Positions 1-64,000 of a stretch of 64,000 nt of DNA are shown piece after piece; within the stretch, counting starts at the first letter, position 1; each line of letters begins with the position of its first letter. Below the pieces are notes generated by a model. The model was not told the origin of the DNA. It did no database searches and saw only the letters and a list, made by a program, of their open reading frames with translations. The position numbers and the translations under genes were made by a program. The stretch lies in the IMG/VR virus record IMGVR_UViG_2831971958_000015; one strand, written 5' to 3'. Source of the stretch: an uncultured virus (IMG/VR IMGVR_UViG_2831971958_000015). Lineage: Duplodnaviria > Heunggongvirae > Uroviricota > Caudoviricetes.

Positions 1-1041
1 TCACCCGATTTTCTTAAGCTCTTCCTCGAAAAGTTCCCCGGCAGAATGATAACCATGTATACGACGGGGATAGTTATTTATCCAGTTTTCCATTTCCTCT
101 ACCTCTGCGTCCGTCATGCCGTCAAAATTTGTCCCCTTTGGTACTTTGCGCCGTACCATTTTATTAGTAACCTCATTTGTGCCTCGCTCCCAGCTGCTAT
201 ACGGGTGACAGTAATATAGCTGCGTCCGTTTCCCCTCTCCCAGTATAGAGCGTTCCAGCTCTTCACAATATGCAAACTCGCTGCCATTGTCTACGGTTAT
301 GCTTTTAAAGACTTGTTTAAACATAGCTCCCCATTTTCTTTCCAATGCGTCTAAAGCATCTACTACCGCCTCTGCTGTCTTGTCCGGCAGCTTAAATATG
401 ATCTCGTCCCGCGTCTTTCTTTCCGTCAGTACCAGCAGGGTATTTTTAGATTTTCCCCGCTGTCCTATTACGCTATCCATTTCCCAGTGTCCGAACTCTT
501 CCCGCCTGTCTACCTCTTCCGGGCGCTTTTCTATGCTTGTGCCTGCCGCCGCCCTCGCCTGCTGCCTCTTTACTTTCTTATAGTCCCTCTTCTTATTTGC
601 CTTTACTGGTAAATCCTTATTTGTAAGCTGTAGAAAGATACCTTTATCAATATAGCTGTAAAGCGTCGTTACGCAGATCGTTACGGAAAATTCCCCCTCT
701 TTTCCCTGTGCCTTAAGCTCCCCCAGAACGGCAGCCGGGCTATATCCCTCATTTACTATTTTATCCTCTATATAATTTGCTAACTTAATATCGTTGCCGA
801 TCTTAAGCACGCCGCCCTTGCTTTTCAGATTCTCCCTGTACTTATCGTCTGCAATATCCGGGCTGTATCGTTCTTCCTGCGTGAGATCGGAATTAAGCGC
901 CGTATAAACTCCCCGCTTTATTTCCCGGTATATTGTGCTGCGGTGTACATGCAGCATGTCTGCGATCTCTTTTTTACCATGCCCCGCCTTTAGTAATGCC
1001 TCTAATTTTATCCGATCTGCCTTTGTCAGATGCTTACCCAT
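1..1041 (-). CDS. IS30-family DDE transposase (probable phage integrase)
   Basis: N-terminal HTH (LHVHRSTIYREIKRG); DDE motifs GHWEMDSV, SITVDNGSEF, WERGTNE; intact 346 aa. Confidence 0.95.
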   Translation of the reverse strand: MGKHLTKADRIKLEALLKAGHGKKEIADMLHVHRSTIYREIKRGVYTALNSDLTQEERYSPDIADDKYRENLKSKGGVLKIGNDIKLANYIEDKIVNEGYSPAAVLGELKAQGKEGEFSVTICVTTLYSYIDKGIFLQLTNKDLPVKANKKRDYKKVKRQQARAAAGTSIEKRPEEVDRREEFGHWEMDSVIGQRGKSKNTLLVLTERKTRDEIIFKLPDKTAEAVVDALDALERKWGAMFKQVFKSITVDNGSEFAYCEELERSILGEGKRTQLYYCHPYSSWERGTNEVTNKMVRRKVPKGTNFDGMTDAEVEEMENWINNYPRRIHGYHSAGELFEEELKKIG

Positions 1042-1077
1042 TTCCCTTACCTCTCTTTTGTCCCATATACGACGAAA

Positions 1078-1107
1078 AGCCGCAAACTCTTTTACAAGTC
1101 TGCGGCT
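1078..1107 (-). terminator. Probable intrinsic terminator between the moron operon and the transposase
   Basis: AGCCGCA...TGCGGCT inverted repeat followed by T residues on the minus strand. Confidence 0.45.
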
Positions 1108-1120
1108 CGCTATTTTTGCC

Positions 1121-1816
1121 TCATTTACAGCATTTCTTACAAGCTGTATACTTCTTTTTTGCTTGGCTTAGTGGTATGCTCTTTGGGTTTTTCATTCCAG
1201 AACATGTAGGCTTACTATGGTACTTTTTGCTGCTACGGTCTATATATACGATTGTCTCGCCCGCTGGCTGCGCTGCGCGGCTTTTCTTCTCTTCTATGAG
1301 AACGTCAAGCTCTATATTACAGCCAAACGTTTGTACCCCACCCCCGGAAATTTCCAGTATTTCTGCGGTGTATCGGGCTTGCGGGTATTTCCGCGCTAAG
1401 TCCTTTGCCAGCTCTGCTGATAGATTCCCCAGTACCTTATTGCCCCACTTGATGCACGCGGCAGGCTCTCCATTGTATGTATATTTTTCTACCGTTATAT
1501 CCTCGTCGCCTGTCATGGTTCTTAATATGTCCTGGCGGTTCTCCCCGTCCTCGTTATCAAAAGTCACGCCTACCAATTTCGTGCGTATAGTTTCCGCAAT
1601 CCTGCTGCCAGATGCAGCGGCAGGCGTTCCCGTTTTCCCCGGCTCTTCCTGCTGCCCGGCTGCCTCTTTCTCTGGCTTGCGTGCCAGCAGAAAACATACG
1701 GCAGCAATCACTATGCAACCGACACCGCCCGTAATATTCCCGGACGGCAGCGCCACAATTCCGCTTACTGCAAATAATGCAGCCACAACATATAAAATAA
1801 TTTGTTTCTTTGCCAT
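1121..1816 (-). CDS. Membrane-anchored protein with HIRAN-like domain and C-terminal Cys/His metal-binding motif
   Basis: Two N-terminal hydrophobic helices; TKLVGVTF..RQDIL HIRAN-like segment; KKYH..C..ACKKC tail. Confidence 0.6.
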   Translation of the reverse strand: MAKKQIILYVVAALFAVSGIVALPSGNITGGVGCIVIAAVCFLLARKPEKEAAGQQEEPGKTGTPAAASGSRIAETIRTKLVGVTFDNEDGENRQDILRTMTGDEDITVEKYTYNGEPAACIKWGNKVLGNLSAELAKDLARKYPQARYTAEILEISGGGVQTFGCNIELDVLIEEKKSRAAQPAGETIVYIDRSSKKYHSKPTCSGMKNPKSIPLSQAKKKYTACKKCCK

Positions 1817-1840
1817 AAAATAAGCCCTCTCTTTCGCCTT

Positions 1841-2035
1841 TTACTTTAATTCTAATATTTCATCAGCAGAGGCGTTAAGCTCCCTGCATATTTTTATAAA
1901 CATTTCCAATGTAGGCGCGTGCGCCCCATTTTCCCAGCGGCTTATATCCTTTTGGTGGACTTGCAGGCGTTCCGCAAGTTCTTTTTGTGAAACGCCCGCC
2001 GCTTTTCTCGCTTTTCTTATATTATTTCCGATCAT
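1841..2035 (-). CDS. XRE-family HTH regulator
   Basis: IRKARKAAGVSQKELAERLQVHQKDISRWENG. Confidence 0.9.
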   Translation of the reverse strand: MIGNNIRKARKAAGVSQKELAERLQVHQKDISRWENGAHAPTLEMFIKICRELNASADEILELK

Positions 2036-2130
2036 GCGTTACCTCTTTTCTCTTTAGCTCTCATTATAAGGGCTATGCAGAGTTTCACCGTTCCTACGGC
2101 TACCAAAAAAATACCTAATTTCAAAATCAT
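2032..2130 (-). CDS. Small hydrophobic peptide, 32 aa (MILKLGIFLVAVGTVKLCIALIMRAKEKRGNA)
   Basis: Translated by hand (below the ORF-track cutoff); ATGA overlap with the XRE start. Confidence 0.6.
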   Translation of the reverse strand: MILKLGIFLVAVGTVKLCIALIMRAKEKRGNA

Positions 2131-2198
2131 GCTCTTTACTCGGCTTTGGGTTTATGATATATTTTTTATAGGCGGCGGGCTTTCGCCCGCCTATAGGT

Positions 2199-2315
2199 CT
2201 AACCTATGTACTTGTCGATAATGATAAGTATTATGCCTATGATTAAGTCTATCAGTGCATTGACCGTCAAATCTTGCCACTTGATAGGCTTTTTCTTTTG
2301 TTTCTTCTTACCCAT
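2199..2315 (-). CDS. Small Lys-rich membrane peptide, 38 aa (MGKKKQKKKPIKWQDLTVNALIDLIIGIILIIIDKYIG); candidate type I toxin
   Basis: Translated by hand; AAAGGAG RBS upstream; single TM helix. Confidence 0.65.
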   Translation of the reverse strand: MGKKKQKKKPIKWQDLTVNALIDLIIGIILIIIDKYIG

Positions 2316-2378
2316 TTCCTGCCGTTTCTCCTTTCCAGTGCTTTACACTTATTTTTCTTTTCTCCTTTCTATGCTTTA

Positions 2379-2407
2379 ATTATATACCAACTTTGGTATA
2401 TTGTCAA
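2379..2407 (-). promoter_or_regulatory. Consensus sigma-A promoter with palindromic operator
   Basis: TTGACA (2407-2402), 17 bp, TATAAT (2384-2379); palindrome ATATACCAA-CT-TTGGTATAT at 2382..2401. Confidence 0.75.
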
Positions 2408-2430
2408 TCAGATTTCAAGAAAATTATGGT

Positions 2431-2470
2431 AAAAAAATAAAGGGTATGCCGCCCATGAACGACATACCCC
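2431..2470 (-). terminator. Terminator after endolysin
   Basis: GGGTATGTCG/CGGCATACCC stem plus T-tract on the minus strand. Confidence 0.65.
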
Positions 2471-2480
2471 AGCAGATACA

Positions 2481-3956
2481 TTATAATCTTGTGCAATAGT
2501 CCAGCGATACCCAGCCGTCCTTATTCTCTTCATACGCTTTCAGCAGCCCCCAGCCTGCGGCGCTGCCCTCTCCGGCTTTTACCTCTACAATGGTAAATAC
2601 TCCCACACCTGTATACTTCCCCGTCTTTTCAAAATCCGTGCCTGCGCCCGTCCTTATTCTAAGATCGGTTATATCTACCTTTACTTTAAAGGGAACCTGT
2701 GCCGCCTCTGTCTTTCCCTGCTCTGTGTTCCCGCCTGCCCCGGCTCCTGCGTACCTGTCGTAATACTCCTGCCCGTATGCTGCCCGGCGCTGCTTTACTG
2801 CCTCGCTCTGATCTGCGGGCTTTTCGTACCCGGTCAGCACTGCATCAGAGGCAGCCCGTACCGACGTTGCAGCCATAAGCGCGGAAATAACGCCCTTGTA
2901 GCCCTGTAATTCCTGCCACAAAAAGGCAAGCTGCATATTTAAGCCGCCGATCGACGCGCCCGCCGCTTTCGCGTAATCATACAGCGCCTGCTTGCGGCTA
3001 TAATACGTCCACTGCGCAAGCCCGTAGCCCGCGCTGTCCCTCACAAAATTTGTGTAGCTGCCGCTGTCTACAGCTGCCGTATATTCTGCGTCCGTCATTT
3101 CCAGCCGCGTATTAAAGGAATTTTGCAGATTGTCTGCTTTAAGCCCGCTTTCTGCAAAAAGGTTTCCCATAAGCCCGGCTGCTGCATAGGCATTTAATCC
3201 TTTGCCTGTCAGAAAAGCCCAGATCACGCTTTCCGCGCCGCCTGCTGCCGTCTGCTGCTCATTGCCTGCAAAAGCGCTGTATACCGCCTTTCCGTTCCAG
3301 TCATACACATTATAGCCAGCAATGCAGGCTTTCTTTGCATTTTCCAGACTTTCAAAAGCTCCCAGCTGCCCGGCTGCATCTTCCCAGCGCTTACGCACCC
3401 TGTAAAGTTTCTTTTCCGCGCTCCCGGCAGATGCAGCGCCGCCGCTTATCAGCCTTTTAAACTCGTCCCATGTATGCACCGTTGTATTATATACATACGG
3501 GTTAGGGCAGATTTTCCCGGTAACGTCGTAATGCCTTATGACATGATCGGCAGGCACGCCGTACTTATCCATTAAGTACCTTGTCAGCTCTGCCGCCGCC
3601 TCTACCGTCGCGTCCTCAAAATACCAGTCCTTATCTGTCGCGCCCTGGCTGGCGGTGTTCCTCTTCTTTACGCACAGCTCAATACCTATACTGTTTGCGT
3701 TCCGGCACTCCCCATGCTTATAACTCTTTGCGCCGCAGTGCCACGCTATGTTAGCATCTTCCACGCACTGCCAGATTTCCCCGTTGTGATCTACAAAATA
3801 ATGTGCGGACGCATTTCTATTGCCGCCTGCAAAATATTTGCAGTTTGCCTGCGCCCCACTCAAACCGCCCACGTAATGAATCACAATGTACTTGATACGG
3901 GAAACGCTGCCCGGATTGAAATTGTACCCGCTTATCAGCCTGTTAATGTTCCTCAT
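2481..3956 (-). CDS. Endolysin (Amidase_2 + phage tail lysozyme-like + SH3-like cell-wall-binding domain)
   Basis: YIVIHY, ASAHYFVD, IAWHCG, RHYDVTGKICP; GLMGNLFAESG/GYGLAQWT lysozyme-like segment; GWVSLDY C-terminus. Confidence 0.9.
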   Translation of the reverse strand: MRNINRLISGYNFNPGSVSRIKYIVIHYVGGLSGAQANCKYFAGGNRNASAHYFVDHNGEIWQCVEDANIAWHCGAKSYKHGECRNANSIGIELCVKKRNTASQGATDKDWYFEDATVEAAAELTRYLMDKYGVPADHVIRHYDVTGKICPNPYVYNTTVHTWDEFKRLISGGAASAGSAEKKLYRVRKRWEDAAGQLGAFESLENAKKACIAGYNVYDWNGKAVYSAFAGNEQQTAAGGAESVIWAFLTGKGLNAYAAAGLMGNLFAESGLKADNLQNSFNTRLEMTDAEYTAAVDSGSYTNFVRDSAGYGLAQWTYYSRKQALYDYAKAAGASIGGLNMQLAFLWQELQGYKGVISALMAATSVRAASDAVLTGYEKPADQSEAVKQRRAAYGQEYYDRYAGAGAGGNTEQGKTEAAQVPFKVKVDITDLRIRTGAGTDFEKTGKYTGVGVFTIVEVKAGEGSAAGWGLLKAYEENKDGWVSLDYCTRL

Positions 3957-4043
3957 GCCTTTTACTTCCTTTCTGCAATGAAATAAGCGCCTACGGTTTC
4001 CCGTAAGCGCCCTTTGCCGCTTTTCCTGTCTGGTCTGTTATTC

Positions 4044-4532
4044 TTATCTTTCCTGCTGCTTATGCCCCTCTACGCTGCCCGTGGTGCTGTTTCCGTCCAG
4101 TTCGTCCGTGTCCGGCAGCTCGTCCGTATACTTGGAAAGAAAGCCCCGCACACTCGCCCATACTCTTTTTACAGGCAGCCCACATAATGCCATATTCTTA
4201 AAAATGCTGGTGATCTCATAGGCTATGTAAAGCAGGCTGAAAAACTCCGCTACGCCTACTGTCTTAAGCCCCAGATAGCCCCGCGCTGTTTCCGGGATAA
4301 ACCCGATCAGATTGATCTTGATAAGCATGTCGATTGCCAGCATGAATACAAGGGAAATCAGCATTGCCACTTTCCGTATTGCGCCGTCAATCCCTGCGCA
4401 GCTGTTGAACTTCTTTTCTTTTACTGCCCGCAGTACCCCGAAAACAGTATCAAATACAATCGCCAGTATTACCAGCTCGATCACCTTATTGTGTGCCGCT
4501 GCGTCGATAAACTCCATTATTTTCATTTCCAT
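4044..4532 (-). CDS. Holin (toxin secretion/phage lysis holin type)
   Basis: DTVFGVLRA..K.NS..GIDG.IRK, three TM segments, E..SI.KN; adjacent to endolysin. Confidence 0.85.
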   Translation of the reverse strand: MEMKIMEFIDAAAHNKVIELVILAIVFDTVFGVLRAVKEKKFNSCAGIDGAIRKVAMLISLVFMLAIDMLIKINLIGFIPETARGYLGLKTVGVAEFFSLLYIAYEITSIFKNMALCGLPVKRVWASVRGFLSKYTDELPDTDELDGNSTTGSVEGHKQQER

Positions 4533-4708
4533 AAATCCTGCCTTTCTGCTTTCTGCAAATTTAATGCCCGCTCTTTCAGTTCCGCACCGTCGTACCCTGC
4601 TACGCTCTCCCAGTTTTCCAGAGTGGCGGTTAATTCAGCAATAAGCCTGCTCTGCTTTTCAATAGTTTCCTGCTGCTCATGCAGCACTTGTAGCAAAATT
4701 TTACTCAT
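4523..4708 (-). CDS. Small coiled-coil hypothetical protein, overlapping the RT stop
   Basis: 61 aa ORF coupled to RT and holin. Confidence 0.65.
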   Translation of the reverse strand: MSKILLQVLHEQQETIEKQSRLIAELTATLENWESVAGYDGAELKERALNLQKAERQDLWK

Positions 4709-5799
4709 GTACTCACTCCTGCGCCTGCTGGCTTTGCCGCCTGCGCCCGTTCCTGCGCATCAGCCGCCATTTTTATTATTTTCTTTCGTAAATGCAGGCT
4801 GTCGGCGTGTCCTGCGTGTCCCGTCCAGCTTGCAATACTCTTTTGTAGATTTTCCCTTGTGATCTCGCCCCTTTCATACTTCTTGATTGTCCGCTTGATA
4901 CGTTTAATGCTGTCTGGTCTTACTTTCCTGTGTGTCGCCCTGTGCTTATAGCCCACAAAATCTATGCCATTCTTTGCGCATAAAATGACGGTCTTTGGGT
5001 TCAGCTCTAAAATAAGCTCTTCTCTTAAGAATCTTTCAATATCAGCCAGCCAGCGCCGCAGCTCTTCCTTGTCCGGGCTTAATATAATAAAGTCGTCCAT
5101 GTACCTTTCGTATTTTTCCGCGCCCAGTGTGTGCTTGATGTACTTATCCAGCTTATCCAGATAAATGTTGGCGAATAGTTGGCTTGTAAGATTTCCTACG
5201 GGTATGCCCGTACCGTCCGGCATCTGCCCGTTATGCTCTATGATCTTGTCGATCAGTGCCAGCGCCTTTGCGTCCTTTATTACTTTCCGTATCTCTGCCT
5301 TAAGCACATCATGGTTAATGCTCTGGAAATAGTGGTGTATGTCCGCTTTGATCGCATACATCGGCGTGTCCGGGTGGAATCGCTGCCACTCATAAAGCCA
5401 ACTTTTCAGCGTGTCAGACGCGGCGTGCATACCCTTATTTTTCCTGCAGGCGTAAGAATGGAAAATAAAACGCTTTTCAAAAATCGGTTCCAGCACGTTG
5501 TTAATGGCGTGCTGTACTACCCTGTCATAAAACGGCAGCGCCATAATCTGCCGTTCTTTCGGTTCATATACCTTAAAATATCGGTACTCGCTCGGCTCAT
5601 AGGAAAGCCCCAGAATTTCATTTCGTACCCGCTCTAATTTTTCCTCTTTGTCTTTGGTAAATATTAAAACGTCCCTGCGGTATCGCTTGCACTTCCGGGC
5701 TTTATTGTATGCTTTCTGCACACTCCCGTAGTCAGCTATAGCCTCTACAAGCGTAAGCCGCCTGCCATTTTTATCTGTGATATGCCCTATTCGTTTCAT
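4705..5799 (-). CDS. DGR reverse transcriptase (DGR1)
   Basis: DRVVQHA, GIPVGNLTSQLFAN (SQ signature), RYMDD, IDFVGY. Start set at MKRIGH after an AGGAG RBS; the ORF track extends to 5838. Confidence 0.95.
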   Translation of the reverse strand: MKRIGHITDKNGRRLTLVEAIADYGSVQKAYNKARKCKRYRRDVLIFTKDKEEKLERVRNEILGLSYEPSEYRYFKVYEPKERQIMALPFYDRVVQHAINNVLEPIFEKRFIFHSYACRKNKGMHAASDTLKSWLYEWQRFHPDTPMYAIKADIHHYFQSINHDVLKAEIRKVIKDAKALALIDKIIEHNGQMPDGTGIPVGNLTSQLFANIYLDKLDKYIKHTLGAEKYERYMDDFIILSPDKEELRRWLADIERFLREELILELNPKTVILCAKNGIDFVGYKHRATHRKVRPDSIKRIKRTIKKYERGEITRENLQKSIASWTGHAGHADSLHLRKKIIKMAADAQERAQAAKPAGAGVST

Positions 5800-5964
5800 G
5801 TAAAAAGCTCCTGCCTTTCGCCTTAAGCTACTAACCAACAGCCCTGCTTTTTCTCTTTGCCTTACGGCGGGACAGCCCCTCTGATTCTGGAATATTAAGC
5901 ACTCTTAATATTCAAACCCTTGCTAGTGTTCCTTAGATACGCTAAGCCTGTAATGCTTTCACCA

Positions 5965-6090
5965 AATCACACGCCCCGCGCACGCCGATGTTCGTGTTCA
6001 CGTTCCACGGGTAATTGTTGCAATTCACGGCACGCGCGCCCGCGTGAACGCCATTGTTCCAGTTACCGCCCGCGATCAGCGCCGCCAGAG
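5965..6090 (-). ncRNA. DGR1 template repeat (TR)
   Basis: 126-bp gapless match to 6529..6654; 11 mismatches, all at TR adenines (coding strand); AAC/AAT-rich. Confidence 0.95.
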
Positions 6091-6122
6091 GGCTGTAATA
6101 AGCGGCTGCCCCATATAAAAAG

Positions 6123-6479
6123 CTACTTTGCAGCCTTTACCTCTTCTATGATCTCGCCCAGCATAACGCCCAGTTCTGTAAGTTTCCTGCCGCACTCCCC
6201 GTAATGCTGCTTATTCATTGCGCTGTATTTCAGATCATTTGCCAGCCGCAGCAGCTCCTTACTCTGCTGCAATGCCACATCTGCCGCGTACAAGTGGCTT
6301 TTCGTCGCCGTTTTCTGCCACTTTATAACGTCTTGCAGCATTTCCAGCACGGCGTTTCTGGTTGCCGTCTGCAAGCTGAATTTTTCATATTTGGGGTACT
6401 TACTTAGCAGGGGATATATGTATAGCAGAAAATCATATATTTTCTGGTGTAGTATGTCGCCTTTATCTCTTATTGACAT
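6123..6479 (-). CDS. avd: DGR accessory variability determinant (Avd)
   Basis: 118 aa; YPLLSKYPKYEKFSL..LRLANDLKY..ELGVMLG four-helix-bundle pattern; lies between target and TR. Confidence 0.9.
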   Translation of the reverse strand: MSIRDKGDILHQKIYDFLLYIYPLLSKYPKYEKFSLQTATRNAVLEMLQDVIKWQKTATKSHLYAADVALQQSKELLRLANDLKYSAMNKQHYGECGRKLTELGVMLGEIIEEVKAAK

Positions 6480-6500
6480 TTTTATCCGTCCCCCTGTAGC

Positions 6501-6519
6501 GGCTGGGCTTTCGCCCGCC
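6501..6519 (-). promoter_or_regulatory. DGR1 post-VR hairpin (GNRA loop)
   Basis: GGCGGGC-GAAA-GCCCAGCC immediately after the target stop codon. Confidence 0.7.
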
Positions 6520-6520
6520 T

Positions 6521-7663
6521 CTACATAGAATCACACGCCCCGCGCACGCCGATGTGCGCGGGCACGCTCCACGGGTAATGGCGGCAATCCACGGCACGCG
6601 CGCCCGCGTGAACGCCATCGTTCCAGTCACCGCCCGCGATCAGCGCCGCCAGAGAATACGCGTAATACTGGTAAATGTTGCCTACGTCGTACTTTGTGGC
6701 ATTATCCCTTAAAGGGCTTTTCTTATCCCAGCCCCACGCCGCCGTAGGGTGGTATTCTGCATTTGTGGCGTGTTCTGCCCGTGTAATCAGATCATTAAGC
6801 CATTCCCAGACACGCCCCACGGCATCAACGCAGCCCACGGCAGAAACGGCATTTACCACGCTGCCCGTAGTCCCCCTGCCCGTGTTCGTCGTCGCCGTCC
6901 ATGCGTTTGTGTTTGCCCCGTCAAGCCCCTGCGGGCTGCCGAAAGCATAGGCGCAAAATTCGCTGTAGTCCGGCATACGCTTTCCGCTTTTCATCAGCCT
7001 TTCTGTGAATGTGTACCAGTTCATGCCCTCCGTGCCTGTCATTGGCGCGCAATTATATTCCGACTTCAAGCCCTGTGCGCCGTCGTCAGAATTAAGGTAA
7101 ATATCTACCCATGTGCCGCCGCCCAGATATACCATACCCTCCGGGCTACATTTCGGGCGGTGTCCCAGCGTCCATACGCTGCGCGGCACAATCCCGTTGC
7201 TTACTGCGCTTTCCCAGCCCGTACCGAAAATAGCGCCGCTGCTGTTCACAGGCTGCATATTATCATTGATCTTGCGGCAACGCCCATAATGAAAGCCGCC
7301 GATCTTGCGGCTGTTGCTGGCGTTCCACCCGCTCGGATATGTAGAGTTAAGGGAAATAATATACTGCTCGTCCTGTGCGTCCTGCCTGCTGTCGCAGATA
7401 TAAACATAATAGTCACTGCCTACAGCAAAAGCCGCGCCTATATCCAGATTAGAGGCATTAAGTACCGTGTTTCCCGTCTTAAAGATACCAGCGCCGCCCA
7501 CGGCAATTACGCAGCCCTCTATTACTGTGATCTCATTTGCCCCGCTTGCATATAAATACTGGCTCGTCGGCGCTACAATGTCGCTGATCGTCGCCAGCTT
7601 GTTTACATTCAAAAGCGCCCGGCGGTCTGTCTTTGTCACATCATCAACAAATATCCTACTCAT
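6521..7663 (-). CDS. DGR1 target: Mtd-like receptor-binding protein (C-type lectin/FGE fold)
   Basis: WVDIYL, GCVDAVGRVWEW, AGG.W..G..AGAR..IGVRG; carries the VR. Confidence 0.9.
   Translation of the reverse strand: MSRIFVDDVTKTDRRALLNVNKLATISDIVAPTSQYLYASGANEITVIEGCVIAVGGAGIFKTGNTVLNASNLDIGAAFAVGSDYYVYICDSRQDAQDEQYIISLNSTYPSGWNASNSRKIGGFHYGRCRKINDNMQPVNSSGAIFGTGWESAVSNGIVPRSVWTLGHRPKCSPEGMVYLGGGTWVDIYLNSDDGAQGLKSEYNCAPMTGTEGMNWYTFTERLMKSGKRMPDYSEFCAYAFGSPQGLDGANTNAWTATTNTGRGTTGSVVNAVSAVGCVDAVGRVWEWLNDLITRAEHATNAEYHPTAAWGWDKKSPLRDNATKYDVGNIYQYYAYSLAALIAGGDWNDGVHAGARAVDCRHYPWSVPAHIGVRGACDSM
6529..6654 (-). repeat. DGR1 variable repeat (VR)
   Basis: 3' end of target gene; TR codons NWNN..NCNNYPWNVNTN read DWND..DCRHYPWSVPAH here. 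Confidence 0.95.
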
Positions 7664-8093
7664 ACTGTTTTAACACTCCTTTCAGTGCTGTAATATCGTC
7701 TGCTGTCATTCCTGCCACTGCTGCCGCCTTTTCCAGCCCTATAGCCGTATTTTCTGCGGTAATTCCCTTTGACAGTGTTAATACCGTCCTGTCATTGCCC
7801 GTTTCGCCTGCCGCCGCTGCCTCGTCCGTCTGGGTGTGCGTTACCGCCGTGATCGTCCCGGAAATGCCGCCAGCCTCAAAAGCCATGCCCGGCGCTGCCT
7901 CGTCGCAGTAATATACTGTTACTGCTTTCTTTTCCTCTGCCACCGATACAATAGCGCACTGTATATAGCGCTGCTTTTCCAGACTTTCAATTTTTGCCAG
8001 CAGATCAACTGCCGCCAGCTCCCCGGCTGCCACCATAGCAAGGCAGTTGTAGTAATCGTCTTTTGTCTTTAATGTTTTGGGAAATCCTTTCAT
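7656..8093 (-). CDS. Tail-associated hypothetical protein
   Basis: 145 aa ORF coupled to the target gene. Confidence 0.6.
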   Translation of the reverse strand: MKGFPKTLKTKDDYYNCLAMVAAGELAAVDLLAKIESLEKQRYIQCAIVSVAEEKKAVTVYYCDEAAPGMAFEAGGISGTITAVTHTQTDEAAAAGETGNDRTVLTLSKGITAENTAIGLEKAAAVAGMTADDITALKGVLKQYE

Positions 8094-8108
8094 AATCTGC
8101 CCCTTTCC

Positions 8109-9245
8109 TTAAAATGTATTTGCAAGATAGGAATTGCCGATATATGCAATTCCCAATACTGCCGTTTCCTCTGTTCTTTCGTAATGCTGGCACATGTAGG
8201 CAGCTCCCAGATAGCACAAGCCCAAAACGGCATCATGCTTATAATTGATGTTCCAGCCGTTTTCGATCAGCGTAACCCGCCTGTCAAGCTCTGCCAGCGT
8301 CTCTGCCGTCGCCGTGCTGCCCGCCTCTGCCTGCTGCCGCAGCTGTTCTACCGCCTCTGTCAGCCCGTCTATTTGCAGTTGCAGGCTGCCTGCAATGTCC
8401 CCGCCCAGCTTTTCCTTAATATCCTCAAACCATGCGTTAAACTCGCTTTCTGCCTCTGTCTGGAAAAGCGTGATTTTCGCCATGAAAGCGGTATAGGCTT
8501 TCAATAGTTCCGCGTCCCAGCCGTCAAGCGTGCTTTCAAAAGAATTGTACCGCTCGCTGAACTGGTTCTCGTACTGGGTAAACAGGCTTTCAGTTATGGT
8601 TATGTAATGCTCATAAATGCCCGCGATCTCGCTTAGGTACTTTTCCATGTCCTGCTTATATACGCTGAACTCGTCCAGCACTGCCTGGCTGTAGGTTTTG
8701 AAAAAATCATCAAACTGTTTCGTCAGTACGCTTGCGTCGATCTCTTCTATTGTGCCTTTCACAATGCCGCACAAGGCACTGTTAAACCGCTGGTCTGTAA
8801 TATCCTTTGTCTGAATCTTTGTTACGCCTTTCCCCACGTAAATATCAGCTATGGCAAGCTCCCATATTTCCGTATTCCGGGTTAAGGCTGCTGCCGTAGG
8901 CTTTGCAGACGGCACGCCCTTTAAGACGGTCAGATACATGTCCCTCTGCGTCAAGTCCCAGCGTATAATTACCCGGTCTATTCGGTTAAGCGCCCCCTCT
9001 GCGGTGCTTAACGTAATACCCATGCTTACAGGGTTTCTGAAAGCGTAACCATTGATAAACGCATACCCGGCGTTTACCTTGATTTCCATTTTGTCATAGG
9101 CTATAACCTGTAGCCCGTCGCTGGGTTTCGGGAAAACGCCGTTTGCTATGAACGTGGCAAAATACCACGCCCAGTCCTCGGCTTTATATACCCTGTCGTA
9201 TTCTTCATCTACCAGAATGGCATTGAACGGCAGACAATCAGCCAT
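8109..9245 (-). CDS. Baseplate/tail fibre structural protein
   Basis: DRVY.AED..YF, GYAFING, RIDR, WEL.IA, ITDQR..LCG.V N-terminal pattern; long coiled coil. Confidence 0.75.
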   Translation of the reverse strand: MADCLPFNAILVDEEYDRVYKAEDWAWYFATFIANGVFPKPSDGLQVIAYDKMEIKVNAGYAFINGYAFRNPVSMGITLSTAEGALNRIDRVIIRWDLTQRDMYLTVLKGVPSAKPTAAALTRNTEIWELAIADIYVGKGVTKIQTKDITDQRFNSALCGIVKGTIEEIDASVLTKQFDDFFKTYSQAVLDEFSVYKQDMEKYLSEIAGIYEHYITITESLFTQYENQFSERYNSFESTLDGWDAELLKAYTAFMAKITLFQTEAESEFNAWFEDIKEKLGGDIAGSLQLQIDGLTEAVEQLRQQAEAGSTATAETLAELDRRVTLIENGWNINYKHDAVLGLCYLGAAYMCQHYERTEETAVLGIAYIGNSYLANTF

Positions 9246-9250
9246 GCTTT

Positions 9251-10405
9251 TTACCTCACTTTCCTTATCTGGTCTACCAGCGTAGGCAGGCTGTCCCCAA
9301 ACGTCGCCTCTATTTCCTCTGCGCCTTTCTGGTATGTCTCTGTTACCTCTGTTATCCGTGCATCAATCTGTATGCCCCACTTTGTTTCCTTGCATGTGAT
9401 CCTGTCCCCTAAATCAAAGTCCTGCTTAAACTTAAGGTTAGAATTTGTGTTAATGGTGCTTACAAAATTTATGATCTTTCCGTAGTTTTCCAGCTCTGCT
9501 GCCGCCCTTGTCTTAAGCATCTGCAAATAGGTATTAAGCGGTATTGTTACCTCTGTTTCCCCGCTCTGGTATTTCCGGGCTATGTCCGTCGCGTCACAAA
9601 ATACTTCTGTCAGTTCCAAACCAGACGCGCCCTCTCCGTCTACCGTCGTCACGGGCTGGCTGCCGCTGTCGTCTGCCGCCCCCTGTATGTAAATGAAATT
9701 CCCGCAGTTTTCTATACTGGCTGTATATTCCTGCTCGTTTACATTGTCAAAATCCCGCGAAAAAATACAAGGCGTGTTTCCCTCGCTGTTTTTCGCTGTA
9801 AGGTCTTTGCCCTTATACAGATAAAAGCCGTACTGTCGCGATCTCTCGTTAATCAGAATGTCATAGCCCAGCTTTCCTGCCTGCGCTCTCGCCTTTACTT
9901 CCTGCCCCAGCTTTGCGTATACCTCGTTTGCGTACTCTACCGTGCTACCTGCTATGTTCTCCTGTGCCAGCATGATAAAGCGCGGGAAACGGCGCTTTGT
10001 ACTTGCACTGCTGCCGCAGTTATTCTTTACCATTGTGTTTATAATGCTCTGGTTCGTCGCCGTCGTTACGATCTGCGGGCTTATGCAGCGCTTGTTAAGC
10101 CACTGGCTAAGCATGTAGCCCTGTGCCTCTATCTGCTCTAACCCGTTCTCGTCTTTTGTAATATGTACATAGGTAATCTGCGCAGCCCTGCGCCAGATAC
10201 CGCCCGCCGTGTCCGTCACTTCCCGCTTTCCGTCATGCTTTACAATAATATTGCCCTCGGTAAGCAGCCGTTTGTTATTGTCCGTGATCGGCGCAAGCAG
10301 ATTGAACGTGCCTACATCAAAATACTTTACATGCCATAACAGGCTTGCCATTTCGTCGATCAGTCCCAGCGGTTCTACCGTCTCGTCAAATACTCTAAGC
10401 TCCAT
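9251..10405 (-). CDS. Siphovirus minor tail protein (ReqiPepy6 Gp37-like, Tal position)
   Basis: SLLW..KYFDVGTF; DFDLGD.IT; follows Dit. Confidence 0.8.
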   Translation of the reverse strand: MELRVFDETVEPLGLIDEMASLLWHVKYFDVGTFNLLAPITDNNKRLLTEGNIIVKHDGKREVTDTAGGIWRRAAQITYVHITKDENGLEQIEAQGYMLSQWLNKRCISPQIVTTATNQSIINTMVKNNCGSSASTKRRFPRFIMLAQENIAGSTVEYANEVYAKLGQEVKARAQAGKLGYDILINERSRQYGFYLYKGKDLTAKNSEGNTPCIFSRDFDNVNEQEYTASIENCGNFIYIQGAADDSGSQPVTTVDGEGASGLELTEVFCDATDIARKYQSGETEVTIPLNTYLQMLKTRAAAELENYGKIINFVSTINTNSNLKFKQDFDLGDRITCKETKWGIQIDARITEVTETYQKGAEEIEATFGDSLPTLVDQIRKVR

Positions 10406-10408
10406 GCG

Positions 10409-11296
10409 TCATACCCCCAGATATTCCCTGTCATAAAAAATAGAGACTTCCATAGAATTTACGCCGCCGTCCGCATCATAACGGAAATTATTGTCGCCTA
10501 TGTCAAGCTGCATAAATGTACTGTCTACGTCCACCTTGCGGAAATAGTCATACTTTACCCCGTCCCGCGTCAGTGTAGCGCCCTTGCTGCCGTATTTCGT
10601 GTTTACCTCGATCACGTCCCCGGTCTGCATGGTTACATTCAGCTTTATAAATTCCCCTGTGTCTACGTTTAAAATGACCGGGTTTGTAACCGTCCCCAGT
10701 GCGGTAAACCTTACCCGCATACCCGTTGATACGTCGCCCTCATTAAAGCAGTCCACAATTACGCTTTCTGCGCGATACCCAAAAATCATACTTTTACTGT
10801 TGTCCTTTTCGATCACGCAGGGAAAATGCCAGGCAGCTACCCAGCTTGCTATATCTTCCTTTTGCTCGTCCTCTTCCCGCCAGAACGGGTTAAGGCAGTC
10901 CAGCTGTAAGCTGAACTGCTGCAAAACGCTTTTTCTCCCTACGTCCGGCTTTCCATGCAGGCGGCAGTTAATAATACGCTTAAAGCTGCCGTATTCATAG
11001 GCAAGCGTGCCGCCCAGCTCCGGGTTAAATATCTTAAGCAGCCTGCGGCGCAGTTCGTAAGACTGCTGCTTGTCCCTTGTATTGATATGCCCCAGTATGT
11101 CTACGTCCCGCGCCTCTATCCGCTGCCCTACATATGTGTCTCCGTGCTGCCCCATGCTGTTTGTGCTGTAGACTGCATTTGTCACGCCTGCTATGCCGTC
11201 TACGTCCTTGCTTACATTGCAATGGTACACACTGCCTACGCTAAGCTCTATGCTTTCGCCCCTCTCATTGGTATAAACCAGCTTTTCATACATCAT
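10409..11296 (-). CDS. Distal tail protein (Dit)
   Basis: CLNPFW, NEGDV.TG, STFMQL..GDN.F; follows tape measure. Confidence 0.8.
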   Translation of the reverse strand: MMYEKLVYTNERGESIELSVGSVYHCNVSKDVDGIAGVTNAVYSTNSMGQHGDTYVGQRIEARDVDILGHINTRDKQQSYELRRRLLKIFNPELGGTLAYEYGSFKRIINCRLHGKPDVGRKSVLQQFSLQLDCLNPFWREEDEQKEDIASWVAAWHFPCVIEKDNSKSMIFGYRAESVIVDCFNEGDVSTGMRVRFTALGTVTNPVILNVDTGEFIKLNVTMQTGDVIEVNTKYGSKGATLTRDGVKYDYFRKVDVDSTFMQLDIGDNNFRYDADGGVNSMEVSIFYDREYLGV

Positions 11297-14200
11297 GCTA
11301 ACACCGTCCTTGCTGCCTGCTTAAACTGCCGCTGCGCCTCTTTCTGCTGCTTTGCGTAGTCCGTCGTATTGGCGTATATATTCTGTGTGATATGTACTAC
11401 CGGGCTGCCTGCTGCCCCGCCGCCTTTCGGCTTTGGTTTCCACGGCTCCCCGTCTATGTCAGCGTCAGAGAAATTGACTTTTGCGCCTACGTCAAATTCC
11501 TGCGGTATGCTTTCCTCGATCTGCTTATTTACTTTTTTCATTTCATCAGAAAAGCCTACGCCTATGCCCTGCGCCATGAATAACCCTACCTCGTCCCGGA
11601 ACTTTTTAGACGGGCTTTCAATCCCTAAAGCGCTCTTTGCGGCATCTAACAGGCTGTTTGCAAGGCTTGAAACTTTATCCTTTAACCAGTTCCAGCCGTT
11701 GCTTATGCCGTTCCAGATACCCTGTACAATGTTGCTGCCGATTGTCGCAAAAGAACTGCCGATATTAGAGAAAGCATTTATAATTCCGTTTACGCAGTTG
11801 CGCATACCCTCTACCGCCTTGTTTTTTACCTCTGTACCCCACTGGGCTACTTTGGAAATAGCGCCGGATATGCTGTTATAGATTTTCTGCGGAATCTCTT
11901 TTACTATGTTCACAACGCCCGTAACCATGCTGTTCATTACCTCGCGGGCTTTGCTTACCATATTTGCGCCCCACGTCGCCACCTTTGTAACCGCGCCTAT
12001 GATACTATTCCAGATTTTCTGCGGTGTCTGCGTTACAATGTTCACGATTGCCGTAAGCATAGTATTCATTACCTCTTTGGCTTTGCTTACCATGTTCGCG
12101 CCCCACGTCGCTACTTTTGTAACCGCACCTATGATGCAGTTCCAGATTTTCTGCGGTGTCTGCGTTACAATGTTCACGATTGCCGTAAGCATGGTATTCA
12201 TTACCTCTTTGGCTTTGCTTACCATGTTCGCGCCCCACGTCGCTACTTTGTTTACCGCTCCTATGATACAGTTCCAGATTTTTACAGGCGTTTCTTTCAC
12301 AATGGTTACAATGTTCGTAAGCATTGTGTCCATTACCTCTTTGGCTTTTGCCTGCATATTTGCGCCCCACGTTGCTACTCTGGTAACTGCATTTATGATG
12401 CTATTCCAGATTTTCTGCGGCAGCTCCTTTACGACATTGATAACTTTCGCCACAAACTCTTCTATCACCGTGCCGCCTTTTTCCTGCATACGTGCGCCCC
12501 ACTCGGCAATTTTGTTTATGCCGTCTGCGATTGCCCCCGCGATCTGGGCGGGCAGCTCTGCCAGCTTTGTAACTATGCTTACTACCAGCTGCCCTGCTGC
12601 CGCTACGATCTTCGGCAGCCCCTCTACCAGCCCCGTAACAATGGCAACTATGATCTGCGGCATTGCCGCTATCAGCAGAGGGATTGCATCTATAATGCCG
12701 TCCACAAGCGCGATCACTATATCGCCCGCGCTTTCCAGAATCTTCGGTATTCCCTCAACCAGTGCATTGATAATGCTGGTTATGATCTGCGGCAGCCTCT
12801 CTATGATAACTGGCAGCGCTGCTATAATTCCGTCTGCCAGCCCGGTAACAAGCTGCAATGCTGCATCTATCAACATAGGCACATTGTTTATAAGCGTTTC
12901 AACGATTGTAAGCACTGCCTCTATAATGCTCGGTATGAGTGCGGGCAACGCCTGCCCCAGCCCGTCTGCCAGCCCTGCTATGATCTGTACCGCCCCGTCT
13001 GCTATGCTCGGTATCAGCGCTATAATGCCGTCCAGCAGTGTAGTAATGATCTCTGCGGCGCTTTCCGCCAGCGTCGGTATGGCATCTACAATGCCGTCCA
13101 CTAACGCCGTTATCATATCAACGCCCGCTTTTATGATCGTCGGCGCGCTCTCCACAATGCCACCTACAAGCCCGTTCACAAGCTCTACCGCAAAACCTGT
13201 AATCTGCGGCAGCATTTCAGAAAGCCCGCTTACCATATTCCCCAGCGCGTCCCCAAAACTCTGCGCCAGTTTTCCCATATCGCCGCCTGCATCAGCCGCG
13301 CCCTGCTGCAATTCATTTGCAAACTGGCTGAAAATCGGTAACGCCTGCTCTCCGATCGGCATAATAAAGCTGGTCTGTAAAATCCTGCCTGCGCCCTGCA
13401 TTGCCTCCCCGAAAGTGTCATACTTTACGGCGTTGATCTGCCCCATTGCGTCTACAGTCTTGCTTATTTCCCCCTCTACGCCCATAAGTGCTGTGCAGGC
13501 ATCCGCTCCCATATCTTCCCACATAGTACCCATAAGCCCTACGCCTGCCGTATACTGTAGGCTCTCGTCGTCGCAGTTCTTAAGCGCCTCGCTTATCTGG
13601 CTCATTGCCTCTTTCGCGCTGTCGCCCCCGGCTTGAAACTTCCCTACCAGCTCGTCCGCATTAAGCCCCAGACTTGTAAGGTATTCCCCCGCCGTTCCGT
13701 CATTCATTCTTATGTTAAATTCCTTGAAAGCGTCGCCCATTTTGTCAACGCTCCATACTCCCGTATCTGCGCCGTTTTTAATGGAATTAAACATATCCTC
13801 TGCGCTAAGCCCTGCCTGCGCATACTGGTTGCTGTATTCGTTAATAACGTCCAGTAAATCCCCGTTCTGGTTAAGCCCCTGCTGCGCCCCCTGCGCGATC
13901 AGGTTATAAGCCTCGTCGCCGGAAATACCAAATTTCTGCATAAGCTGCGTGGCTGCCCTTGTACTCTCGGCAACGTCCATATCAAACGTATCTCGCAGGG
14001 TTAAGGCGTTTGTAGTCATTTTTTCCAGCTCGTCTGCGCCCATATCCCCTGCCTGCTGCTTTACTGTCGCCATTGACGCGGCTATATCCTCGAATCCCTC
14101 TCCATAATTGCCGTTATAGATATTCTCCATAACTTGCTTGTACTGGTCTGCCTCGTCCGTTGCCGTCCCCGTCGCGGCGCAGAAATCATTTAACGCGCCT

Positions 14201-14790
14201 TTCGCCTCGTCTGCCTGGCTTACTGCGTAGCCCAGCCCAGCCACTACAGCCGTGCCTATGGCTGCCGCAGCCGTTCCCACTGCCGCTATGCCCTTTGCCA
14301 TAATGCCGCCCAGCCCGCCCAGAATACCGCTCAATCCAGAGAACTTGCCGCCCGCTGCCTCTGCCTGCTGCCCGCTTTCCTCTATCTCTTCGCCCAGTTC
14401 GTCTGCTGCGTTTTCTGCCTTTTCCAGTTCGTCTGCGGTCTTGTTTAACTCCTGCTCGGTCTTTACCAGCGCCGCCCTCTGGTAATTCAGCTGCGTTTCC
14501 AGCTTTTTACTCTCTTCGCTGTTCTCTCCTGTCGCCTGCCTGCATTTCTCTAATGCCTGCTCTGTTTCCTTTACCTTTTTCGCCTGCTCGTCGTAAGTCC
14601 TCTGTAAAACGTCCTGCTTTGCTTTCAGTGCCTCCGCGCTGTTGGCATTGTCCCTGTATTCAGCCGTTACAAGTTTCATTTCAGAATTAAGCACTTTAAG
14701 GGTGCTGTTAATTTCCTTGCAGGCTGCTTTATACTCTGCCTCTCCGTCAAAACTAAGCCGGGTTTTGATATTCTCTGTTTTATCAGCCAT
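11293..14790 (-). CDS. Tape measure protein
   Basis: 1165 aa; DKMGDAFKEFNIR, amphipathic repeats, LGIESPSK. Confidence 0.95.
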   Translation of the reverse strand: MADKTENIKTRLSFDGEAEYKAACKEINSTLKVLNSEMKLVTAEYRDNANSAEALKAKQDVLQRTYDEQAKKVKETEQALEKCRQATGENSEESKKLETQLNYQRAALVKTEQELNKTADELEKAENAADELGEEIEESGQQAEAAGGKFSGLSGILGGLGGIMAKGIAAVGTAAAAIGTAVVAGLGYAVSQADEAKGALNDFCAATGTATDEADQYKQVMENIYNGNYGEGFEDIAASMATVKQQAGDMGADELEKMTTNALTLRDTFDMDVAESTRAATQLMQKFGISGDEAYNLIAQGAQQGLNQNGDLLDVINEYSNQYAQAGLSAEDMFNSIKNGADTGVWSVDKMGDAFKEFNIRMNDGTAGEYLTSLGLNADELVGKFQAGGDSAKEAMSQISEALKNCDDESLQYTAGVGLMGTMWEDMGADACTALMGVEGEISKTVDAMGQINAVKYDTFGEAMQGAGRILQTSFIMPIGEQALPIFSQFANELQQGAADAGGDMGKLAQSFGDALGNMVSGLSEMLPQITGFAVELVNGLVGGIVESAPTIIKAGVDMITALVDGIVDAIPTLAESAAEIITTLLDGIIALIPSIADGAVQIIAGLADGLGQALPALIPSIIEAVLTIVETLINNVPMLIDAALQLVTGLADGIIAALPVIIERLPQIITSIINALVEGIPKILESAGDIVIALVDGIIDAIPLLIAAMPQIIVAIVTGLVEGLPKIVAAAGQLVVSIVTKLAELPAQIAGAIADGINKIAEWGARMQEKGGTVIEEFVAKVINVVKELPQKIWNSIINAVTRVATWGANMQAKAKEVMDTMLTNIVTIVKETPVKIWNCIIGAVNKVATWGANMVSKAKEVMNTMLTAIVNIVTQTPQKIWNCIIGAVTKVATWGANMVSKAKEVMNTMLTAIVNIVTQTPQKIWNSIIGAVTKVATWGANMVSKAREVMNSMVTGVVNIVKEIPQKIYNSISGAISKVAQWGTEVKNKAVEGMRNCVNGIINAFSNIGSSFATIGSNIVQGIWNGISNGWNWLKDKVSSLANSLLDAAKSALGIESPSKKFRDEVGLFMAQGIGVGFSDEMKKVNKQIEESIPQEFDVGAKVNFSDADIDGEPWKPKPKGGGAAGSPVVHITQNIYANTTDYAKQQKEAQRQFKQAARTVLA
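11930..12420 (-). repeat. About four 120-bp (40-aa) tandem repeats in the tape measure gene
   Basis: PQKIWN.IIGAVTKVATWGANMVSKAKEVMN repeated; 12011..12130 and 12131..12250 nearly identical; boundaries approximate. Confidence 0.85.
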
Positions 14791-14793
14791 AAA

Positions 14794-15027
14794 TTAAAAG
14801 CCCCCTAGTGCTACGTCTATGTCGTCCTGTACTGCTGCCTGCGGCTCTGCTGCCGCCTGCCCCTGTCTGAAAATGTGCGGGTTATACTCCCTGTGGTATC
14901 TGAATAGGGTTACAATCTGGTAAGGCGTTTTTCTCCACGCCTCGCGCTCCCTGTAGCCCAGCAGTACCATTGCGATATATAAAAGCCGGGCAGTGTCTAA
15001 CTTTCCTGCCCGGCTTTCATTTCCCCC
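14794..15027 (-). CDS. Tail chaperone -1 frameshift extension (gpGT-like)
   Basis: G GGG GAA at 15027-15021; open -1 frame LDTARLLYIAMVLLGY..IDVALGGF*; 12-bp stem at 14982..15017. Confidence 0.75.
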   Translation of the reverse strand, partial: GGNESRAGKLDTARLLYIAMVLLGYREREAWRKTPYQIVTLFRYHREYNPHIFRQGQAAAEPQAAVQDDIDVALGGF

Positions 15028-15401
15028 GCCTCTTCTCTTTCCTCTTCGGTTTCCCCTGTGTTCTCCCCGTCGCCTGCCGTCCCTGCTGCAAACGACGCAT
15101 AAATAGCACGCTGTACCTCTGCCAGATTTCCCATGTGAATCAGCCTCCCTACTCTCTGCTCTTCCATGATTTGTGCGTTTTCGTCCTCTTCCAGCAGTCC
15201 CTCATTGATAAGCATGGTAAGCAGCCATTTTGTATCTTTTACCCAGTCCGGGTTACTCTGGTTGAAAATCTCATTCAGCTTGTCATAGCCCCCAAATTTC
15301 GTCTGAATCTCGTCCAGCGCGTTAAGGGTGAAAAGCAGTCTGTAATCTTTCCCTTTCAGCGTCACAACGTAGCCGCCGTCTTTTACTGCACTCATTGGCA
15401 T
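14997..15401 (-). CDS. Tail assembly chaperone (gpG-like)
   Basis: L.FTLNALDEIQ..FG; between major tail and tape measure genes. Confidence 0.8.
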   Translation of the reverse strand: MPMSAVKDGGYVVTLKGKDYRLLFTLNALDEIQTKFGGYDKLNEIFNQSNPDWVKDTKWLLTMLINEGLLEEDENAQIMEEQRVGRLIHMGNLAEVQRAIYASFAAGTAGDGENTGETEEEREEAGEMKAGQES

Positions 15402-15450
15402 AATTTAAGGCGCAGCCACGCCGCGCCTCTCTCCTTTCCTCATATTCTTT

Positions 15451-16014
15451 TTATACTCCCTGTATCTGCTCTGCGGGTTCCGGCACTTCCGTAAACCATG
15501 TGCCAGCTGCCGTCTCTGTCTCGGTTCCCACAAAATCCGCTTTCCATTTCCCGTCCTTTTTCCGCTTATAGAAAGTGGCGGTAATGTCCGGCGTGTTAAA
15601 CTTGATGCTTTCGCCTTTCGTCTCGTACTTCTCGCCCGGCAGCTCAAATTTACATTTCAGCAGCCAGATATAGCGGAATCTTCCCCCGGTCTTTGCCGCC
15701 CGGAACCCGATAGCAAGAAACGGCGGCTCGTCACCGTCCCCAGCCCATACAACTTTATTCTGGTCTACCATCTGCCCCAGAACGTCTGCCAGCACTTCCG
15801 GCGTAAGGTCTTTAACGCCCAGCTTTAACGTGCCGTTAATAAATTCCTTTACGCTCTCGCTGATCGCGTCGTCTGCGTACAGGTCAGCCGTTGCCGTTTT
15901 TACGGAAAGATCAGCGCTCATAGCCTCTGCCAGTTTTTTAGGCAGCCCGTAGCTTTCTACGCCGTCCTTTTCCGTGCAGATCGCATAAAAAAGGTCTTTC
16001 AGTCCTAATGTCAT
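15451..16014 (-). CDS. Major tail protein (phi13-like)
   Basis: GLKDLFYA, LYADD, PPFLAIGFRA, WLLKCKF, TKGESIKF. Confidence 0.9.
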   Translation of the reverse strand: MTLGLKDLFYAICTEKDGVESYGLPKKLAEAMSADLSVKTATADLYADDAISESVKEFINGTLKLGVKDLTPEVLADVLGQMVDQNKVVWAGDGDEPPFLAIGFRAAKTGGRFRYIWLLKCKFELPGEKYETKGESIKFNTPDITATFYKRKKDGKWKADFVGTETETAAGTWFTEVPEPAEQIQGV

Positions 16015-16020
16015 TGTTTT

Positions 16021-16356
16021 TCACTCCTTTAATATTTCGATTGTTACCGGGATAAGCCAGTACCCCGTTTCCGTCTCGTAGTGTTCAGTATCTACGCCGT
16101 TGATATAAAAGCCTGCTGCCTCCATTTTCTCTGTAAGCAGTTTCAGACTTTTTTCAAAGTTCCCCTTACAGAAAAGCGTAACCCTGTATAGCTCCCTGTC
16201 GCCGCTGTTTTTATCGTCTGCCCTTAACGCAGCGCCTTTATTCAGACGCAGGAAAGTACAGTAAACGGCTGGTTTCTTTTTCCCGGTATATACGCCCCTC
16301 TCTGCTGGCAGCCCTGCGCTTTCTATCACTTCCTTTATGCTACACATTGTTTTCAC
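16021..16356 (-). CDS. Tail terminator-like protein
   Basis: AGF..YE.ETGYW; position. Confidence 0.7.
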   Translation of the reverse strand: MKTMCSIKEVIESAGLPAERGVYTGKKKPAVYCTFLRLNKGAALRADDKNSGDRELYRVTLFCKGNFEKSLKLLTEKMEAAGFYINGVDTEHYETETGYWLIPVTIEILKE

Positions 16357-16771
16357 GCTCCCATACTTCCCGCTGCGCCTCTACTACCTTGCTTTGCGCC
16401 TTGTCATTTGCCACGGTCATATAAGGGCGGGCTGCCTGGCTGCTTGTCCCGTATTCTGCCACAAATCCGATTGTCGCATAGCGCACGTTGCTTTTATCGC
16501 CTTTCCTGTCGTTCCCATGCTTAGCCCTGCCATGCGGGAAAACGTCAATATGCTTTTCCCGGCTGTCGCCTTTTACCGCTGTAGCCTTAATGGATTTCAC
16601 AAAACCGCCCGTTTCATTCAGCCCCATTGCCTGCGCCTCTTCCTGCTGTGCCTGTACCAGAACGGCAGCGCCCGCCTGTAGCATCTTTGGCACTGCCTCT
16701 ACTGTCGCCTGTTCGCGCCTGCTGAAAGCCTCTATTACGTCCTCTAAGCCTACCGTGCTAAACTCTGCCAC
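16340..16771 (-). CDS. HK97 gp10-like tail completion protein
   Basis: EYGTS.QAARPYM..A. Confidence 0.85.
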   Translation of the reverse strand: MAEFSTVGLEDVIEAFSRREQATVEAVPKMLQAGAAVLVQAQQEEAQAMGLNETGGFVKSIKATAVKGDSREKHIDVFPHGRAKHGNDRKGDKSNVRYATIGFVAEYGTSSQAARPYMTVANDKAQSKVVEAQREVWERENNV

Positions 16772-16773
16772 GC

Positions 16774-17112
16774 TTACGCCTCCTTGTCCTTATGCCGCAG
16801 ATCAGTTAGGGTAAGTTCTATGGTGTCGTCGTCTATGTCGTAAGTCTTAAGCACAAAAAAGCGTTTCCCGCCCATATCCTCTACGGTGTCCTCACCCTCA
16901 TAGTCTGCCTTATGTACCTCACATTTCGCCTCTACCACTTTCCCTGTCTGCTGGCTCTTGAAATATTCAGAATAGCCTACAGATTTCATATTGCAGAAAA
17001 CAGTACGCTTTTCCTCTTCCTGCTGCACCGGGAACCCGTCGCCGTCTACCCTGCTGCCGTCCGCTGGCACTGTCTCTTTTACAAGTATGATCTCGTCTAC
17101 CCATTCAGCCAT
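16774..17112 (-). CDS. Head closure/head-tail adaptor
   Basis: VFCNMKSVGYSEYF..DYEGE; start set at MAEWVD. Confidence 0.75.
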   Translation of the reverse strand: MAEWVDEIILVKETVPADGSRVDGDGFPVQQEEEKRTVFCNMKSVGYSEYFKSQQTGKVVEAKCEVHKADYEGEDTVEDMGGKRFFVLKTYDIDDDTIELTLTDLRHKDKEA

Positions 17113-17458
17113 TTTGCGCCCCGCTTTCCCCGTCTGTGGTGTCCGTTTCGGACACGGGCGGCGCTGTGTTATATTCCTTTGACATAGAAAGCCGCGCCTT
17201 AAGCAGATCATAAGATTGTCTGAATTTCTCCGCTTTCCCGTTGTACCCAAATTCTGCCTTGCAGTACAGCGTTATTGCCCGTATAATCAGCTCGTCGCTC
17301 TCGTCAATGACTTTTACGCCGTCATTCGCAAGATCGGCTTTACAGGCTCCTATGCAGTCCTCTATTTCTTCTGTAATCTTTGCGCTTGTGCTGCTGATAC
17401 GCAGCGCCGCCCGCATTTTCCCTGTTAATGTAGTGGCATCTGCCGCCATACCATGCAC
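17105..17458 (-). CDS. Head-tail connector (gp6-like)
   Basis: ALRIS..EI...I.AC.ADL..AI.LYCKA.FG. Confidence 0.8.
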   Translation of the reverse strand: MHGMAADATTLTGKMRAALRISSTSAKITEEIEDCIGACKADLANDGVKVIDESDELIIRAITLYCKAEFGYNGKAEKFRQSYDLLKARLSMSKEYNTAPPVSETDTTDGESGAQNG

Positions 17459-17488
17459 CCGCTTTCTTTACCGCAGCCCCCGCCGCGC

Positions 17489-17992
17489 TTACTCTCTGAT
17501 CTTCACAACTTTTTCATGTACCAGCACCGCTGCCCGTTCCCGGTCTACTGTAAAGACTTCCCCAGCCTCTTTGATCTGGTTAAGCTGCTGGTCTAAGTAT
17601 CTGGCTACTACTTCCACCCTTACCCCGCCTGCCGCCTTTCCTGCCTCTTCCTGCTCCTGTTCGGTGTCTCTGGTGATCTCTGCCGCCTTGTCCTCTTCTG
17701 CCGTTTCCTGCCCCGTCTGGGGCGCTCCTGCGGTGTCCTCTGCCCCGTCCCCGGTCTGCTGCCCGGCTACTTCCGCTGCCTGTTCTCCCGCCTCGTCCCC
17801 GGTCTGCTGTCCGGCTTCCTTTCCCGGTTCCGTTTGCGGCTCTCCCTCTCCCGTCTCGATCTCTACAGCCGCGCATCTGGCGGCAATCTCCTTGATTGTC
17901 CCCGCGTCGCTTACGCCCAGATCACGCGCCAGCTTTTGAATATCAGCTTTTTTGTAGCTTTCCAGCTCTTTTACGTCTAAATGTCCTTTCAT
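17489..17992 (-). CDS. Head-region hypothetical protein with low-complexity linker
   Basis: Follows capsid; acidic Q/G/E linker. Confidence 0.6.
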   Translation of the reverse strand: MKGHLDVKELESYKKADIQKLARDLGVSDAGTIKEIAARCAAVEIETGEGEPQTEPGKEAGQQTGDEAGEQAAEVAGQQTGDGAEDTAGAPQTGQETAEEDKAAEITRDTEQEQEEAGKAAGGVRVEVVARYLDQQLNQIKEAGEVFTVDRERAAVLVHEKVVKIRE

Positions 17993-18050
17993 GGTTCCAC
18001 CTTTCCGGCAGCCAGCGCAGGAAACGCCAGCCGCCTTATTGATTCCCAGC

Positions 18051-19292
18051 TTACGCCGCTTTCAGTTTCTGGATAACTACCAGACTGTTTTTATCAACTA
18101 CCTTGCCGTCTGCCAGCATGACACCCTTTGTTACGGTGTCGTCGGTGTCGTTGTCCTCATACCGCTTTACGCCCATAGCGTAATTAGTATTCAGCACATA
18201 ATCTTTGAAATTAAAGAGGAAAGCAAAAGCCGTGCCTGCTGCCAGTGTTGCCGCATAGCTTGTTACATAGTCGCAGCACACTACAGGTCTGCCTAAAAGC
18301 GTCCGCTCCGGCTTTCCTGCAATCCCGTAATTTACCCTGCCGATCGGCTGCCCGTTGGCATCTGTCAGCCCGTAATACTGCATGAACGTCTTTTTGCTCA
18401 TGCACCATACCGCCCCGTTTTCATATGCCTGCGGTAACGCCGCCTCTGCGTTGATCAGATCATCATAAGCGGGTTTTGCGCTGTCAATGGTCTGCCCGTC
18501 TGCGGGTGTCTCCTGCAAAATCCCTTTCGGTTTTCCTGTCCCGTCCCCGTCAATGATCGCCTGCTCGATTGCCTTTGTCATTGCCTCAACAATATTGTTG
18601 ATAAGCAGCGTTTCAAAAGCGCTCATTGCCATTGTGTCAACTTCCAGAGATACGGCTACCGCGCAGCGCAGCTTATGGTACGCAAAAGTAATCATACCGT
18701 CTTTCTTGATGCCCTTTTTCTGCTTGTCGCTGCCTGCGCCCTCATTTACCCATGTAGCCACGGGCTTTACCGTGGAAACGGGAATACTCACGCCGCCCTT
18801 GTACGCCGTTCTGGTAACAAGGGCTAAGATCATGCCCGTGCTTTCCAGCTTTTCTACGATCTGGTTCAGTACGGTTGTGGGAATAACCGCGCCTACGTCC
18901 GTGGTCTTGCTTACTGCGTCTGCCCGGTACTCTGCCGGGATTTCCGCGCCACGGCAGACATACTGCATAAACGCCTTTCTGTATGCCATGCTGCCGTATC
19001 TGTCCCCGGTGTCGTCGGTATGGTCTGCGGGCTTGAAATTGCGCAGCACGGTTGCGGGCGCTGCCTCTCCCCCGTCGCCCTCTACAGGCTCGCCGTTTGC
19101 GATCCTTTCCAGTAACGCCTTACGCTTTTCTGCCGCCGCCTGTAATGCCGCCCGCTCTTCCTGCAATGCCGTTACCTCTGTTTCCAGCGCCGCGATCTCT
19201 GCCTCTGTCAGCTCTGCTGCCCTTGTGGTAAGTTCGCCCTTGATCTGGGCTAACCTTGCCTCGATTTCTTTCAATCTGTTCATGTTCTGCAA
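18051..19292 (-). CDS. Major capsid protein (HK97 fold with delta domain)
   Basis: Coiled-coil N-terminus; GAVIPTT, ATWVNEG, GDGTGKPKGI, LLGRPV. Confidence 0.95.
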   Translation of the reverse strand: MQNMNRLKEIEARLAQIKGELTTRAAELTEAEIAALETEVTALQEERAALQAAAEKRKALLERIANGEPVEGDGGEAAPATVLRNFKPADHTDDTGDRYGSMAYRKAFMQYVCRGAEIPAEYRADAVSKTTDVGAVIPTTVLNQIVEKLESTGMILALVTRTAYKGGVSIPVSTVKPVATWVNEGAGSDKQKKGIKKDGMITFAYHKLRCAVAVSLEVDTMAMSAFETLLINNIVEAMTKAIEQAIIDGDGTGKPKGILQETPADGQTIDSAKPAYDDLINAEAALPQAYENGAVWCMSKKTFMQYYGLTDANGQPIGRVNYGIAGKPERTLLGRPVVCCDYVTSYAATLAAGTAFAFLFNFKDYVLNTNYAMGVKRYEDNDTDDTVTKGVMLADGKVVDKNSLVVIQKLKAA

Positions 19293-19308
19293 TCTCCTTT
19301 TCTGTTTT

Positions 19309-19902
19309 TTATAGACTGGCTCTGATCTTTAGTAGCCTCGCCCGCTGTAAAAGCCGCTCCTGCCTCTCTGCCTCATAACTCCTATGTGCAAAACTGCGGG
19401 CGCTTATTTCAGTATCGCCGTTTGCTGGTATGCTCACGGCTGATACATCATAAACTTTTTTGATCTCCAATATTGTCCTTGTATGCGTTGCCCTGTCGTA
19501 GCTGTCCGTTTTCACGGTGAAAGCCCACGACATTTTTGTTATCATGCCCTGCTGTATGTCCTGATACAGCCCCCGCGCTAAGTCCGTCCTGCCTAAATCG
19601 GCTGCAATCAAAAGCCCCTTATGGTCTGGTATCAGAATAAGGGAACCGTTAGACTGTCTGGCAAATACGCGCCCCTCATGGTCATACTGCATAATTACGT
19701 CGCTCATGTCTGCCCCGTCCAGCGCGTGCGCGTCTATTCTTTCGTAAAACTTTGTACCCTCGATCTCATAAAGCAGATACGGGCTTTCAAACGTCGTCGC
19801 GTAGCCCTCAACGTAAAAATCCGTCTCTATCCGCTTTGCCGCCGCCTGCGCCGACAATGGCGCTGCCAGCGTCCTATACTCCCTGTCCTGTTTGATCGGC
19901 AT
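19309..19902 (-). CDS. HK97 prohead protease
   Basis: VEGYATTF, YDHEG, KMSWAF, YDVSAVSIPA. Confidence 0.95.
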   Translation of the reverse strand: MPIKQDREYRTLAAPLSAQAAAKRIETDFYVEGYATTFESPYLLYEIEGTKFYERIDAHALDGADMSDVIMQYDHEGRVFARQSNGSLILIPDHKGLLIAADLGRTDLARGLYQDIQQGMITKMSWAFTVKTDSYDRATHTRTILEIKKVYDVSAVSIPANGDTEISARSFAHRSYEAERQERLLQRARLLKIRASL

Positions 19903-21160
19903 CTGTTACACCCTCTTTCTGTCCCTTATCGTCCGGCGCTGGCTCTTCCCCCGGCTCCGTCCCTGCCGCCTGCTGCCCCGGCTGCGGCATCTGCTGTATA
20001 ATGATCTGCTGCTTTTCCTCGTTTTTCCCCAGCTGGCTTACTTCCGTGTATTCCTTGCGTATGTAATACTTTTCGCCGTCCTCTACGTGCGGCATGTTCC
20101 ATATATCCATTACGCCGTTGCGGTTAAGCAGCGCCCGGTCAAAAAGCTGTGTGCTTACTTGCAGCTTTGTAGCATTGCTGGCGTATTGCAGGCGGTTTGC
20201 GGAAAACGTGATCGCGTTCCCGTGCGCAAGCTCCCGCTGCGAAAATGCCATGTTTGACATGACAAGCGAAAGCTGGATTGCAAAAGGTTCTATTTTCCCC
20301 TCATAATAGGCGTTCCATGTTTCCTCGTTAAACTTGTTTTGCAGAATATCCATGTTTGTACCAAAATGCGTACATACGTTATCCTGTATCTGCTGCATTT
20401 GTAGCGCGTTTGGCGTATATGGCTTGCTTTCTACCTGTTTCAGATCAGAAAACTTGTTATCATAAATAATCATGCCGCTTTTATTGTCCGCGCTTAAATT
20501 TTCCTCTGTAAACCGCTCCCGCTCTGCTTTTATGTCCTCCGGCTTCAGCAAATTTGCCACCTTTGCCAGAAAGCGTATGTTTGCTGAATTTTTCACGGCG
20601 TTAATAATGCCCTCATTCTGGGTATGTATCAGCTGCATTGTAGGCTTAAGCGTGCTGTTATCCTCTCCGAAAAGATCGTCGCTGTATTCAAAGTCAGTCA
20701 TTATGCCGACTTTTTCAAACTCAATCGCCCCATACTCCCCGCTTGCAAATAGATACCGCAGATACACCCGCCCGGCAGCCTCTACCACTTCGCAGCGCTG
20801 CGCCCGCAGGGGATAAAAGCCGCACAGGTTCCCTGTCTCGTCCTCAATAGGCACAATAAAAGCGGTATGTTCTACCGCTAAGATCGTCGCCAGACGCTTT
20901 ATGAATTTCGTTGTGTCCATGAAATAGTTAGGTTTGTACTGCAATACCCTTTCCAGATGCTTTAGGGCGCTGCCCTCGATCTCCGGCTTTAGCTTGCTGC
21001 AATGTGTGGCAAAACTGTTGATCGCTACCCTTGTCAAGTCCATTTCGTATACGCCGCCGTTAAAGCTCGTAAACGTCGGGCTGTAGCCGTTCAGCATTTT
21101 AAAATAGCTGTCTATCACTTGCAGCTTTTTCCCGTGGAATAAATAATCAAAAAATTTCAC
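19874..21160 (-). CDS. Portal protein
   Basis: Between terminase and protease; start likely GTG at 21160 (ORF track extends to 21208). Confidence 0.9.
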   Translation of the reverse strand: MKFFDYLFHGKKLQVIDSYFKMLNGYSPTFTSFNGGVYEMDLTRVAINSFATHCSKLKPEIEGSALKHLERVLQYKPNYFMDTTKFIKRLATILAVEHTAFIVPIEDETGNLCGFYPLRAQRCEVVEAAGRVYLRYLFASGEYGAIEFEKVGIMTDFEYSDDLFGEDNSTLKPTMQLIHTQNEGIINAVKNSANIRFLAKVANLLKPEDIKAERERFTEENLSADNKSGMIIYDNKFSDLKQVESKPYTPNALQMQQIQDNVCTHFGTNMDILQNKFNEETWNAYYEGKIEPFAIQLSLVMSNMAFSQRELAHGNAITFSANRLQYASNATKLQVSTQLFDRALLNRNGVMDIWNMPHVEDGEKYYIRKEYTEVSQLGKNEEKQQIIIQQMPQPGQQAAGTEPGEEPAPDDKGQKEGVTDADQTGQGV

Positions 21161-21177
21161 TCCGCTTACTCTCCTTT

Positions 21178-22833
21178 CTATGCGGCATTTTTCAGCAGCT
21201 CGCCGCACTCTTCCCAGTATTTCTGCCGTACCGTCATTGCATCAATGACAGATACAAAACCGTCAATATGCGCCCGCTGCTCTATCTTTACAGGTCTGAA
21301 TTTCCTTGTTTCCATGTTGTGCTTAAGCGCAACATTTAAGAAATGCGTCTTTTGTAAACTGTTTTCCGCGATCTTGAAATTGCCGTCTTTTATAATTCCC
21401 TCAAATTCCCGGATAACTGGCGTTAAGTTCTCGCCTTGGTGTACGTCGTCCATATGGAACCCGTAATTTTTCATATCGTTTACAAGGTACTGGGCGCTGT
21501 ATCGGTCATATCCGATTTTCAGCGGTCTTATTCCGTATACTTCCAGCAGCATTATAAACCAGTTATAAACGTCGTGGTAATCAACGTAATTTTCGCCGCT
21601 TAAGGTTATCAGCCCTTTCTTTACAAATATGTCATACGGCACGCCGTCCGTGGCTTGCAGGCTCTCTATGCGGTCTTTCGGCATAAAGAACTGTGTAAAG
21701 GAATACAGCACGCCGCCCTTTTCGATCACAACGCTTGCCGCCGTTAAGTCCGTCGTCTGGCTAAGATCAATGCCACCCACTGCGTAGCAGTCCCGGAAAT
21801 CCTCTAATGTCTTTTCTACCCCTGCCCGGTCTACGGTCATGTATTCCAGCCATGCAATAGAGCTGTTCTGCTTGATATTGCAGTATTTACATAAAAACTC
21901 TGCTTTCTTGCTTAAGCTGCCCTCTGCTACGGCTATTTCATCAATGAAAAAGCCCTCTTTTACGGAAACGCCCATGTTCGGGTTGGCTTTCTTAAGCTCT
22001 TCTATGTCGTTCCACTTCTCCACGTCGTCTATCATGTAGATAAACGGCAAAAGCCTACGTTCTTTGCTGTTACCCTTTAAAAAGCTGGTGCTGCGTTTCA
22101 TAAGCTCGTCGTATATGCCGTCATTCTCATACCCTGCCGTGCTTATGCTTAAGATCATAGGCTGCGTGCGTGCGCCTAAAGCAGACTTCATAACCTCATA
22201 CTGCTTTAGCCCCGCGTCGCCCCGCCATGCCGCCATTTCATCACATACTACCAGCTGCGGGTTAAATCCGTCAGACTTCCTTGCATTAAAGGCAATCGGC
22301 TTAACAAAACTTTCCGTTTCCTCAATGTAAATATCACTGCGCCGTTTCCGCGCCAGCTCCAAAAGCTCCGGCTCTGCCTTTACCATTTTGTGGAATCCGT
22401 CATATACCAGCGCCGCTTGATCTAACTTAGGCGCTAAGCAATAAATTTCCTGCCCGTATTCCGGCTCCAAAAATGCCATGTACGCGATAATGGCAGATGC
22501 AAATAAACTTTTGCCGTTTTTTCTGCCGATAACTATAAAAATCTCGCGGAAAACGCGCACTTTTTCTGTGTCCTGTATACCAAAAATGACAGAAATAATA
22601 GCTTTCTGCCATAGTTCCAGCTTTATAAGGTCACTGCGCCCCTTGCTGTGGTGACAGAAATTTTCAATAAACTTGATCGCCTTATTTGCCGCCTTTGCAT
22701 TGAAAAAATATTCCTGCTTTTCCAGCCCGTCCACAATGATCTTGTAAATTGCCTTTATCCATTTCCCCGCTACGATCTCGCCGCTTTTTATTTTTGCGTG
22801 GTACTCATAGATATAATTCTTATAGGGCAGCAC
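21178..22833 (-). CDS. terL: Terminase large subunit
   Basis: GRKNGKS, VVCDE, ISTAG, GGIDLS, IDG. Confidence 0.95.
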   Translation of the reverse strand: MLPYKNYIYEYHAKIKSGEIVAGKWIKAIYKIIVDGLEKQEYFFNAKAANKAIKFIENFCHHSKGRSDLIKLELWQKAIISVIFGIQDTEKVRVFREIFIVIGRKNGKSLFASAIIAYMAFLEPEYGQEIYCLAPKLDQAALVYDGFHKMVKAEPELLELARKRRSDIYIEETESFVKPIAFNARKSDGFNPQLVVCDEMAAWRGDAGLKQYEVMKSALGARTQPMILSISTAGYENDGIYDELMKRSTSFLKGNSKERRLLPFIYMIDDVEKWNDIEELKKANPNMGVSVKEGFFIDEIAVAEGSLSKKAEFLCKYCNIKQNSSIAWLEYMTVDRAGVEKTLEDFRDCYAVGGIDLSQTTDLTAASVVIEKGGVLYSFTQFFMPKDRIESLQATDGVPYDIFVKKGLITLSGENYVDYHDVYNWFIMLLEVYGIRPLKIGYDRYSAQYLVNDMKNYGFHMDDVHQGENLTPVIREFEGIIKDGNFKIAENSLQKTHFLNVALKHNMETRKFRPVKIEQRAHIDGFVSVIDAMTVRQKYWEECGELLKNAA

Positions 22834-22839
22834 TGCCGC

Positions 22840-23190
22840 CTACTCATCCCGCAGGGCAGCCAGCCTGCTTTCCTTTCTTTTTGCAGCTGGCACTAATTCT
22901 GTCAGCTGCTTAATGACTGCCGCATAGTTCTTGCTTAATGCTATGTATGTCTCTGCCTCCGGGCTTTTCTTTGTCCCGTACTGGTTTTCACCGTTCTTGT
23001 ACTCACTCGTCCAGCCCTCCTGCTCTATGGTTTCCTGCAAGTCGTCAAGTTCTATGCTCATAAAAGCAGCCTTTTCTATCAGCGGCGTTACTAAATTTCG
23101 CTTATTTTCTTCAAGCTCTTCAAATATTTCCTTAAGTCTTTTTTTCTCGTCCTTGATACGATTTTCTTTTTTCTTTTTCCGCGCAGCCAT
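22840..23190 (-). CDS. terS: Terminase small subunit
   Basis: EG..EYKNG.NQ.G.K.SP; upstream of terL. Confidence 0.8.
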   Translation of the reverse strand: MAARKKKKENRIKDEKKRLKEIFEELEENKRNLVTPLIEKAAFMSIELDDLQETIEQEGWTSEYKNGENQYGTKKSPEAETYIALSKNYAAVIKQLTELVPAAKRKESRLAALRDE

Positions 23191-23315
23191 TCCTTTTACC
23201 CCTCTTTCCTGCCGCCTGCTGCCGCTGCCAGATCACCCCACCACACCCCCCCTACACCACGTATGCACGCGCCCGGAGGGTAATTTTAGGGTATCCCCCT
23301 CGGTATTTTCCCCCT

Positions 23316-23615
23316 TTAATTCTGATTTTCGGATAGGGGGGATATGCCGCCCGCTGCATCAAACTTATACCGCAGGCGCGGCTTGCGTTTATGATGCTCT
23401 TTGTTATGGCAGTCCTGGCATAGCGCCTCTAAGTTGTCCCAGCTTAGCGTTATGCCCGCGTCGTTAATATTCTCTCTGGTTAAGTAACGCTTATGGTGCG
23501 CCACCTTTGCAGGCTCCCCGCAGCGCTCACATATGTAGTCCTGCGACATTAAGTAAGCGGCTCTGGTATTCTCCCACGCCTGCGATAAGTAAAAACTCTT
23601 AGCCCATGCTTTCAT
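23316..23615 (-). CDS. HNH endonuclease (packaging-associated)
   Basis: CERC..HHK..NLEALCQDCHNKEH. Confidence 0.9.
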   Translation of the reverse strand: MKAWAKSFYLSQAWENTRAAYLMSQDYICERCGEPAKVAHHKRYLTRENINDAGITLSWDNLEALCQDCHNKEHHKRKPRLRYKFDAAGGISPLSENQN

Positions 23616-23684
23616 ACTGTCCCCGCTCCTTTCTGCAATACCCAGCGCCCTAGATTTCATGCGCCGGGTGGAGGCTAAAGAAAT

Positions 23685-23805
23685 AAAAAAAGAGTAGGCT
23701 GCTGCTGCCGCGTCACGGCTAAGCTACTGCCTACTCTTTTCATGTTACCATTATACAGCTTTTGAAATACCATGTAAACACCACGATTTTACCACGATAT
23801 TACCA
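23685..23805 (-). promoter_or_regulatory. Probable late promoter with tandem activator sites and a promoter-proximal terminator
   Basis: ACCACGAT direct repeat at ~23780-23798; TGTATAAT at 23757-23750; AAAAGAGTAGGC/GCCTACTCTTTT hairpin plus T-tract at 23685..23740. Confidence 0.55.
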
Positions 23806-23821
23806 GCCCGGCTGCTGCCAG

Positions 23822-24427
23822 CTACAGCCTCGCCCGCTCTTCATCAATTCCCCATAACAGTACAGATAATTCATTTATGATCGCTGTCACCCAGCGGCGC
23901 GGCGTGTTCTTCCCGGTTTCCAGTTCCTCTGCGATCTCTGCATACTCCATGCCCTGCATGAAATACAGTTCAAACGCTTTATACTCTACCTCTCTGCCTG
24001 CTGCCCTGCGCCTGCGCTCGATCTCTTCTACTGCCTTGTCTATGTGCGCTGTCATTATCAGAGTTTTAAAGCGGCTGCGCCTCACGCTTTCCAGATATAC
24101 CCGCTGCTGCTCTTCTGTCATTCCCTTAAGCTCTAACTGCTCGCCGTCGCTTACTGCGTTCTGGATATGGAAAACTGCATCACGGTAACATTTCATAAGC
24201 GTAAAAGTATTGTGGTACTTATTCTGCCTCTTGTCCTTTTCTTCCTGCTTTCTGTATTCCCGCACTGCTGCCCTTGCCGCTTTCTGTATCAGCTCTTCAA
24301 ATTCAGAGGCGGGAAGTGCTACCCAGCTTTCGCCTGTTTCCTCTCCCCCTGCCGCGATCTCTGCGCCTGCTGCCTTAGTTTCTGTTTCCTGCATCTTTTC
24401 TACTCCTTTCTTTGAATCCGCTGTCAA
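23822..24427 (-). CDS. Late-gene regulator with sigma region-4-like HTH
   Basis: ELYFMQGMEYAEIAEEL..TPRRW; last early gene before the packaging genes. Confidence 0.7.
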   Translation of the reverse strand: MTADSKKGVEKMQETETKAAGAEIAAGGEETGESWVALPASEFEELIQKAARAAVREYRKQEEKDKRQNKYHNTFTLMKCYRDAVFHIQNAVSDGEQLELKGMTEEQQRVYLESVRRSRFKTLIMTAHIDKAVEEIERRRRAAGREVEYKAFELYFMQGMEYAEIAEELETGKNTPRRWVTAIINELSVLLWGIDEERARL

Positions 24428-24481
24428 TCCGTCCGAATATTGCCAGCAGCAAAATAATTATGACTGTCAATAAAAAATCCG

Positions 24482-24739
24482 TCACTGTTCGCCCTCTCCT
24501 TTCTGGCATGGTGGAAACGGGCAGCTGTCACAATCCGGCTTTTCACATTTCCCGCCGTTATTGTCCCGCAGAATATCCCGTATCAGTATATACGGCAATA
24601 TCCATACAGGCGTAGAAAGAAGAATAAGCCCCTTTGCCAGCAACCCCAGTATGTATATTGCTATTTCTCCCGCCCATTCCTTATACGTCCTTACTGCCTC
24701 TGTAAGCGCCTCTGTGATCTCGTCCATAAACTTTATCAT
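24482..24739 (-). CDS. Hypothetical membrane protein
   Basis: Co-oriented ORF with one TM helix and a Cys-rich tail. Confidence 0.55.
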   Translation of the reverse strand: MIKFMDEITEALTEAVRTYKEWAGEIAIYILGLLAKGLILLSTPVWILPYILIRDILRDNNGGKCEKPDCDSCPFPPCQKGEGEQ

Positions 24740-25098
24740 TCCCGGTATCTCCTTTGCTGTACGTCTGCATACGCCCTTTTATCCCTGGCACTCCAAAAAA
24801 TTACCCTTGTTTTAATTCCTGCTTTATGCAGCCGCTCTTGTATTTCCCTTGTTTCCCGTCTATAAAAATCTTCTCTGCTGCTTGACGGTCTTTTTGTGTA
24901 GTCTATTGGCGTTCCTGTTACGTCCAGCAGCTCTTTTAAGATTTCTGCCGTAGTTTTTCCATACCGCCTAAATTGCCCCGTAATAATATAAGCCTTTTGC
25001 CAGAAAAATAATTTAAAACCTAATGCCGCCTCGATTTTCTTAAACATTTCCTCATTTTCCGGGAAAACTGATTCATATATCCAATTAGCATTTTTCAT
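24736..25098 (-). CDS. Hypothetical phage protein
   Basis: Overlapping co-oriented ORF. Confidence 0.6.
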   Translation of the reverse strand: MKNANWIYESVFPENEEMFKKIEAALGFKLFFWQKAYIITGQFRRYGKTTAEILKELLDVTGTPIDYTKRPSSSREDFYRRETREIQERLHKAGIKTRVIFWSARDKRAYADVQQRRYRE

Positions 25099-25625
25099 TC
25101 AAACACCCCGCTTTCATATGCCGTAATGACTGCTGCCCGCAAGCTGTCTGCCACTACATTCCTGCGCCCTATCTTTTCCGGGCTTACATGCCTTAAATAC
25201 TCTAAATGATCGCTTTCCATGATCTCCGCTATCTTTTCTGCTGCCCTCTGGCTGTGTGTGATCGCTCTAAGCTCGTCAGCGCCGCCCAGCGCGTTTATCT
25301 CATACACTGCATAATGACTGCTGCCGTATTCCCTCACTTTCCAGCTGAATATACGCCCTTTAATCTCCAACGGCTGTATATTGTCCGCTACATTCCTGCA
25401 TATCGTCCCCGCTGAATCAAAACCCCCGGCTACAAACCGCATTATAGATGCAAAAGCGTTTGTAATCGCCTCTGCCGCTCTTGTTGCTGCCGCTGTAAAC
25501 TCCACTCGGCTTATAGTTTTAACTGCCTTTTTCGCAAGTCTGCGCTGCTTTCTCTTATCCAGCAGTAAAGGCGGGTTTACTCCATGCAGTTTTTTATACC
25601 TCTTTTTCCATTGCCTGTAATTCAT
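25095..25625 (-). CDS. Hypothetical phage protein
   Basis: Co-oriented ORF with AGAGAGG RBS. Confidence 0.6.
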   Translation of the reverse strand: MNYRQWKKRYKKLHGVNPPLLLDKRKQRRLAKKAVKTISRVEFTAAATRAAEAITNAFASIMRFVAGGFDSAGTICRNVADNIQPLEIKGRIFSWKVREYGSSHYAVYEINALGGADELRAITHSQRAAEKIAEIMESDHLEYLRHVSPEKIGRRNVVADSLRAAVITAYESGVFE

Positions 25626-25854
25626 TCTGTTTTACCTCTCTTTCCTGCTTAATCACAATACGCCTGCTGCCGGGCTGCTGTATGACCGCCTCAACATGCA
25701 GATAGGCAGGCAGCAATACTGCGCTGCCCGCTCTAAGCTGGTACTCTATGCTTTCTTTCATTTTTCGGTAGTCCTCTGCTTTCGCTGCCTTGTCGCAGCC
25801 TATGAATACCGTTATTTGCTGCTTACTCTTCTTTTTCCGCTGCCGCCTGTTCAT
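25594..25854 (-). CDS. Hypothetical phage protein
   Basis: Co-oriented ORF. Confidence 0.55.
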   Translation of the reverse strand: MNRRQRKKKSKQQITVFIGCDKAAKAEDYRKMKESIEYQLRAGSAVLLPAYLHVEAVIQQPGSRRIVIKQEREVKQNELQAMEKEV

Positions 25855-25908
25855 TGCCTGCCCCTCTTTCCGGCGCTGCCGCCTGTCCTATCTGGTAATC
25901 GTCAATGC

Positions 25909-27192
25909 TCATTTGTCCCGGCAGCTGGTCTGCCCCCCCGTGTCCGTTTCGGACACTTGCCCTCTGCGTGCGGAATATTCAGTTACATCAATCCCCAGAA
26001 TACAATAGCCCTCTTCCAACCCTGTATAATCTTCCAGCATATAAATAATATCTGCGTCAATCGTGCGCCCTGTATGCTTTCCCTCGTCAAATTCCAGCAT
26101 TTTAAGGCTGTCGCCCACTTTATAGCCTCTGTCATTTTTCCGCAGCTCAAACTTTTTCTTGCCGCTTATAATATCCTCGTAGTAAGAAGAGGCTATTTTT
26201 ACCTCATGCGTTTTATGATCTGCTTTCCCGTCGCTCGGCAGGCTTTCCATTCTCTCCCGGTCTGCCCGTTCCTGCAATTTCTTCTTTGTGTCCCGGTCTA
26301 TTTTGTCCTGCTCGTCGCTATAACGCTGCTCGTCCGTTTTCTCTGCCTCTGCCTTGTTTATGTACTGATCGCACTTTTCGCAAGTACCCGTTTTCACATT
26401 GCAATCTTTATACCGTTTACAGGAATAGCACAAAGAGGTTATGCTTTCCGGGTGCGGCGTTTCGTAGCTGTCGCCCGCCTTTTTCTCTGCCACCTTTGCC
26501 GCTATTTCCTTTGCCCGGACGTTCTCGCCTGCCGCCGCCTTTTCTGCTATGGCTTTCTGCTCTTCTGGCGGCAGCTTTGCAGCCTCATAAGCCGTCGTAA
26601 CTCCTATATTCCCCTTTGCAAACTCTTCTTTGATCTCCGGCGTGGCATTATTGTTAATGCTATCCATGCGGGCTATATTCGTGGGGCTTTCGTTCATCAG
26701 CTCTGCTATAATGTCCCGCAGCTTTCCCGTGATCTCTAACCCGTCCTCGTCTTTCGCCCTTAAAAGCGCCTCTTTCAACCTCTGCGCCTGCTGGGTTTTC
26801 TCCCACGCCGTAAGCTCCCTGTTATATGCGTTGCCGATCAGCAAAGACAATTCAAACATTGCCCCGGTCATATCCTTGTACAGATACCGCACTTTCTTAA
26901 ATTCCTCATGCCCCCGCTCAATGTTCAGAATGTTTGCAAGGTTCCTGCGGTGTCCGCTCACAATCTTAAATTCACCGTTTACCCTGCCTAATACCGTGGG
27001 CTGCTGTTGCCCTACAGTCAAAAAGCTGTCTGCCAGCTCTTCTATGTTCTCCTGTGAATAGAAATTGCTTTCAGAGGGCTTTACATCATACGGGCTTAAC
27101 CAGATTTCCGTATACTCGCTTACATTGCCTATGCCTGCTGCCCTGCTTTTTGCGTTCATAATATCCGCAAAACCAAATTTTGATTTTCCCAT
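25909..27192 (-). CDS. parB: ParB-family protein fused to a C-terminal DUF3850/ASCH-like domain
   Basis: IEELADS, IVSGHRR; HEVKI..YY....GKKKFELRKNDRGYKVGD. Confidence 0.85.
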   Translation of the reverse strand: MGKSKFGFADIMNAKSRAAGIGNVSEYTEIWLSPYDVKPSESNFYSQENIEELADSFLTVGQQQPTVLGRVNGEFKIVSGHRRNLANILNIERGHEEFKKVRYLYKDMTGAMFELSLLIGNAYNRELTAWEKTQQAQRLKEALLRAKDEDGLEITGKLRDIIAELMNESPTNIARMDSINNNATPEIKEEFAKGNIGVTTAYEAAKLPPEEQKAIAEKAAAGENVRAKEIAAKVAEKKAGDSYETPHPESITSLCYSCKRYKDCNVKTGTCEKCDQYINKAEAEKTDEQRYSDEQDKIDRDTKKKLQERADRERMESLPSDGKADHKTHEVKIASSYYEDIISGKKKFELRKNDRGYKVGDSLKMLEFDEGKHTGRTIDADIIYMLEDYTGLEEGYCILGIDVTEYSARRGQVSETDTGGQTSCRDK

Positions 27193-27197
27193 TTCCC

Positions 27198-27968
27198 TTA
27201 CCTCGCTTTCCCTGTGTATCTGGTTACGAATTTCTTATAGTCCTGCGCAGCTCCGCAGCACGGGCTGTACTCATAAATCGGTTTGAATAAAAACGTACTC
27301 TCTGCCACTTTCCCGGAATATCTGATAACGCCCAGTAAAGAATAGCTTTCTTTTTCTGTCTCTAACCACTCCCGCCCGGCTGCCTCTCCGTCCGTGTTCT
27401 GATATGCCGTAACCAGAACGCCCAGCAGACGCAGCGCCGGGTTAAACTGTCTTGCGTCCTCTATCTGATCTGCCAGAATGTCTAAGCCCTCTAACGCCCA
27501 CTCGTCTATTTTTACGGGTACTATAACCTCGTCTGTGACCGTCAGCGCATTTACCACGTTAAGCCCTATGTCTGGCGGGTTATCAATAATGCAGAAATCG
27601 TAATAAGCGCCCACTGCGTCCAGCTGTGCCAGCCTCTTATACCGTTCTATCTGGTTTCCTGTCTCTTCCGTCGTCAGCTGCCACGTAGCGCCCATAAGTG
27701 ACATGTTCGCAGAAACAATGTCTATCCCCTCGTAATCTGTCCGCTGTATCAGCTCTGCTGCCGCCTGCCATTCCCCGGAAAGCAGTTTCGTGATCGGCGC
27801 TACGCTCTCCGCATCATATCTGCCGTATGCCTTGCTTAAATTCCCCTGCTTGTCGTTATCCAGCAACAGTACCTTGTAGCCCCTGCGGTACAGCTCGTAT
27901 GCCATATTTACCGCTGTAAAGGTCTTTGCTACCCCGCCTTTTAAGTTCAACAAACTTATAACTTTCAT
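27198..27968 (-). CDS. parA: ParA-family ATPase
   Basis: NLKGGVAKT, DNDKQGN, IIDNPP. Confidence 0.95.
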   Translation of the reverse strand: MKVISLLNLKGGVAKTFTAVNMAYELYRRGYKVLLLDNDKQGNLSKAYGRYDAESVAPITKLLSGEWQAAAELIQRTDYEGIDIVSANMSLMGATWQLTTEETGNQIERYKRLAQLDAVGAYYDFCIIDNPPDIGLNVVNALTVTDEVIVPVKIDEWALEGLDILADQIEDARQFNPALRLLGVLVTAYQNTDGEAAGREWLETEKESYSLLGVIRYSGKVAESTFLFKPIYEYSPCCGAAQDYKKFVTRYTGKAR

Positions 27969-28019
27969 TCTCTGCCTCTCTTTCTTGCGCCGCCTCTGGG
28001 CGCAGCTGCTTAATATGCT

Positions 28020-28310
28020 CTATTCTTTCGTGACCTCTGTTTCCAATGCCTGCCCGCAGTTCTCGCAGAAATTAGATATTTTAAAGCCCGTAAGTTTCCG
28101 ATCTGCCACAATCCAGTTACATACAGGACATTTATAGGTTTCATAGTTCTTTAAGCCTTTCGCCGCCAGCTTTTCTGCCTGCGTCCCCTCAAAAATGGTT
28201 GTTTTCCTCGGTTCCATTTTCCGGGCTTTCTTCTTTGCCTCTTCCGCTGCGCAGTGCGTACAATCCCTGCCGCAGTTCTCATAAATCTTACAGCCTATTC
28301 CTTGCCCCAT
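28020..28310 (-). CDS. Zn-ribbon hypothetical protein
   Basis: CPVC..FCENCGQAL. Confidence 0.6.
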   Translation of the reverse strand: MGQGIGCKIYENCGRDCTHCAAEEAKKKARKMEPRKTTIFEGTQAEKLAAKGLKNYETYKCPVCNWIVADRKLTGFKISNFCENCGQALETEVTKE

Positions 28311-28705
28311 ATCTGCCCCGCCTCTCCTAAATCCTTAATTCGCAGCAGATACTTTTCTATCAGCTCTGCTGCCGCCTGCCAGCCATAACATACCGCTGTA
28401 AAATATCCCTGCTGCCGCAGGAACCTTAACCAGCCTTTCTGCTTTGCCGTCGTGGTATTCTTCCCAGCCTTAAGCTCTATGTACAGCCCGTGGTACTCTC
28501 CCCGCGCTACTGGTAAATGAATATCCGGCACGCCTGCTTTTACTCCCTGCCTCTTTAGCGCCGTTGCTGTCGCCGCATCACGCTTGCCGCCGTTTGGTAC
28601 ATGGTACATATATTCCAATTCCGGCATACGTCCCAGCTGATACCCCGCCCAGCTAAATAGCGCCTCTTGGTGTCCGCTCTCGTCGTCCAGCCTAAAGTTT
28701 CTCAT
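28295..28705 (-). CDS. VRR-NUC domain nuclease
   Basis: HVPNGG..GVKAGVPD..LYIELK. Confidence 0.9.
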   Translation of the reverse strand: MRNFRLDDESGHQEALFSWAGYQLGRMPELEYMYHVPNGGKRDAATATALKRQGVKAGVPDIHLPVARGEYHGLYIELKAGKNTTTAKQKGWLRFLRQQGYFTAVCYGWQAAAELIEKYLLRIKDLGEAGQIWGKE

Positions 28706-29186
28706 GCCCTCGCCTCTCTTTCCTATATTCCCTGTACAATGCTTTCCAGCGCTCCTTGCTTAACCGCCTTTTGTAGCATAAATACCGTTCTGCTTTCCTG
28801 CTGTACTCTGCCAGCTCTTTTGCCTCCTCTTCTCCTTTACCGCCTGCTGCCACAATCCCGTAAAGCGACGGGCTTATTATTCCCAGTTGCCTTTTGATCT
28901 CATTTTCGCAGATACAGCGCGGCGTTTTCGGTCTGCGTCTCTCCATGTATTCCGGGTAAAATATCTGCATTTTCTTTCTCTCTTTCCTGCCTACTGTGTC
29001 CCAGCTGCATATACTGAAATACTCACACCATAGGCAGCAGTGCTTACAGTTCTTACCATGCCGGAATAACCAGTGTATAAGCCTCTGCCTCATTTCCTGC
29101 GCCCCTTTCTGTCGTCTATGCCGTTCCAGTATTCCCAGTTCCTCGTATCCTCGCTGGCATGTGCTATAGCCACTGCTGCCAGACAC
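28692..29186 (-). CDS. Hypothetical phage protein(s); start uncertain
   Basis: Co-oriented ORF. Confidence 0.4.
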   Translation of the reverse strand: MSGSSGYSTCQRGYEELGILERHRRQKGAQEMRQRLIHWLFRHGKNCKHCCLWCEYFSICSWDTVGRKERKKMQIFYPEYMERRRPKTPRCICENEIKRQLGIISPSLYGIVAAGGKGEEEAKELAEYSRKAERYLCYKRRLSKERWKALYREYRKERRGHEKL

Positions 29187-29255
29187 ATTACAGCGCCCGC
29201 CAGTACCAAAAGCACCACGCCCACGCCTATTACCACAATCCGTACATACTGCATC

Positions 29256-30023
29256 TTATCCCCCCTCTCCCTCTAATTTGACTAATGTATATCTGAAATA
29301 CCCGTAGCCGTAATATTCCGGGCTATGTACTCCCTTGCTTATGCTGTCCTTGTCAACGTAATATCCCTTTATCGCCCTCGGCTCTGCTTTGAACCATTGC
29401 CGATCTGAAATTATCCGTATTTCCGGCACTGGTCTTACAAGGTTCTTGCTGCTATTCCAGCGTTTGCCCTGTAGCGCCCCGTCCTCTTCTTTCCTGTGCT
29501 TGTCCGTGTACTTAATCAGATAAGCTGCCAGATCGGCATAGTTGCCGCTGTCGTCCAGAGGAAAGACTTTCACCCGGTTATGCCCCTCATACGCCTTATA
29601 CCAGCACTGCTGCAATATCTTTGTATCTATCTGGTTTATAACTAAGTGGTGGTGCCTGGCTCCCTTGTCCCCGATCTCCATAACATGAATATACTTAAAC
29701 TCTATCCCAGCCTTTTTGTACTCTTTCCGGCACTCCCTTAGAAATATATCCATGTCCTGCCGCATCTGCTCTTTTGTCCGTGGCGGCTCCCCTTTCCTGC
29801 GTATGTAGTCCAGCACTAAATGATAGTCCCCATATCCAAAATTAGCATTTATCAGAATCCTTAACTTTCTTTCTGCCTGCCTTGTATTGATCTTTTGCTG
29901 CTGCTCTGTGGTGGGCTTTACCTTATCCCCCCTCTTTATCCCCTGCTTTTTATATCTGCTTGTAAAATACCTCTCTACCTCTATGGTCTTACCCGCCCTT
30001 GTTATCCTCTCAACGTATGGCAT
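29256..30023 (-). CDS. HUH-family rolling-circle replication initiator
   Basis: Motif I HLVLDY, motif II HHHLVI, motif III AAYLIK. Confidence 0.8.
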   Translation of the reverse strand: MPYVERITRAGKTIEVERYFTSRYKKQGIKRGDKVKPTTEQQQKINTRQAERKLRILINANFGYGDYHLVLDYIRRKGEPPRTKEQMRQDMDIFLRECRKEYKKAGIEFKYIHVMEIGDKGARHHHLVINQIDTKILQQCWYKAYEGHNRVKVFPLDDSGNYADLAAYLIKYTDKHRKEEDGALQGKRWNSSKNLVRPVPEIRIISDRQWFKAEPRAIKGYYVDKDSISKGVHSPEYYGYGYFRYTLVKLEGEGG

Positions 30024-30060
30024 ATATTTTTACTCCTTTTAGGTCTATCTGGTCGGAAAG

Positions 30061-30200
30061 CTAATAGTTTTATCAAGTGGTAAAACGGGCTTGCGCCCGC
30101 GTATTACTTGACATTTCGCCATACAGTGATATACTGGATATAGGTTGTAAAAGCTGTATAGCTTAGCCCCTATGGTATTCCCGTACCGTAGGGGCTATTA
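30061..30200. promoter_or_regulatory. Candidate double-strand origin plus antisense RNA unit
   Basis: Minus-strand CGGGC-GCAA-GCCCG hairpin then CTTGATA (30077-30071); plus-strand TTGACA/TG-TATACT promoter at 30108..30135; hairpin at 30164..30197. Confidence 0.6.
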
Positions 30201-30223
30201 AATTATTCTCATTTAATGCGAAT

Positions 30224-30430
30224 TTACAGGGCTGCTGCTTTCCGCTGCCTCTTAAGGTTTCTGATCTGCTCCAAAAGCCCTTTTTCTTTCTGTGCAAGCT
30301 CTTTGTGCTGTTTCAGCTCCTTGTAGTCGTCCCATAGGCTACGGAAAATAGCAATGCTTTTCCCGTTTCTCCCGTGGCGGCTCAACCTGTTTGCCTCGTT
30401 CCTTAATACTGCTCTCCTTAATTTTCTCAT
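30224..30430 (-). CDS. Hypothetical basic protein
   Basis: Co-oriented ORF. Confidence 0.55.
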   Translation of the reverse strand: MRKLRRAVLRNEANRLSRHGRNGKSIAIFRSLWDDYKELKQHKELAQKEKGLLEQIRNLKRQRKAAAL

Positions 30431-30936
30431 TCTCTAATCGCTCCTTTGCTATAATGTGTTTCTGCATATTCATAAGCCCGTTTATAAGGCTCTGCGCAGC
30501 AAAATAATGTACAGGTATGGAAATGCCTACCTTTGCAGAAATCGCAGGCGTGCAGCTTTGCGTAGCACTCTATAACTTCCTTTTTCCGCTTACGGTCATA
30601 TTCCAGCTTGTATGCCAGCTTGTCCGCGTTTACTACCTCAATCCCCAGACAGTCTGCCGTCTGTATTTCCCGGCTCATTCCCTCACTAATTCCATACTTA
30701 ACGCCTGCTATTACAAATTCGCAGCATTTAAGCAACGCTAAGCCTGCCGCCATACCCGCCGCCCGCTCCTGTAGCTTGTCCTCATTTAAGCATTGCGTCA
30801 TGTATAAATGCGGCGTGATCGGCGCTAAGCCCGCCTCTATTGCCTGCTTTGTAAGCGCCTGCGCATACTCTATGTGCCTGTCAAGCTCTGCGCCGTCCTT
30901 TGCCCTGTACGGGCTGCATATGTATACTGTCCTCAT
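30427..30936 (-). CDS. DUF4406 / nucleoside deoxyribosyltransferase-like protein
   Basis: VYICSPY..PITPHLY..ISEGM..EI. Confidence 0.7.
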   Translation of the reverse strand: MRTVYICSPYRAKDGAELDRHIEYAQALTKQAIEAGLAPITPHLYMTQCLNEDKLQERAAGMAAGLALLKCCEFVIAGVKYGISEGMSREIQTADCLGIEVVNADKLAYKLEYDRKRKKEVIECYAKLHACDFCKGRHFHTCTLFCCAEPYKRAYEYAETHYSKGAIRE

Positions 30937-31274
30937 TCCTGCCCGCCTTTCTCAAATCGTTCTATAAATTCCTGCTCTGTTTGCCATGAAAGCGGGTTCT
31001 CTACTTCCCGCTCTTCCCAACACTCGCCTACTGCCTCGTCCTCGTCGAAAACAAAACGTATATAAGCGTGCGGGTTTTCCTCGTCCTCGTCTGGTATCAG
31101 CGCACTTAAGCTGTAAAATGCTGGCACACCCTTAAAGCTGTATGTCTGTGGGTTTTCCTCTGTCGCCAGCCTCATAATGCCGTAGGCGTTGCTTTCCAGA
31201 ATAGCGCCCCGTTCTACTACTTGCTGCTTTGTCAGCGTGCAGGCGGGATTGCCGCAAAAATCACACATTGCCAT
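30933..31274 (-). CDS. Hypothetical phage protein
   Basis: Co-oriented ORF. Confidence 0.55.
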   Translation of the reverse strand: MAMCDFCGNPACTLTKQQVVERGAILESNAYGIMRLATEENPQTYSFKGVPAFYSLSALIPDEDEENPHAYIRFVFDEDEAVGECWEEREVENPLSWQTEQEFIERFEKGGQE

Positions 31275-31998
31275 CCTCTCCTATTTTTTTAATGAAACTT
31301 ACTGAAATCTCGTATGCCGTCTTCTGCTTGAAAAAAAAAAAAACAACTATCATATATTCCCGGCTCTGGCATCTTCCCAGCAGCTTAACCTTATCGCCTG
31401 GCAGCCAGCCTGCTACCTCGTCCGCGTTCTCCTGCCAGCAAATACAGGGAATATAGCAGCTTGTCCCTGTAAGCACATTCTCTACCTTTACGAAAATATC
31501 AGAAATGCGTTTCCCTCTCGGCGTTTCCCGGTATGTAGGCTTATACGCCAGCTCTCCCATAAGCGCTATGTCATTTTGCAGCATTGCTTTAGGGCTTAAG
31601 CCTATGTACTCTGCCAGAATGAATACCAGCACTTTACCGCTCTTAAAATCTTTAAGCGCCTGCTGCCGCCCGGATATTAAAAGCCTGCTGCCCGGCAGGA
31701 AATAATTTTCAAGCCGCAGCCCGTCCCCGGTCTTTCCCCGGTCTACTGCCGCCTCTGTAAAGGCTACTGCTACCTCGTCAATAATGCCGCTTGGTCTTTT
31801 CGTCTCGATCTTTGCCAGATAACCATTGAACCGCAGCCCGCATATGTCCGTTACCTCTTCCAGCTCCGTAAGCTCTCCTGCCAGCCCCGCTGCGTTGCTT
31901 ATCCTGCCTCTTTCCGTCAGATCGTCCAGAATCCCTGCATTAAGGTCTGCCAGAAAGTCCGGCTTTTTATCCTGCCTTTTGTTCCGCTTTTTGCTCAT
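31261..31998 (-). CDS. ssb: ssDNA-binding protein (tandem OB folds); 3' end corrupted by adapter
   Basis: R.SG..D; P.YRETP.G.RI.D..YIPCICW..G..QSREY..AYE.SV. Confidence 0.8.
   Translation of the reverse strand: MSKKRNKRQDKKPDFLADLNAGILDDLTERGRISNAAGLAGELTELEEVTDICGLRFNGYLAKIETKRPSGIIDEVAVAFTEAAVDRGKTGDGLRLENYFLPGSRLLISGRQQALKDFKSGKVLVFILAEYIGLSPKAMLQNDIALMGELAYKPTYRETPRGKRISDIFVKVENVLTGTSCYIPCICWQENADEVAGWLPGDKVKLLGRCQSREYMIVVFFFFKQKTAYEISVSFIKKIGEDGNV
31307..31343 (+). other. Illumina P7 adapter plus poly-A (assembly artefact)
   Basis: ATCTCGTATGCCGTCTTCTGCTTG (reverse complement of CAAGCAGAAGACGGCATACGAGAT) followed by 13 A. Confidence 0.95.
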
Positions 31999-32257
31999 AC
32001 TTTGCGTGATCTCCTTTCCCGCTATAACTTATCAATATTTCTATTGCCCGCTTATAGCACGCTATTTCGTCCTCTTCCTTTACTTTGCAGATACAGCGCC
32101 CGCGCCTCTCTCCCACATACTCCCAGATTTCAATAAAGTTATTGCCGTATATGTCAAAGTGCATATGACACCTTAAACCGTGGCTTTTCTGTATCGGTCT
32201 GTATATCTGGTAAAATTTATTTATAAGTGCGCTGCGTTCCCCGTCGTTTTCTCCCAT
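31967..32257 (-). CDS. Hypothetical phage protein
   Basis: Co-oriented ORF. Confidence 0.6.
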   Translation of the reverse strand: MGENDGERSALINKFYQIYRPIQKSHGLRCHMHFDIYGNNFIEIWEYVGERRGRCICKVKEEDEIACYKRAIEILISYSGKGDHAKYEQKAEQKAG

Positions 32258-32266
32258 ATGCGCCCC

Positions 32267-32584
32267 TCACTTTTCCGGCATCTGATATAAGCGCGGTATC
32301 ACTGCTGCCATAGGCGGCGTAGCCTCGCTGCCTATCAGTAAGCCTGTGTTGCCCGGCGCATATAAATACCGCCCGCATACGCTCTGTATCTCGTCTATGA
32401 TCTCTATACAGCGCTCTTTGCTTTCGTATATCCCTAGCGTGTACATTGATGTTGCGTCCATATTCAGCATTATTCTGTTTTCTTTCATGCCCGCGTTTGT
32501 AAATTCTTTATACCTTATCCCGCATGATTCTTTGATCGTATAAAGCCCCTCTTTGTCCTGGCTGCGTATGTATACTTCACTCAT
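32267..32584 (-). CDS. Hypothetical phage protein
   Basis: IRSQDK..LG.YESKER..E..DEI pattern. Confidence 0.65.
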   Translation of the reverse strand: MSEVYIRSQDKEGLYTIKESCGIRYKEFTNAGMKENRIMLNMDATSMYTLGIYESKERCIEIIDEIQSVCGRYLYAPGNTGLLIGSEATPPMAAVIPRLYQMPEK

Positions 32585-32599
32585 TGTCTGCCTCGCTTT

Positions 32600-33244
32600 C
32601 TATCTCTCTCCAAATATTGCTATTGCCTCTGCTAAAATTTCTTGCGTAGGCAGATAGCAAATTTCTGTATTCTGGTAATCTGTATGGTGTGTTAAAAAAT
32701 ACTCTTCGCACGCCTGCTGCTCTGTCAGCCCCTCTAACATCAGCGCCCAAATTATTTCCCTTTCCTCTTCCACAAGCGCCCTGCCGTCGTTAATGATCTC
32801 CATGTTTAAAGGCTGCTCTGCTTTCGCGTTTATTTCCTGCAAATACCAGCCCGCCTGCTTATACTCTTCTAAGCGCTCTGGCGTTAATATGCTGTACTCG
32901 TCTGGGAAAATCTTTACTTCATGCGGCGTATAGATTTTTGCGCACTGCCTGCCGTACTCGTCCACTCCTACCAGTGTTTTTATCTCCGTACCGCTCCAAT
33001 TTCCCAGCTTATCTTTAGTGGCAGCTTTTCCCTCACGCACAAAGGGTACAGCCCAGTAAATCCCGTAAAGCTGCGGCGCTGCATACTCCGCTACTGGCAG
33101 GCTCTTAATAACCATTACCCAGTTGCCCGACGTAATAAGTGTGCGCTCGTCCCGTCTTTCCCTGCTACCGTCGCCCCATTCATCTACATAGTTTCTTTTA
33201 AATCCGTACTCGTCTACTGCTGCCTCTGTCTGCTTTCTTCCCAC
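32600..33244 (-). CDS. Hypothetical phage protein
   Basis: GTG start with GAAAGAGAGG RBS. Confidence 0.65.
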   Translation of the reverse strand: MGRKQTEAAVDEYGFKRNYVDEWGDGSRERRDERTLITSGNWVMVIKSLPVAEYAAPQLYGIYWAVPFVREGKAATKDKLGNWSGTEIKTLVGVDEYGRQCAKIYTPHEVKIFPDEYSILTPERLEEYKQAGWYLQEINAKAEQPLNMEIINDGRALVEEEREIIWALMLEGLTEQQACEEYFLTHHTDYQNTEICYLPTQEILAEAIAIFGER

Positions 33245-33269
33245 TTCTCTACCTCTCTTTCGTTTCCCG

Positions 33270-33566
33270 CTAAAAACTGCTATCTATAACCATTTCCTTA
33301 GTGAATACCAGATACAGCCCCAGCGGTACTGTAATGATCGCTATTGTTGCGTCGCCGCCTGTCAGCATAACCGCCAGAATAGTAAACAATAAAAGGAATA
33401 TGCCCGTTAAGCGCTGCTTAAGGAAATACTGGCGGCGCTGCTGTCGCCTGCGCTCCCTCTGCCTGTCCCGGTGTAACCGTTCCATATAATCAGATACAGC
33501 CGCCTTGCTGGTTGTATCTGTGTAAATAATCACTGCATACCTCATGCCCTGCCCTACTTCCTGCAA
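33270..33566 (-). CDS. Hypothetical membrane protein
   Basis: Two C-terminal TM helices (GDAT motif). Confidence 0.6.
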   Translation of the reverse strand: MQEVGQGMRYAVIIYTDTTSKAAVSDYMERLHRDRQRERRRQQRRQYFLKQRLTGIFLLLFTILAVMLTGGDATIAIITVPLGLYLVFTKEMVIDSSF

Positions 33567-34477
33567 TCATAGTCTGCAAAATCTTTGCAGCTGTTAAAGA
33601 TAATTCTGTTATTTACCCAACGCTGTAAGCGCTTAAGCCTATGCCCGGCTGGTATATTCTGCTTATCATAAAGCATTACATACGGTGCATACCCCAGATC
33701 ACGCAGAGTATATACCCGCTCTAAATCCTGCTCAAAAGTGGTATTGAAATTACATAGAACGTATACGCCCAGCTTTTTTCTTTCCCAGCCCGTGATTTCC
33801 CTAAATTCTTTAAATTTCGGTATGATCGCCTCTTTGTCCTCGTACCTGTCCCACGCAAAATGTATGCGTTTTATCTTCATGCGCTTTATGTACCCCGCTT
33901 TTTCCTGCGTCATAATACGAATATCGCAGCCCTGCGAAAAGTCCACCCATGCGCCGCTGTCTATCAGCTGATCGCTTAAGCCTCTCCACTCTTTACAGGC
34001 AAATAGGTTAGCATCTAAAAGCACTATGTTTTTCTGTCCGCGCCAGAACTCCGAAAGATCAGCTACTTTCTTTGCAGCCCGCCCCTCTTTCTTCCCCACT
34101 ATGCAAAAGTCGCACCCTCTGGGACAGCCCCTTGTAAGGAATCCGTAGGCTGTTTCTTTTACCTCTGGTATCTTCTCGAAGTAAATAGAATAGTCCGGGT
34201 ATATGTGTTCTATCTCTTCCGGCAGCTCTGCGCCGCCGTCCGGGTAACTGTACCCTGTGCCGCCTCTTATGATCTCCTGCGCATTTACCGGGTGCTGGTA
34301 ATCTGGCGTAAAGGTAAATACTTTGCTCATGTATACCCGGTCTGGCGGGTTAAGCCATGCTGTAAGCGGGTTATGCCAGCCTACGCTATCGCCCCGGCTT
34401 TTGTGATATGCCGATATTTTCATAAGTGGCAAATTAGGGAACCCGTGACCGTCTACGTCTATCAGCTCTACCCTCAT
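33554..34477 (-). CDS. Radical SAM / Fe-S oxidoreductase
   Basis: FPNLPLMKIS; TRGCPRGCDFC (CxxxCxxC). Confidence 0.85.
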   Translation of the reverse strand: MRVELIDVDGHGFPNLPLMKISAYHKSRGDSVGWHNPLTAWLNPPDRVYMSKVFTFTPDYQHPVNAQEIIRGGTGYSYPDGGAELPEEIEHIYPDYSIYFEKIPEVKETAYGFLTRGCPRGCDFCIVGKKEGRAAKKVADLSEFWRGQKNIVLLDANLFACKEWRGLSDQLIDSGAWVDFSQGCDIRIMTQEKAGYIKRMKIKRIHFAWDRYEDKEAIIPKFKEFREITGWERKKLGVYVLCNFNTTFEQDLERVYTLRDLGYAPYVMLYDKQNIPAGHRLKRLQRWVNNRIIFNSCKDFADYDCRK

Positions 34478-34791
34478 TTCCTGCCGTCCTCTTTTCTATA
34501 GCGGCAGCTGTCGGTATGCCTGCTGCCGCTGCCGTGATATATTCCTTGCCTTGCCAAATCCCTTAAACTCTCCCTCCGGGCGGCGCTCTCTGTCTCTTCA
34601 CTGCTGCCGCTCTCCTGTTCTGGCGTAGTTTTACCGTATGGGCGCTTTTTCGCCTTAAAAAAGCTGCTTAAAAACTTGTTGACCGTCTACATACTCTCTA
34701 GCTGGTATGACCGCTGCTATTTTTCTACGGTATACAGATAACAGCTTTTCGCCTGCTGCATCTGCCGCAGGCTCGCCATGCCTGCTACAAA

Positions 34792-34866
34792 TACGCCCTG
34801 CTGGAATCGAACCAGCGCCCCCGCTGTATGCCCGGCTGCGGTATTCTCCCACTGAATTAAAGGCGC
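34792..34866 (-). tRNA. tRNA-like element with non-canonical, enlarged anticodon arm (pseudo-tRNA or mimic)
   Basis: Acceptor GCGCCTT/AGGGCGT; D-stem ATTC/GAAT; T-arm GCTGG-TTCGATT-CCAGC; 21-nt anticodon arm; no encoded CCA. Confidence 0.6.
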
Positions 34867-34890
34867 TTAATGGCGGCAGCGCCGCCTATG

Positions 34891-35274
34891 TCAAAATAGA
34901 AATCCCTTATCTATCAGAAACTTTATCCAGTCGCAGCCCGTCACGTCGTCCCTTTCTATAAATTTATAAAATTCCTCTTTAGTCGTTACGTTATCCTCTG
35001 CTAAAAACTTCTTTGCTATTGCTACTGCATTTGTTTGAAATACATGCTCTGCATAGAAAGCCTTTTCTATTGTTCCGTAATCATTGCTGCTTTTCGGTGT
35101 ACGCATTTCCACTACTACCATAGGCTTATTATTCTTTTTATTTCTGGCTCTCCTTATAACTACTGCCTCACTGAATAACCAGCCATTCCAGCCGTACCGT
35201 TGCGGTGCAAATTGAGTACGTGGCACTTGTACCAGTTCCCCTGCTTTCAATTTCTTAAAATCTATTTTTTTCAC
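34891..35274 (-). CDS. Hypothetical early protein
   Basis: GTG start with strong RBS. Confidence 0.65.
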   Translation of the reverse strand: MKKIDFKKLKAGELVQVPRTQFAPQRYGWNGWLFSEAVVIRRARNKKNNKPMVVVEMRTPKSSNDYGTIEKAFYAEHVFQTNAVAIAKKFLAEDNVTTKEEFYKFIERDDVTGCDWIKFLIDKGFLF

Positions 35275-35295
35275 GTTTCTACCTCTCTTTCGTTC

Positions 35296-35592
35296 TTAAA
35301 TACAGTCTCTATATTCCGGCTTTCCAGCCCAGTATTTCAGATAGTCAGTAAATGTACTGTTGCCGCTTTCCAGCTCTGTAAATGCTGCCTCTGCCTCTTC
35401 ATTACTGGGAAACTCAAAACTAAAACGGTAACTTTCCCCTGCTTTCGGCGCAAACTGCCCTTTATGCGTTGCCTTGCTTTTCGGGTAAAATGCAAGCGTA
35501 CTGCCATACGGCATAAAGCTATAGTTTTCGCTCCATTCCTCTATTTGAATATCTACACCGCCTGCGCTCTTTCCAGTTTTTAATACTTTCAT
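35296..35592 (-). CDS. Hypothetical early protein
   Basis: ATG start with strong RBS. Confidence 0.65.
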   Translation of the reverse strand: MKVLKTGKSAGGVDIQIEEWSENYSFMPYGSTLAFYPKSKATHKGQFAPKAGESYRFSFEFPSNEEAEAAFTELESGNSTFTDYLKYWAGKPEYRDCI

Positions 35593-35622
35593 GGTCTTAC
35601 CTCTCTTTCGTCCCCTCTTTGG

Positions 35623-35823
35623 TTAAATTGCCCGCTGCGCCAGTTCTGCGCTGTACTGCTGCCGCTTTCCGTTCTCTGCCCCGCCTCTTTGCAGCTCCCG
35701 GTATAAAGTGCCTCTGTGTACGCCTACCGCATCAGCTATAGTCTCTGCATTACTGCCAGCCTTACACATAGCCTCTATTCTCTTCCTGTCCTCATAACTT
35801 AGCCTTTTGTACTTCCTTGCCAT
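35623..35823 (-). CDS. Stand-alone IS30-type HTH protein
   Basis: YKRLSYEDRKRIE..IADAVGVHRGTLYRELQRG..YSAELA, collinear with the transposase N-terminus (IADMLHVHRSTIYREIKRG..YSPDIA). Confidence 0.85.
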   Translation of the reverse strand: MARKYKRLSYEDRKRIEAMCKAGSNAETIADAVGVHRGTLYRELQRGGAENGKRQQYSAELAQRAI

Positions 35824-35952
35824 TGTCCCCGCGCTCCTTTCCTGTTATTGGATAAAAAAATAGTGCGATAGAGTTTTTTAAGCTCTACCGCACTATGCTT
35901 TTACTATTATCTACCGTAAAAAAATAAATGCGGCAGAGGCTTTAATACCTCT

Positions 35953-35978
35953 TGTCGCATTTAATTTTAAAACTTATC
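35953..35978 (-). repeat. IS30-like 26-bp terminal inverted repeat (prophage 1 end)
   Basis: GATAAGTTTTAAAATTAAATGCGACA; length and inner end resemble E. coli IS30 IRs (..CGCAACA); abuts the IS630 truncation. Confidence 0.65.
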
Positions 35979-36085
35979 CATCTGCAGCGTATTGTTTTTG
36001 AAGTTGCTTTCTTACGGATTATGGATTTAAGCTCCTTGTATTCATCTTCCGTAAGCTTGATTACATATTTTCTGGGTCTTGCCAT
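35979..36085 (-). pseudogene. IS630-family transposase N-terminal fragment, interrupted by prophage 1
   Basis: Hand translation MARPRKYVIKLTEDEYKELKSIIRKKATSKTIRCR; probable IS end TA|GTGTAGTGACA near 36174. Confidence 0.7.
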
Positions 36086-36238
36086 AGGAATCACCGCCGT
36101 TTTTTCTTAGTATATACCAAAACGGCTGTATTTACCAGTATAATTTGTCTATATATCAACATGTCACTACACTAGTATAATCCACTTTAATTAGCTTTAT
36201 GTTTAAAAATATGATATAGTGGTCTTATACAGTAGGGA

Positions 36239-36275
36239 GGCCGTAAAAAATCCAAACATTTGGATTTTCTCAGCC
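36239..36275. repeat. Palindromic IS-like end abutting the truncated integrase
   Basis: GGCCGTAA-AAAATCCAAA-CA-TTTGGATTTT-CTCAGCC. Confidence 0.4.
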
Positions 36276-36643
36276 ACTCACATGCCAGTTTGTTTATCAA
36301 CCAAGGCTGTGATGCACTTATTCTCGCTGACAGGCTGGGACACGAAAAGGTATCCACAACACTGAATACCTACTCGCATCTGTTTCCGCACAAACAGCAG
36401 GAACTTGTCAGCAATCTGGAACAGCTTGCGGCAACCGTTGGTGTTACACCGACACCGGAGCCGCCAACGAGTAACCCTTTACTTGAAACTATGGGAACTT
36501 CCTATAATGATGACACGGCTGACAGTTTAGCTACTTCAGATACAGTATGCGCCAATACAGGACTTCCATACGGACCGGCGCCACTGCCAAAGGAAACAGC
36601 ACCGGGAAAAGTTATCCCTATGCCCCAAAGAAAAGTTATTTAA
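36272..36643 (+). pseudogene. C-terminal stump of a tyrosine integrase
   Basis: HSHASL..RLGH..STT.NTYSHL; the LRH motif and everything upstream are missing. Confidence 0.85.
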
Positions 36644-36739
36644 TTTTCCAAATACTGTTTGGAAAATGCAAGCTACAATAAAATGATGCGGAACAGAGTA
36701 GTTGCGTTTAGTAGCAAAATAGTAGCAGAGCAAAAGAAA

Positions 36740-36778
36740 AAGTCCGGGAATGCCCTATTTATAAGGCTTCCCAGACTT
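36740..36778. terminator. Stem-loop next to att
   Basis: AAGTCCGGGAA/TTCCCAGACTT inverted repeat. Confidence 0.6.
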
Positions 36779-36785
36779 GTGGCTA

Positions 36786-36800
36786 CTATTCAAACTCGAT
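36786..36800 (-). repeat. Candidate att core duplicating the guaA 3' end
   Basis: ATC GAG TTT GAA TAG = IEFE*, as in the GuaA C-terminus; TAGTAGCA arm-like direct repeat near 36709..36727. Confidence 0.6.
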
Positions 36801-36916
36801 TTCGTTATGGCGTTTTTCAGAACTTTCATTGTTAAAAAAAATTATTCTACCACTCATTTTGTTGTTTCCTACTCTCTGTACTTCTGTCTTGATTTGCTCT
36901 TAACATCACGAAAACA

Positions 36917-37390
36917 TCACGGGGTAATCTCCACCACATCCTCTATTCCGCATTGCAGCTTGAACCTTATCCGGTTTTTTCTTAGGCAACCAATGATATA
37001 TTCCGCATTGTTCTCCACAATCTCATAGGCTCTCTCCGCAGAAGGGTAATTGTATGTTGTGTTATATCCATTCTTTACTCCATCACACTGCAATATGAAG
37101 AACGTTTCCAGTGCTTTTGTCTTTCTGGTGTGATCCTTCTTATCGAAAAAGCACAGCGTTTTAATTTCAAACTCATTGCCAGCATCATAGTCCATTTGTA
37201 ACTCTCTAATATCATGATTTCCTTTACGCAAAGAATAGTAATGGCCCGCTATTCTACGAACCGCATCAGAAGCCATGCCAACATACGCTTTTCCATTATG
37301 CAGATTCCGTATTAAATAAACGCATGAAGGTTCTATATCGGTAGATATATCTTCAATCCTGATTTCATTCACCTTATTCGAAATCTTCAT
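36917..37390 (-). CDS. GIY-YIG nuclease domain protein
   Basis: CVYLIRN..GKAYVG..RR..H..E..GYN. Confidence 0.8.
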   Translation of the reverse strand: MKISNKVNEIRIEDISTDIEPSCVYLIRNLHNGKAYVGMASDAVRRIAGHYYSLRKGNHDIRELQMDYDAGNEFEIKTLCFFDKKDHTRKTKALETFFILQCDGVKNGYNTTYNYPSAERAYEIVENNAEYIIGCLRKNRIRFKLQCGIEDVVEITP

Positions 37391-37589
37391 CGTAAACGAT
37401 CACCTCTTCCACCTTGCACTGTAGGCGTTTGCATATCCGTTCCACTACATCAAGACTTACCTTCTGATTTTTTCCCATCTTCGCAAGTGTACCCCTGCTG
37501 ACCGTTCCGTCCTCAACTAAATCCATTTTCTTCATATCCTTATCAATCAAAGTCTTCCAAAGTGGTTTGTATGTAATCATAATCATCAC
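37374..37589 (-). CDS. XRE/Cro (HTH_26-like) regulator
   Basis: ITYKPLWKTLIDKDMKK..TLAKMGKN..IC..L.C. Confidence 0.9.
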   Translation of the reverse strand: MMIMITYKPLWKTLIDKDMKKMDLVEDGTVSRGTLAKMGKNQKVSLDVVERICKRLQCKVEEVIVYDEDFE

Positions 37590-37667
37590 CTCTTTTATAT
37601 CTTATCAAAGTTCATTCTCAACGTCAAGAAAAAGTTCTAATTTCTTGAAATTTTTTTCTATAAACTA

Positions 37668-37695
37668 TTGACACTCGCTGTGCATATGGTAATAT
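37668..37695 (+). promoter_or_regulatory. Sigma-A promoter of the amidoligase operon
   Basis: TTGACA, 16 bp, TAATAT with upstream TG. Confidence 0.55.
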
Positions 37696-37756
37696 GAATA
37701 TAACAAGAACGCAGAACAAAATTCTAATATATCAAAACTTTTAGGAGGGCAAACAC

Positions 37757-38680
37757 ATGTTGAAAAATCAGAAATTCGGAGTAGAAGTAGAAATGACAGG
37801 TATCACAAGAGAAAAGGCAGCTGCCATTGTTGCAGAAGTTCTCGGGACCACGGCATCCAGACCAGACAGCACTTGCTATCAAACTCGTATTATTGCTGAC
37901 CAGGCGGCACGCAAATGGAAAGTTATGAGAGATTCCTCAATTACTTCAATCAGGAATGATGGCAGTGATTCTCCAATGGATGAGTATAAGGTAGAATTCG
38001 TAACACCGCCTCTGGGATATGAGGACATAGAGCTTTTGCAAAATATCATCAGAAAATTACGTGAAAGCGGAGCAAAATCTCATAGCAGCTGTGGCATCCA
38101 TATCCATGTAGACGGAGCAAATCATAATGCGAATTCTCTTCGGAGGCTGGTGAACTTTATGACTTCCCGGCAGGATCTGATTTATGAAGCACTTGAAATC
38201 GGGAATCGTGCCGACCACTGGTGTCACAAATTAAATTCCGCGCTCCTTATCGAAATGAAAAAGGATAAAAACCTTTCAAAAGAAAAGGCAGAACAGATTT
38301 GGTACAGCAGTGCAAATGACGGATATTGCGGTGGTGTTAGCCATGAGCACTATAACAAAACCCGCTATCACGGCGTCAACCTTCACAGCTACTTCTCCAA
38401 AGGTACTGTAGAATTCAGGCTTTTCAACAGCACCCTCCACGCTGGAAAAATCAAGGCTTATGTTCAGTTTTGCTTAGCCATATCTGCATGGGCCATCACA
38501 TCGCAGGAAAAAATCGTATTCCGTTCTATGGCCGGATATACACCTGAGAAGAAAGTTACCATTATGAGAAACATCCTCACTCACCGGCTCGGCCTGTATG
38601 GAGACGAATTCAAGACTTGCCGGCTGCACCTTATGACACCTTTGAAAAAAGCCGCTGGCATGACCTGCAGGGCAGCTTAA
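37757..38680 (+). CDS. Amidoligase (COOH-NH2 ligase type 2)
   Basis: FGVEVE, WKVMRDSSI, EFVTP, SCGIHIHV, RYHGVN, TVEFRLF. Confidence 0.9.
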   Translation: MLKNQKFGVEVEMTGITREKAAAIVAEVLGTTASRPDSTCYQTRIIADQAARKWKVMRDSSITSIRNDGSDSPMDEYKVEFVTPPLGYEDIELLQNIIRKLRESGAKSHSSCGIHIHVDGANHNANSLRRLVNFMTSRQDLIYEALEIGNRADHWCHKLNSALLIEMKKDKNLSKEKAEQIWYSSANDGYCGGVSHEHYNKTRYHGVNLHSYFSKGTVEFRLFNSTLHAGKIKAYVQFCLAISAWAITSQEKIVFRSMAGYTPEKKVTIMRNILTHRLGLYGDEFKTCRLHLMTPLKKAAGMTCRAA

Positions 38681-38724
38681 TATATATGCTGACCTATCGG
38701 CATGACGGGGAGAAGGGAGATATC

Positions 38725-39168
38725 ATGGGAAAATTATACATTGCATACGGAAGCAACCTTAACCTGGCCCAGATGGCCGCTAGATGTCCCTCTGCGAGCG
38801 TTTATGCAAAGGGAGTATTAAATAACTGGGAGCTGGTCTACAGAGGCCGTAAGGCGAACTCACACGCCACAATCATAAGGAAGCGGGGATCCACCGTGCC
38901 GGTCCTTGTATGGGAGATTCAGCCAATAGATGAATACCGCCTCGACATATATGAGGGATATCCTCGCTACTATTTCAAGAAGGATATCATGGTGACTATT
39001 GCCGGGAGAAAAAAGAAAGCCATGGTTTATATCATGGATGAAGAGCAGCTGCCCGGCCGACCTTCTTCCCAATATGTCAAAACCATCCTCCAAGGATATG
39101 TAGATAATGATATGGATATCAGCATTCTCAAAAAGTCTTTGGAAGTAAATTCCATTGAATGTGCATAA
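38725..39168 (+). CDS. Gamma-glutamylcyclotransferase (AIG2-like)
   Basis: YIAYGSNLN..QM..RCP; LDIYEGYP..Y; start set at MGKLY. Confidence 0.9.
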   Translation: MGKLYIAYGSNLNLAQMAARCPSASVYAKGVLNNWELVYRGRKANSHATIIRKRGSTVPVLVWEIQPIDEYRLDIYEGYPRYYFKKDIMVTIAGRKKKAMVYIMDEEQLPGRPSSQYVKTILQGYVDNDMDISILKKSLEVNSIECA

Positions 39169-39235
39169 GATTTGTGGTATAAAAAAAGACGTTCGCTCCA
39201 TGAACGTCTTTCCTTATGACGGCAGTGTTGCAGCA

Positions 39236-39499
39236 CTACCTGTCAGATGATGATGAAATCAGAGAGCCGTTCTTGGTATGTAGGACTTTTGGGCTTTCAT
39301 CCGGCACCCGCACAATCAATTCATCGAGTTTGCAGTCCAGGGCTTCACAAATGAGATCTAAATGTTCCAGATTAACCCTGTCAACCAACTCATGGTACAA
39401 TTCATTGATTGTGTTTGGCCGGATGCCAGTAGCCCTTGCCAAGTCTGCTTGCGTCCACCTGAGTTCACCGAGCTTAGTAGATAGTAAAATTCTTATCAT
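39236..39499 (-). CDS. XRE/Cro regulator
   Basis: WTQADLARATGIRPNTI..IC.AL.C. Confidence 0.9.
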   Translation of the reverse strand: MIRILLSTKLGELRWTQADLARATGIRPNTINELYHELVDRVNLEHLDLICEALDCKLDELIVRVPDESPKVLHTKNGSLISSSSDR

Positions 39500-39617
39500 A
39501 CGTCGCCGCTCCTTCCGCTATAAAATATCATTTTTCGACACGCTCATGTGCCTTTTGTTATTTTATAGCGGTTTGAGTTATATCCTATCATATACCGATA
39601 AGCGGAGCGGCATCCGA

Positions 39618-41429
39618 TCAGTTCAATATCTTCCCATATTCTTCATCAAGGGCAATCCATCCGTCTTCCTTAGTCTCGTAGGACTTCAGCAATCCCCAGA
39701 GTTTCGCCCCGGCCCCATCTTTGGTCTTTACGATAGTGAAGGTACCTTTGCCGGTATAGACAGCCTGGCCATTCTTCTTGTGATAATCAAAAGTGGTTCC
39801 CGCCCCTTTCCGAATTCGTAAATCAGAAATGGTTACTTGGAACTTAAACTCCCGATCTGTTACGGCGGAAGATATGCACGGGTATACTTCATTTCCAGAA
39901 TCATCAAATACTTTATACCCGCTATTCTGCTTGCAGAGTTCAATGGCGTTATTCTGATCTTTAAATGCGCCAATCTGGCTCCCGGAATCTACCCAATTCG
40001 TGCGGACACGATAATACCCCGTCCCGGCCGTACTTGCTTTCTGTTCTTCCGTTGCCTTAAAAGAGACATAATCGGGAATAGCTGTGATAAACAGACCGCT
40101 TTCCAGCTTATACCACTTCTCGTCTGCAGAAATGCCGGCAACAACAAAAGTTCCCTCATGCACAATCTGATCCACCTCTGCAGTGATGCTCGGCGCCTTT
40201 CTGATATTCAGTCCATCGACGCCCTTATAGACGACTGTCACGGAGCCATTCAAGGCATTGATCTTCTGCCCGCTGGTATCATCACTCGCAATATCCACAG
40301 GTACCCAGGGTACGGTTGTGATATCTCCGCCGGCCATTGCCTTTTTAACATCTTTTCGGAACTGATCCATAGAAAGGCCATATCTGCTCCAGATATGCTC
40401 CACATCACCATGGTTAGAGGCAATCCCCTTCACATTCCCCTCGTGGTGGCTCATCAACACATTGCTGTCCTCCGGATTGAATCCAAACTTCTTGCAGATA
40501 TGCGCAAAGAACTGTACTGCATTGGCATATGTGGCCAGCACATGGGATTTTGTGTTCGCTCCATTTCCCGTTTCGATCCAGGTGGCGCCGCCGGTATATT
40601 TAATCGAGGCCGGCTCGGTCATCTCGATACTGATTAGGCTATTGTTTCCGCTGCCATTACGGCCGCTTCCGCAGTGCCATCCTTTCATGTTCCAAGGAAG
40701 CAGCTGGTACACAACAGCATCTTTCCCCACCACTGCATGAACACAAACCGAAGCACTGCTGCGCTGCCAGTTCTTTACAAAAACCAGAGGATCCGGCTGT
40801 GGACACCCAACGCTGTGGAGCATTCCTCCTTTCAGCGTAATGCCAACGCCTGCTTTATAGCACGGATTCTGTGTTGCCATTTTTTCGATAATAGTAATGC
40901 TCATTTTTTCCTCGCTTTCTGTGGATTCAACCACTGCATCAAACTTGGTAAGGCAAAACCTCTCGATGATGCCGCATACCTTGGACACATACGATACATC
41001 CGTGGCATAGCCACCATCCTTAATTATCTGGATAGCCGTTTTATAGTCCTTTTCCCCTTTCAGACCAGCATATCGCAGCGTATTTCCATTCATAGCACCG
41101 TTCAAATAGCAGGAATGATCCCTTACGCTTGATTCCATATCCGGGTACCTTCTGAAATCTGCCGTGACGGTATATTCTTTTCCGTCGGGATCCTGTTCCT
41201 TTGTCTGCTTGGTATATTTGGAGACGCCGTCCCACGCACTGTCCCAGGTGTTCCCGCTCAAAGAACACTTCATGCCAAAAAAATTATTGGCATTCAAAGC
41301 AAGTTCAGTGGTTCCATATCCTGATTCCAAAATTGCCTGTGCAATAGAAACGGAGGCGAGTATTCCGCTCGCCCCCATATCTTTTACAGCACATTCACTT
41401 ACTGCCTGAATAAATTCCTGTTCTGACAT
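39618..41429 (-). CDS. Endolysin (glucosaminidase + Amidase_2 + SH3-like domains)
   Basis: IAQAILESGYG, NNFFGMK, GYATD; MLHSVGCPQP, GWHCG, ASNHGD. Confidence 0.9.
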   Translation of the reverse strand: MSEQEFIQAVSECAVKDMGASGILASVSIAQAILESGYGTTELALNANNFFGMKCSLSGNTWDSAWDGVSKYTKQTKEQDPDGKEYTVTADFRRYPDMESSVRDHSCYLNGAMNGNTLRYAGLKGEKDYKTAIQIIKDGGYATDVSYVSKVCGIIERFCLTKFDAVVESTESEEKMSITIIEKMATQNPCYKAGVGITLKGGMLHSVGCPQPDPLVFVKNWQRSSASVCVHAVVGKDAVVYQLLPWNMKGWHCGSGRNGSGNNSLISIEMTEPASIKYTGGATWIETGNGANTKSHVLATYANAVQFFAHICKKFGFNPEDSNVLMSHHEGNVKGIASNHGDVEHIWSRYGLSMDQFRKDVKKAMAGGDITTVPWVPVDIASDDTSGQKINALNGSVTVVYKGVDGLNIRKAPSITAEVDQIVHEGTFVVAGISADEKWYKLESGLFITAIPDYVSFKATEEQKASTAGTGYYRVRTNWVDSGSQIGAFKDQNNAIELCKQNSGYKVFDDSGNEVYPCISSAVTDREFKFQVTISDLRIRKGAGTTFDYHKKNGQAVYTGKGTFTIVKTKDGAGAKLWGLLKSYETKEDGWIALDEEYGKILN

Positions 41430-41437
41430 ATTTTTAC

Positions 41438-41797
41438 CTATCCCTTTGTTCTGTAGAAGCGTTTCCAGATATCAATCAGGTAATCCCATCCTTTACAGCA
41501 GATAATCGCCACCAGGAAGGCTGCAAAAACAACCGCCACAAGGTAATACCAGACAAACGCAATCCCCGCATATGAGATATATGCAAAGAATGCGATTGTG
41601 CAGATGATGATCGACAGAGCCAGCACCTGGAGAGACGTAGGAATCTTGTTAAGGATTCCGATCTCCTTTGTAAATTCCGTGATCACAGAGATAAGGGTGC
41701 AGATGACCGCCACCACAACCAAAATCACCGATGCATTCGAGATAATAAATTCCATGTTCATAAATATCCTCCTGTTTGATAAGTTAATAGATTTCAT
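41438..41797 (-). CDS. Holin-like membrane protein
   Basis: Three TM helices; adjacent to endolysin. Confidence 0.7.
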   Translation of the reverse strand: MKSINLSNRRIFMNMEFIISNASVILVVVAVICTLISVITEFTKEIGILNKIPTSLQVLALSIIICTIAFFAYISYAGIAFVWYYLVAVVFAAFLVAIICCKGWDYLIDIWKRFYRTKG

Positions 41798-42113
41798 GTA
41801 CGCTTTGCTCTACAAAAAAGTCCTTCTGCTCATGCTTGATTTTCCGGGCATATTCCAGAGCCGCATGCATATCGCCATTGCAATGCGCATCTGGAATCCT
41901 GGATACGGCTTCTGCTGTCGCTTCCCCCAGGGCGATTGCCGCCCCAATGCTTTTTACCATGAGTATCTCGTTCTTTTCTCTGGCAGCCTCCTTTTCATCC
42001 TGCCTTTTTTCCCGCTTCTCCAAATGTTTTTGCAGCATCCAAAAGCAAAAACCTGTAAACGCTGACGGAATACTCATGGCCACAATCAAAGCCATCGGAT
42101 CCATTATCCTCAC
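41784..42113 (-). CDS. Lysis-cassette membrane protein
   Basis: N-terminal TM; ALGEATA..HCNGDM..AL. Confidence 0.65.
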   Translation of the reverse strand: MRIMDPMALIVAMSIPSAFTGFCFWMLQKHLEKREKRQDEKEAAREKNEILMVKSIGAAIALGEATAEAVSRIPDAHCNGDMHAALEYARKIKHEQKDFFVEQSVHEIY

Positions 42114-42148
42114 CTCCCCTCTATAAAAAATTGCATTAAAAAAGAGCC

Positions 42149-42388
42149 TTACGGCTCTAATTCAGCACTGGTTTCTTTATACTGCTCCATAACCTCCCGG
42201 ACGATTGCCATATCCTCTTCCAGCTTTTTATCTGTAAACGCCTGGTCATTCTGTAAGAGTTTCAAGTCCGTCGCCTGCCTGGCAACAATTTTCCCCAGTC
42301 GGTATATGATTTCATCCTGTTTTTCCACCATATCCATATAGAGATCCAGAAGTTCTAAAAAATTATCTTCATCCATATGAAGTACCAT
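42149..42388 (-). CDS. Small coiled-coil hypothetical protein
   Basis: Co-oriented ORF; VEKQDEIIYRL. Confidence 0.6.
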   Translation of the reverse strand: MVLHMDEDNFLELLDLYMDMVEKQDEIIYRLGKIVARQATDLKLLQNDQAFTDKKLEEDMAIVREVMEQYKETSAELEP

Positions 42389-42421
42389 TCCTTTCTACTG
42401 AATTAGCCCCCGACTTTACAG

Positions 42422-42673
42422 TTACAGCCCCTGCTCTGCAGCATCAATTTCCTGCTGGAGTTCGTTGATCCTGTCCCTGACCTCCTGCCGGGCATCCATC
42501 AGAGCTTTTGTGTCATATGGATCTGCTTCCTCTCTCATGCGGGCCTCATAAGTCTTGGTAATCTTCCAGTCCCCAATATCACTCTGGGTGCTGGAAAGTT
42601 GGCTCATAAGGTTGATAATCTCCTGCTGTTTTTCCTGAACTTCTTCCGGCGTCAATGTCTTCTTTAATTCCAT
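42422..42673 (-). CDS. Tail-fibre assembly-like protein
   Basis: DW.I.K..RQ..RD.IN motif. Confidence 0.55.
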   Translation of the reverse strand: MELKKTLTPEEVQEKQQEIINLMSQLSSTQSDIGDWKITKTYEARMREEADPYDTKALMDARQEVRDRINELQQEIDAAEQGL

Positions 42674-42674
42674 A

Positions 42675-43832
42675 CTAAAATCCTCCTATCAATGTCTTAA
42701 AAAGTTTATCCAGTTCTCCGATGCTGCGGTAATTATCATAATGAACCGCATTCCCACGCCAACTTCTATAATGATGTACCGCTTCGACCCTTGACATTTT
42801 TCCTTCTGCAATGAGAGCTGCATGTTTTTTGATTCTTATGCGCTCTCTCACAATCGTATCATGATGGAGCAGCCGATACAGTTTTCCGGATTCCGTCAGC
42901 CGATATTTTACTTTCAGCCAAACAAAGGGCCTATTCAGCGGAACAATCTGCGTCTTTCTTTGGTTTATAAATAACCCCGCTTCAGATGCGATATGCTCCA
43001 GATCAGCCCTATTCTGCTTCAGCCGCTCCTTGTCATCATTGATATTATTGATATCGTCCATGTATCGCCCATAATATTTTTCGCCCCTGACAATTTTAAA
43101 GTAATTATCTATGGCATGGGGATAATACACACCGCCTGACTGAGATGTCTCCGAACCAATATTCAACGACTTATGCAATAGCTTCTCCCCCGGCCCCTGA
43201 TAATTCATATGTTCAAGGGAATTATACGGTACAGACATGGCTGCGGCATATTCTTCATCATCCATATAGGACACATCGGGAGCAAAAGCATCTATGAGCA
43301 GATCCGTCAGGGCATTTTCCTCCGGAAAATCCGTAAACTCGTGAAACTGCCCTTTCAATTCTTCATGCGGTACATTATCGAAAAATTTCGTAAAGTCAGC
43401 AAACAACGCATACCCGCCATTATAGGGCTTCAAACCTTTCTCTACCCTCTCGCGATAATGCTTATGGATATGGGTTTCAAAACGCTGTCTCGCAAAATCA
43501 TTGCCTCTGCCTTGGATGGATGCGCCGTTGTCATAGATTATGCGCCTGTGGATCTCCGGCAAGAGAATCTGCTGGTTATGGGCTTTTGCCACAACACGAT
43601 CCTCTATCGCCGGAGCCTTCACAGGCCTTACCTTGCCTCGTTCAGACAGTATAAATTCTTTGCATTTTGATGGGTGGTAAGCGCCACTCTCGATGCTCTG
43701 CTTTATTTCCAAAGTCTTGAGCATTACATTGGCCTCATACCTTTGGGTGGACGCTTTCCAATCGCTCCCGCTCCTGCATTGATCAAACGCATTTAGCAAC
43801 ACGTTCATATCTGCCACTCTGTTCATATTCAT
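42675..43832 (-). CDS. DGR reverse transcriptase (DGR2)
   Basis: ERGK.R, DRVV, DNGAS, DF..FFDN, IGSETSQ, YGRYMDD. Confidence 0.92.
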   Translation of the reverse strand: MNMNRVADMNVLLNAFDQCRSGSDWKASTQRYEANVMLKTLEIKQSIESGAYHPSKCKEFILSERGKVRPVKAPAIEDRVVAKAHNQQILLPEIHRRIIYDNGASIQGRGNDFARQRFETHIHKHYRERVEKGLKPYNGGYALFADFTKFFDNVPHEELKGQFHEFTDFPEENALTDLLIDAFAPDVSYMDDEEYAAAMSVPYNSLEHMNYQGPGEKLLHKSLNIGSETSQSGGVYYPHAIDNYFKIVRGEKYYGRYMDDINNINDDKERLKQNRADLEHIASEAGLFINQRKTQIVPLNRPFVWLKVKYRLTESGKLYRLLHHDTIVRERIRIKKHAALIAEGKMSRVEAVHHYRSWRGNAVHYDNYRSIGELDKLFKTLIGGF

Positions 43833-43975
43833 TACCTACAAAATTTAAACCCTGTTTACAGCGGACAACTGTCGTAACAGGCCGCATCATGGGACATATT
43901 CGCCCTAAGGCAGGACGCACACTCCTTCCAATCCGCACACCTGGGGAATCTTCCCTCTATAATGGGTGCGCTTGA

Positions 43976-44093
43976 AATCGGGGGCAAACCACATTCACGT
44001 TCGAGGCGTTGCCGTTGTTCGGATTGCCGTTAGCGTTCACATTGCAGAAGGTCGTCGAATTGCAGACCGACCGCAACCACCGGTTGAAGCGAC
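43976..44093 (-). ncRNA. DGR2 template repeat (TR)
   Basis: 118-bp gapless match to 44800..44917; 15 mismatches, all at TR adenines. Confidence 0.95.
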
Positions 44094-44116
44094 TATATAG
44101 TGTGTGCCCTATGGAT

Positions 44117-44698
44117 TTATTTCCTTATCTTGGCCAACGTCTTATTGTCAGCGGTACGCACACCTTTTACAAGTGCGATTTCCCGCTGTATCCGGATCAG
44201 ATACCGTTCATATTTATTGGCATCTACCGGAAGCGTCTGCCTGATATAATCCATCCAGCTTGTCAGCTGATAGCAATTTCCTATGGCCTGGTTCAGATAT
44301 CCTCTTCGTTGCGTGTATTCTGCTTCCTTCGTGATATATATGCTGTTGGCATAATACAGATTGTTCAGCAGATTCTCTAAAATTCTAAGAATAGCGCTTC
44401 TGAAATAGGATATTAGCCATTCTGGATACTGCTCCAACTCCTTTACATCGTATGTGGCATTATTGATGATGGTATCTATTTTCTGACAGTCCTCACCCGT
44501 CATGCCATACCGCTTTTTCATCCACTCCAATTCTTCCTTTGACGGTTCATCCAGCCTCACCTCCTTCAAATGCTCTCTTATCCGGGACTTCACGCCAAAA
44601 TCTCGTAGTAAAAGTTCTGTCATTTCCCGTCGTAAATTCAGGGCATTATGCAAAAATTCCATCGGACTCTCAGATCTCTTGTGTTTCGGTACACTCAT
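44117..44698 (-). CDS. avd: Avd-like accessory protein (long form, 193 aa)
   Basis: MSVP..KR.ES..EF; ANSIY..E...RR....AIG.C; between target and TR. Confidence 0.75.
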   Translation of the reverse strand: MSVPKHKRSESPMEFLHNALNLRREMTELLLRDFGVKSRIREHLKEVRLDEPSKEELEWMKKRYGMTGEDCQKIDTIINNATYDVKELEQYPEWLISYFRSAILRILENLLNNLYYANSIYITKEAEYTQRRGYLNQAIGNCYQLTSWMDYIRQTLPVDANKYERYLIRIQREIALVKGVRTADNKTLAKIRK

Positions 44699-44740
44699 TT
44701 TAACTTTCTCCTCAGAACCCCAAAATCCAAAATGTGGCGA

Positions 44741-44787
44741 CCGGCCTTACGGCCGGGACTGTATCACGGCCCACAAGGGGCCGTGAT
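44741..44787 (-). promoter_or_regulatory. Two post-VR hairpins of DGR2
   Basis: ATCACGGCCC-N5-GGGCCGTGAT (44763..44787) and CCGGCC-GTAA-GGCCGG (44741..44756). Confidence 0.75.
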
Positions 44788-45689
44788 TAGCCGATTGAGA
44801 AGCGGGGGCAAACCACAAGCACGTACGAGGCGCTGCCGTAGGCCGGATGGCCGTAAGCGGTCACAAAGCAGAAGGTCGTCGAATGGCAGACCGACCGCAA
44901 CCACCGGTCGAAGCGACGGTTCATAATCTTATCAATTTTCATTCCCGGAAGTTGCTGATTCAATCCTATATTGTCATATGCACTGGACGAAAACGGCGTG
45001 GCACCATAAGCCTCCAATTCCGTCATGAGGATAGCTTTTTGATCACTCCATTCCCCTGCCGTGGATCCTCCCTGCCACCCCAGGCCTCCCCGGCTGGCAA
45101 CGGTAGTTGTTACCGTATTCGTAATATATTCCCTTGTCTGCAGCACATGAGCCGCTCCAAATGCACTCTCCAAAGCAGTCACTACTGCTGGTATCACAGT
45201 TTTGTTCATATAGCTGTCCTTATACCCGCCCGTAGTTATGTTAGTTGCATTCATATAGGCACTCCCAAGACCGTCCAGAGGCATCATAACAAGGTGCGGC
45301 CTGTTCTGCAGTTTGGGTGTATCTCCGTGGTTATTCAGGGAATTGATTCCCAGGACCACATACTGCGTCTTTGCCTTGGCTGCAAAATTCGTAACGGAAA
45401 TCGCCGGCGTATCTCTCTCAATGATGTCCCCAACGAATATATCCGAGAAATCTTTCGCCTGCACCATCTCTATAATTTCATCATAACTATAGAAATCTGT
45501 GAGCACCTTCCCGCCACGATAAATCTGGTTATGTGCCTCCGGCTCTCCGCCAGTCAAGAAATTAAACATATCTCTCGCAAAGTCCTCAGCCTTGATGATC
45601 TTATCCCCATTTTCCGTCACGATGTGTAAAAAACTGCCGCCTCCCGGAACGGAAGTCAGCCTTTCTAAATTCATAAATAACTGTTCCAT
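44787..45689 (-). CDS. DGR2 target: tail receptor-binding protein (DUF6273-like C-type lectin)
   Basis: GGY..S.M, WLRS..FC.V..G..AS..V.P.F; carries the VR. Confidence 0.85.
   Translation of the reverse strand: MEQLFMNLERLTSVPGGGSFLHIVTENGDKIIKAEDFARDMFNFLTGGEPEAHNQIYRGGKVLTDFYSYDEIIEMVQAKDFSDIFVGDIIERDTPAISVTNFAAKAKTQYVVLGINSLNNHGDTPKLQNRPHLVMMPLDGLGSAYMNATNITTGGYKDSYMNKTVIPAVVTALESAFGAAHVLQTREYITNTVTTTVASRGGLGWQGGSTAGEWSDQKAILMTELEAYGATPFSSSAYDNIGLNQQLPGMKIDKIMNRRFDRWLRSVCHSTTFCFVTAYGHPAYGSASYVLVVCPRFSIG
44800..44917 (-). repeat. DGR2 variable repeat (VR)
   Basis: TR CNSTTFCNVNANGNPNNGNASNVN reads CHSTTFCFVTAYGHPAYGSASYVL here. Confidence 0.95.
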
Positions 45690-45698
45690 TTTCTCCTC

Positions 45699-46175
45699 CT
45701 ACTTAAACTGAATTTTCTTCAACGCTTTGAAACCGTCACCATTTACAGAGACAAATCGATCTCCATCACCTGTCACCAGATCTGATATAACATTACCGGT
45801 CACGAGCATTTCCTCAAGGGAAGATATCACAGCCTCCTGCTGCACTATTGTGCCTCTCAGGCCCTCTATCTCTCCCAATGCGCTTGTCTGCTGCCAGCAG
45901 ATAGGATTCCATTCTCCGGTTGTTTCCTGCACGCATTTGTAGAGCGTATTCTGGTATAGGCAATAATCCCCCACCTGATAGGACACCTCCGGATTATAAT
46001 CTTCCGTAGACACTGCGCTCTGTTTCAACTGCTCAATCGACTGGCGATTACAGAGTGTATTCTGAAATACCTGAATCGGTGCCGTATTGACAATATCGGC
46101 ATGAGCCGGATCAGAGGTTTCTGTAATTTTTAGTGCTTCAGAAAAAATAGGAGTATTGTTTGTGTAATCTTTCAT
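45699..46175 (-). CDS. Tail fibre adaptor with CBM5/12-like motif
   Basis: E.SDPAHA...N; YNPEVSYQVGDYCLYQNTLYKC..GEWNP..W. Confidence 0.65.
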   Translation of the reverse strand: MKDYTNNTPIFSEALKITETSDPAHADIVNTAPIQVFQNTLCNRQSIEQLKQSAVSTEDYNPEVSYQVGDYCLYQNTLYKCVQETTGEWNPICWQQTSALGEIEGLRGTIVQQEAVISSLEEMLVTGNVISDLVTGDGDRFVSVNGDGFKALKKIQFK

Positions 46176-46256
46176 TACATCCTCCTCAATATAACACATT
46201 TTGTTAGCGTCTTAATTTTCATGTTACAAAATAACGAAATACGTTATTTTCAGAGC

Positions 46257-46640
46257 CTAAAACTTATCCAGGATTTCAAATACCATCTCCATATCCCCAT
46301 CCTTTCCTTTATTTGAAAACGCCTTTATCGCCAGCAAATCTCCGTCTTCATCATACAAAGCGACCTCATTGATCGTCTGGCCTGCCAGAGTTTCCTTCGC
46401 CAGCGTGGTTACATACATTGCACTGATTTCATCCGGCTGCAAAGTCACATCATCTATCGGCTGCCGGTGCAATTCATGCTGTAGGGACACATCCGTGGCC
46501 AAGGGCGTCCTAATTGACGATCCGCTGGCTGCCCCATCACCGAACGCCATGCCTATCGTCTTCGGAAGAGCCGGTATCAGCCCGGCCCTTGCCTGCACGA
46601 TTTTCTTCTTTGCGATATTGGTAACTATACTGTCCGACAT
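46257..46640 (-). CDS. Tail collar-fibre-like protein
   Basis: MAFGDG..INEVALYD.DGDL.AI. Confidence 0.7.
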   Translation of the reverse strand: MSDSIVTNIAKKKIVQARAGLIPALPKTIGMAFGDGAASGSSIRTPLATDVSLQHELHRQPIDDVTLQPDEISAMYVTTLAKETLAGQTINEVALYDEDGDLLAIKAFSNKGKDGDMEMVFEILDKF

Positions 46641-47444
46641 CTAAATTTCCTCCTTCCATTCTGCCGCATTCAGTGTCGTACTTCCGTCAAGAAAAATACT
46701 CCCATCCAAATAATTAAGGTTCTTTTTTATCAGGATGGATTCAGCTTCAACGGATTCTTTCTGCACAACTTCAAGCCTGTGCCGGTCCCTTACCGGGAAC
46801 AATTCAAGCTGGCTCCCCAGCAGAAAGCTTCCATCAAAAGCAGCGGCGCCATTCAGATATGTAATGCCGCCATTGCTATACAGATAAAAATCCATCCTGT
46901 GGCGCATCCGTTCCACCGTCACGGTGTTTGCAAGCTGGACCACTATGTCAAGCCCTTCTGAACCATGATAAATAATCTCGATATGAGCCGGTACCTTCCC
47001 TTTGATAAGACTACGAATATCCTCCATATACTTATCCGGATTATCCTTAAATGTCATATTGATATACAACTCGGCGCCCGACAATTCAATGTCGCACTCG
47101 CAGTTCACAAATTGTCTCACAATCGCTTTAATCTTATCTGCAGAAAGTTTTCCGGAGCCTATCAGCAATGCATTGATATAGGCTTTCCTCTCTTCCAGCG
47201 TTTTGTTTGCATCTTTCATAATTCCCAGAAACACCTCGTATCTGGTAAGTGCTTCATCATCCATATATTTCAGGAACTGAAACGCCACCATATCTTCCAT
47301 ATCCTGGGCCATAAGATCGATAATCCAGCCGGCCAGCCGAAACACCGCATCCATTTCTTTGATTCTCCTGTAATAGCGCGGACTGTAGGACGCGATCTCT
47401 TCATATCCGCTCCGCTGCTGGTTATTATATACAAGCATACGCAT
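46641..47444 (-). CDS. XkdU/DUF2313-like baseplate protein
   Basis: R.E..LGI, TLEERK, PAHI. Confidence 0.8.
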   Translation of the reverse strand: MRMLVYNNQQRSGYEEIASYSPRYYRRIKEMDAVFRLAGWIIDLMAQDMEDMVAFQFLKYMDDEALTRYEVFLGIMKDANKTLEERKAYINALLIGSGKLSADKIKAIVRQFVNCECDIELSGAELYINMTFKDNPDKYMEDIRSLIKGKVPAHIEIIYHGSEGLDIVVQLANTVTVERMRHRMDFYLYSNGGITYLNGAAAFDGSFLLGSQLELFPVRDRHRLEVVQKESVEAESILIKKNLNYLDGSIFLDGSTTLNAAEWKEEI

Positions 47445-47449
47445 CCCCC

Positions 47450-48538
47450 CTATCTGTTCAAAACTGCCGCTTCGTTCATTGTCAGTTCGCCGAGGACAGG
47501 GACATTATCCGCTTCAATATTTACATTTTCAGACAGTCCATTTAGCGTAAGATTTGCTAAATCCTTAATTCCTGCCGTATTTGCTAAAATACCAATCACC
47601 TTCATGTACTGCGCCACCATATTCTCTTCATCGGGAGTATCCAGGGCAATATCCTTCATATAGCGAATCAGTTCCTGACGGACCGTTTCTTTCGTACTCT
47701 CCAGCGAATATCCGGATGCAATAACTACATCAAAAGAAATATTGACTGTCTCCTGCCCCGCCGCCACCGCAAAAAACTTACAGCCAAGAAGCACCTTCCC
47801 CTGCCCTACTCCTTTCGATCCGGGATCCATCTCTTCCTGAATCTGCTCAATCAGCGAATCCGGGGGTGCCGTTCCCTCCGAACTGATGATAAGGGCTTTT
47901 ACCGTACATGGCCCATATGCCAGCGGCGTAATGATTGCCCTGCCAACACCATCATACGATTCGCAGCTGGTCTTGTACTGCTGCTTATTCCAGTTTTCAG
48001 CCGGCTCGGAGAGGGCTTCTTTCCACCGCTGCCGCAGATCTTCATCGCTTTCCTTATCAGTGCCTGCCGCATACATATCTCCAAGTGTAGCAGATTTCAG
48101 TCCCATAGTATTGCGCACCGGAACCAACCGCTCTCCTTTGAGCAGATAATTTGTCTCCGTTCCCGTAAGTTCAGACTGTAAATAAAAATCTTCCCCCTCC
48201 TGCACCACCACGAAATAATAACCGTCGGCCATGAACCTGTCTCCCACCAGATCTGCCGGTGCCACGCCGTCAAATACCGGCACATAATAAGATGATGTGG
48301 CCGCCTTGCGGTAAACCTGCTTCTGCGCCGCCCATTCATCCAGCACATCACCCGTACATGTATCCGCAAACAGCAGATCGAATACGGACCGGAGATCCTC
48401 ATAGAACTTTGCGGCCCTAAGACAGTGGCCGGCTGCCGCATCCATGTAGACGCTCCCCTCCCTGGTATCAACCCCCAGCGCATCTCCCATCTCCCTTGCC
48501 TGTTCCATAAAATAATCTTCGGTAAACTGCTCAAACAC
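47450..48538 (-). CDS. Baseplate J-like protein (XkdT-like)
   Basis: DTREGS, LD, G.D.ESDE.LR.R, GVG.A, GP.TVK. Confidence 0.9.
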   Translation of the reverse strand: MFEQFTEDYFMEQAREMGDALGVDTREGSVYMDAAAGHCLRAAKFYEDLRSVFDLLFADTCTGDVLDEWAAQKQVYRKAATSSYYVPVFDGVAPADLVGDRFMADGYYFVVVQEGEDFYLQSELTGTETNYLLKGERLVPVRNTMGLKSATLGDMYAAGTDKESDEDLRQRWKEALSEPAENWNKQQYKTSCESYDGVGRAIITPLAYGPCTVKALIISSEGTAPPDSLIEQIQEEMDPGSKGVGQGKVLLGCKFFAVAAGQETVNISFDVVIASGYSLESTKETVRQELIRYMKDIALDTPDEENMVAQYMKVIGILANTAGIKDLANLTLNGLSENVNIEADNVPVLGELTMNEAAVLNR

Positions 48539-48967
48539 TCAAATCACCTCCTTTATCGGGATTTCCCCATATATCGTATCTACGTCAAAGGTAATGACAC
48601 AGCTGTCCTGCATAGGATAGGTATCCTTAAATTCAATCCCCACATTATATACCCGCAGTACCCTCGGATCGTGGATTAGCGTGTCCGTTACCAAAAAGGA
48701 TATTTCCGCTTCTACATACTCCCTTGTTACCTCCTTATCCATCAGCGTATCTATAATTTCACTCCCATACTGATTCGAATAAATTAGACAGCGGAAACGA
48801 GGCGTTAGTATCGCTTTTTTGATATACTGGTTCATGGCCTCCTGTCCATCGACAAAACCTATAATCCGCCCCTCGTCCCAGTCAATCTTATAAGTCCGGG
48901 AGGTTTTTTCCTGCTCATTTTCAATTGTTTCAAATGGAATAGGAATATCCAGGGCCATATGCATCAC
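48539..48967 (-). CDS. XkdS/DUF2634-like protein
   Basis: TPRF...IYS..YGSE, DPR, V.TIYG. Confidence 0.85.
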   Translation of the reverse strand: MMHMALDIPIPFETIENEQEKTSRTYKIDWDEGRIIGFVDGQEAMNQYIKKAILTPRFRCLIYSNQYGSEIIDTLMDKEVTREYVEAEISFLVTDTLIHDPRVLRVYNVGIEFKDTYPMQDSCVITFDVDTIYGEIPIKEVI

Positions 48968-49383
48968 CCCCTTCTATCCAGAACATAATATTTTTTCCCA
49001 TTGTTATAAGAAAGCAGATATACGATTTCACCTGCTTTCAGTCCCGTATGAAGAATTATCTTGCCTCCCGTGAGCTGGAAGCCTTTCAGTTCATGTGTGT
49101 GTTTTCCGCTCTTTGCAATCCCCGGGTGCTCATGCTCTCCTTTTTCATCCTCCGCCCCGGTAGGAGCATACAGAGCGCCGTCATCCATCATAATATCCGC
49201 CTCTATCTCATGGTCCGTTAAATGCTCCGGGACTATCAGAGAATTGGCCGACAGGATCATCTTGGCATCATTAGTAAGGGTTATTTCCAACGGGGCCGCA
49301 TTTGTCACAGTGCCTTCAACCACGCCGGCGCCGTCTGGTGACATACTTTGTATTATCTGCTTTATGCTTGTCTGATCCTCCAT
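48964..49383 (-). CDS. XkdR/DUF2577-like spike protein
   Basis: GTV...PLEI, His-rich loop, LKAGE.V..YVLDR. Confidence 0.8.
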   Translation of the reverse strand: MEDQTSIKQIIQSMSPDGAGVVEGTVTNAAPLEITLTNDAKMILSANSLIVPEHLTDHEIEADIMMDDGALYAPTGAEDEKGEHEHPGIAKSGKHTHELKGFQLTGGKIILHTGLKAGEIVYLLSYNNGKKYYVLDRRG

Positions 49384-49391
49384 AATCCCTC

Positions 49392-50378
49392 CTATCCGGC
49401 AGAATCGATATCGTCTGCAAAATTCAGTTTCAATGTCATTTTGTGGGATTTTCTTGTAAAGGTATGGCTATCCTCATCAATATAAAAAGTTCTTTTTATT
49501 CCCAAATGTGGAATGATTACATAGACACATCCACCCGATACGGCCTCCGATATCCCAATGCCGGATACTTTCAGGGATTTTGTCGGCATGCCCTTTTCGG
49601 AAAATACCGACTGGACCAGTTCTTTCATCTGTGCATCGTTATAGCTGTCATCCACAGATTTGACCTCCATGAACACCCCTATCTTTCCCTCTAAGGCGGT
49701 ATTTACTTCCTCATAGACAACCGCATCCTCTTTTGACAAAAGCCGCACTCTCGTCTTTATTCCCACGATACTTTTTGTATAGTTATAGTCTGTAATGTTG
49801 GCGCCAACTTCCAGCACCCACTGCAGGGCGGATTCAGCCCTCCGCTTCAAATGGATATTTCCTTTCTCAGAAGAAATATAATAACGGATGCCCGTCGCTT
49901 TATAGGTACTGCTCAGGGCATCCAGTAAAACATCATAATATGTGGTTTTTGCTTTCGGCAGTTCCGGAATAACATACACAGTATCCACGGCTCCGCCTCC
50001 CGTCATCCCAATCCGGGTCATGCAGTCATTGAAGATTTCCGTTGCCGTTTTATTGGTATAGCAAAAAGAATCCTTATTATTCGCCAGGTAGTACATATTA
50101 TCATAGGCGGTGATCACAAGTTTTTTCTTATTGCTCTGCGTGTGGGACACGATGATTCCCCGGAACAATTCAGATCCGTCCTCATACATAACACACTGGT
50201 CCCCGTCCTCGCAGTCTACTGATACCCGTTTATGGCTGTCCCCATCATCATCCATCAGCGTGATTTTAACATTCCTTGGCGCGGCTCCTTTCCTGCCTCC
50301 CCAGGTAATTGTTTCAAAGCATTCTGAAACATCATATCCCACAGTTCCTTTGATAATAATAAACTGGATCATAAGCAC
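49392..50378 (-). CDS. XkdQ-like baseplate hub
   Basis: LFRG, AYD...YL..NKD, D.HTF....H.M.L. Confidence 0.85.
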   Translation of the reverse strand: MLMIQFIIIKGTVGYDVSECFETITWGGRKGAAPRNVKITLMDDDGDSHKRVSVDCEDGDQCVMYEDGSELFRGIIVSHTQSNKKKLVITAYDNMYYLANNKDSFCYTNKTATEIFNDCMTRIGMTGGGAVDTVYVIPELPKAKTTYYDVLLDALSSTYKATGIRYYISSEKGNIHLKRRAESALQWVLEVGANITDYNYTKSIVGIKTRVRLLSKEDAVVYEEVNTALEGKIGVFMEVKSVDDSYNDAQMKELVQSVFSEKGMPTKSLKVSGIGISEAVSGGCVYVIIPHLGIKRTFYIDEDSHTFTRKSHKMTLKLNFADDIDSAG

Positions 50379-50385
50379 CTCCCTC

Positions 50386-51051
50386 CTACGCAGCCGGAAT
50401 GGTCAGAACCTGCCCCGGATAAATGAGATTCGGATTCCCACCAATCACCGATTTATTGGCATTATAAATAATCGTATATTTAGCTCCACTTCCATAAAAT
50501 TTCTTGGAAATATTCCACAGGCAGTCCCCTTTTACCACTGTATATGTCTGACCGCCTGATGAAGAATTGTCGGTTCTGGATACAGGTGCTGAGATTGTGG
50601 CCTTTTTCGTAGAAATCTCCACCTTGATCTGCCGTATGGTTACTTCTCTATATTCCTTTAAGGTAATAGAATAGTGAATCGTTTCCAGATCTCCGCCCTG
50701 CTCCTCCGTATCAAATTTTTCTATCGTGACATACATAGATACATTCATGCCACCAGTAATAGTAAACCTTACCGGTTTTCCGCTGTTTTTCAATTCCAGA
50801 ATCGTATTGACTGCAGAAAGGGGATCCGGAATATGCTTATAATCACACCCACTGAAATAGTGCTTTGGAAAGAAACTGGAAAACTTAATGCTGGCCGCTT
50901 CGCTGTCCTGAATCACTGTCACTTCTCCAACACCGCATACCCTCATTTTGTCATTGTTGCTCCCATAGGCTATTTCAACTTTTTCTGGAAGGACGGGGAG
51001 GCGGAATTTAGTGTACTGCTGCGCAAGATACATCTGACAACTAGAACTCAT
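50386..51051 (-). CDS. XkdP-like LysM tail protein
   Basis: SSFFP, LKEYR; YTVVKGDCLWNI..NPNLIYPGQVL. Confidence 0.9.
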   Translation of the reverse strand: MSSSCQMYLAQQYTKFRLPVLPEKVEIAYGSNNDKMRVCGVGEVTVIQDSEAASIKFSSFFPKHYFSGCDYKHIPDPLSAVNTILELKNSGKPVRFTITGGMNVSMYVTIEKFDTEEQGGDLETIHYSITLKEYREVTIRQIKVEISTKKATISAPVSRTDNSSSGGQTYTVVKGDCLWNISKKFYGSGAKYTIIYNANKSVIGGNPNLIYPGQVLTIPAA

Positions 51052-54000
51052 ACGACATTTCCCCCTCCTCCATAATTTCCTGTCGAAGAATATCCATCAG
51101 GACACCCCTCATATTCTCAACAAGTACGTTTACGATATCCTCTTTGTTGGCACCGCCGCCACTGACTTTCATTTCCCCGGCACCCTCAATCCTAAGAGTA
51201 ATGGTCTTATCACCAGAATCATCTCCGCTCCCTGTTTCCTCTGGCGGGGAAACGTAAAAGTCTTTGTTTTCATTACCCCGTGACAGAATATTCGATGTTT
51301 CAGCAGCGGTATAAACCACCTCGCCACCGCCAAAGTTGACAAGTTCAGGCCCTTCCTCTCCTACAAGCGCAAGGCCCGGTTCAGCATCAAGAGTTCCCGT
51401 GGCGTATTCATGATATCCGCCGCCGCTCAAAGTGTTATTTGCAAAGTTCAGTGAATCAATGGCTGTCTGCGCCCTTGCCACCCCGGCCTGAATCTCGCTC
51501 ACATAGGCATCCATCGTAGCTTTTGCATTGGCCTTTGCTTCTGTAGAAAGATCCATGCCGTCAACCATATCGCCCATCTCTGTCTGCATATTTTCCAGTT
51601 TTTCAGAGAATTCGGTTTCCAGGTCTGCAACGCTTGCGGCTGTTTCGCTCTGGGCTGTCTGCAGATTGTTGTACTGCTGAACCACAGCGGACAGATCCGC
51701 ATCGTTCATGCTCTCCATGCCGGCCAGCATTGCGGCGGATTCTTCACTTCCGTCTGCCAGGCTGGCCAGCATATCGCTCAATCCCTCAATGTCACTCGCC
51801 CTCTCGGTAAGGCTGGCCATATTCTCATTGTAGGAATTCCAGTAATCAATCTGCGATTGAAGGGCGTCCTGAATGCTCTGAGAGGACATAGCAGCTACAT
51901 CCTCCACCTCATCCCATAGGCTATACTGCCCCTGGATGCTCTGCAGCGCCGCCTCATAGGCAGCATCATATTCTTCGCAAAGGGATTGTAATGCCTCGGA
52001 ATACTGGCTCAAAGCGTTCTGCGCCTCTGCGTATCCGTCAGATGTGTTTTCGACAGCCTCCTTCTCCTGTTCGAGTTTTTCAGCCATCTCGGTGGCGGAA
52101 GCACTTGCAAGGGCGAGTTCTGCCATCATTTCCTCTATTTCATCCTCGGAATATCCCATCTGCGCATAGCAGGCTTCGATACTCTCCGTCAAGGTATCAA
52201 AGTTCTCTTTGGCTCCGCTTGTTGCCTCCTTTGCCTGATCCCAAACATGGTAAGCATCCTTTACTGAACCGCTCCAATTCATTTCAGCGCCATCGGCCCA
52301 GCCAGTCCATGCTAAAATCGGATGTTCCTCAGCCCAGTCCTCTTCCAAAGCGCGCTCATATTCTGCCTTGGCAGCTATCTGTGTTTTCATGTTTTCATCA
52401 TATTTAGCTTGAGCTTCCTGATACTGCGCAAGATAGCCCATGAGTGCATCCATATTGGCCTGCGCCCGTTCTTGCTCTGCCGATTCTGAAACCACGGCCC
52501 ACAGATCTTCCACGGACATATTCAGTTTCCCATTGGTTTCATCAAGTGTCAGATTTAATCCCTCATAGGACCCATTCAGTCGGTCCACGATGTTCTGCAT
52601 GATTTCCAGCTGGCCACCCGACAGATCCGCACTCTCCGACATGGCCACCAACTGCGCAATCAGTGATTTGGAATCTGATTCACTCTGATCTATCGAATCC
52701 ACGGTTTCATCATAGGTATTCGCTATTTCATCCAGTGTGGTCTTGAGCTGCTCATTATATGCGATCAGGTCTCCAATGGTCTGTTTATTATTTTCGAATG
52801 CTTCAGACAGTTCGTCTATCTGATTTTTCAGCTGATATGCTTCCACCGTATCAGCTGCTCCGGCCTCCGCAAGCGCATCATACTGCTCTTGCAAATTTTC
52901 TAGTTCGTCAGCCATCTCCTGGGAAGATGCTGTCAGGGAAGCCTGTGCTTTTTCCGCTTCATCCTCGGCATTTGCCATGTATATAACGGCAGCGGTTACG
53001 GCAGCTATCGCAGCCACAACAAGCATAATAGGACCGAGCGCGACTGTCATGGTAGTCCCGAGGGCCGCACTTGCCACCGCTGCAATCTTCGTAACAGCGA
53101 TATATGCAGTTATCGCCAGCGTAACGGCTCCCACACCAACAACAATGCCGGTCAGGACAGCAGTAATTGCCGGATGTTCATTGATCAGCTTTGTAAATCC
53201 GTCTGTAACATCCGCAATCCCATTCTGAAATTGGCTTATTACCGGATTCAGGTCATCCCCGATGGCAATAGACAGATTATTGAAGCTGTTCTCCATCCTC
53301 TCCGTGCTGAAAGCAGTGGTATTCGTCATTGCCTCGTATGCTGCCTGGGTAGTCCCGGCAGAATTCGCCAGCTTCTCCAGGTTGGAATTAAAAGTATCCA
53401 GCCCCTGGTTGATAATAGCATTTGCCGCCTTTCCAGCCTCGGCGCTGCCCCAAAGGTTCATCATTGCCTCACCGTCCCGCCCGGCGCTCTCATACACAAT
53501 ATCAAGCACATCTGCCAAACTATACCCTGCATTCATCAGCTGCCCAAAAGACATACCAGTTTCTTCCGTGATGATAGTAGCCACATTGGAGCCGGCGCTG
53601 CCCAGCTCATTAAACATGCTGGATATATAGGTTGTGGATTCCTCCACACTGATACCGGCTTTCGTCAGGCTGATATATCCTGATTCCAAATTGTAAAGAT
53701 CCACCGAGTAAGCCGATGCGGTACTGATTGCCTTTCCCATACTGCTTGCCATTTGATCTATTGTCAGGACACCCAGGTTTTGGGATGTAACCAGACTGTC
53801 GGAAATATTAGTAACTTCGGAGGCCTCCAGCCCGTATGCGTTCAACGTGGTTGTCAGCACGGATAAAGCCGATGAAGAGGATGTAAAGCCGGCAGTTGCC
53901 AGCTTTGAAGCCTCCCCCACGGTTGCCACTGCGGCTTCCGTTGCTACACCTGCGGATATGGCATTATAGGACGCATCTGCCAATTCATTCACATTCCTCG

Positions 54001-54610
54001 CCGTATCCATGGAAAGATCTGATATTTGCGCAGATAACTCACCGGCAGACAATACTGTTGTGTCAGCAACCGTGGATACCATGGCCACATTCGTTTCAAA
54101 CTCTGCCGCCGCCTGGGAGCAGCCCATAAAAGCGCTGCCGATTGCGGTTAATGCCGCAACAATCCCGACAGTAGCCAATAGTTTATCCAGCCCTTCTACT
54201 GCACTTTGCGAACGTTCCCCAAAATCTTCTGCATCATCCCCTGCGTCCTCGGCTTCATCCCCAAAGTCTTCCAGGTCATCCGCTGCATCGTCCAAAGCAT
54301 CCCCCAAATGGTTTAATGCTTCCTCCGACATATAGCCCATTTCCACAAGTTCCTCTATAGAATAGATGGCCTGCATTGCTTCCCGGTCATAATTGCCTAT
54401 CCTGTCGGTCCAGTAATCTGTAGCAGATGCTGCCCGCTCCATGGCATCCGCAGCGCCGGCAGCTCCTTCCGAAATCACATCATAGGAAGAATCGGCGGCA
54501 GCTCCGATCCGGTCAAAGGAATCCAGCGCCCTGGTACCAGCACTGACCATAGCATCAAACCTTGAACTGATTTCATCAACAGCCCTGAAAATTACAGATA
54601 ATCCAGCCAT
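51041..54610 (-). CDS. Tape measure protein (XkdO-like)
   Basis: 1189 aa; TP901-like core; YATGT..LVGEEGPELV. Confidence 0.92.
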   Translation of the reverse strand: MAGLSVIFRAVDEISSRFDAMVSAGTRALDSFDRIGAAADSSYDVISEGAAGAADAMERAASATDYWTDRIGNYDREAMQAIYSIEELVEMGYMSEEALNHLGDALDDAADDLEDFGDEAEDAGDDAEDFGERSQSAVEGLDKLLATVGIVAALTAIGSAFMGCSQAAAEFETNVAMVSTVADTTVLSAGELSAQISDLSMDTARNVNELADASYNAISAGVATEAAVATVGEASKLATAGFTSSSSALSVLTTTLNAYGLEASEVTNISDSLVTSQNLGVLTIDQMASSMGKAISTASAYSVDLYNLESGYISLTKAGISVEESTTYISSMFNELGSAGSNVATIITEETGMSFGQLMNAGYSLADVLDIVYESAGRDGEAMMNLWGSAEAGKAANAIINQGLDTFNSNLEKLANSAGTTQAAYEAMTNTTAFSTERMENSFNNLSIAIGDDLNPVISQFQNGIADVTDGFTKLINEHPAITAVLTGIVVGVGAVTLAITAYIAVTKIAAVASAALGTTMTVALGPIMLVVAAIAAVTAAVIYMANAEDEAEKAQASLTASSQEMADELENLQEQYDALAEAGAADTVEAYQLKNQIDELSEAFENNKQTIGDLIAYNEQLKTTLDEIANTYDETVDSIDQSESDSKSLIAQLVAMSESADLSGGQLEIMQNIVDRLNGSYEGLNLTLDETNGKLNMSVEDLWAVVSESAEQERAQANMDALMGYLAQYQEAQAKYDENMKTQIAAKAEYERALEEDWAEEHPILAWTGWADGAEMNWSGSVKDAYHVWDQAKEATSGAKENFDTLTESIEACYAQMGYSEDEIEEMMAELALASASATEMAEKLEQEKEAVENTSDGYAEAQNALSQYSEALQSLCEEYDAAYEAALQSIQGQYSLWDEVEDVAAMSSQSIQDALQSQIDYWNSYNENMASLTERASDIEGLSDMLASLADGSEESAAMLAGMESMNDADLSAVVQQYNNLQTAQSETAASVADLETEFSEKLENMQTEMGDMVDGMDLSTEAKANAKATMDAYVSEIQAGVARAQTAIDSLNFANNTLSGGGYHEYATGTLDAEPGLALVGEEGPELVNFGGGEVVYTAAETSNILSRGNENKDFYVSPPEETGSGDDSGDKTITLRIEGAGEMKVSGGGANKEDIVNVLVENMRGVLMDILRQEIMEEGEMSYEF

Positions 54611-54612
54611 AT

Positions 54613-54807
54613 CTACCGCCTCCTTTCCATTCTGCGATATAGCGAATCTCTACGGCAGGGGGATTCATCCTCAATTATTTCAGATGCAATAAAAAAGCAC
54701 TTCGTTTTCTGTGGCATGGCATCAAATTCCTCCGGGCGGAGATTATGCCTTTGCCACAGCCGATGTGCCCAGTAACCGTCTGTCCCCCTGCTCTTTATCA
54801 GTTTTTT
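54613..54807 (-). CDS. Tail chaperone -1 frameshift extension
   Basis: A AAA AAC at 54807-54801 just before the stop; open -1 frame LIKSRGTDGYWAHRLWQRHNLRPEEF..RRR*. Confidence 0.8.
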   Translation of the reverse strand, partial: KKLIKSRGTDGYWAHRLWQRHNLRPEEFDAMPQKTKCFFIASEIIEDESPCRRDSLYRRMERRR

Positions 54808-55271
54808 GCGTCTTCTACCTCCCGCTCATTGCTTTCAGCCGCATCCATCAGTCCCAGAATCTCCAGAACCTTTCTGGACACATACCCGAACTCGTCATTA
54901 TCGGGGAAAACCTTCAGCGGCATATCGGTAATATCAACACAGTCATAATACTTCATAAGTTCCGGATCCTTCAAATCCGGATAGACCAGCGCCTCCACGA
55001 TGATGTGGCGGGTTGCTTTCACGCTGTCCTTCTCAGTCTTGAACACCACCTCGCCATTCTGTACGATATAATTCCCTTTTTTGTCCTTCATGGGGGTACG
55101 GGACTTATACATGTCGTTAATCTTGGCGATGGTGTCATTATGCAGCTTTTTGACCTCCATCTGCACGACCTTGCCATTTTCATCCACAAATCGAGCCGGC
55201 GCCGGGACCTGAAAGATCTGCTCCTGTCTGGATTCTTCTCTCATAAAATACTTCAAGTTCTTGTTTGCCAT
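54798..55271 (-). CDS. Tail assembly chaperone (XkdN-like)
   Basis: VYPDLKDPEL, ends DAKN*; start set at MANKN. Confidence 0.85.
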   Translation of the reverse strand: MANKNLKYFMREESRQEQIFQVPAPARFVDENGKVVQMEVKKLHNDTIAKINDMYKSRTPMKDKKGNYIVQNGEVVFKTEKDSVKATRHIIVEALVYPDLKDPELMKYYDCVDITDMPLKVFPDNDEFGYVSRKVLEILGLMDAAESNEREVEDAKN

Positions 55272-55410
55272 AGTGCATCCTCCTGATTTATTGCTACGGG
55301 CCTCTATCTTGACCTGTAGCATGATTTAAAGCCTATCGACGGGTTAACCACTGTTTTACAAAAAAGCGGGCAGGAAAAGGCACATGCAAAGCCTCCCCTG
55401 CCTTTTTTAC

Positions 55411-55839
55411 TTACACCACATTCCGCGCTCCGAAAGCAATGGATTCCTTAACCAACTCTCCATCGGTATCGATATCCAATAACGGGATCTCGCCAGTGAT
55501 CACGGCGCCGGTTACGGTTACAGATTCGCTTCCTACCGTTTCATAGTAGTCCGAATCCGGATCCGTGCGGATTCCCTGGAACGTAAACTCCGGCGTCTTC
55601 CCGTTGGAAATGTATTCCTTTACAATCCGTTCATACCGGGCAGTGGTCTTGTATTCATCCAGCGTGCCGGTTATGTCGTAGCCTACCCAGCGCCGGTGTG
55701 TTCCCTTCTTCCCGACAATACGGTAATTCGCCACCTTTGGTACGAAGCGGATTGTCATTTTTACAGAATCCATTACCTCTATGCCATTGATATATGCCTT
55801 GCCTTCCACGGCGCTAAGCGGCTTGATATTTTCTGACAT
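55411..55839 (-). CDS. Tail tube protein (XkdM-like)
   Basis: EGKAYING, GTL, DPDS, E.V. Confidence 0.85.
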   Translation of the reverse strand: MSENIKPLSAVEGKAYINGIEVMDSVKMTIRFVPKVANYRIVGKKGTHRRWVGYDITGTLDEYKTTARYERIVKEYISNGKTPEFTFQGIRTDPDSDYYETVGSESVTVTGAVITGEIPLLDIDTDGELVKESIAFGARNVV

Positions 55840-55857
55840 ATCTTATTACACCTCCTT

Positions 55858-57231
55858 CTATCGTGTGGAAACAGAAAAATACAGTTTCTCGGCGGAATCC
55901 ACCGCATGCAGGCCGACATTGAAAAAAGTTTCATCCCCCTGGCTGCGGCTCTGGTCCACATAAAAATCTTCCTCCAGATTGATATTCATAATCGAGCCGT
56001 CCCCTCCATCGGATACCGGGCCATAGGAATTAAGCAGCTCCCGGCCCAACCCCTCCATAATGAGCCACCCATCCGGATCATTATTGAATTTGTTCGGCGG
56101 GAAGTTCAGGCGCAGATCCTCCGCAAAGGAATCATACACACGGATAACACGGTTTTTCGCATAATCTGAAGTCCGGTCCGTGGTAAAGTTGTGAAGAGAA
56201 TTGATATCATATTCGACAACAATTTTATCTTCGTCAGAACGGGAAAAGAAGAACTCTCCATTTTTGATCGCCTCGATTGCCTCCTCGTTGGACTTCACGC
56301 CAACAATGTCAATCGCCCCTGTGTACTCCACATAAGTGTTGGACTGTGTCTTGGAGGCTCCCGCCGTTGCCCCTGCCACCCATGCACACGCCTGAGCAAC
56401 CGTGAGCTGCTTGCCGCTTTCTGTCCCGTCATCCAGGATCACAGAATTTGTCACATTGATAATGCCCTCGAAATCGGCTTTGCAGTTCGGAAGAACCGCC
56501 TGCACATATTTGCCGACACTATTACGCAGCATTTTGATTTTGGCGATACACACTGTCTGCAAAGTAGTTTCCGTGATCGGGAAGCACATGGTATTCCACC
56601 GGATTTTTTCCACCTTATCCAGGAAACTGGTAACGGCAGAGTTCTCCGTTGTCCCATTGTCTCCACCCGCCAGCCGCAAAGATGCGATTGCTTTCAAATC
56701 GGTTTCTCCGGTAGTCGCCTTAAAAGTAACATACTTACCCACGGATGCCGCAACCAAATCCCCAAAGGTTTTCACTCCCTCATAAATCTCCACCTTCTCC
56801 GTGCCCATATAGACAGTTACATCAAACCCGCCCAGCACGTTCTCGGCAGATACAACAGAAAGATCATTGCCTCTGGTGCCAGGGTATGCCGCCGTTACCG
56901 TCAAACCATCCTCTGTGGTTGCTTTCGCCGCGATACCGGCATTGATGATATAGACATAACAGGTAATCGCATTTTTAAAGATCTCGCGCACCATCAGCAT
57001 AAAGTCATTTGCATCGTAAACGCTTCTGCCGAGCTTATGCAGGTACGCATCCGGGGAATCCACTGACAGCTTGATAAATTCCCCATTCGGCCCCCAGTCA
57101 TATCCGACAAAGGGAATCACCGCAATGCCACGGGTGGAACCCTTTGCTTTCTGCTGCCTCTTGGACTTTACATTGACATAGGTTCCGGGCCTGGTTTTTC
57201 CCACGTTGATGTCAAAATTTCCACCAGCCAT
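55858..57231 (-). CDS. Tail sheath protein (XkdK-like)
   Basis: MAGG.F..RPGTYVN, A.YPGTRGN, DINS, KNRVIRV.D. Confidence 0.92.
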   Translation of the reverse strand: MAGGNFDINVGKTRPGTYVNVKSKRQQKAKGSTRGIAVIPFVGYDWGPNGEFIKLSVDSPDAYLHKLGRSVYDANDFMLMVREIFKNAITCYVYIINAGIAAKATTEDGLTVTAAYPGTRGNDLSVVSAENVLGGFDVTVYMGTEKVEIYEGVKTFGDLVAASVGKYVTFKATTGETDLKAIASLRLAGGDNGTTENSAVTSFLDKVEKIRWNTMCFPITETTLQTVCIAKIKMLRNSVGKYVQAVLPNCKADFEGIINVTNSVILDDGTESGKQLTVAQACAWVAGATAGASKTQSNTYVEYTGAIDIVGVKSNEEAIEAIKNGEFFFSRSDEDKIVVEYDINSLHNFTTDRTSDYAKNRVIRVYDSFAEDLRLNFPPNKFNNDPDGWLIMEGLGRELLNSYGPVSDGGDGSIMNINLEEDFYVDQSRSQGDETFFNVGLHAVDSAEKLYFSVSTR

Positions 57232-57470
57232 TATTTTTTTACCTCCTTCTTTAACCATTCATCGATAAGGCGCTGCATCTCTGAGATGGAATATGATCCA
57301 TTTTCCTTACCGATAGTTGCTCCGATAAAAGTGCTGGATGTTACATGAAACAGCCTCATGCAATTTTCTTTCAGCACCTCATACGGAAATTTTCTTTCAT
57401 CAGAAGTTTTTGCGGGCTCTTCTGCCGCCCGATCTGCCACATTTTCCTCCGTATTCCTTGTTTTGGCCAC
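57231..57470 (-). CDS. Small tail-region protein
   Basis: ORF just before the sheath gene, as in PBSX-like phages. Confidence 0.65.
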   Translation of the reverse strand: MAKTRNTEENVADRAAEEPAKTSDERKFPYEVLKENCMRLFHVTSSTFIGATIGKENGSYSISEMQRLIDEWLKKEVKK

Positions 57471-57471
57471 G

Positions 57472-57927
57472 TCAATCCTCCTTTCCTACCGGCAATCCAT
57501 TCATAAAGATATCTCTGGCAAGAGTAACTTCCTTTGCATCATATCGTGTATGCCGGTTCCATGATAATTCCATTTGATAAACGCCATTTTCTACCTTTTT
57601 CAGCTTTGGCATATTTACACGGAAGCTTCTGCCAGTCTGTTTCCCGGTTTCATCCACCAGCGGCACTTTCCTCCGCTTTCCCATAATCGCCTGCAATACC
57701 TTTTCACCCATTTCATAAGCTGCCATTGTGGAATGATTTATGAATTTGATATACATGGCGAACTCGGTCATATAAGCGTTTACCGAAAATCCGGATGCCG
57801 CCGGCGTTGGAGTAGGATAAAATACGCAAGGAATTACCATATCCAGCGGCACCTCTTCAAAATATGCCTGTGCCGTAATAATCCCGGCCACGAAATAGTA
57901 AATTGCCGCAATCTCATATTCCAACAT
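57472..57927 (-). CDS. Tail terminator (XkdJ-like)
   Basis: Y.E.VP....PC.F.P; position. Confidence 0.7.
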   Translation of the reverse strand: MLEYEIAAIYYFVAGIITAQAYFEEVPLDMVIPCVFYPTPTPAASGFSVNAYMTEFAMYIKFINHSTMAAYEMGEKVLQAIMGKRRKVPLVDETGKQTGRSFRVNMPKLKKVENGVYQMELSWNRHTRYDAKEVTLARDIFMNGLPVGKED

Positions 57928-57943
57928 GTCCTCACCTCACAGA

Positions 57944-58474
57944 CTATAAAAAGTCCGAAAAAAATTGTCCTAACCACTGTTCTATTTTCCGTTCCATGAA
58001 CTGCGGGGCCATCCTCTCCATGAGCCTTATGGCATCGTCAAAGTAATGACTACCCTCTATCCATTTCTGTTTTAACAGCATTCCTGTTTTAGCTCCGGGC
58101 TGATATATAAATCTCTCTCCCTGCCACTCCCCGGGCACCCACCGCATATCAACACCTCTCGGATTCAGCCAGTGCCCGTCATTCACAAAAGACGCATACT
58201 CCACATTGGTGCCTACTTCTATCTGCAGACCGCCTTCCTGGGCAATAAAAACATTTCCCTCGCCGCTTTTCTGAAAGCTGTTCAAAAGCAGCCGGGTGTC
58301 TACCGAACCGGCCTGTATGATAAAATCCTGCACATAGGAAAGGAACTCAACCGCAATAGCATCCAGAAATCGGGAGAGCTCCTTTTCAAATTCTTTGCCA
58401 CGCCCGGCCTGATTCAGCCTTTCTATAAAACGCCTCAACTCCGTAGTGTCTATGCTCACATACCTTCCTGCCAC
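57944..58474 (-). CDS. HK97 gp10-like protein (XkdI-like)
   Basis: VDT..L.NS, GTNVEYA..VN.GH, W.EG. Confidence 0.85.
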   Translation of the reverse strand: MAGRYVSIDTTELRRFIERLNQAGRGKEFEKELSRFLDAIAVEFLSYVQDFIIQAGSVDTRLLLNSFQKSGEGNVFIAQEGGLQIEVGTNVEYASFVNDGHWLNPRGVDMRWVPGEWQGERFIYQPGAKTGMLLKQKWIEGSHYFDDAIRLMERMAPQFMERKIEQWLGQFFSDFL

Positions 58475-58836
58475 TAAATCGCCCCCTTGACTTTCCCTTT
58501 CCGTTGGATCTGCACAATTATGTGATGATCCCGGATATTTCGCGGAACTTCCGCATAGTAGGAAATCCCGCTGCCAAGGTCAACGATTTTGTCATTTACC
58601 CGGACGTCTGTTCCGTAAGGCAGATTCAGCTTTCCAACCACGACATATTCATTGGCATCCTCCGTCTGTTCTAAGGTTCCCGTATCCGACACATTGAAAT
58701 GGCATGGGATGGAAGCCTCGTCCGGCTCCATCGGATAAGAAAAACTATCCCCGTTTATTCCATACCCCAGGCTTTTGCTGTCCTTTTTCATATGGTATAT
58801 TGCACACTTGTGATCCAGCAAATTTTCAAACGACAT
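58474..58836 (-). CDS. Head-tail protein (XkdH/DUF3599-like)
   Basis: LL.H.C.IYH, PCHF, PR.IR.HHI. Confidence 0.8.
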   Translation of the reverse strand: MSFENLLDHKCAIYHMKKDSKSLGYGINGDSFSYPMEPDEASIPCHFNVSDTGTLEQTEDANEYVVVGKLNLPYGTDVRVNDKIVDLGSGISYYAEVPRNIRDHHIIVQIQRKGKVKGAI

Positions 58837-58846
58837 CCGGCACCTC

Positions 58847-59239
58847 CTACAGCTTCCGCAGTTTCATAACCACTTTACCATGATCTTCCGGCAGAACATA
58901 TTCCTCCAGCATTGCGCCAAGCCCCAGGCTGTCTGCAATGTCCGCTCCCACATCAACGGTATATGAATAATCGTCAAATGTCTCTGAACTCAGTGCTCCC
59001 TCTCTCTGCACTATCGCCTGCTTCGCATAGGCCTCTGCAAGAAGGATGACTGCCATCGTCACATCCGATGGCAGCCCGCTCTCATATTCCTTTGAATCAA
59101 AATTGTTGTGCGTATGGAAGATTACATATTTTTCTGCCCTGGCTATATCATAAGCGAGCTGGGTGTCAGTTCTGGCCTCGACCTTTGGAGATGACGTGTA
59201 ATCCCGAATCTGTTTGGGTTCTATCCAAGGTCTTTTCAT
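58847..59239 (-). CDS. Head-tail connector (DUF3199-like)
   Basis: V..R....L..DI..AE, SE.FDDYSYT. Confidence 0.75.
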   Translation of the reverse strand: MKRPWIEPKQIRDYTSSPKVEARTDTQLAYDIARAEKYVIFHTHNNFDSKEYESGLPSDVTMAVILLAEAYAKQAIVQREGALSSETFDDYSYTVDVGADIADSLGLGAMLEEYVLPEDHGKVVMKLRKL

Positions 59240-59247
59240 GCTCCCCC

Positions 59248-59583
59248 CTATTCTTCGGAAGCCAGCCGCGCAAAAGCATTTATGTCCATTCCACTCTGAA
59301 TCCGCTGGATCCGCTCTTCATTGTTCTTGCAGTCCGAAACATCGATACCCTGAGCCTCTGCAAATGCAATCAGCTCATCTTTCTTCATCGAAGTTATATT
59401 GGCAGATTTACCATCCGGAGCCACAGGTTCAGGATCTATGGGAACCGTATCTACAGCCTCAAATCGGCCGGTTTTCATAAGCTTTTCAGCAACATCATCC
59501 TCGACATCCATAACTTTTCCTTTCCTGCATGAAATGCCTTTGGCGACATAGGAAAGCCCTGTCTTCAAACATACTTTTCTCAT
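59248..59583 (-). CDS. Head accessory protein with HeH-like domain
   Basis: SM.KDEL...A...GID. Confidence 0.6.
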   Translation of the reverse strand: MRKVCLKTGLSYVAKGISCRKGKVMDVEDDVAEKLMKTGRFEAVDTVPIDPEPVAPDGKSANITSMKKDELIAFAEAQGIDVSDCKNNEERIQRIQSGMDINAFARLASEE

Positions 59584-59596
59584 AGCGCCACCTCCG

Positions 59597-60661
59597 TTAT
59601 GAAAGATCCGTAAGAAGCGCCGGAAGGTTTGTGATCATTGCCGTGGCCTCGATCTCCTCAATGATCGCATCGAAGTCAAAGTGGATCACATAAAATTTCT
59701 TATCCTTCCGGATTGCCTCTACAGAAGTTTCATCTTTCCGAATCTTCATCGTGTAGGTGTTAACCTGGACAAAATTCTTCGGATTGGAAAGGATAACGGT
59801 ATCATCCGGCATCATAGGAACGCCCATAGAAGGAATTCCCACGGGGCTTTTATATAAGCTCTCAGGGACGGCACCTCCGGCATTGATAACCTTATTGAGC
59901 AAGAACAGCTCCCACTGCTGCGCCCTGGTCGGACTCATCATCCAGCGAAGCGTTCCGTCATTGAATCTGGTTGGCATAGAGGCTACTGCCCTATAGAACA
60001 TTTCAAGTTCCATTTCTTTTGCCCCAGAGGCATCAATGATGTGGCTGCCGCCAAGAATCTTGATAACACCGTCATTCTGGCCAAGAAATACCTTGTCTGC
60101 AGCATCTCCGATCCGTTCAGCCTCTGCCGCATTCCATGCTCCCGCAGCATGGTTTACCCGAAAGCGGTATAAGCCACCGGCCTCTGTTACGCAGTCACCC
60201 GCCTTGTAAGCCGTACTGGCGGAAAAGGCTTCTGCCGCAGTTGCGTTTTCCTCTCCATTGAGCAGAAGATCTTCCGAATCGACACCGACCTGCTTCGTCA
60301 TGAGATTGGTTACGACATCATCCATATTTTCGCCCTCGATATTCTGCCGGAGCGTTTCATTGGTGATATCCCAGTCAAGCCTTGTCGCTTCGCAGGCATA
60401 TTTGACTACCCCGAATGTGGGGCTTGCGGTTACGCCGTCAAATGTATTCTCTACCTTCGGGCGGAGCAGTCTGTGACCGATACCGATCTTGTCAATCTCG
60501 CCTGATTTTTCCGTCCGTGTCACATGCCGGATAGCCTGCTGGAAAGGCGTGGCCTCAAAGGTCTGCACTAAAAACTTCTTAGCCTGATACGGGGTAAGCA
60601 GGCCGTGTGAGACCGAATCAGTTGTTATTGTATTTTTGATGATCTGTGCATTAGTTGGCAT
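59597..60661 (-). CDS. Major capsid protein (XkdG-like) with CBM-like insertion
   Basis: GLL.P.QA..F, EIDKIG, L..NIEG, D.EDL..NG, NPKN. Confidence 0.9.
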   Translation of the reverse strand: MPTNAQIIKNTITTDSVSHGLLTPYQAKKFLVQTFEATPFQQAIRHVTRTEKSGEIDKIGIGHRLLRPKVENTFDGVTASPTFGVVKYACEATRLDWDITNETLRQNIEGENMDDVVTNLMTKQVGVDSEDLLLNGEENATAAEAFSASTAYKAGDCVTEAGGLYRFRVNHAAGAWNAAEAERIGDAADKVFLGQNDGVIKILGGSHIIDASGAKEMELEMFYRAVASMPTRFNDGTLRWMMSPTRAQQWELFLLNKVINAGGAVPESLYKSPVGIPSMGVPMMPDDTVILSNPKNFVQVNTYTMKIRKDETSVEAIRKDKKFYVIHFDFDAIIEEIEATAMITNLPALLTDLS

Positions 60662-60681
60662 AATGTTCTCTCCTCCTTTTC

Positions 60682-61989
60682 TTAGACAATGCCGTGCAGG
60701 TAGTGCTGCTCCTGCTTTTCAACGGCTCCCGCTGCGTCATTGAGATTGCCGGGGATCGCCCTGCTTTTCATCACAGGCTCCAGCGCTTTCATCACAGGCT
60801 CCATGGCCTTCTTGATCTCTTCCCCTACCATCTTTGCTACTGCATCAGCCGACATATCTCCGGCGGGTGCCACGCTTCCAGATGCCGGAGGTTCGCTTCC
60901 GCCCTCCCCCTCCCCCTTAGTTACCGTGGCAATTGCTTTCAGCTGCTCCACAACGGGATCCATGGCCTTTTTCACTTCTTCGGCCACCACTACCTTTACT
61001 TCTTCACTTGTCATGTCAACATCCTCCTTCTGAACATTATTTGTTTCCGCCGGTTCCTCCTGGAAATCTGCCAGAAATGAACCGAGCGTATCATAAATGC
61101 CTTTGATGGCACTTAGATTCTTTGCACTGAGACTCTTACCCTCTTTATGGATGGGGGACGGAGCCGCCTTTGCGGCCTTTTCCAATGACTTCACGATACT
61201 TCCATCCGAAGTAAGAAGCTGCGTAACGATATCATTGAAATCCTCCAGTGCCTCCCGGATGGTGCTTTCATCGGAGTTATAACCCCATTCCCACATGCCT
61301 GTGTCCGGATTATAAAAATTCCCTTCCAGCGTGCTTCTGAGCGCATACCATGCAGAATAAAAATTATCCTCTTTTACTCTGCGCTGGAAATTCGCTTTTA
61401 CAGCGCCCTTCTCCACCACATCAAATCCCATTGCTTTAGCCAGGCGCCGGAGCAATCCTTTGGGTTCATCCCTTTTTTCAACGGGAAGCTCTACATCTTC
61501 TTCGGAATACACGCCCATTCCTCCCATGGAAAATCCTGTGATATCCCCTTTCTGTATAGCTTCCCACACATCGGTATCACTGATCTCCATAGTCATGATC
61601 CATGTACCCTTTTTGATGGCCTCGCCTTCGATCTCCATGTCGCACTTCGCAACATAAGATTCCACCACAGCGGCACCATCGCATTTTTCAAAACAGTGCT
61701 GCAGATCCACCTGGTTTCCATTCTTGGCAAACCAATAGGCAGCTTTTGTAATTTCTTCTTCCGTCATGTAATTGCCCTGGGTATCTTCCACCATAGGCTC
61801 ATACACAATTCCGGTTACAAAGTGACTGTCTGCATCAGCCTTCAGGATCCGTCCGAATGTAGCGAAATTTGCAGCTCCATTCTCAGATTTGGTAATCAGG
61901 AACTGCTTTTTATTCGCAGCCTTATTTACCAGAGACACAAAGCTGATCTTTGCGTCTGTAATTGCGTATGCTTTCGCAATCCGCGGCAT
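60682..61989 (-). CDS. XkdF-like prohead serine protease/scaffold
   Basis: VSLV.KAAN, GIVYEP...D, EI.KAA..F, D.QH, KGTW, ITGFS.GG. Confidence 0.9.
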   Translation of the reverse strand: MPRIAKAYAITDAKISFVSLVNKAANKKQFLITKSENGAANFATFGRILKADADSHFVTGIVYEPMVEDTQGNYMTEEEITKAAYWFAKNGNQVDLQHCFEKCDGAAVVESYVAKCDMEIEGEAIKKGTWIMTMEISDTDVWEAIQKGDITGFSMGGMGVYSEEDVELPVEKRDEPKGLLRRLAKAMGFDVVEKGAVKANFQRRVKEDNFYSAWYALRSTLEGNFYNPDTGMWEWGYNSDESTIREALEDFNDIVTQLLTSDGSIVKSLEKAAKAAPSPIHKEGKSLSAKNLSAIKGIYDTLGSFLADFQEEPAETNNVQKEDVDMTSEEVKVVVAEEVKKAMDPVVEQLKAIATVTKGEGEGGSEPPASGSVAPAGDMSADAVAKMVGEEIKKAMEPVMKALEPVMKSRAIPGNLNDAAGAVEKQEQHYLHGIV

Positions 61990-62068
61990 AATCTCATACC
62001 TCCTTCCACTACTATCATTGATTCAATATCCAAAATTCCCGCGCTCCCTCCCTTCCTAAAAAATGCAA

Positions 62069-62100
62069 CAAAAAAGACACCCTTTCGGATGTCTCCTTTC
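62069..62100 (-). terminator. Terminator after the toxin-immunity pair
   Basis: AGACATCC-GAAA-GGGTGTCT plus T-tract on the minus strand. Confidence 0.6.
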
Positions 62101-62108
62101 AGAATCCC

Positions 62109-62366
62109 TTATGCGATTTTATCTTCAAGCTCTCCGAGCGCATTATAAACATCATCCGTCATAAATTTTCGGTAAATGCTCTCAAAGCACCCTGAAACTA
62201 CTTTAAGATCCCCGGGTTCCATTTTATCCAGATAGGACAGTATTGCGTCCGCATCTTCTCCAAACGCTTCCATAAGCGGATTGATAAGATGCTTCCCTAT
62301 GTCCATGCCCTGGGTATCTGTTTCCTTCCACCACTTAACCAGGCTCTCTATTCTGTTTTCATCCAT
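62109..62366 (-). CDS. Candidate immunity protein
   Basis: 85 aa acidic ORF starting 1 bp after the toxin stop, with GAGGTG RBS. Confidence 0.7.
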   Translation of the reverse strand: MDENRIESLVKWWKETDTQGMDIGKHLINPLMEAFGEDADAILSYLDKMEPGDLKVVSGCFESIYRKFMTDDVYNALGELEDKIA

Positions 62367-62367
62367 A

Positions 62368-64000
62368 TCAATCACCCACCTCTCTTTGCGCCGCATCCGG
62401 AAAGACCGTATCTATATTGTGCCCCGCATCCTCGAATATACCTACCGTTACGCCGTCAAACTTTTGGAATTTGCGATATCCAATGATATCTCCAGCATCA
62501 TTCCGAATTTCTTCCGTGATCGCCGGCCGATTTGCGGTGTACGTCCCTGCCACGGTAATCTTTTCCGTATCCCAGCTTTCTGGAAACCAGGATTGCCCTG
62601 ACTGTCCCAGCCTTTTCTCCGGTGCCGTATGGTTTTCCACCCCGCCTATACGGACACCATTGTCATATGCCATTTCAATGTTGTATGCAATCCCTCGGTT
62701 TGAAAGCTCGTTGAGATTTGCCTGCGAGTGCCCACCACCCGTCATGTTGCCGCCATTTCGCCCGCCGGCCGGTTTCTTCGGATTCGCAAGGTTGGAGAAA
62801 TCTCCCACCGTTGAATGCCTTGCGGCTGAGCTTCCTACAGTTAATATACCATCTTCCCGCAATTCCTGCAATGTGGATTTTTTAATCTTTCTCAGCATTT
62901 CATCACTGTCGATCAGCCCGGCGTCATAAAGGGCCATTTTTGCCTTTCCGAGATATTTGATCTGTTTTTCTCTCGGCTTTTCCTTAAAGCTTTCAAGCGC
63001 AGAATAGGGTGTTATCCCGGCCTTTGCCTTATTCTGTTCATCCAGTTCCTTTTTCCATGCGCCATCATCCTCCTCAATATATTTTTGCTGAAGCTGTCGC
63101 CGCTCCTCCAGGCTCATTCCGAGAGCATCATCTGCCGCAACTCCCCTATGGATACAATGGCAATTCACAGTTTCGCTGGCAGGGAGGATTGGATCTCTGG
63201 GATACATGGGATGATAGACAACACCATCTCTCCCCTGTAATTCAAACGGTTTATCCTTTGGAACAATCTGGCCGTCCATATCTACATGATTTGGGCGAGG
63301 CTTATTTTTATGTGCCCCGGTATGCCGCCATTCCTTCCGATCCGTAGATGGGCTTTGCTGAATCGCCTCTTCTCTGGCAACCGAATGTGCCCGCAGCACT
63401 TCGGTAACAGCTACCCGCCGTGCCTGGTAATGTTCATTCCGCCAGCCTCCATCCATTATTTTCCGCGTAAGTGTCTCAATGCTTTCTCCCTGATCTATAG
63501 TTCTCTGGATAATATCCGTTATCTGTTGATGGGTATTTATTTTCATCAGCTGTCCCAGCCGCTGGCTCCATGAGGCAATCCAGCTTTTTGTTCTCTGCCG
63601 GATGACATCAACAACCAGGTCTCCGTCTGTTTCCTGCATATAAACCGTTGCCAGCTTAGGAACCTCTGTTTGGAACATATCTGCAGCGGCTTCCTGAACC
63701 TGCTCCGCAATATCATCTCCGTCAAGCATTTCAGATACTTTTTTCTGCGCCGCAGCCCATCCGGAATCCTGTTCCGCCGCCAGTGCTTCCACAAGATCAT
63801 CTGTCTGGTTCTGAAGCGTTTCCGCTATCTCTTCCTGCATGGCATTGATTACCTCGACTGAATCTTCTGCATCAGCATACCCTTCATCAGCCAACACATC
63901 CGACAATTCATCATCAGCTTTTGCAAGATACTTGTCTATGGCCTCTATGATTCCATCGGCATTTGATATGAGAGCTTTTGCAATCGCCTGGTTATATTTT
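62368..64000 (-). CDS. MuF minor head protein with C-terminal EndoU-type toxin domain (start beyond window)
   Basis: RARR.A.TE, KEW.H, PR.NH...DGQ, NCHC; C-terminal GGGH, SWFPESW, DTVFP; frame open to the window end. Confidence 0.85.
   Translation of the reverse strand, partial: KYNQAIAKALISNADGIIEAIDKYLAKADDELSDVLADEGYADAEDSVEVINAMQEEIAETLQNQTDDLVEALAAEQDSGWAAAQKKVSEMLDGDDIAEQVQEAAADMFQTEVPKLATVYMQETDGDLVVDVIRQRTKSWIASWSQRLGQLMKINTHQQITDIIQRTIDQGESIETLTRKIMDGGWRNEHYQARRVAVTEVLRAHSVAREEAIQQSPSTDRKEWRHTGAHKNKPRPNHVDMDGQIVPKDKPFELQGRDGVVYHPMYPRDPILPASETVNCHCIHRGVAADDALGMSLEERRQLQQKYIEEDDGAWKKELDEQNKAKAGITPYSALESFKEKPREKQIKYLGKAKMALYDAGLIDSDEMLRKIKKSTLQELREDGILTVGSSAARHSTVGDFSNLANPKKPAGGRNGGNMTGGGHSQANLNELSNRGIAYNIEMAYDNGVRIGGVENHTAPEKRLGQSGQSWFPESWDTEKITVAGTYTANRPAITEEIRNDAGDIIGYRKFQKFDGVTVGIFEDAGHNIDTVFPDAAQREVGD

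Follow-up and report, generated by a model that had tools for sequence, protein, structure and literature searches.

An integrase-less temperate siphophage that inserts through an IS30-type transposase beside promoter-like sequence

Introduction

How does a tailed phage that carries no integrase insert into the chromosome of its host? The question is raised by a 36-kb siphophage at the start of the window, the 64,000-nt stretch of uncultured-virus DNA analysed here (IMG/VR IMGVR_UViG_2831971958_000015), whose last gene encodes an IS30-family transposase. It had been predicted from the sequence of the window that the whole phage moves by IS30 transposition, that its integration is site-flexible, and that its target in this case was another IS.

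The phage class itself has been published, as the original prediction recognised, and the architecture is not new. FP_Lagaffe (Cornuault et al. 2018, PMC5883640; NC_047911) was described as using an IS30-family transposase as its integrase, with direct repeats at the flanks of the prophage. The IScream phages (Wirbel, Hickey et al., Nature 2025, PMC12823448) are described as tailed prophages without a canonical integrase; one of their ends carries a full-length IS30 transposase that points outward, and the opposite end a truncated IS30-derived ORF that points inward. They live in gut Clostridia and have been seen in several host taxa, and the present phage resembles them in each of these respects. 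The main-text passages on the IScream phages mention neither inverted repeats (IRs), target sites, promoters, integration or insertion sites, intergenic DNA nor tRNA. What is reported here on the tips, on the junction with its 2-bp spacer and split promoter, on the 15-bp duplication and on the promoter register of the targets therefore goes beyond the published passages. For IS30 of E. coli, work of the Olasz/Kiss laboratory (PMC9333248) describes copy-out transposition, IRs abutted over 2 bp, the junction promoter Pjunc and a 2-bp target duplication.

Results and discussion

The element and its boundaries

The genome assembly contains 248 further bases that precede window position 1. Reading outward, these comprise 42 bp of the element, including an inverted copy of the IR, and then the remainder of an IS630 gene. 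The element begins 42 bp to the left of position 1 and extends to position 35978, a length of about 36.0 kb (some 36,020 bp by the sequence of the window). The IRs at its two tips are 27 bp long and alike at 19 of 27 bases, the inner 13 matching perfectly; the left copy falls outside the window, with its tip at G000:C46:31358. In the 6.0-Mb genome the 15-nt core of the IR has exactly two copies, one at each end of the element. Comparison with uninterrupted IS630 copies in contigs C25 and C73 revealed a perfect 15-bp target duplication, CATCTGCAGCGTATT, which brackets the whole element. At the right end the IR cuts the IS630 ORF in mid-frame, and the continuation of this ORF matches the IS630 copy at the start of C25. 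Both ends are therefore as the original prediction had them, with a broken IS630 gene on the right and, on extension to the left, an inverted IR, the rest of the IS630 gene and a duplication. In two metagenome runs (X1 and X6) an identical right arm (0 differences) stops exactly at 35978 and is followed by different flanking DNA; the runs whose contigs carry the phage are labelled mouse gut metagenome.

With IRs at both tips and the 15-bp duplication outside them, the prophage was shown to be one transposition unit. The element is a temperate siphophage prophage in a gut bacterium; no integrase was found among its scanned ORFs, and its insertion is ascribed to the IS30-type transposase. Its features are given in Table 1.

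Table 1. Features of the element and of its insertion site, in window coordinates unless a contig is named
Feature	Position	Strand	Remarks
Left copy of 15-bp duplication	G000:C46:31359-31373		CATCTGCAGCGTATT; outside window
IS30-family DDE transposase, full-length	1-1041	-	Last gene, outward-pointing; stop 42 bp from left tip
231-aa ORF	1121-1816	-	Upstream of transposase
XRE-type HTH regulator, 64 aa	1841-2035	-	Upstream of transposase; HTH_3 4.9e-17
Endolysin	2481-3956	-	Amidase_2 and tail-lysozyme domains
Holin	4044-4532	-	
Diversity-generating retroelement (DGR)	4705-7663	-	RT 4705-5838, TR 5965-6090, bAvd 6123-6479
Mtd-type DGR target gene	6521-7663	-	VR 6529-6654
Siphovirus structural and packaging module	7656-23660	-	Includes tail and baseplate genes, protease
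Tape measure	11293-14790	-	
Major tail	15451-16014	-	
Capsid	18051-19292	-	
Portal	19874-21208	-	
TerL	21178-22833	-	
HNH	23316-23660	-	
Early and replication genes	23822-31274	-	Includes a 113-aa ORF
Sigma-like	23822-24427	-	
ParB-like/DUF3850	25909-27192	-	
ParA	27198-27968	-	
VRR-NUC	28295-28705	-	
Replication initiator	29256-30023	-	
DUF7768	30427-30936	-	
Adapter-derived assembly artefact	31300-31309 and 31324-31349	.	Adapter tail and poly-A, not phage
Further early genes	31350-35592	-	Includes small ORFs without assigned function
SSB-domain protein	ends 31998, in block from 31350	-	True stop falls within corrupted patch
PHROG 9298 'radical SAM domain' protein	33554-34477	-	
HTH_38 protein, 66 aa	35623-35823	-	Inward-pointing; HTH_38 7.8e-13; phrog_11420, phrog_4646
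Two strong stem-loops, each then a U run	35925-35963 and 35860-35896	-	Between right IR and HTH_38 start
Right terminal IR	35952-35978	-	Tip at 35978; contains junction-promoter -10 TAAAAT (35964-35969)
Right copy of 15-bp duplication	35979-35993	.	CATCTGCAGCGTATT
IS630 transposase codons 1-35	35979-36085	-	Reads MARPRKYV...TIRCR; cut after codon 35
Interrupted IS630 element, 5' part	35979-36175	-	Target DNA, not phage; NF033545; IS end 36175

The circle junction and its promoter

Facing IR cores were found in five viral contigs, which carry the transposase side and the HTH_38 side of the window at 70–84% identity. In all five the right tip is joined through 2 bp to the left tip, and the 2-bp spacers vary (TT, TT, TC, AA and AC). 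The virion genome of Lagaffe likewise has abutted IRs, directly after the transposase stop, with the pair TTGACT-16-TAATAT. Among five complete prophages, four (the present one, G130, G193 and G367) have a perfect 15-bp duplication, each of a different sequence; the fifth, G391, has none, though both of its ends lie on one contig. Abutted tips with 2 variable bp characterise the circle junction of IS30, and their occurrence in relatives supports the formation of such a circle. Together with the duplications and the exact ends of the right arms, they support the predicted movement of the whole phage as one unit by IS30 chemistry; the present copy would presumably excise by this route as well.

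When abutted, the tips assemble a sigma-70-type promoter, TTGACA-17 bp-TAAAAT, which agrees with the consensus at 11 of 12 positions and is directed into the HTH_38 and early genes. The transposase-side tip supplies its −35 and the other tip its −10, and integration separates the two halves. The two stem-loops are very stable (−45 kcal/mol, z −5.06, with none of 200 shuffles as stable), and the stem of the first includes the inner IR. No terminator was called at 35860–35963 by a simple scan. Stem-loops with U runs directly behind the junction promoter could stop its transcripts, which makes a role of this promoter in early expression uncertain.

Target sites

The insertion sites of related phages were compared, as the original prediction had proposed, giving many sites in one register upstream of −35 hexamers; all flanks used come from established lysogens. 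The best −35/−10 pair lay 26–28 bp from the transposase-side end in 58 of 72 independent flanks; 34 of these 72 belong to two other IR types whose tips were placed by our own patterns and not by duplications or junctions. For the IR type with tips proven by duplications and junctions, the count was 29 of 38, and for the exact IR of the present element 16 of 21 flanks had the pair at 26–27 bp. One exact base register and one orientation accounted for 49 of the 72 flanks, while the best promoter fell outside 26–28 bp in 14. In the target logo of 76 unique flanks, positions 27–32 read T66 T68 G51 A40 C42 A47, and positions 50–55 resemble a −10. When scored at the fixed register, 54 of 75 flanks reached at least 9/12, compared with 15 of 1430 control registers. 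The transposase-side tip thus lies 26 bp upstream of the host −35, after an A-tract and ahead of the −10, and the phage genes are co-directional with the host promoter. Forward tRNA genes start 67–110 nt from the tip in 13 of 65 flanks, which speaks for genuine promoters at such sites. A TTGACA-like hexamer was absent at 2 of 11 sites (L032 and L107) with a 98–100% identical transposase.

At the present site, TTGACC occupies positions 27–32 from the transposase-side tip and no −10 was found, indicating that the rule concerns the motif rather than promoter function, or that it is loose. The IS630 gene was hit because this promoter look-alike stands at the right distance, and not because the target is an IS. 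Thus the insertion lies inside an IS630 gene as predicted, but an IS as such is not the target. In the same way, the predicted flexibility holds in that many sites are used, but these share a constraint, a −35-like TTGACA at a distance of 26 bp from the tip on the transposase side; integration is multi-site and not random.

Such a pattern might also reflect selection after random insertion, if only harmless insertions just upstream of promoters persisted. Sites upstream of promoters in intergenic DNA are neutral, and established lysogens are the sole source of the flanks. Selection alone, however, should give a broad spread over intergenic DNA, not a single base register with a single orientation, and the present insertion lies inside a gene and still has TTGACC at the same register. 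We therefore consider this explanation unlikely; the survival of harmless insertions could partly shape the fixed distance, leaving the 1-bp register unexplained.

Direct recognition of the target seems to us the likelier basis of the rule, and we lean towards describing the Lagaffe/IScream phages as promoter-homing transposable phages, which would insert 26 bp upstream of a sigma-A −35 with its A-tract, in one orientation and with a 15-bp stagger. As the junction promoter would exist only in the circle, transposition would act as a switch between the circular and prophage states. Homing of this kind would leave the host promoter intact and spare genes, and would be a bacterial counterpart of the homing of retrotransposons to positions upstream of Pol III genes. 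No description of promoter homing was found in the literature passages searched.

The transposase and the mode of transposition

The transposase matches NCBIfam NF033563 with 243.5 bits (cut-off 80) over profile positions 1–267 of 267, and PHROG 4646 'transposase' over its full length (E = 6.8e-144), in agreement with the intact transposase noted in the original prediction as the last gene; it points outward. Its identity is 58.7% with the Lagaffe transposase (over 98% of the query) and 61.2% with that of phage Saumur. The ORFs between the two ends (1–35978) that were scanned with Pfam, NCBIfam and PHROG yielded no integrase, no resolvase and no further recombinase family, again as predicted. 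A tyrosine-recombinase remnant at 36260–36643 lies outside the element.

An IS30-derived ORF is present at each end, and the IScream paper draws an analogy with a composite transposon (PMC12823448), in which two IS30 copies, each potentially still mobile alone, would surround the phage. The right-end ORF, however, corresponds to a diverged transposase N-terminus (38% identity to residues 3–65, E = 8e-13) without the catalytic domain, and matches what the IScream layout shows as a 'truncated IS30'. With this ORF so reduced, and with no inner IRs in the element, there is today one IR pair and one enzyme. A composite transposon is thus unlikely as the present mechanism, and a composite origin may be part of the element's history.

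An ordinary free-standing IS30 bordering a prophage whose integration depends on another, unrecognised enzyme would fit with the IS elements that prophages often receive, and with the several element ORFs that have no family. It is very unlikely, since the second IR expected of such an IS just upstream of the transposase (1041) was searched for and not found, the transposase gene is single-copy in the genome, the partner IR is 36 kb away, the 15-bp duplication brackets the whole unit, and the same layout recurs in other genomes, with abutted ends in viral contigs.

We conclude, with a probability of about 0.85, that this temperate siphophage belongs to the Lagaffe/IScream type, uses a domesticated IS30 transposase as its integrase and has a genome bounded by one IR pair. 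After infection, the cos-packaged DNA of such a phage would circularise, and the transposase would cut the abutted tips and join them to the target, whose strands would be offset by 15 bp, beside a TTGACA read directly by the transpososome. When the prophage is induced, strand transfer of the IS30 kind from one end to the other would restore the circle, which would take up 2 flanking bp and re-form the junction promoter. A point against this scheme is the stagger that it would require, 15 bp as compared with 2 bp for IS30.

The likeness to IS30 (PMC9333248) extends to a DDE transposase with an N-terminal HTH, IRs of about 26 bp, a marked target preference and, in the contigs of relatives, a circle with IRs abutted over 2 bp and a junction promoter. 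IS30 itself is 1.2 kb long and prefers palindromic hot spots or its own IRs (PMC9333248), whereas the present element has a 35-kb phage cargo, a 15-bp duplication and an asymmetric, promoter-like target. An IS30-family IS makes a 2–3 bp duplication and is 1–1.7 kb long with transposition genes only; the present element falls outside this definition on both counts. IS1630 of Mycoplasma fermentans, a member of the IS30 family, makes unusually long and variable duplications (about 19–26 bp); it targets inverted repeats and is not known to target promoters or to carry phage cargo. Phage Mu employs MuA/MuB, makes near-random 5-bp duplications, transposes replicatively and is packaged by headful with host DNA at its ends. 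The present phage shares with Mu and Mu-like phages a tail and a DDE transposase in place of an integrase, but has an IS30-type enzyme, a 15-bp duplication, its own replication initiator, ParA/ParB, and HNH and TerL packaging genes. Lagaffe, a 48-kb myovirus of Faecalibacterium and Blautia, has a reverse transcriptase (Table 1 of PMC5883640), as does the present phage, but differs from this 36-kb siphovirus in its structural genes. For Clostridium phage Saumur (ON453901; host Enterocloster clostridioformis), a 47-kb record, the comparison covered the transposase, whose gene is likewise the terminal one of the sequence.

Gene content and assembly

Profile scans found a complete tailed-phage gene set in the element (capsid, protease, portal, TerL, tape measure, tail, holin and endolysin). 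The region 1121–2035 (minus strand) gave a match to phrog_37629. In the diversity-generating retroelement, all 11 of the 11 TR/VR differences fall at TR adenines.

Positions 31300–31349 hold an assembly patch, within which 31310–31323 (14 nt) are genuine phage bases that are coincidentally adapter-like. The genome assembly divides the phage between two contigs at this position: C46 stops at 31316, and C23 differs at 21 places within 31324–31349. The patch stretch matches unrelated phage records at 95.5–97.6%. An independent IMG/VR contig is identical on either side, runs across the patch and supplies the natural bases, so the phage is contiguous there. That the 36-kb unit is a chimera of two prophages joined in assembly via adapter sequence, as the adapter-derived bases and the assembly break at the same point might suggest, can practically be dismissed in view of this contig, the colinearity of the flanking genes in G193 and the fit of both outer flanks to a single IS630 copy with a 15-bp overlap. 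Loose contig ends were also seen at 36175/36176, which is the end of the IS630.

Structure of the element and its insertion site

A complete siphovirus lies between the IS30-family transposase and the right tip of the element at position 35978 (see the table). The ORFs scanned in this interval gave no match to an integrase, a resolvase or any other recombinase family. The original prediction was that the whole phage moves as one unit by IS30 chemistry and that its target here was an IS630 gene. Left of window position 1, where contig C46 of the window's own assembly (G000) carries 248 extra bases, 42 bp of element with an inverted copy of the IR are followed by the continuation of the IS630 ORF. 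Both the IR and the rest of the target gene are therefore where they were predicted to be, and comparison with uninterrupted IS630 copies additionally gave a 15 bp duplication at the insertion, CATCTGCAGCGTATT. The uninterrupted reference was the IS630 copy in contig C25, the C73 copy being truncated. An ordinary free-standing IS30, the alternative to the whole-unit reading, would have a second IR upstream of position 1041; there was no IR in that region, which favours the whole unit. The reading of the phage as a single unit moved by IS30 chemistry was essentially right, and the finding on this element is real.

Features of the element and of the adjoining DNA (window positions)
Feature	Position	Strand	Remark
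IS30-family transposase, full length	1-1041	-	single-copy in genome
Siphovirus gene set			lysis genes, DGR, tail, capsid, portal, TerL, HNH, ParA/ParB, replication initiator, SSB-domain protein
HTH_38 ORF, 66 aa	35623-35823		inward-pointing; 38% identity to transposase residues 1-65
IS630 transposase codons 1-35	beyond right tip 35978	-	target DNA
IS630 piece adjoining element	35979-36175		IS end at 36175; target DNA
Second prophage, endolysin	39618-41429
Second DGR, RT	42675-43832
Second DGR, TR	43976-44093
Second DGR, VR	44800-44917		at 3' end of gene 44787-45689
Second prophage, tape measure	51041-54610
Second prophage, Mu-F-like head protein fused to EndoU nuclease domain	62368-63906

Within 25909-30023 the phage encodes ParA, a ParB-like protein with a fused DUF3850 domain and a replication initiator of the rolling-circle type, a gene set consistent with a plasmid-like circular stage in addition to the integrated state. 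In the C25 copy, IS630 is divided into one ORF of 165 aa and another of 210 aa, and could be a frameshifted or a broken gene. IS630 is highly repeated in this genome, its ends coinciding with many G000 contig ends (15 matches in one search, 11 in another).

Ends and duplications in related elements

Contigs from the metagenome runs X1 and X6 had no differences from the window over 34000-35978 and left it at 35978 into other DNA. In 401 genomes of the family, the 15 nt IR core was found at 20 places in 13 genomes, compared with 5 for the reversed control; the tip sequences identify 13 of these places, in 7 genomes, as ends of such elements. Both ends lay on one contig, 35-39 kb apart, in four genomes, giving five complete units with the window's element. 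A perfect 15 bp duplication flanked four of the five, with a different sequence in each.

The unit without a 15 bp duplication is a 38.8 kb relative with both tips on one contig (G391:C16:80066-118895, loci L016 and L025). A rearrangement involving two insertions, or a deletion next to the element, could account for its lack of a duplication. One left-type and one right-type end in genome G097 were considered as a pair and left unpaired, being on different contigs with flanks that do not match.

The element and most relatives lie in one register upstream of promoter-like sequence

A transposase search of species-representative genomes gave 178 relatives, from which the best 80 loci, mostly from Lachnospiraceae, were kept. 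With three tip patterns, the end of the element could be placed in 77 of these 80 (L077, L078 and L083, which fitted none of the patterns, were left out); at L071 the contig stops at the tip and there is no flank. Loci L009, L013, L016 and L023 were removed as duplicates of L042, L049, L046 and L070, respectively. Counting the window's own end as well, there were 76 unique flanks with a length of 75 nt or more; flanks below the minimum length were excluded from the counts.

Among these 76 flanks, from the best 80 of 178 relatives, positions 27-32 from the tip read T (66), T (68), G (51), A (40), C (42), A (47). They are preceded by an A-tract at positions 17-22 and followed by a −10 hexamer at positions 50-55. 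In a search for the best −35/−10 pair over starts 1 to 85, 49 of the 72 flanks had the pair at position 27 and 58 had it within 26-28. The weakness of these register counts is that the tips of two of the three IR types were assigned by analogy; for the third type, in which duplications and junctions prove the tips, the register was 26-28 in 29 of 38 flanks, and with the exact IR of the window's element the best pair was at 26-27 in 16 of 21. Scored at the fixed register, 54 of 75 flanks reached at least 9/12, compared with 15 of 1430 for control registers placed farther from the tip in these flanks.

Forward tRNA genes start 67-110 nt from the tip in 13 of 65 flanks, indicating that many of the targets are real, strong promoters. 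The orientation of the phage is constant, with its genes read in the direction of the host promoter. The distance from the tip to the −35 hexamer equals the 15 bp duplication plus 11 bp, so that the promoter and its upstream A-tract are left intact by the insertion.

At ten loci the transposase was 98-100% identical to that of the window, which with the window's own site makes 11 different sites for near-identical enzymes. The hexamer was in register at nine of the 11 and absent at L032 and L107. The window's own site, inside the IS630 gene, has TTGACC at positions 27-32 and no −10; it only looks like a promoter, which argues that a DNA motif is recognised, not promoter activity. Every host has sigma-A promoters, so a conserved att site would not be needed, and a motif rule would help to explain the presence of nearly identical members of these abundant gut phages in different genera. 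With this rule, prophage boundaries in the class can also be called to the base. On the sequence comparisons made here, this apparent homing to promoters, with the switch that it implies, is the most interesting point.

Circle junction and junction promoter

Facing IR cores were found in five IMG/VR contigs, with a spacing of 28 nt in all. Each reads from a right tip through 2 bp into a left tip; the flanking DNA on one side is homologous to the HTH_38 side of the window's element and on the other to its transposase side. The 2 bp were TT, TT, TC, AA and AC, varying even among junction contigs with nearly identical tips. For the strain itself, Logan contigs of four runs were compared with window 34000-36400; in the isolate-like run X7 a contig ended at 35978 and no piece led from there into the left tip, but as such contigs drop rare forms, this has no bearing either way.

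Joining the tips of the window's phage would create the sequence TTGACA-17-TAAAAT, which matches the consensus at 11 of 12 positions in a promoter scan. The transposase-side tip supplies the −35, and the −10 is at window 35964-35969; the integrated right end retains the −10 alone, with no promoter called there. Directly behind this −10, folding gave two strong hairpins, each with a U run (−45 kcal/mol, z −5.06), though a simple terminator scan of the right end called nothing. We read these hairpins as predicted terminators. In the circle, the long transcription unit that ends with the transposase would be closed by them; in the prophage they may protect the early genes against transcription entering from the host. 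Their position behind the junction promoter makes the output of that promoter uncertain.

At 35923-35965, 30 bp in from the right tip, the IR core recurs in inverted form with 2 mismatches, and this copy forms the stem of the first hairpin with the core. It may serve the transposase as a second site or may be just the stem of a terminator.

Relation to known IS30 systems

For phage Lagaffe, an IS30 transposase was described in 2018 as serving a large prophage as its integrase, and the flanking direct repeats puzzled the authors (PMC5883640). The window's transposase is 58.7% identical to that of Lagaffe and 61.2% to that of phage Saumur. Lagaffe has the abutted IR arrangement directly past its transposase stop, as in the junction contigs of our phage's relatives, and its junction carries the promoter-like pair TTGACT-16-TAATAT, compared with TTGACA-17-TAAAAT here. 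The name 'IScream phages' was introduced in 2025 for phages with an outward full transposase and an inward truncated one, and for such a phage of Blautia hansenii circular forms and particles were shown (PMC12823448). The window's element has all features of this layout and belongs to this already published class, an assignment made by layout. In its available text, a 2026 preprint places a megaplasmid prophage in the IScream class, without tip or target detail, and another preprint describes 15 bp direct repeats flanking an IS30-bearing element, taken there as site-specific recombination.

The main text of the IScream paper, supplements aside, does not contain the terms 'inverted repeat', 'target site', 'promoter', 'integration site', 'insertion site', 'intergenic' or 'tRNA' (PMC12823448). 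The class was published on gene layout alone, and the exact tips, the 2 bp IR-IR junction and the 15 bp duplication are now laid out. With these mechanism-defining DNA features in hand, 'IS30 chemistry' becomes directly testable. As far as the consulted text of PMC9333248 goes, IS30 itself forms a circular intermediate by copy-out, with IRs abutted over 2 bp and a junction promoter, Pjunc, and duplicates 2 bp of its target. The phage keeps the 2 bp IR-IR junction and the junction promoter, but departs from canonical IS30 in its 15 bp duplication, its promoter-like target and its 35 kb cargo, indicating an IS30-like working and not an ordinary IS.

An adapter-derived patch in the window

Window 1-31316 corresponds to G000 contig C46 in reverse complement, and 31314-64000 to the end of contig C23. 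The assembly is thus split into two contigs exactly at a patch, and it reads differently from the window at 31324-31349. The segment 31307-31349 matches unrelated phage records (E. coli, Bacillus, Enterococcus, Pseudomonas) at 95.5-97.6%; we take it to be an Illumina adapter tail followed by poly-A. An independent IMG/VR contig, retrieved with a 40 nt word from the C46 side, is continuous across the patch and identical to the window on both sides. By comparison with this contig, the artefact bases are 31300-31309 and 31324-31349; the 14 nt between them (31310-31323) are natural phage sequence common to the adapter by coincidence. The genes flanking the patch are colinear in genome G193 too. 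The independent contig and this colinearity indicate that the phage is contiguous and that the errors are limited to about 36 bases. Two Butyrivibrio phages, Arawn and Idris, were also considered as evidence of contiguity; they have only replication genes in common with this phage and do not settle the matter. As regards quality control, this adapter-derived patch was read through by the gene caller, and the ORF at 31261-31998, which runs through it, has a false C-terminus.

Neighbouring DNA

A second tailed prophage (window 37000-64000) directly adjoins the IS630 copy. The 3' remnant of a tyrosine recombinase lies at 36260-36643, its homology starting about 85 bp beyond the IS630 end; because of this gap, the idea that IS630 had split the recombinase gene is unsupported. 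The second DGR (42675-45689) has all 18 of its 18 variable sites at TR adenines. Twelve of the 18 differ between the window and G000, the adapter patch being the only other difference over 32 kb; evidently, the two versions of this genome have come to differ through diversification in this DGR.

Follow-up and report, generated by a model that had tools for sequence, protein, structure and literature searches.

Positions 35623..35978 of the 64,000-nt stretch of DNA analyzed here (the window) make up a "left-end-like" terminus (here the right one) of a prophage from the gut, about 36 kb in size. The phage genes form a co-oriented array on the minus strand that runs from 35823 to position 1. It starts with a stand-alone 66-aa HTH_38 protein (35623..35823, minus strand), a paralogue of the transposase N-terminus, followed by small unknown genes, a radical-SAM-like gene, SSB, and Rep. 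The middle encodes a VRR-NUC nuclease, ParA/ParB-like proteins, terminase, portal, protease, capsid, tape measure, and tail proteins (including Dit), and the array finishes with a diversity-generating retroelement, holin, lysin, an XRE-type HTH (1841..2035, minus strand), and an IS30-family transposase. This last gene (1..1041, minus strand) encodes a full-length, 346-aa protein and faces outward. It matches HTH_38 (E = 3.9e-12), and its rve match of 31.8 bits is slightly below the cut-off of 32.6. Identity to the transposases of other phages is 61% (Saumur), 59% (Lagaffe), and 48% (nd4), and the Saumur and Lagaffe alignments cover 98-99% of the window protein.

The window prophage is a member of the published Lagaffe/IScream phage class and integrates by means of an IS30-family DDE transposase. 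Lagaffe is a Faecalibacterium phage described, in the main text of its report, with an IS30-type integrase and flanking direct repeats (Cornuault et al. 2018, PMC5883640). The IScream phages were named by Wirbel, Hickey et al. (Nature 2025, PMC12823448), whose main text presents them as common in the gut, with 1,780 candidates in one catalogue. Laboratory strains lysogenic for such phages include Blautia hansenii ATCC 27552 (PMC12823448) and, with Lagaffe, Faecalibacterium prausnitzii A2-165. Like these phages and Clostridium phage Saumur (ON453901), the window element is a tailed temperate phage whose structural, packaging, and lysis genes are bounded on one side by a full, outward-facing IS30-family transposase and on the other by a truncated IS30-like ORF. 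It likewise has a diversity-generating retroelement and no tyrosine or serine integrase: Phage_integrase and serine recombinase had no match in the 52 ORFs scanned inside 1..35978. An integrase fragment at 36260..36643 lies outside the phage.

A sequence-only reading of this DNA had described the first phage gene as a copy of the transposase head without a catalytic domain, and our searches bear this out. The 66-aa protein matches Pfam HTH_38 over residues 4-47 (E = 7.8e-13; score 48.4 bits, cut-off 27), with no catalytic domain, and shares 24 of 63 residues (38%) with the first 65 residues of the transposase by BLASTP (E = 8e-13). It also matches PHROG 11420, annotated as "DNA binding protein" (E = 9e-18), which is separate from the PHROG of the transposase. 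The AF2 model (pLDDT 86.8) predicts a three-helix HTH with a C-terminal helix. A fold search of this model against the PDB returned nothing at E ≤ 0.001 and only generic HTH folds, with the Mu transpososome at rank 49. The same reading had noted that no CI/Cro pair is visible at this end, which is correct; the XRE-type HTH lies near the opposite end. The gene is 155 nt from the phage tip. Its start codon is preceded by a leader with the ribosome-binding site GGAAAGGAG (35824..35853, minus strand), which occupies the 30 nt between the U-run of the nearest palindrome and the ATG. Because only these 30 nt separate the last hairpin from the ATG, there is no space for a promoter there, and a promoter scan found none on the minus strand of 35824..35853.

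The phage tip is defined to the nucleotide. Comparison with the neighboring contig and with other sequencing runs places the phage/host border exactly at 35978/35979. The host side (35979..36180, minus strand) belongs to a multi-copy IS630-like element, of which it is the 5' part. This element is present at 11 further places in the same genome, and here its transposase gene is interrupted by the phage: its reading frame is broken at 35978/35979 and continues 42 nt past the IS30 transposase stop, on the neighboring contig. A 15-bp target duplication, AATACGCTGCAGATG, is present on both sides of the phage, inside the IS630-like gene. Contigs from four other public runs (mouse gut) depart from the window sequence exactly at 35978 and carry the same phage with three different other insertion flanks; uninterrupted IS copies occur as well. 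The duplication and the divergence of these contigs at 35978 into three flanks identify 35978 as the phage tip and indicate many insertion sites. Contigs from the RNA-library runs X15-X17 include the HTH gene and the hairpins and cross the phage border into three flanks other than that in the window; as contigs of RNA libraries, they carry no transcript start, end, or strand information. No circle junction of the window phage was found among the contigs of the four mouse-gut runs.

At this tip lies a 26-nt terminal inverted repeat (IR; 35953..35978), with the minus-strand sequence GATAAGTTTTAAAATTAAATGCGACA. The two phage ends are identical over the inner 13 nt, ATTAAATGCGACA (the core, 35953..35965), and differ over the outer 13 nt. 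The left tip, with the inverted IR core, is found past the transposase stop, 42 nt outside the window on the side of position 1. Ends of 26 nt agree with the terminal inverted repeats of about 20-30 bp of the IS30 family. The 15-bp duplication does not agree with the 2-3 bp of IS30 proper; longer target duplications occur in some IS30-family members.

We then compared this end with those of related phages. A query with the transposase retrieved 46 phage records; in Saumur, Lagaffe, and nd4, a stand-alone small HTH gene lies just across the end junction from the transposase. A scan of IMG/VR returned 416 relatives, and we worked with the best 80 of these loci. Of those, 43 have at least 600 nt of downstream sequence, and in 15 of them a small HTH gene comes directly after the transposase; the figure is 15 of 67 when at least 150 nt is required. 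These 15 loci are joined-end contigs, of the circular or virion type. In most of the other loci, the tip of the transposase end is followed by unrelated, host-like DNA, and such flanks are often A/T-rich and just 5' of strong rRNA or tRNA gene promoters. A recognizable end within 330 nt of the transposase stop was absent in 8 of the 80 loci (L021, L064, L066, L069, L070, L071, L073, and L077). In four of five provirus records, the small HTH gene lies at most 400 nt from the end opposite the transposase. The fifth, G001, whose transposase is 80% identical, was considered as a case lacking the small HTH gene and set aside: the record is uninformative because it is trimmed at a gene start, ahead of the phage end.

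The joined ends carry what we predict to be a promoter split between the two ends of the element. The −10 half in the window is TAAAAT (35964..35969, minus strand), and the −35 half, TTGACA, is at the other end, off the window. The ends of the window phage read ...TTGACATTTTCA and GATAAGTTTTAAAAT...; with a 2-nt spacer between them, they give TTGACA-N17-TAAAAT directed toward the HTH gene. We infer this joined promoter of the window phage from its two ends and a 2-bp spacer that is seen only in relatives. The relatives supplied 11 distinct joined-end sequences (Lagaffe, nd4, L016, L029, L033, L035, L038, L043, L052, L062, L081, and L083), in which the −35 hexamer, on the transposase end, is TTGACA, TTGACT, TTGAAA, or TTGCAT and the −10 hexamer, on the HTH end, is always TAnnnT (TAAAAT, TAGAAT, TAATAT, TAAGAT, TAACAT, or TATCAT). 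The hexamers are 17 nt apart in 10 of the distinct joined ends and 16 nt apart in Lagaffe, and the sequence between them, which holds the element tips, varies between phages. In the circles of one clade, for which the tips are set by at least 10 prophage flanks, the joined forms resemble IS30 circles in having 2-nt spacers, which vary (AT, AT, TA, AA, and GG). A promoter scan picked the junction promoter in two of the phages, L029 and L062, at 10 of 12 matches in each. In principle, the hexamers might be conserved as transposase contacts instead of as a promoter.

When the ends are joined, the outward TTGACA and the inward TAAAAT would form an early promoter for the HTH gene and the whole array. 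In the prophage state, the host DNA 5' of the −10 reads without a −35 in the window. Because integration separates the two halves, the early promoter would exist only in the circular or virion genome. The sequence-only reading had proposed that excision is coupled to early transcription, and the split junction promoter, which that reading had not seen, lends this strong support at the sequence level. The outward −35 at the transposase end could also activate host genes beside insertions.

Between the −10 half and the HTH gene lie two palindromes with four copies of TGCGRYA, as the sequence-only reading had reported, and one palindrome arm is indeed the inner part of the terminal IR. The copies are at 35864-35870 (plus strand), 35886-35892 (minus), 35929-35935 (plus), and 35953-35959 (minus) and form two inverted repeats. 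As a specific motif, TGCGRYA was ruled out: the 7-mer is frequent across the window (72 occurrences against 37 expected), and the extended 10-mer AWRTGCGRYA is not enriched (4 against 3.2 expected). Since the motif is common in the window, it is the clustered hairpins, not the motif, that exceed chance. On the minus strand, the inner hairpin (35860..35896) has a 14-bp stem followed by U7 at 35854..35860, so that the whole terminator-like structure spans 35854..35896. The outer hairpin (35925..35963) has a 15-bp stem, whose 5' arm is the IR core, and is followed by U7 at 35918..35924 (whole structure 35918..35963). Minus-strand folding gave −24.4 kcal/mol (z = −8.2) for the inner and −19.1 kcal/mol (z = −4.4) for the outer hairpin, with none of 200 shuffles as good; folding is about equal on both strands at the two palindromes, which continue into flanking A and T runs. 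The inner module is a diverged duplicate of the outer one (a 72% direct repeat). We called terminators with RNAfold and our own criteria; under these, the inner hairpin has −19.6 kcal/mol and 7 U in the next 8 nt. The hairpins pass these criteria only: a simple terminator scan flagged none in the window, L029, or L062, and Rfam gave nothing at gathering score in 35500..36300.

The hairpins recur in the relatives. All 15 phages compared have a hairpin at or just after the −10, with a folding energy between −12 and −25 kcal/mol; the next 8 nt hold at least 5 U. It starts 0-3 nt past the −10 in 13 of the 15 and overlaps it by 3-4 nt in L043 and L062. Ten phages have a second hairpin, in every case with a U-rich tail, and the other five have one only. 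A U-run (at least 5 in 8 nt) thus follows all 25 hairpins of the 15 phages, always on the gene strand. The inner-stem sequences are unrelated between phages, and pairing is nevertheless retained. Basal pairs covary, from GC to UG or UA in six sequences, from UA to CG in one, and from GC to AU in one. RNAalifold on a MAFFT alignment recovered the six basal pairs only, because loops and inner stems do not align. A promoter candidate between the two hairpins, TTTACA-18-GATAAT in L062, was discarded because neither the window nor the other phages conserve anything like it.

A stable, G+C-containing stem-loop followed by a U-run on the transcribed strand is the description of an intrinsic terminator, and the palindromes resemble such terminators more than they do dyad operators, an assignment that we consider probable. 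In the window, a source of transcripts for them to act on would be the interrupted IS630 gene: the promoter scan found a promoter-like site at 36167..36140 in the IS630-like element, directed into the phage.

The sequence-only reading had instead taken the four half-sites for places at which the transposase-like HTH binds or competes as a repressor or directionality factor. In the operator model that follows from this, they would be bound by dimers of the small HTH acting as a prophage repressor or excision directionality factor, and the hairpins would be a by-product of dyad symmetry. Several features are in keeping with it. The N-terminal domain of IS30 binds the IRs, and the half-sites carry the IR-core sequence that the transposase head would be expected to bind. 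Four phages (the window phage, Saumur, L052, and L062) have an inner hairpin that is a diverged copy of the outer −10-plus-core module, TGCG included, and the palindromes are extended by upstream A-rich runs that mirror the T-runs. In the recognition helix, the small HTH and the transposase of one and the same phage also agree at the position that follows the conserved "VH" (19 rows), and this residue varies with the IR-core sequence: R in both goes with CGACA, H in both goes with CGCACA, and I or V in one paired with V or S in the other goes with CGAAA. This agreement is suggestive of a shared specificity of the two proteins for the IR core; it may simply reflect shared descent across about four clades.

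The arrangement of the sites in relatives fits operators less well. CI/Cro-like dyad operators have conserved half-sites at fixed spacing, whereas the 15 phages here have one or two sites each, and in their arms the paired, conserved C and G are separated by anything from 24 to 35 nt, a variation hard to reconcile with a single dimer geometry. Complementarity extends through the entire stem in unrelated inner sequences, which two half-sites would not need. A second hairpin is absent from five of the 15 phages and, in L043 and the L016 clade, has no core motif. Moreover, the gene is expected to be silent in the lysogen because its promoter is split and terminators lie upstream, which sits badly with a maintenance repressor and makes a regulator of the circle state likelier. 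We therefore regard the operator reading as unlikely. What relatives keep is the gene, under purifying selection, and not the set of four half-sites, since they have one or two variable hairpins, each followed by a U-run. Terminator and operator roles are compatible with each other.

The hairpin module could also supply extra, sub-terminal sites at which the transposase binds DNA, giving the element the end asymmetry used in making copy-out circles, with the U-runs as incidental A/T-rich spacers. Multiple end sites make the two ends differ in Mu or Tn7. Here, additional core copies are found at the HTH end only, the transposase end having one, and they include the duplicate of the −10-plus-core module in L052 and L062. 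End asymmetry is intrinsic to copy-out/paste-in transposition (PMC7780238). However, incidental spacers would not explain a U-run of at least 5 in 8 nt after 25 of 25 hairpins, always on the gene strand, nor would binding sites explain inner hairpins without a core (L016 clade and L043). A further point against this explanation is that no requirement for sub-terminal sites is known for IS30 itself. We consider it distinctly improbable.

Beyond the ends, the small HTH gene itself is conserved, and its sequence variation points to purifying selection. In 16 HTH genes (120 pairs), mean pS was 0.81 compared with a mean pN of 0.35, and dN/dS was 0 to 0.57 in the 11 least-diverged pairs listed (for example, L033/L035, with dS 0.99 and dN 0.03). 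Synonymous sites are thus saturated and the protein is retained. Twelve aligned small HTH proteins have 11 invariant and 7 nearly invariant columns, and 20 of 36 protein clusters (E ≤ 1e-5) are exactly 66 aa long. The position of the gene, its ribosome-binding site, and its start codon are conserved among relatives. C-terminal tails are longer in L081, L083, and L095.

These data bear on the published account of the short copy. The main text of PMC12823448 reports inward IS30 copies of 183-4,175 nt that are truncated or fused and have no catalytic domain, and likens them to a decaying IS. Read in the style of a composite transposon, the small gene would be the functionless, decaying remnant of a second IS30 copy, and the longer tails of L081, L083, and L095 would suit such decay. 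The sequence-only reading had likewise kept an IS30 relic in reserve should the gene or the palindromes not be conserved. A remnant is very improbable given saturated synonymous sites with a retained protein, the invariant columns, the frequent length of exactly 66 aa, the conserved position and translation signals, and a PHROG of its own. The conservation of the gene and the selection on it argue that the "truncated IS30" is a working gene, not debris. A working short copy would change the interpretation of these phages as composite-transposon-like in origin.

Returning to terminators as the preferred reading of the palindromes, we propose that the last 356 bp of the phage combine half of a split promoter, one or two terminators (the first built on the IR core and an inverted copy of it), and the gene, under selection, for an HTH regulator of the circle state; for this model as a whole, the sequence evidence leads us to see roughly even chances. 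In the prophage, the terminators behind the −10 would stop host-derived transcripts. In the circle, because all genes are co-oriented, the hairpins would be the first terminators after the transposase gene and would block read-through coming from it. Once the ends are joined, the IR core on one side stops 2 nt short of the −35, and that on the other side begins 1 nt past the −10. As the cores flank the junction promoter, the HTH protein most likely acts there, and as they abut the −35 and the −10, a protein on the cores would occlude both the promoter and the substrate of the transposase. The 66-aa protein would most likely bind the IR cores, damp the junction promoter, and compete with the transposase at the joined ends, a role of negative autoregulation combined with competition. 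The recognition-helix agreement described above also fits this model, subject to the same caveat of shared descent.

A promoter directly followed by terminators is awkward, and in 10 of 15 phages a second terminator precedes the gene. By calculation, a start 6-8 nt past the −10 falls in the lower stem of the first hairpin and leaves weaker stems that lie 2-12 nt from the U-run. With the start inside the lower stem and the residual stem weakened, the first terminator might spare transcripts from the junction. The second hairpin, where present, would stay whole in such transcripts, by the same calculation, and their passage by leakiness or an antitermination step is possible.

The choice between lysogeny and lysis in phages mobilized by an IS30 transposase is not addressed in the texts searched, and the model offered here is concrete and cheaply testable. 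We extend it tentatively to a form of lysogeny without a classical repressor-operator pair at the early promoter, a proposal that we consider somewhat unlikely in full. Integration would cut the early promoter, and circle formation would rebuild it. The terminator built from the IR would sort transcripts, since those from outside would hold the full stem and stop, and those from the junction would begin inside it and escape. The first product, a reduced transposase head, would sit on the joined ends, block re-integration, tune the promoter, and favor lytic growth, thereby committing the circle to lysis.

Our literature searches on Pjunc and prophages, on IS30 transposases and temperate phages, and on IScream found no description of this end architecture. 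Term searches in the main texts of PMC12823448 and PMC5883640 turned up no terminal repeats, junction promoter, terminators, or regulatory short copy, although their supplements and figures may hold more, and those in the main text of PMC12823448 gave no hit for Lagaffe, promoters, terminators, inverted repeats, helix-turn-helix proteins, regulation, or DNA binding. As far as searched, the split junction promoter, the terminators embedded in the end, and the selection on the HTH paralogue are apparently undescribed for such phages, and where the main text of PMC12823448 speaks of decay, the present data show a conserved gene under purifying selection.

The components nevertheless have counterparts in known elements, and the sequence-only reading, which knew of no characterization of such a switch, had missed close precedents in Mu, InsA, OrfA, and the junction promoter of IS30. 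The proposed role of the small HTH protein resembles that of several transposition regulators. Mu repressor c, related to the N-terminal domain of MuA, IS1 InsA, and IS911 OrfA are separate homologues of transposase DNA-binding domains that act as negative regulators. Such regulators share the sites of the transposase and act on both transposition and a promoter in or near the ends, as does Mu Ner. [quoted passage not shown] Unlike those proteins, to which it has no sequence relation, it occupies the place of the transposase N-terminus in an IS, and unlike Mu c, its gene is expected to be off in the lysogen.

The proposed terminators have a parallel in IS10 and IS50, in which a fold-back RNA structure protects against transcription from outside. 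Here, too, a structure containing the element end would act on incoming transcripts, and the element's own transcripts would start inside it. The structure differs in being a putative terminator rather than a trap for the ribosome-binding site, and the calculated by-pass of the first hairpin cannot account for the second.

IS911 reportedly has a junction promoter, Pjunc, described by Ton-Hoang in 1997. The closest counterpart of the split promoter is that of IS30, whose ends form a strong junction promoter that drives the transposase (Dalrymple 1987, cited in PMC9333248). As in IS30, it takes abutting ends with a 2-bp spacer for an outward −35 and an inward −10 to make a promoter, and insertion would destroy it. 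Unlike in IS30, the promoter would drive an HTH head and then the phage early genes, with the transposase about 36 kb downstream; the predicted terminators lie right behind the promoter, and 15 bp of target are duplicated instead of 2 bp.

The DNA that adjoins the phage end at window 35978 (35979..36180) is part of a multi-copy IS630-like element, which occurs at 11 other places in the genome carrying this phage (G000). Many of these IS630-like copies are located at contig ends, and the transposase gene of one copy harbours the phage. In other mouse-gut samples, the same phage (≥95-99% alike) adjoins three other flanks at the position equivalent to 35978 (sequencing runs X8, X15/X16, and X17). 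Together with the window, these flanks place the phage at no fewer than four insertion sites. For relatives identified by transposase similarity, the target is often A/T-rich DNA a few tens of nucleotides upstream of strong TTGACA...TATAAT promoters that belong to rRNA or tRNA genes (loci L019, L023, L036, L046, L057, L058, and L090). Hybrid promoters with host DNA could also arise from the outward-facing -35 element (TTGACA) at the transposase end.

An Illumina P7 adapter in reverse complement (ATCTCGTATGCCGTCTTCTGCTTG), followed by poly-A, occupies window 31297..31345. This stretch falls within the phage, where it cuts short the SSB gene (31261..31998). In the genome, the copy is divided between two contigs, C46 and C23, which break at the adapter site; their joining in the window is an artefact of assembly. 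From run X8, a DNA contig of 14.7 kb reaches 11.4 kb to the left of window position 33500, which suggests that the phage is contiguous across the adapter site.

Just outside the phage, window 36260..36643 encodes only the C-terminal fragment of a tyrosine recombinase (Phage_integrase, 21.2 bits, below the cut-off), probably a remnant of another element. It is followed by a mixed islet between two phage regions (36917..39499), encoding a GIY-YIG nuclease, two HTH_26 proteins, an amidoligase_2 enzyme, and a GGACT/AIG2-like protein. The second series of large, co-oriented ORFs (39618..64000, minus strand) opens with a glucosaminidase-amidase lysin (39618..41429), the part of the series covered by our domain scan, and holin-sized ORFs. 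This region is probably a second prophage.

Within the phage, a diversity-generating retroelement (4705..7663) comprises a reverse transcriptase (4705..5838) and bAvd (6123..6479), together with a target protein (6521..7663) that resembles Mtd. Window 25909..30023 encodes a ParB-like protein carrying DUF3850, a ParA-type ATPase, a VRR-NUC nuclease, and a Rep of the rolling-circle type (REP_ORF2-G2P). For a phage that integrates by transposase, this gene set hints at a stable extrachromosomal phase. Immediately upstream of the transposase gene is a putative terminator, a hairpin followed by a T-run (1075..1105), leaving ~30 nt before the ATG; read-through may be needed for transposase expression in the lysogen.

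Among the best 80 of 416 relatives in the IMG/VR scan, the transposase match spans 1.37-1.52 kb in L021, L064, L066, L069, L070, L071, and L077, compared with the usual ~1.03 kb. In these seven loci, other genes directly follow the transposase and no recognisable phage end was found within 330 nt of its stop; in L069 and L071, the neighbouring gene is a homologue of the radical-SAM-like gene of the window phage. These loci represent a different arrangement within the family. One subclade carries an extra small ORF between the terminator-like hairpins and the small HTH gene (L016, 4330..4560; L094, 1..150).
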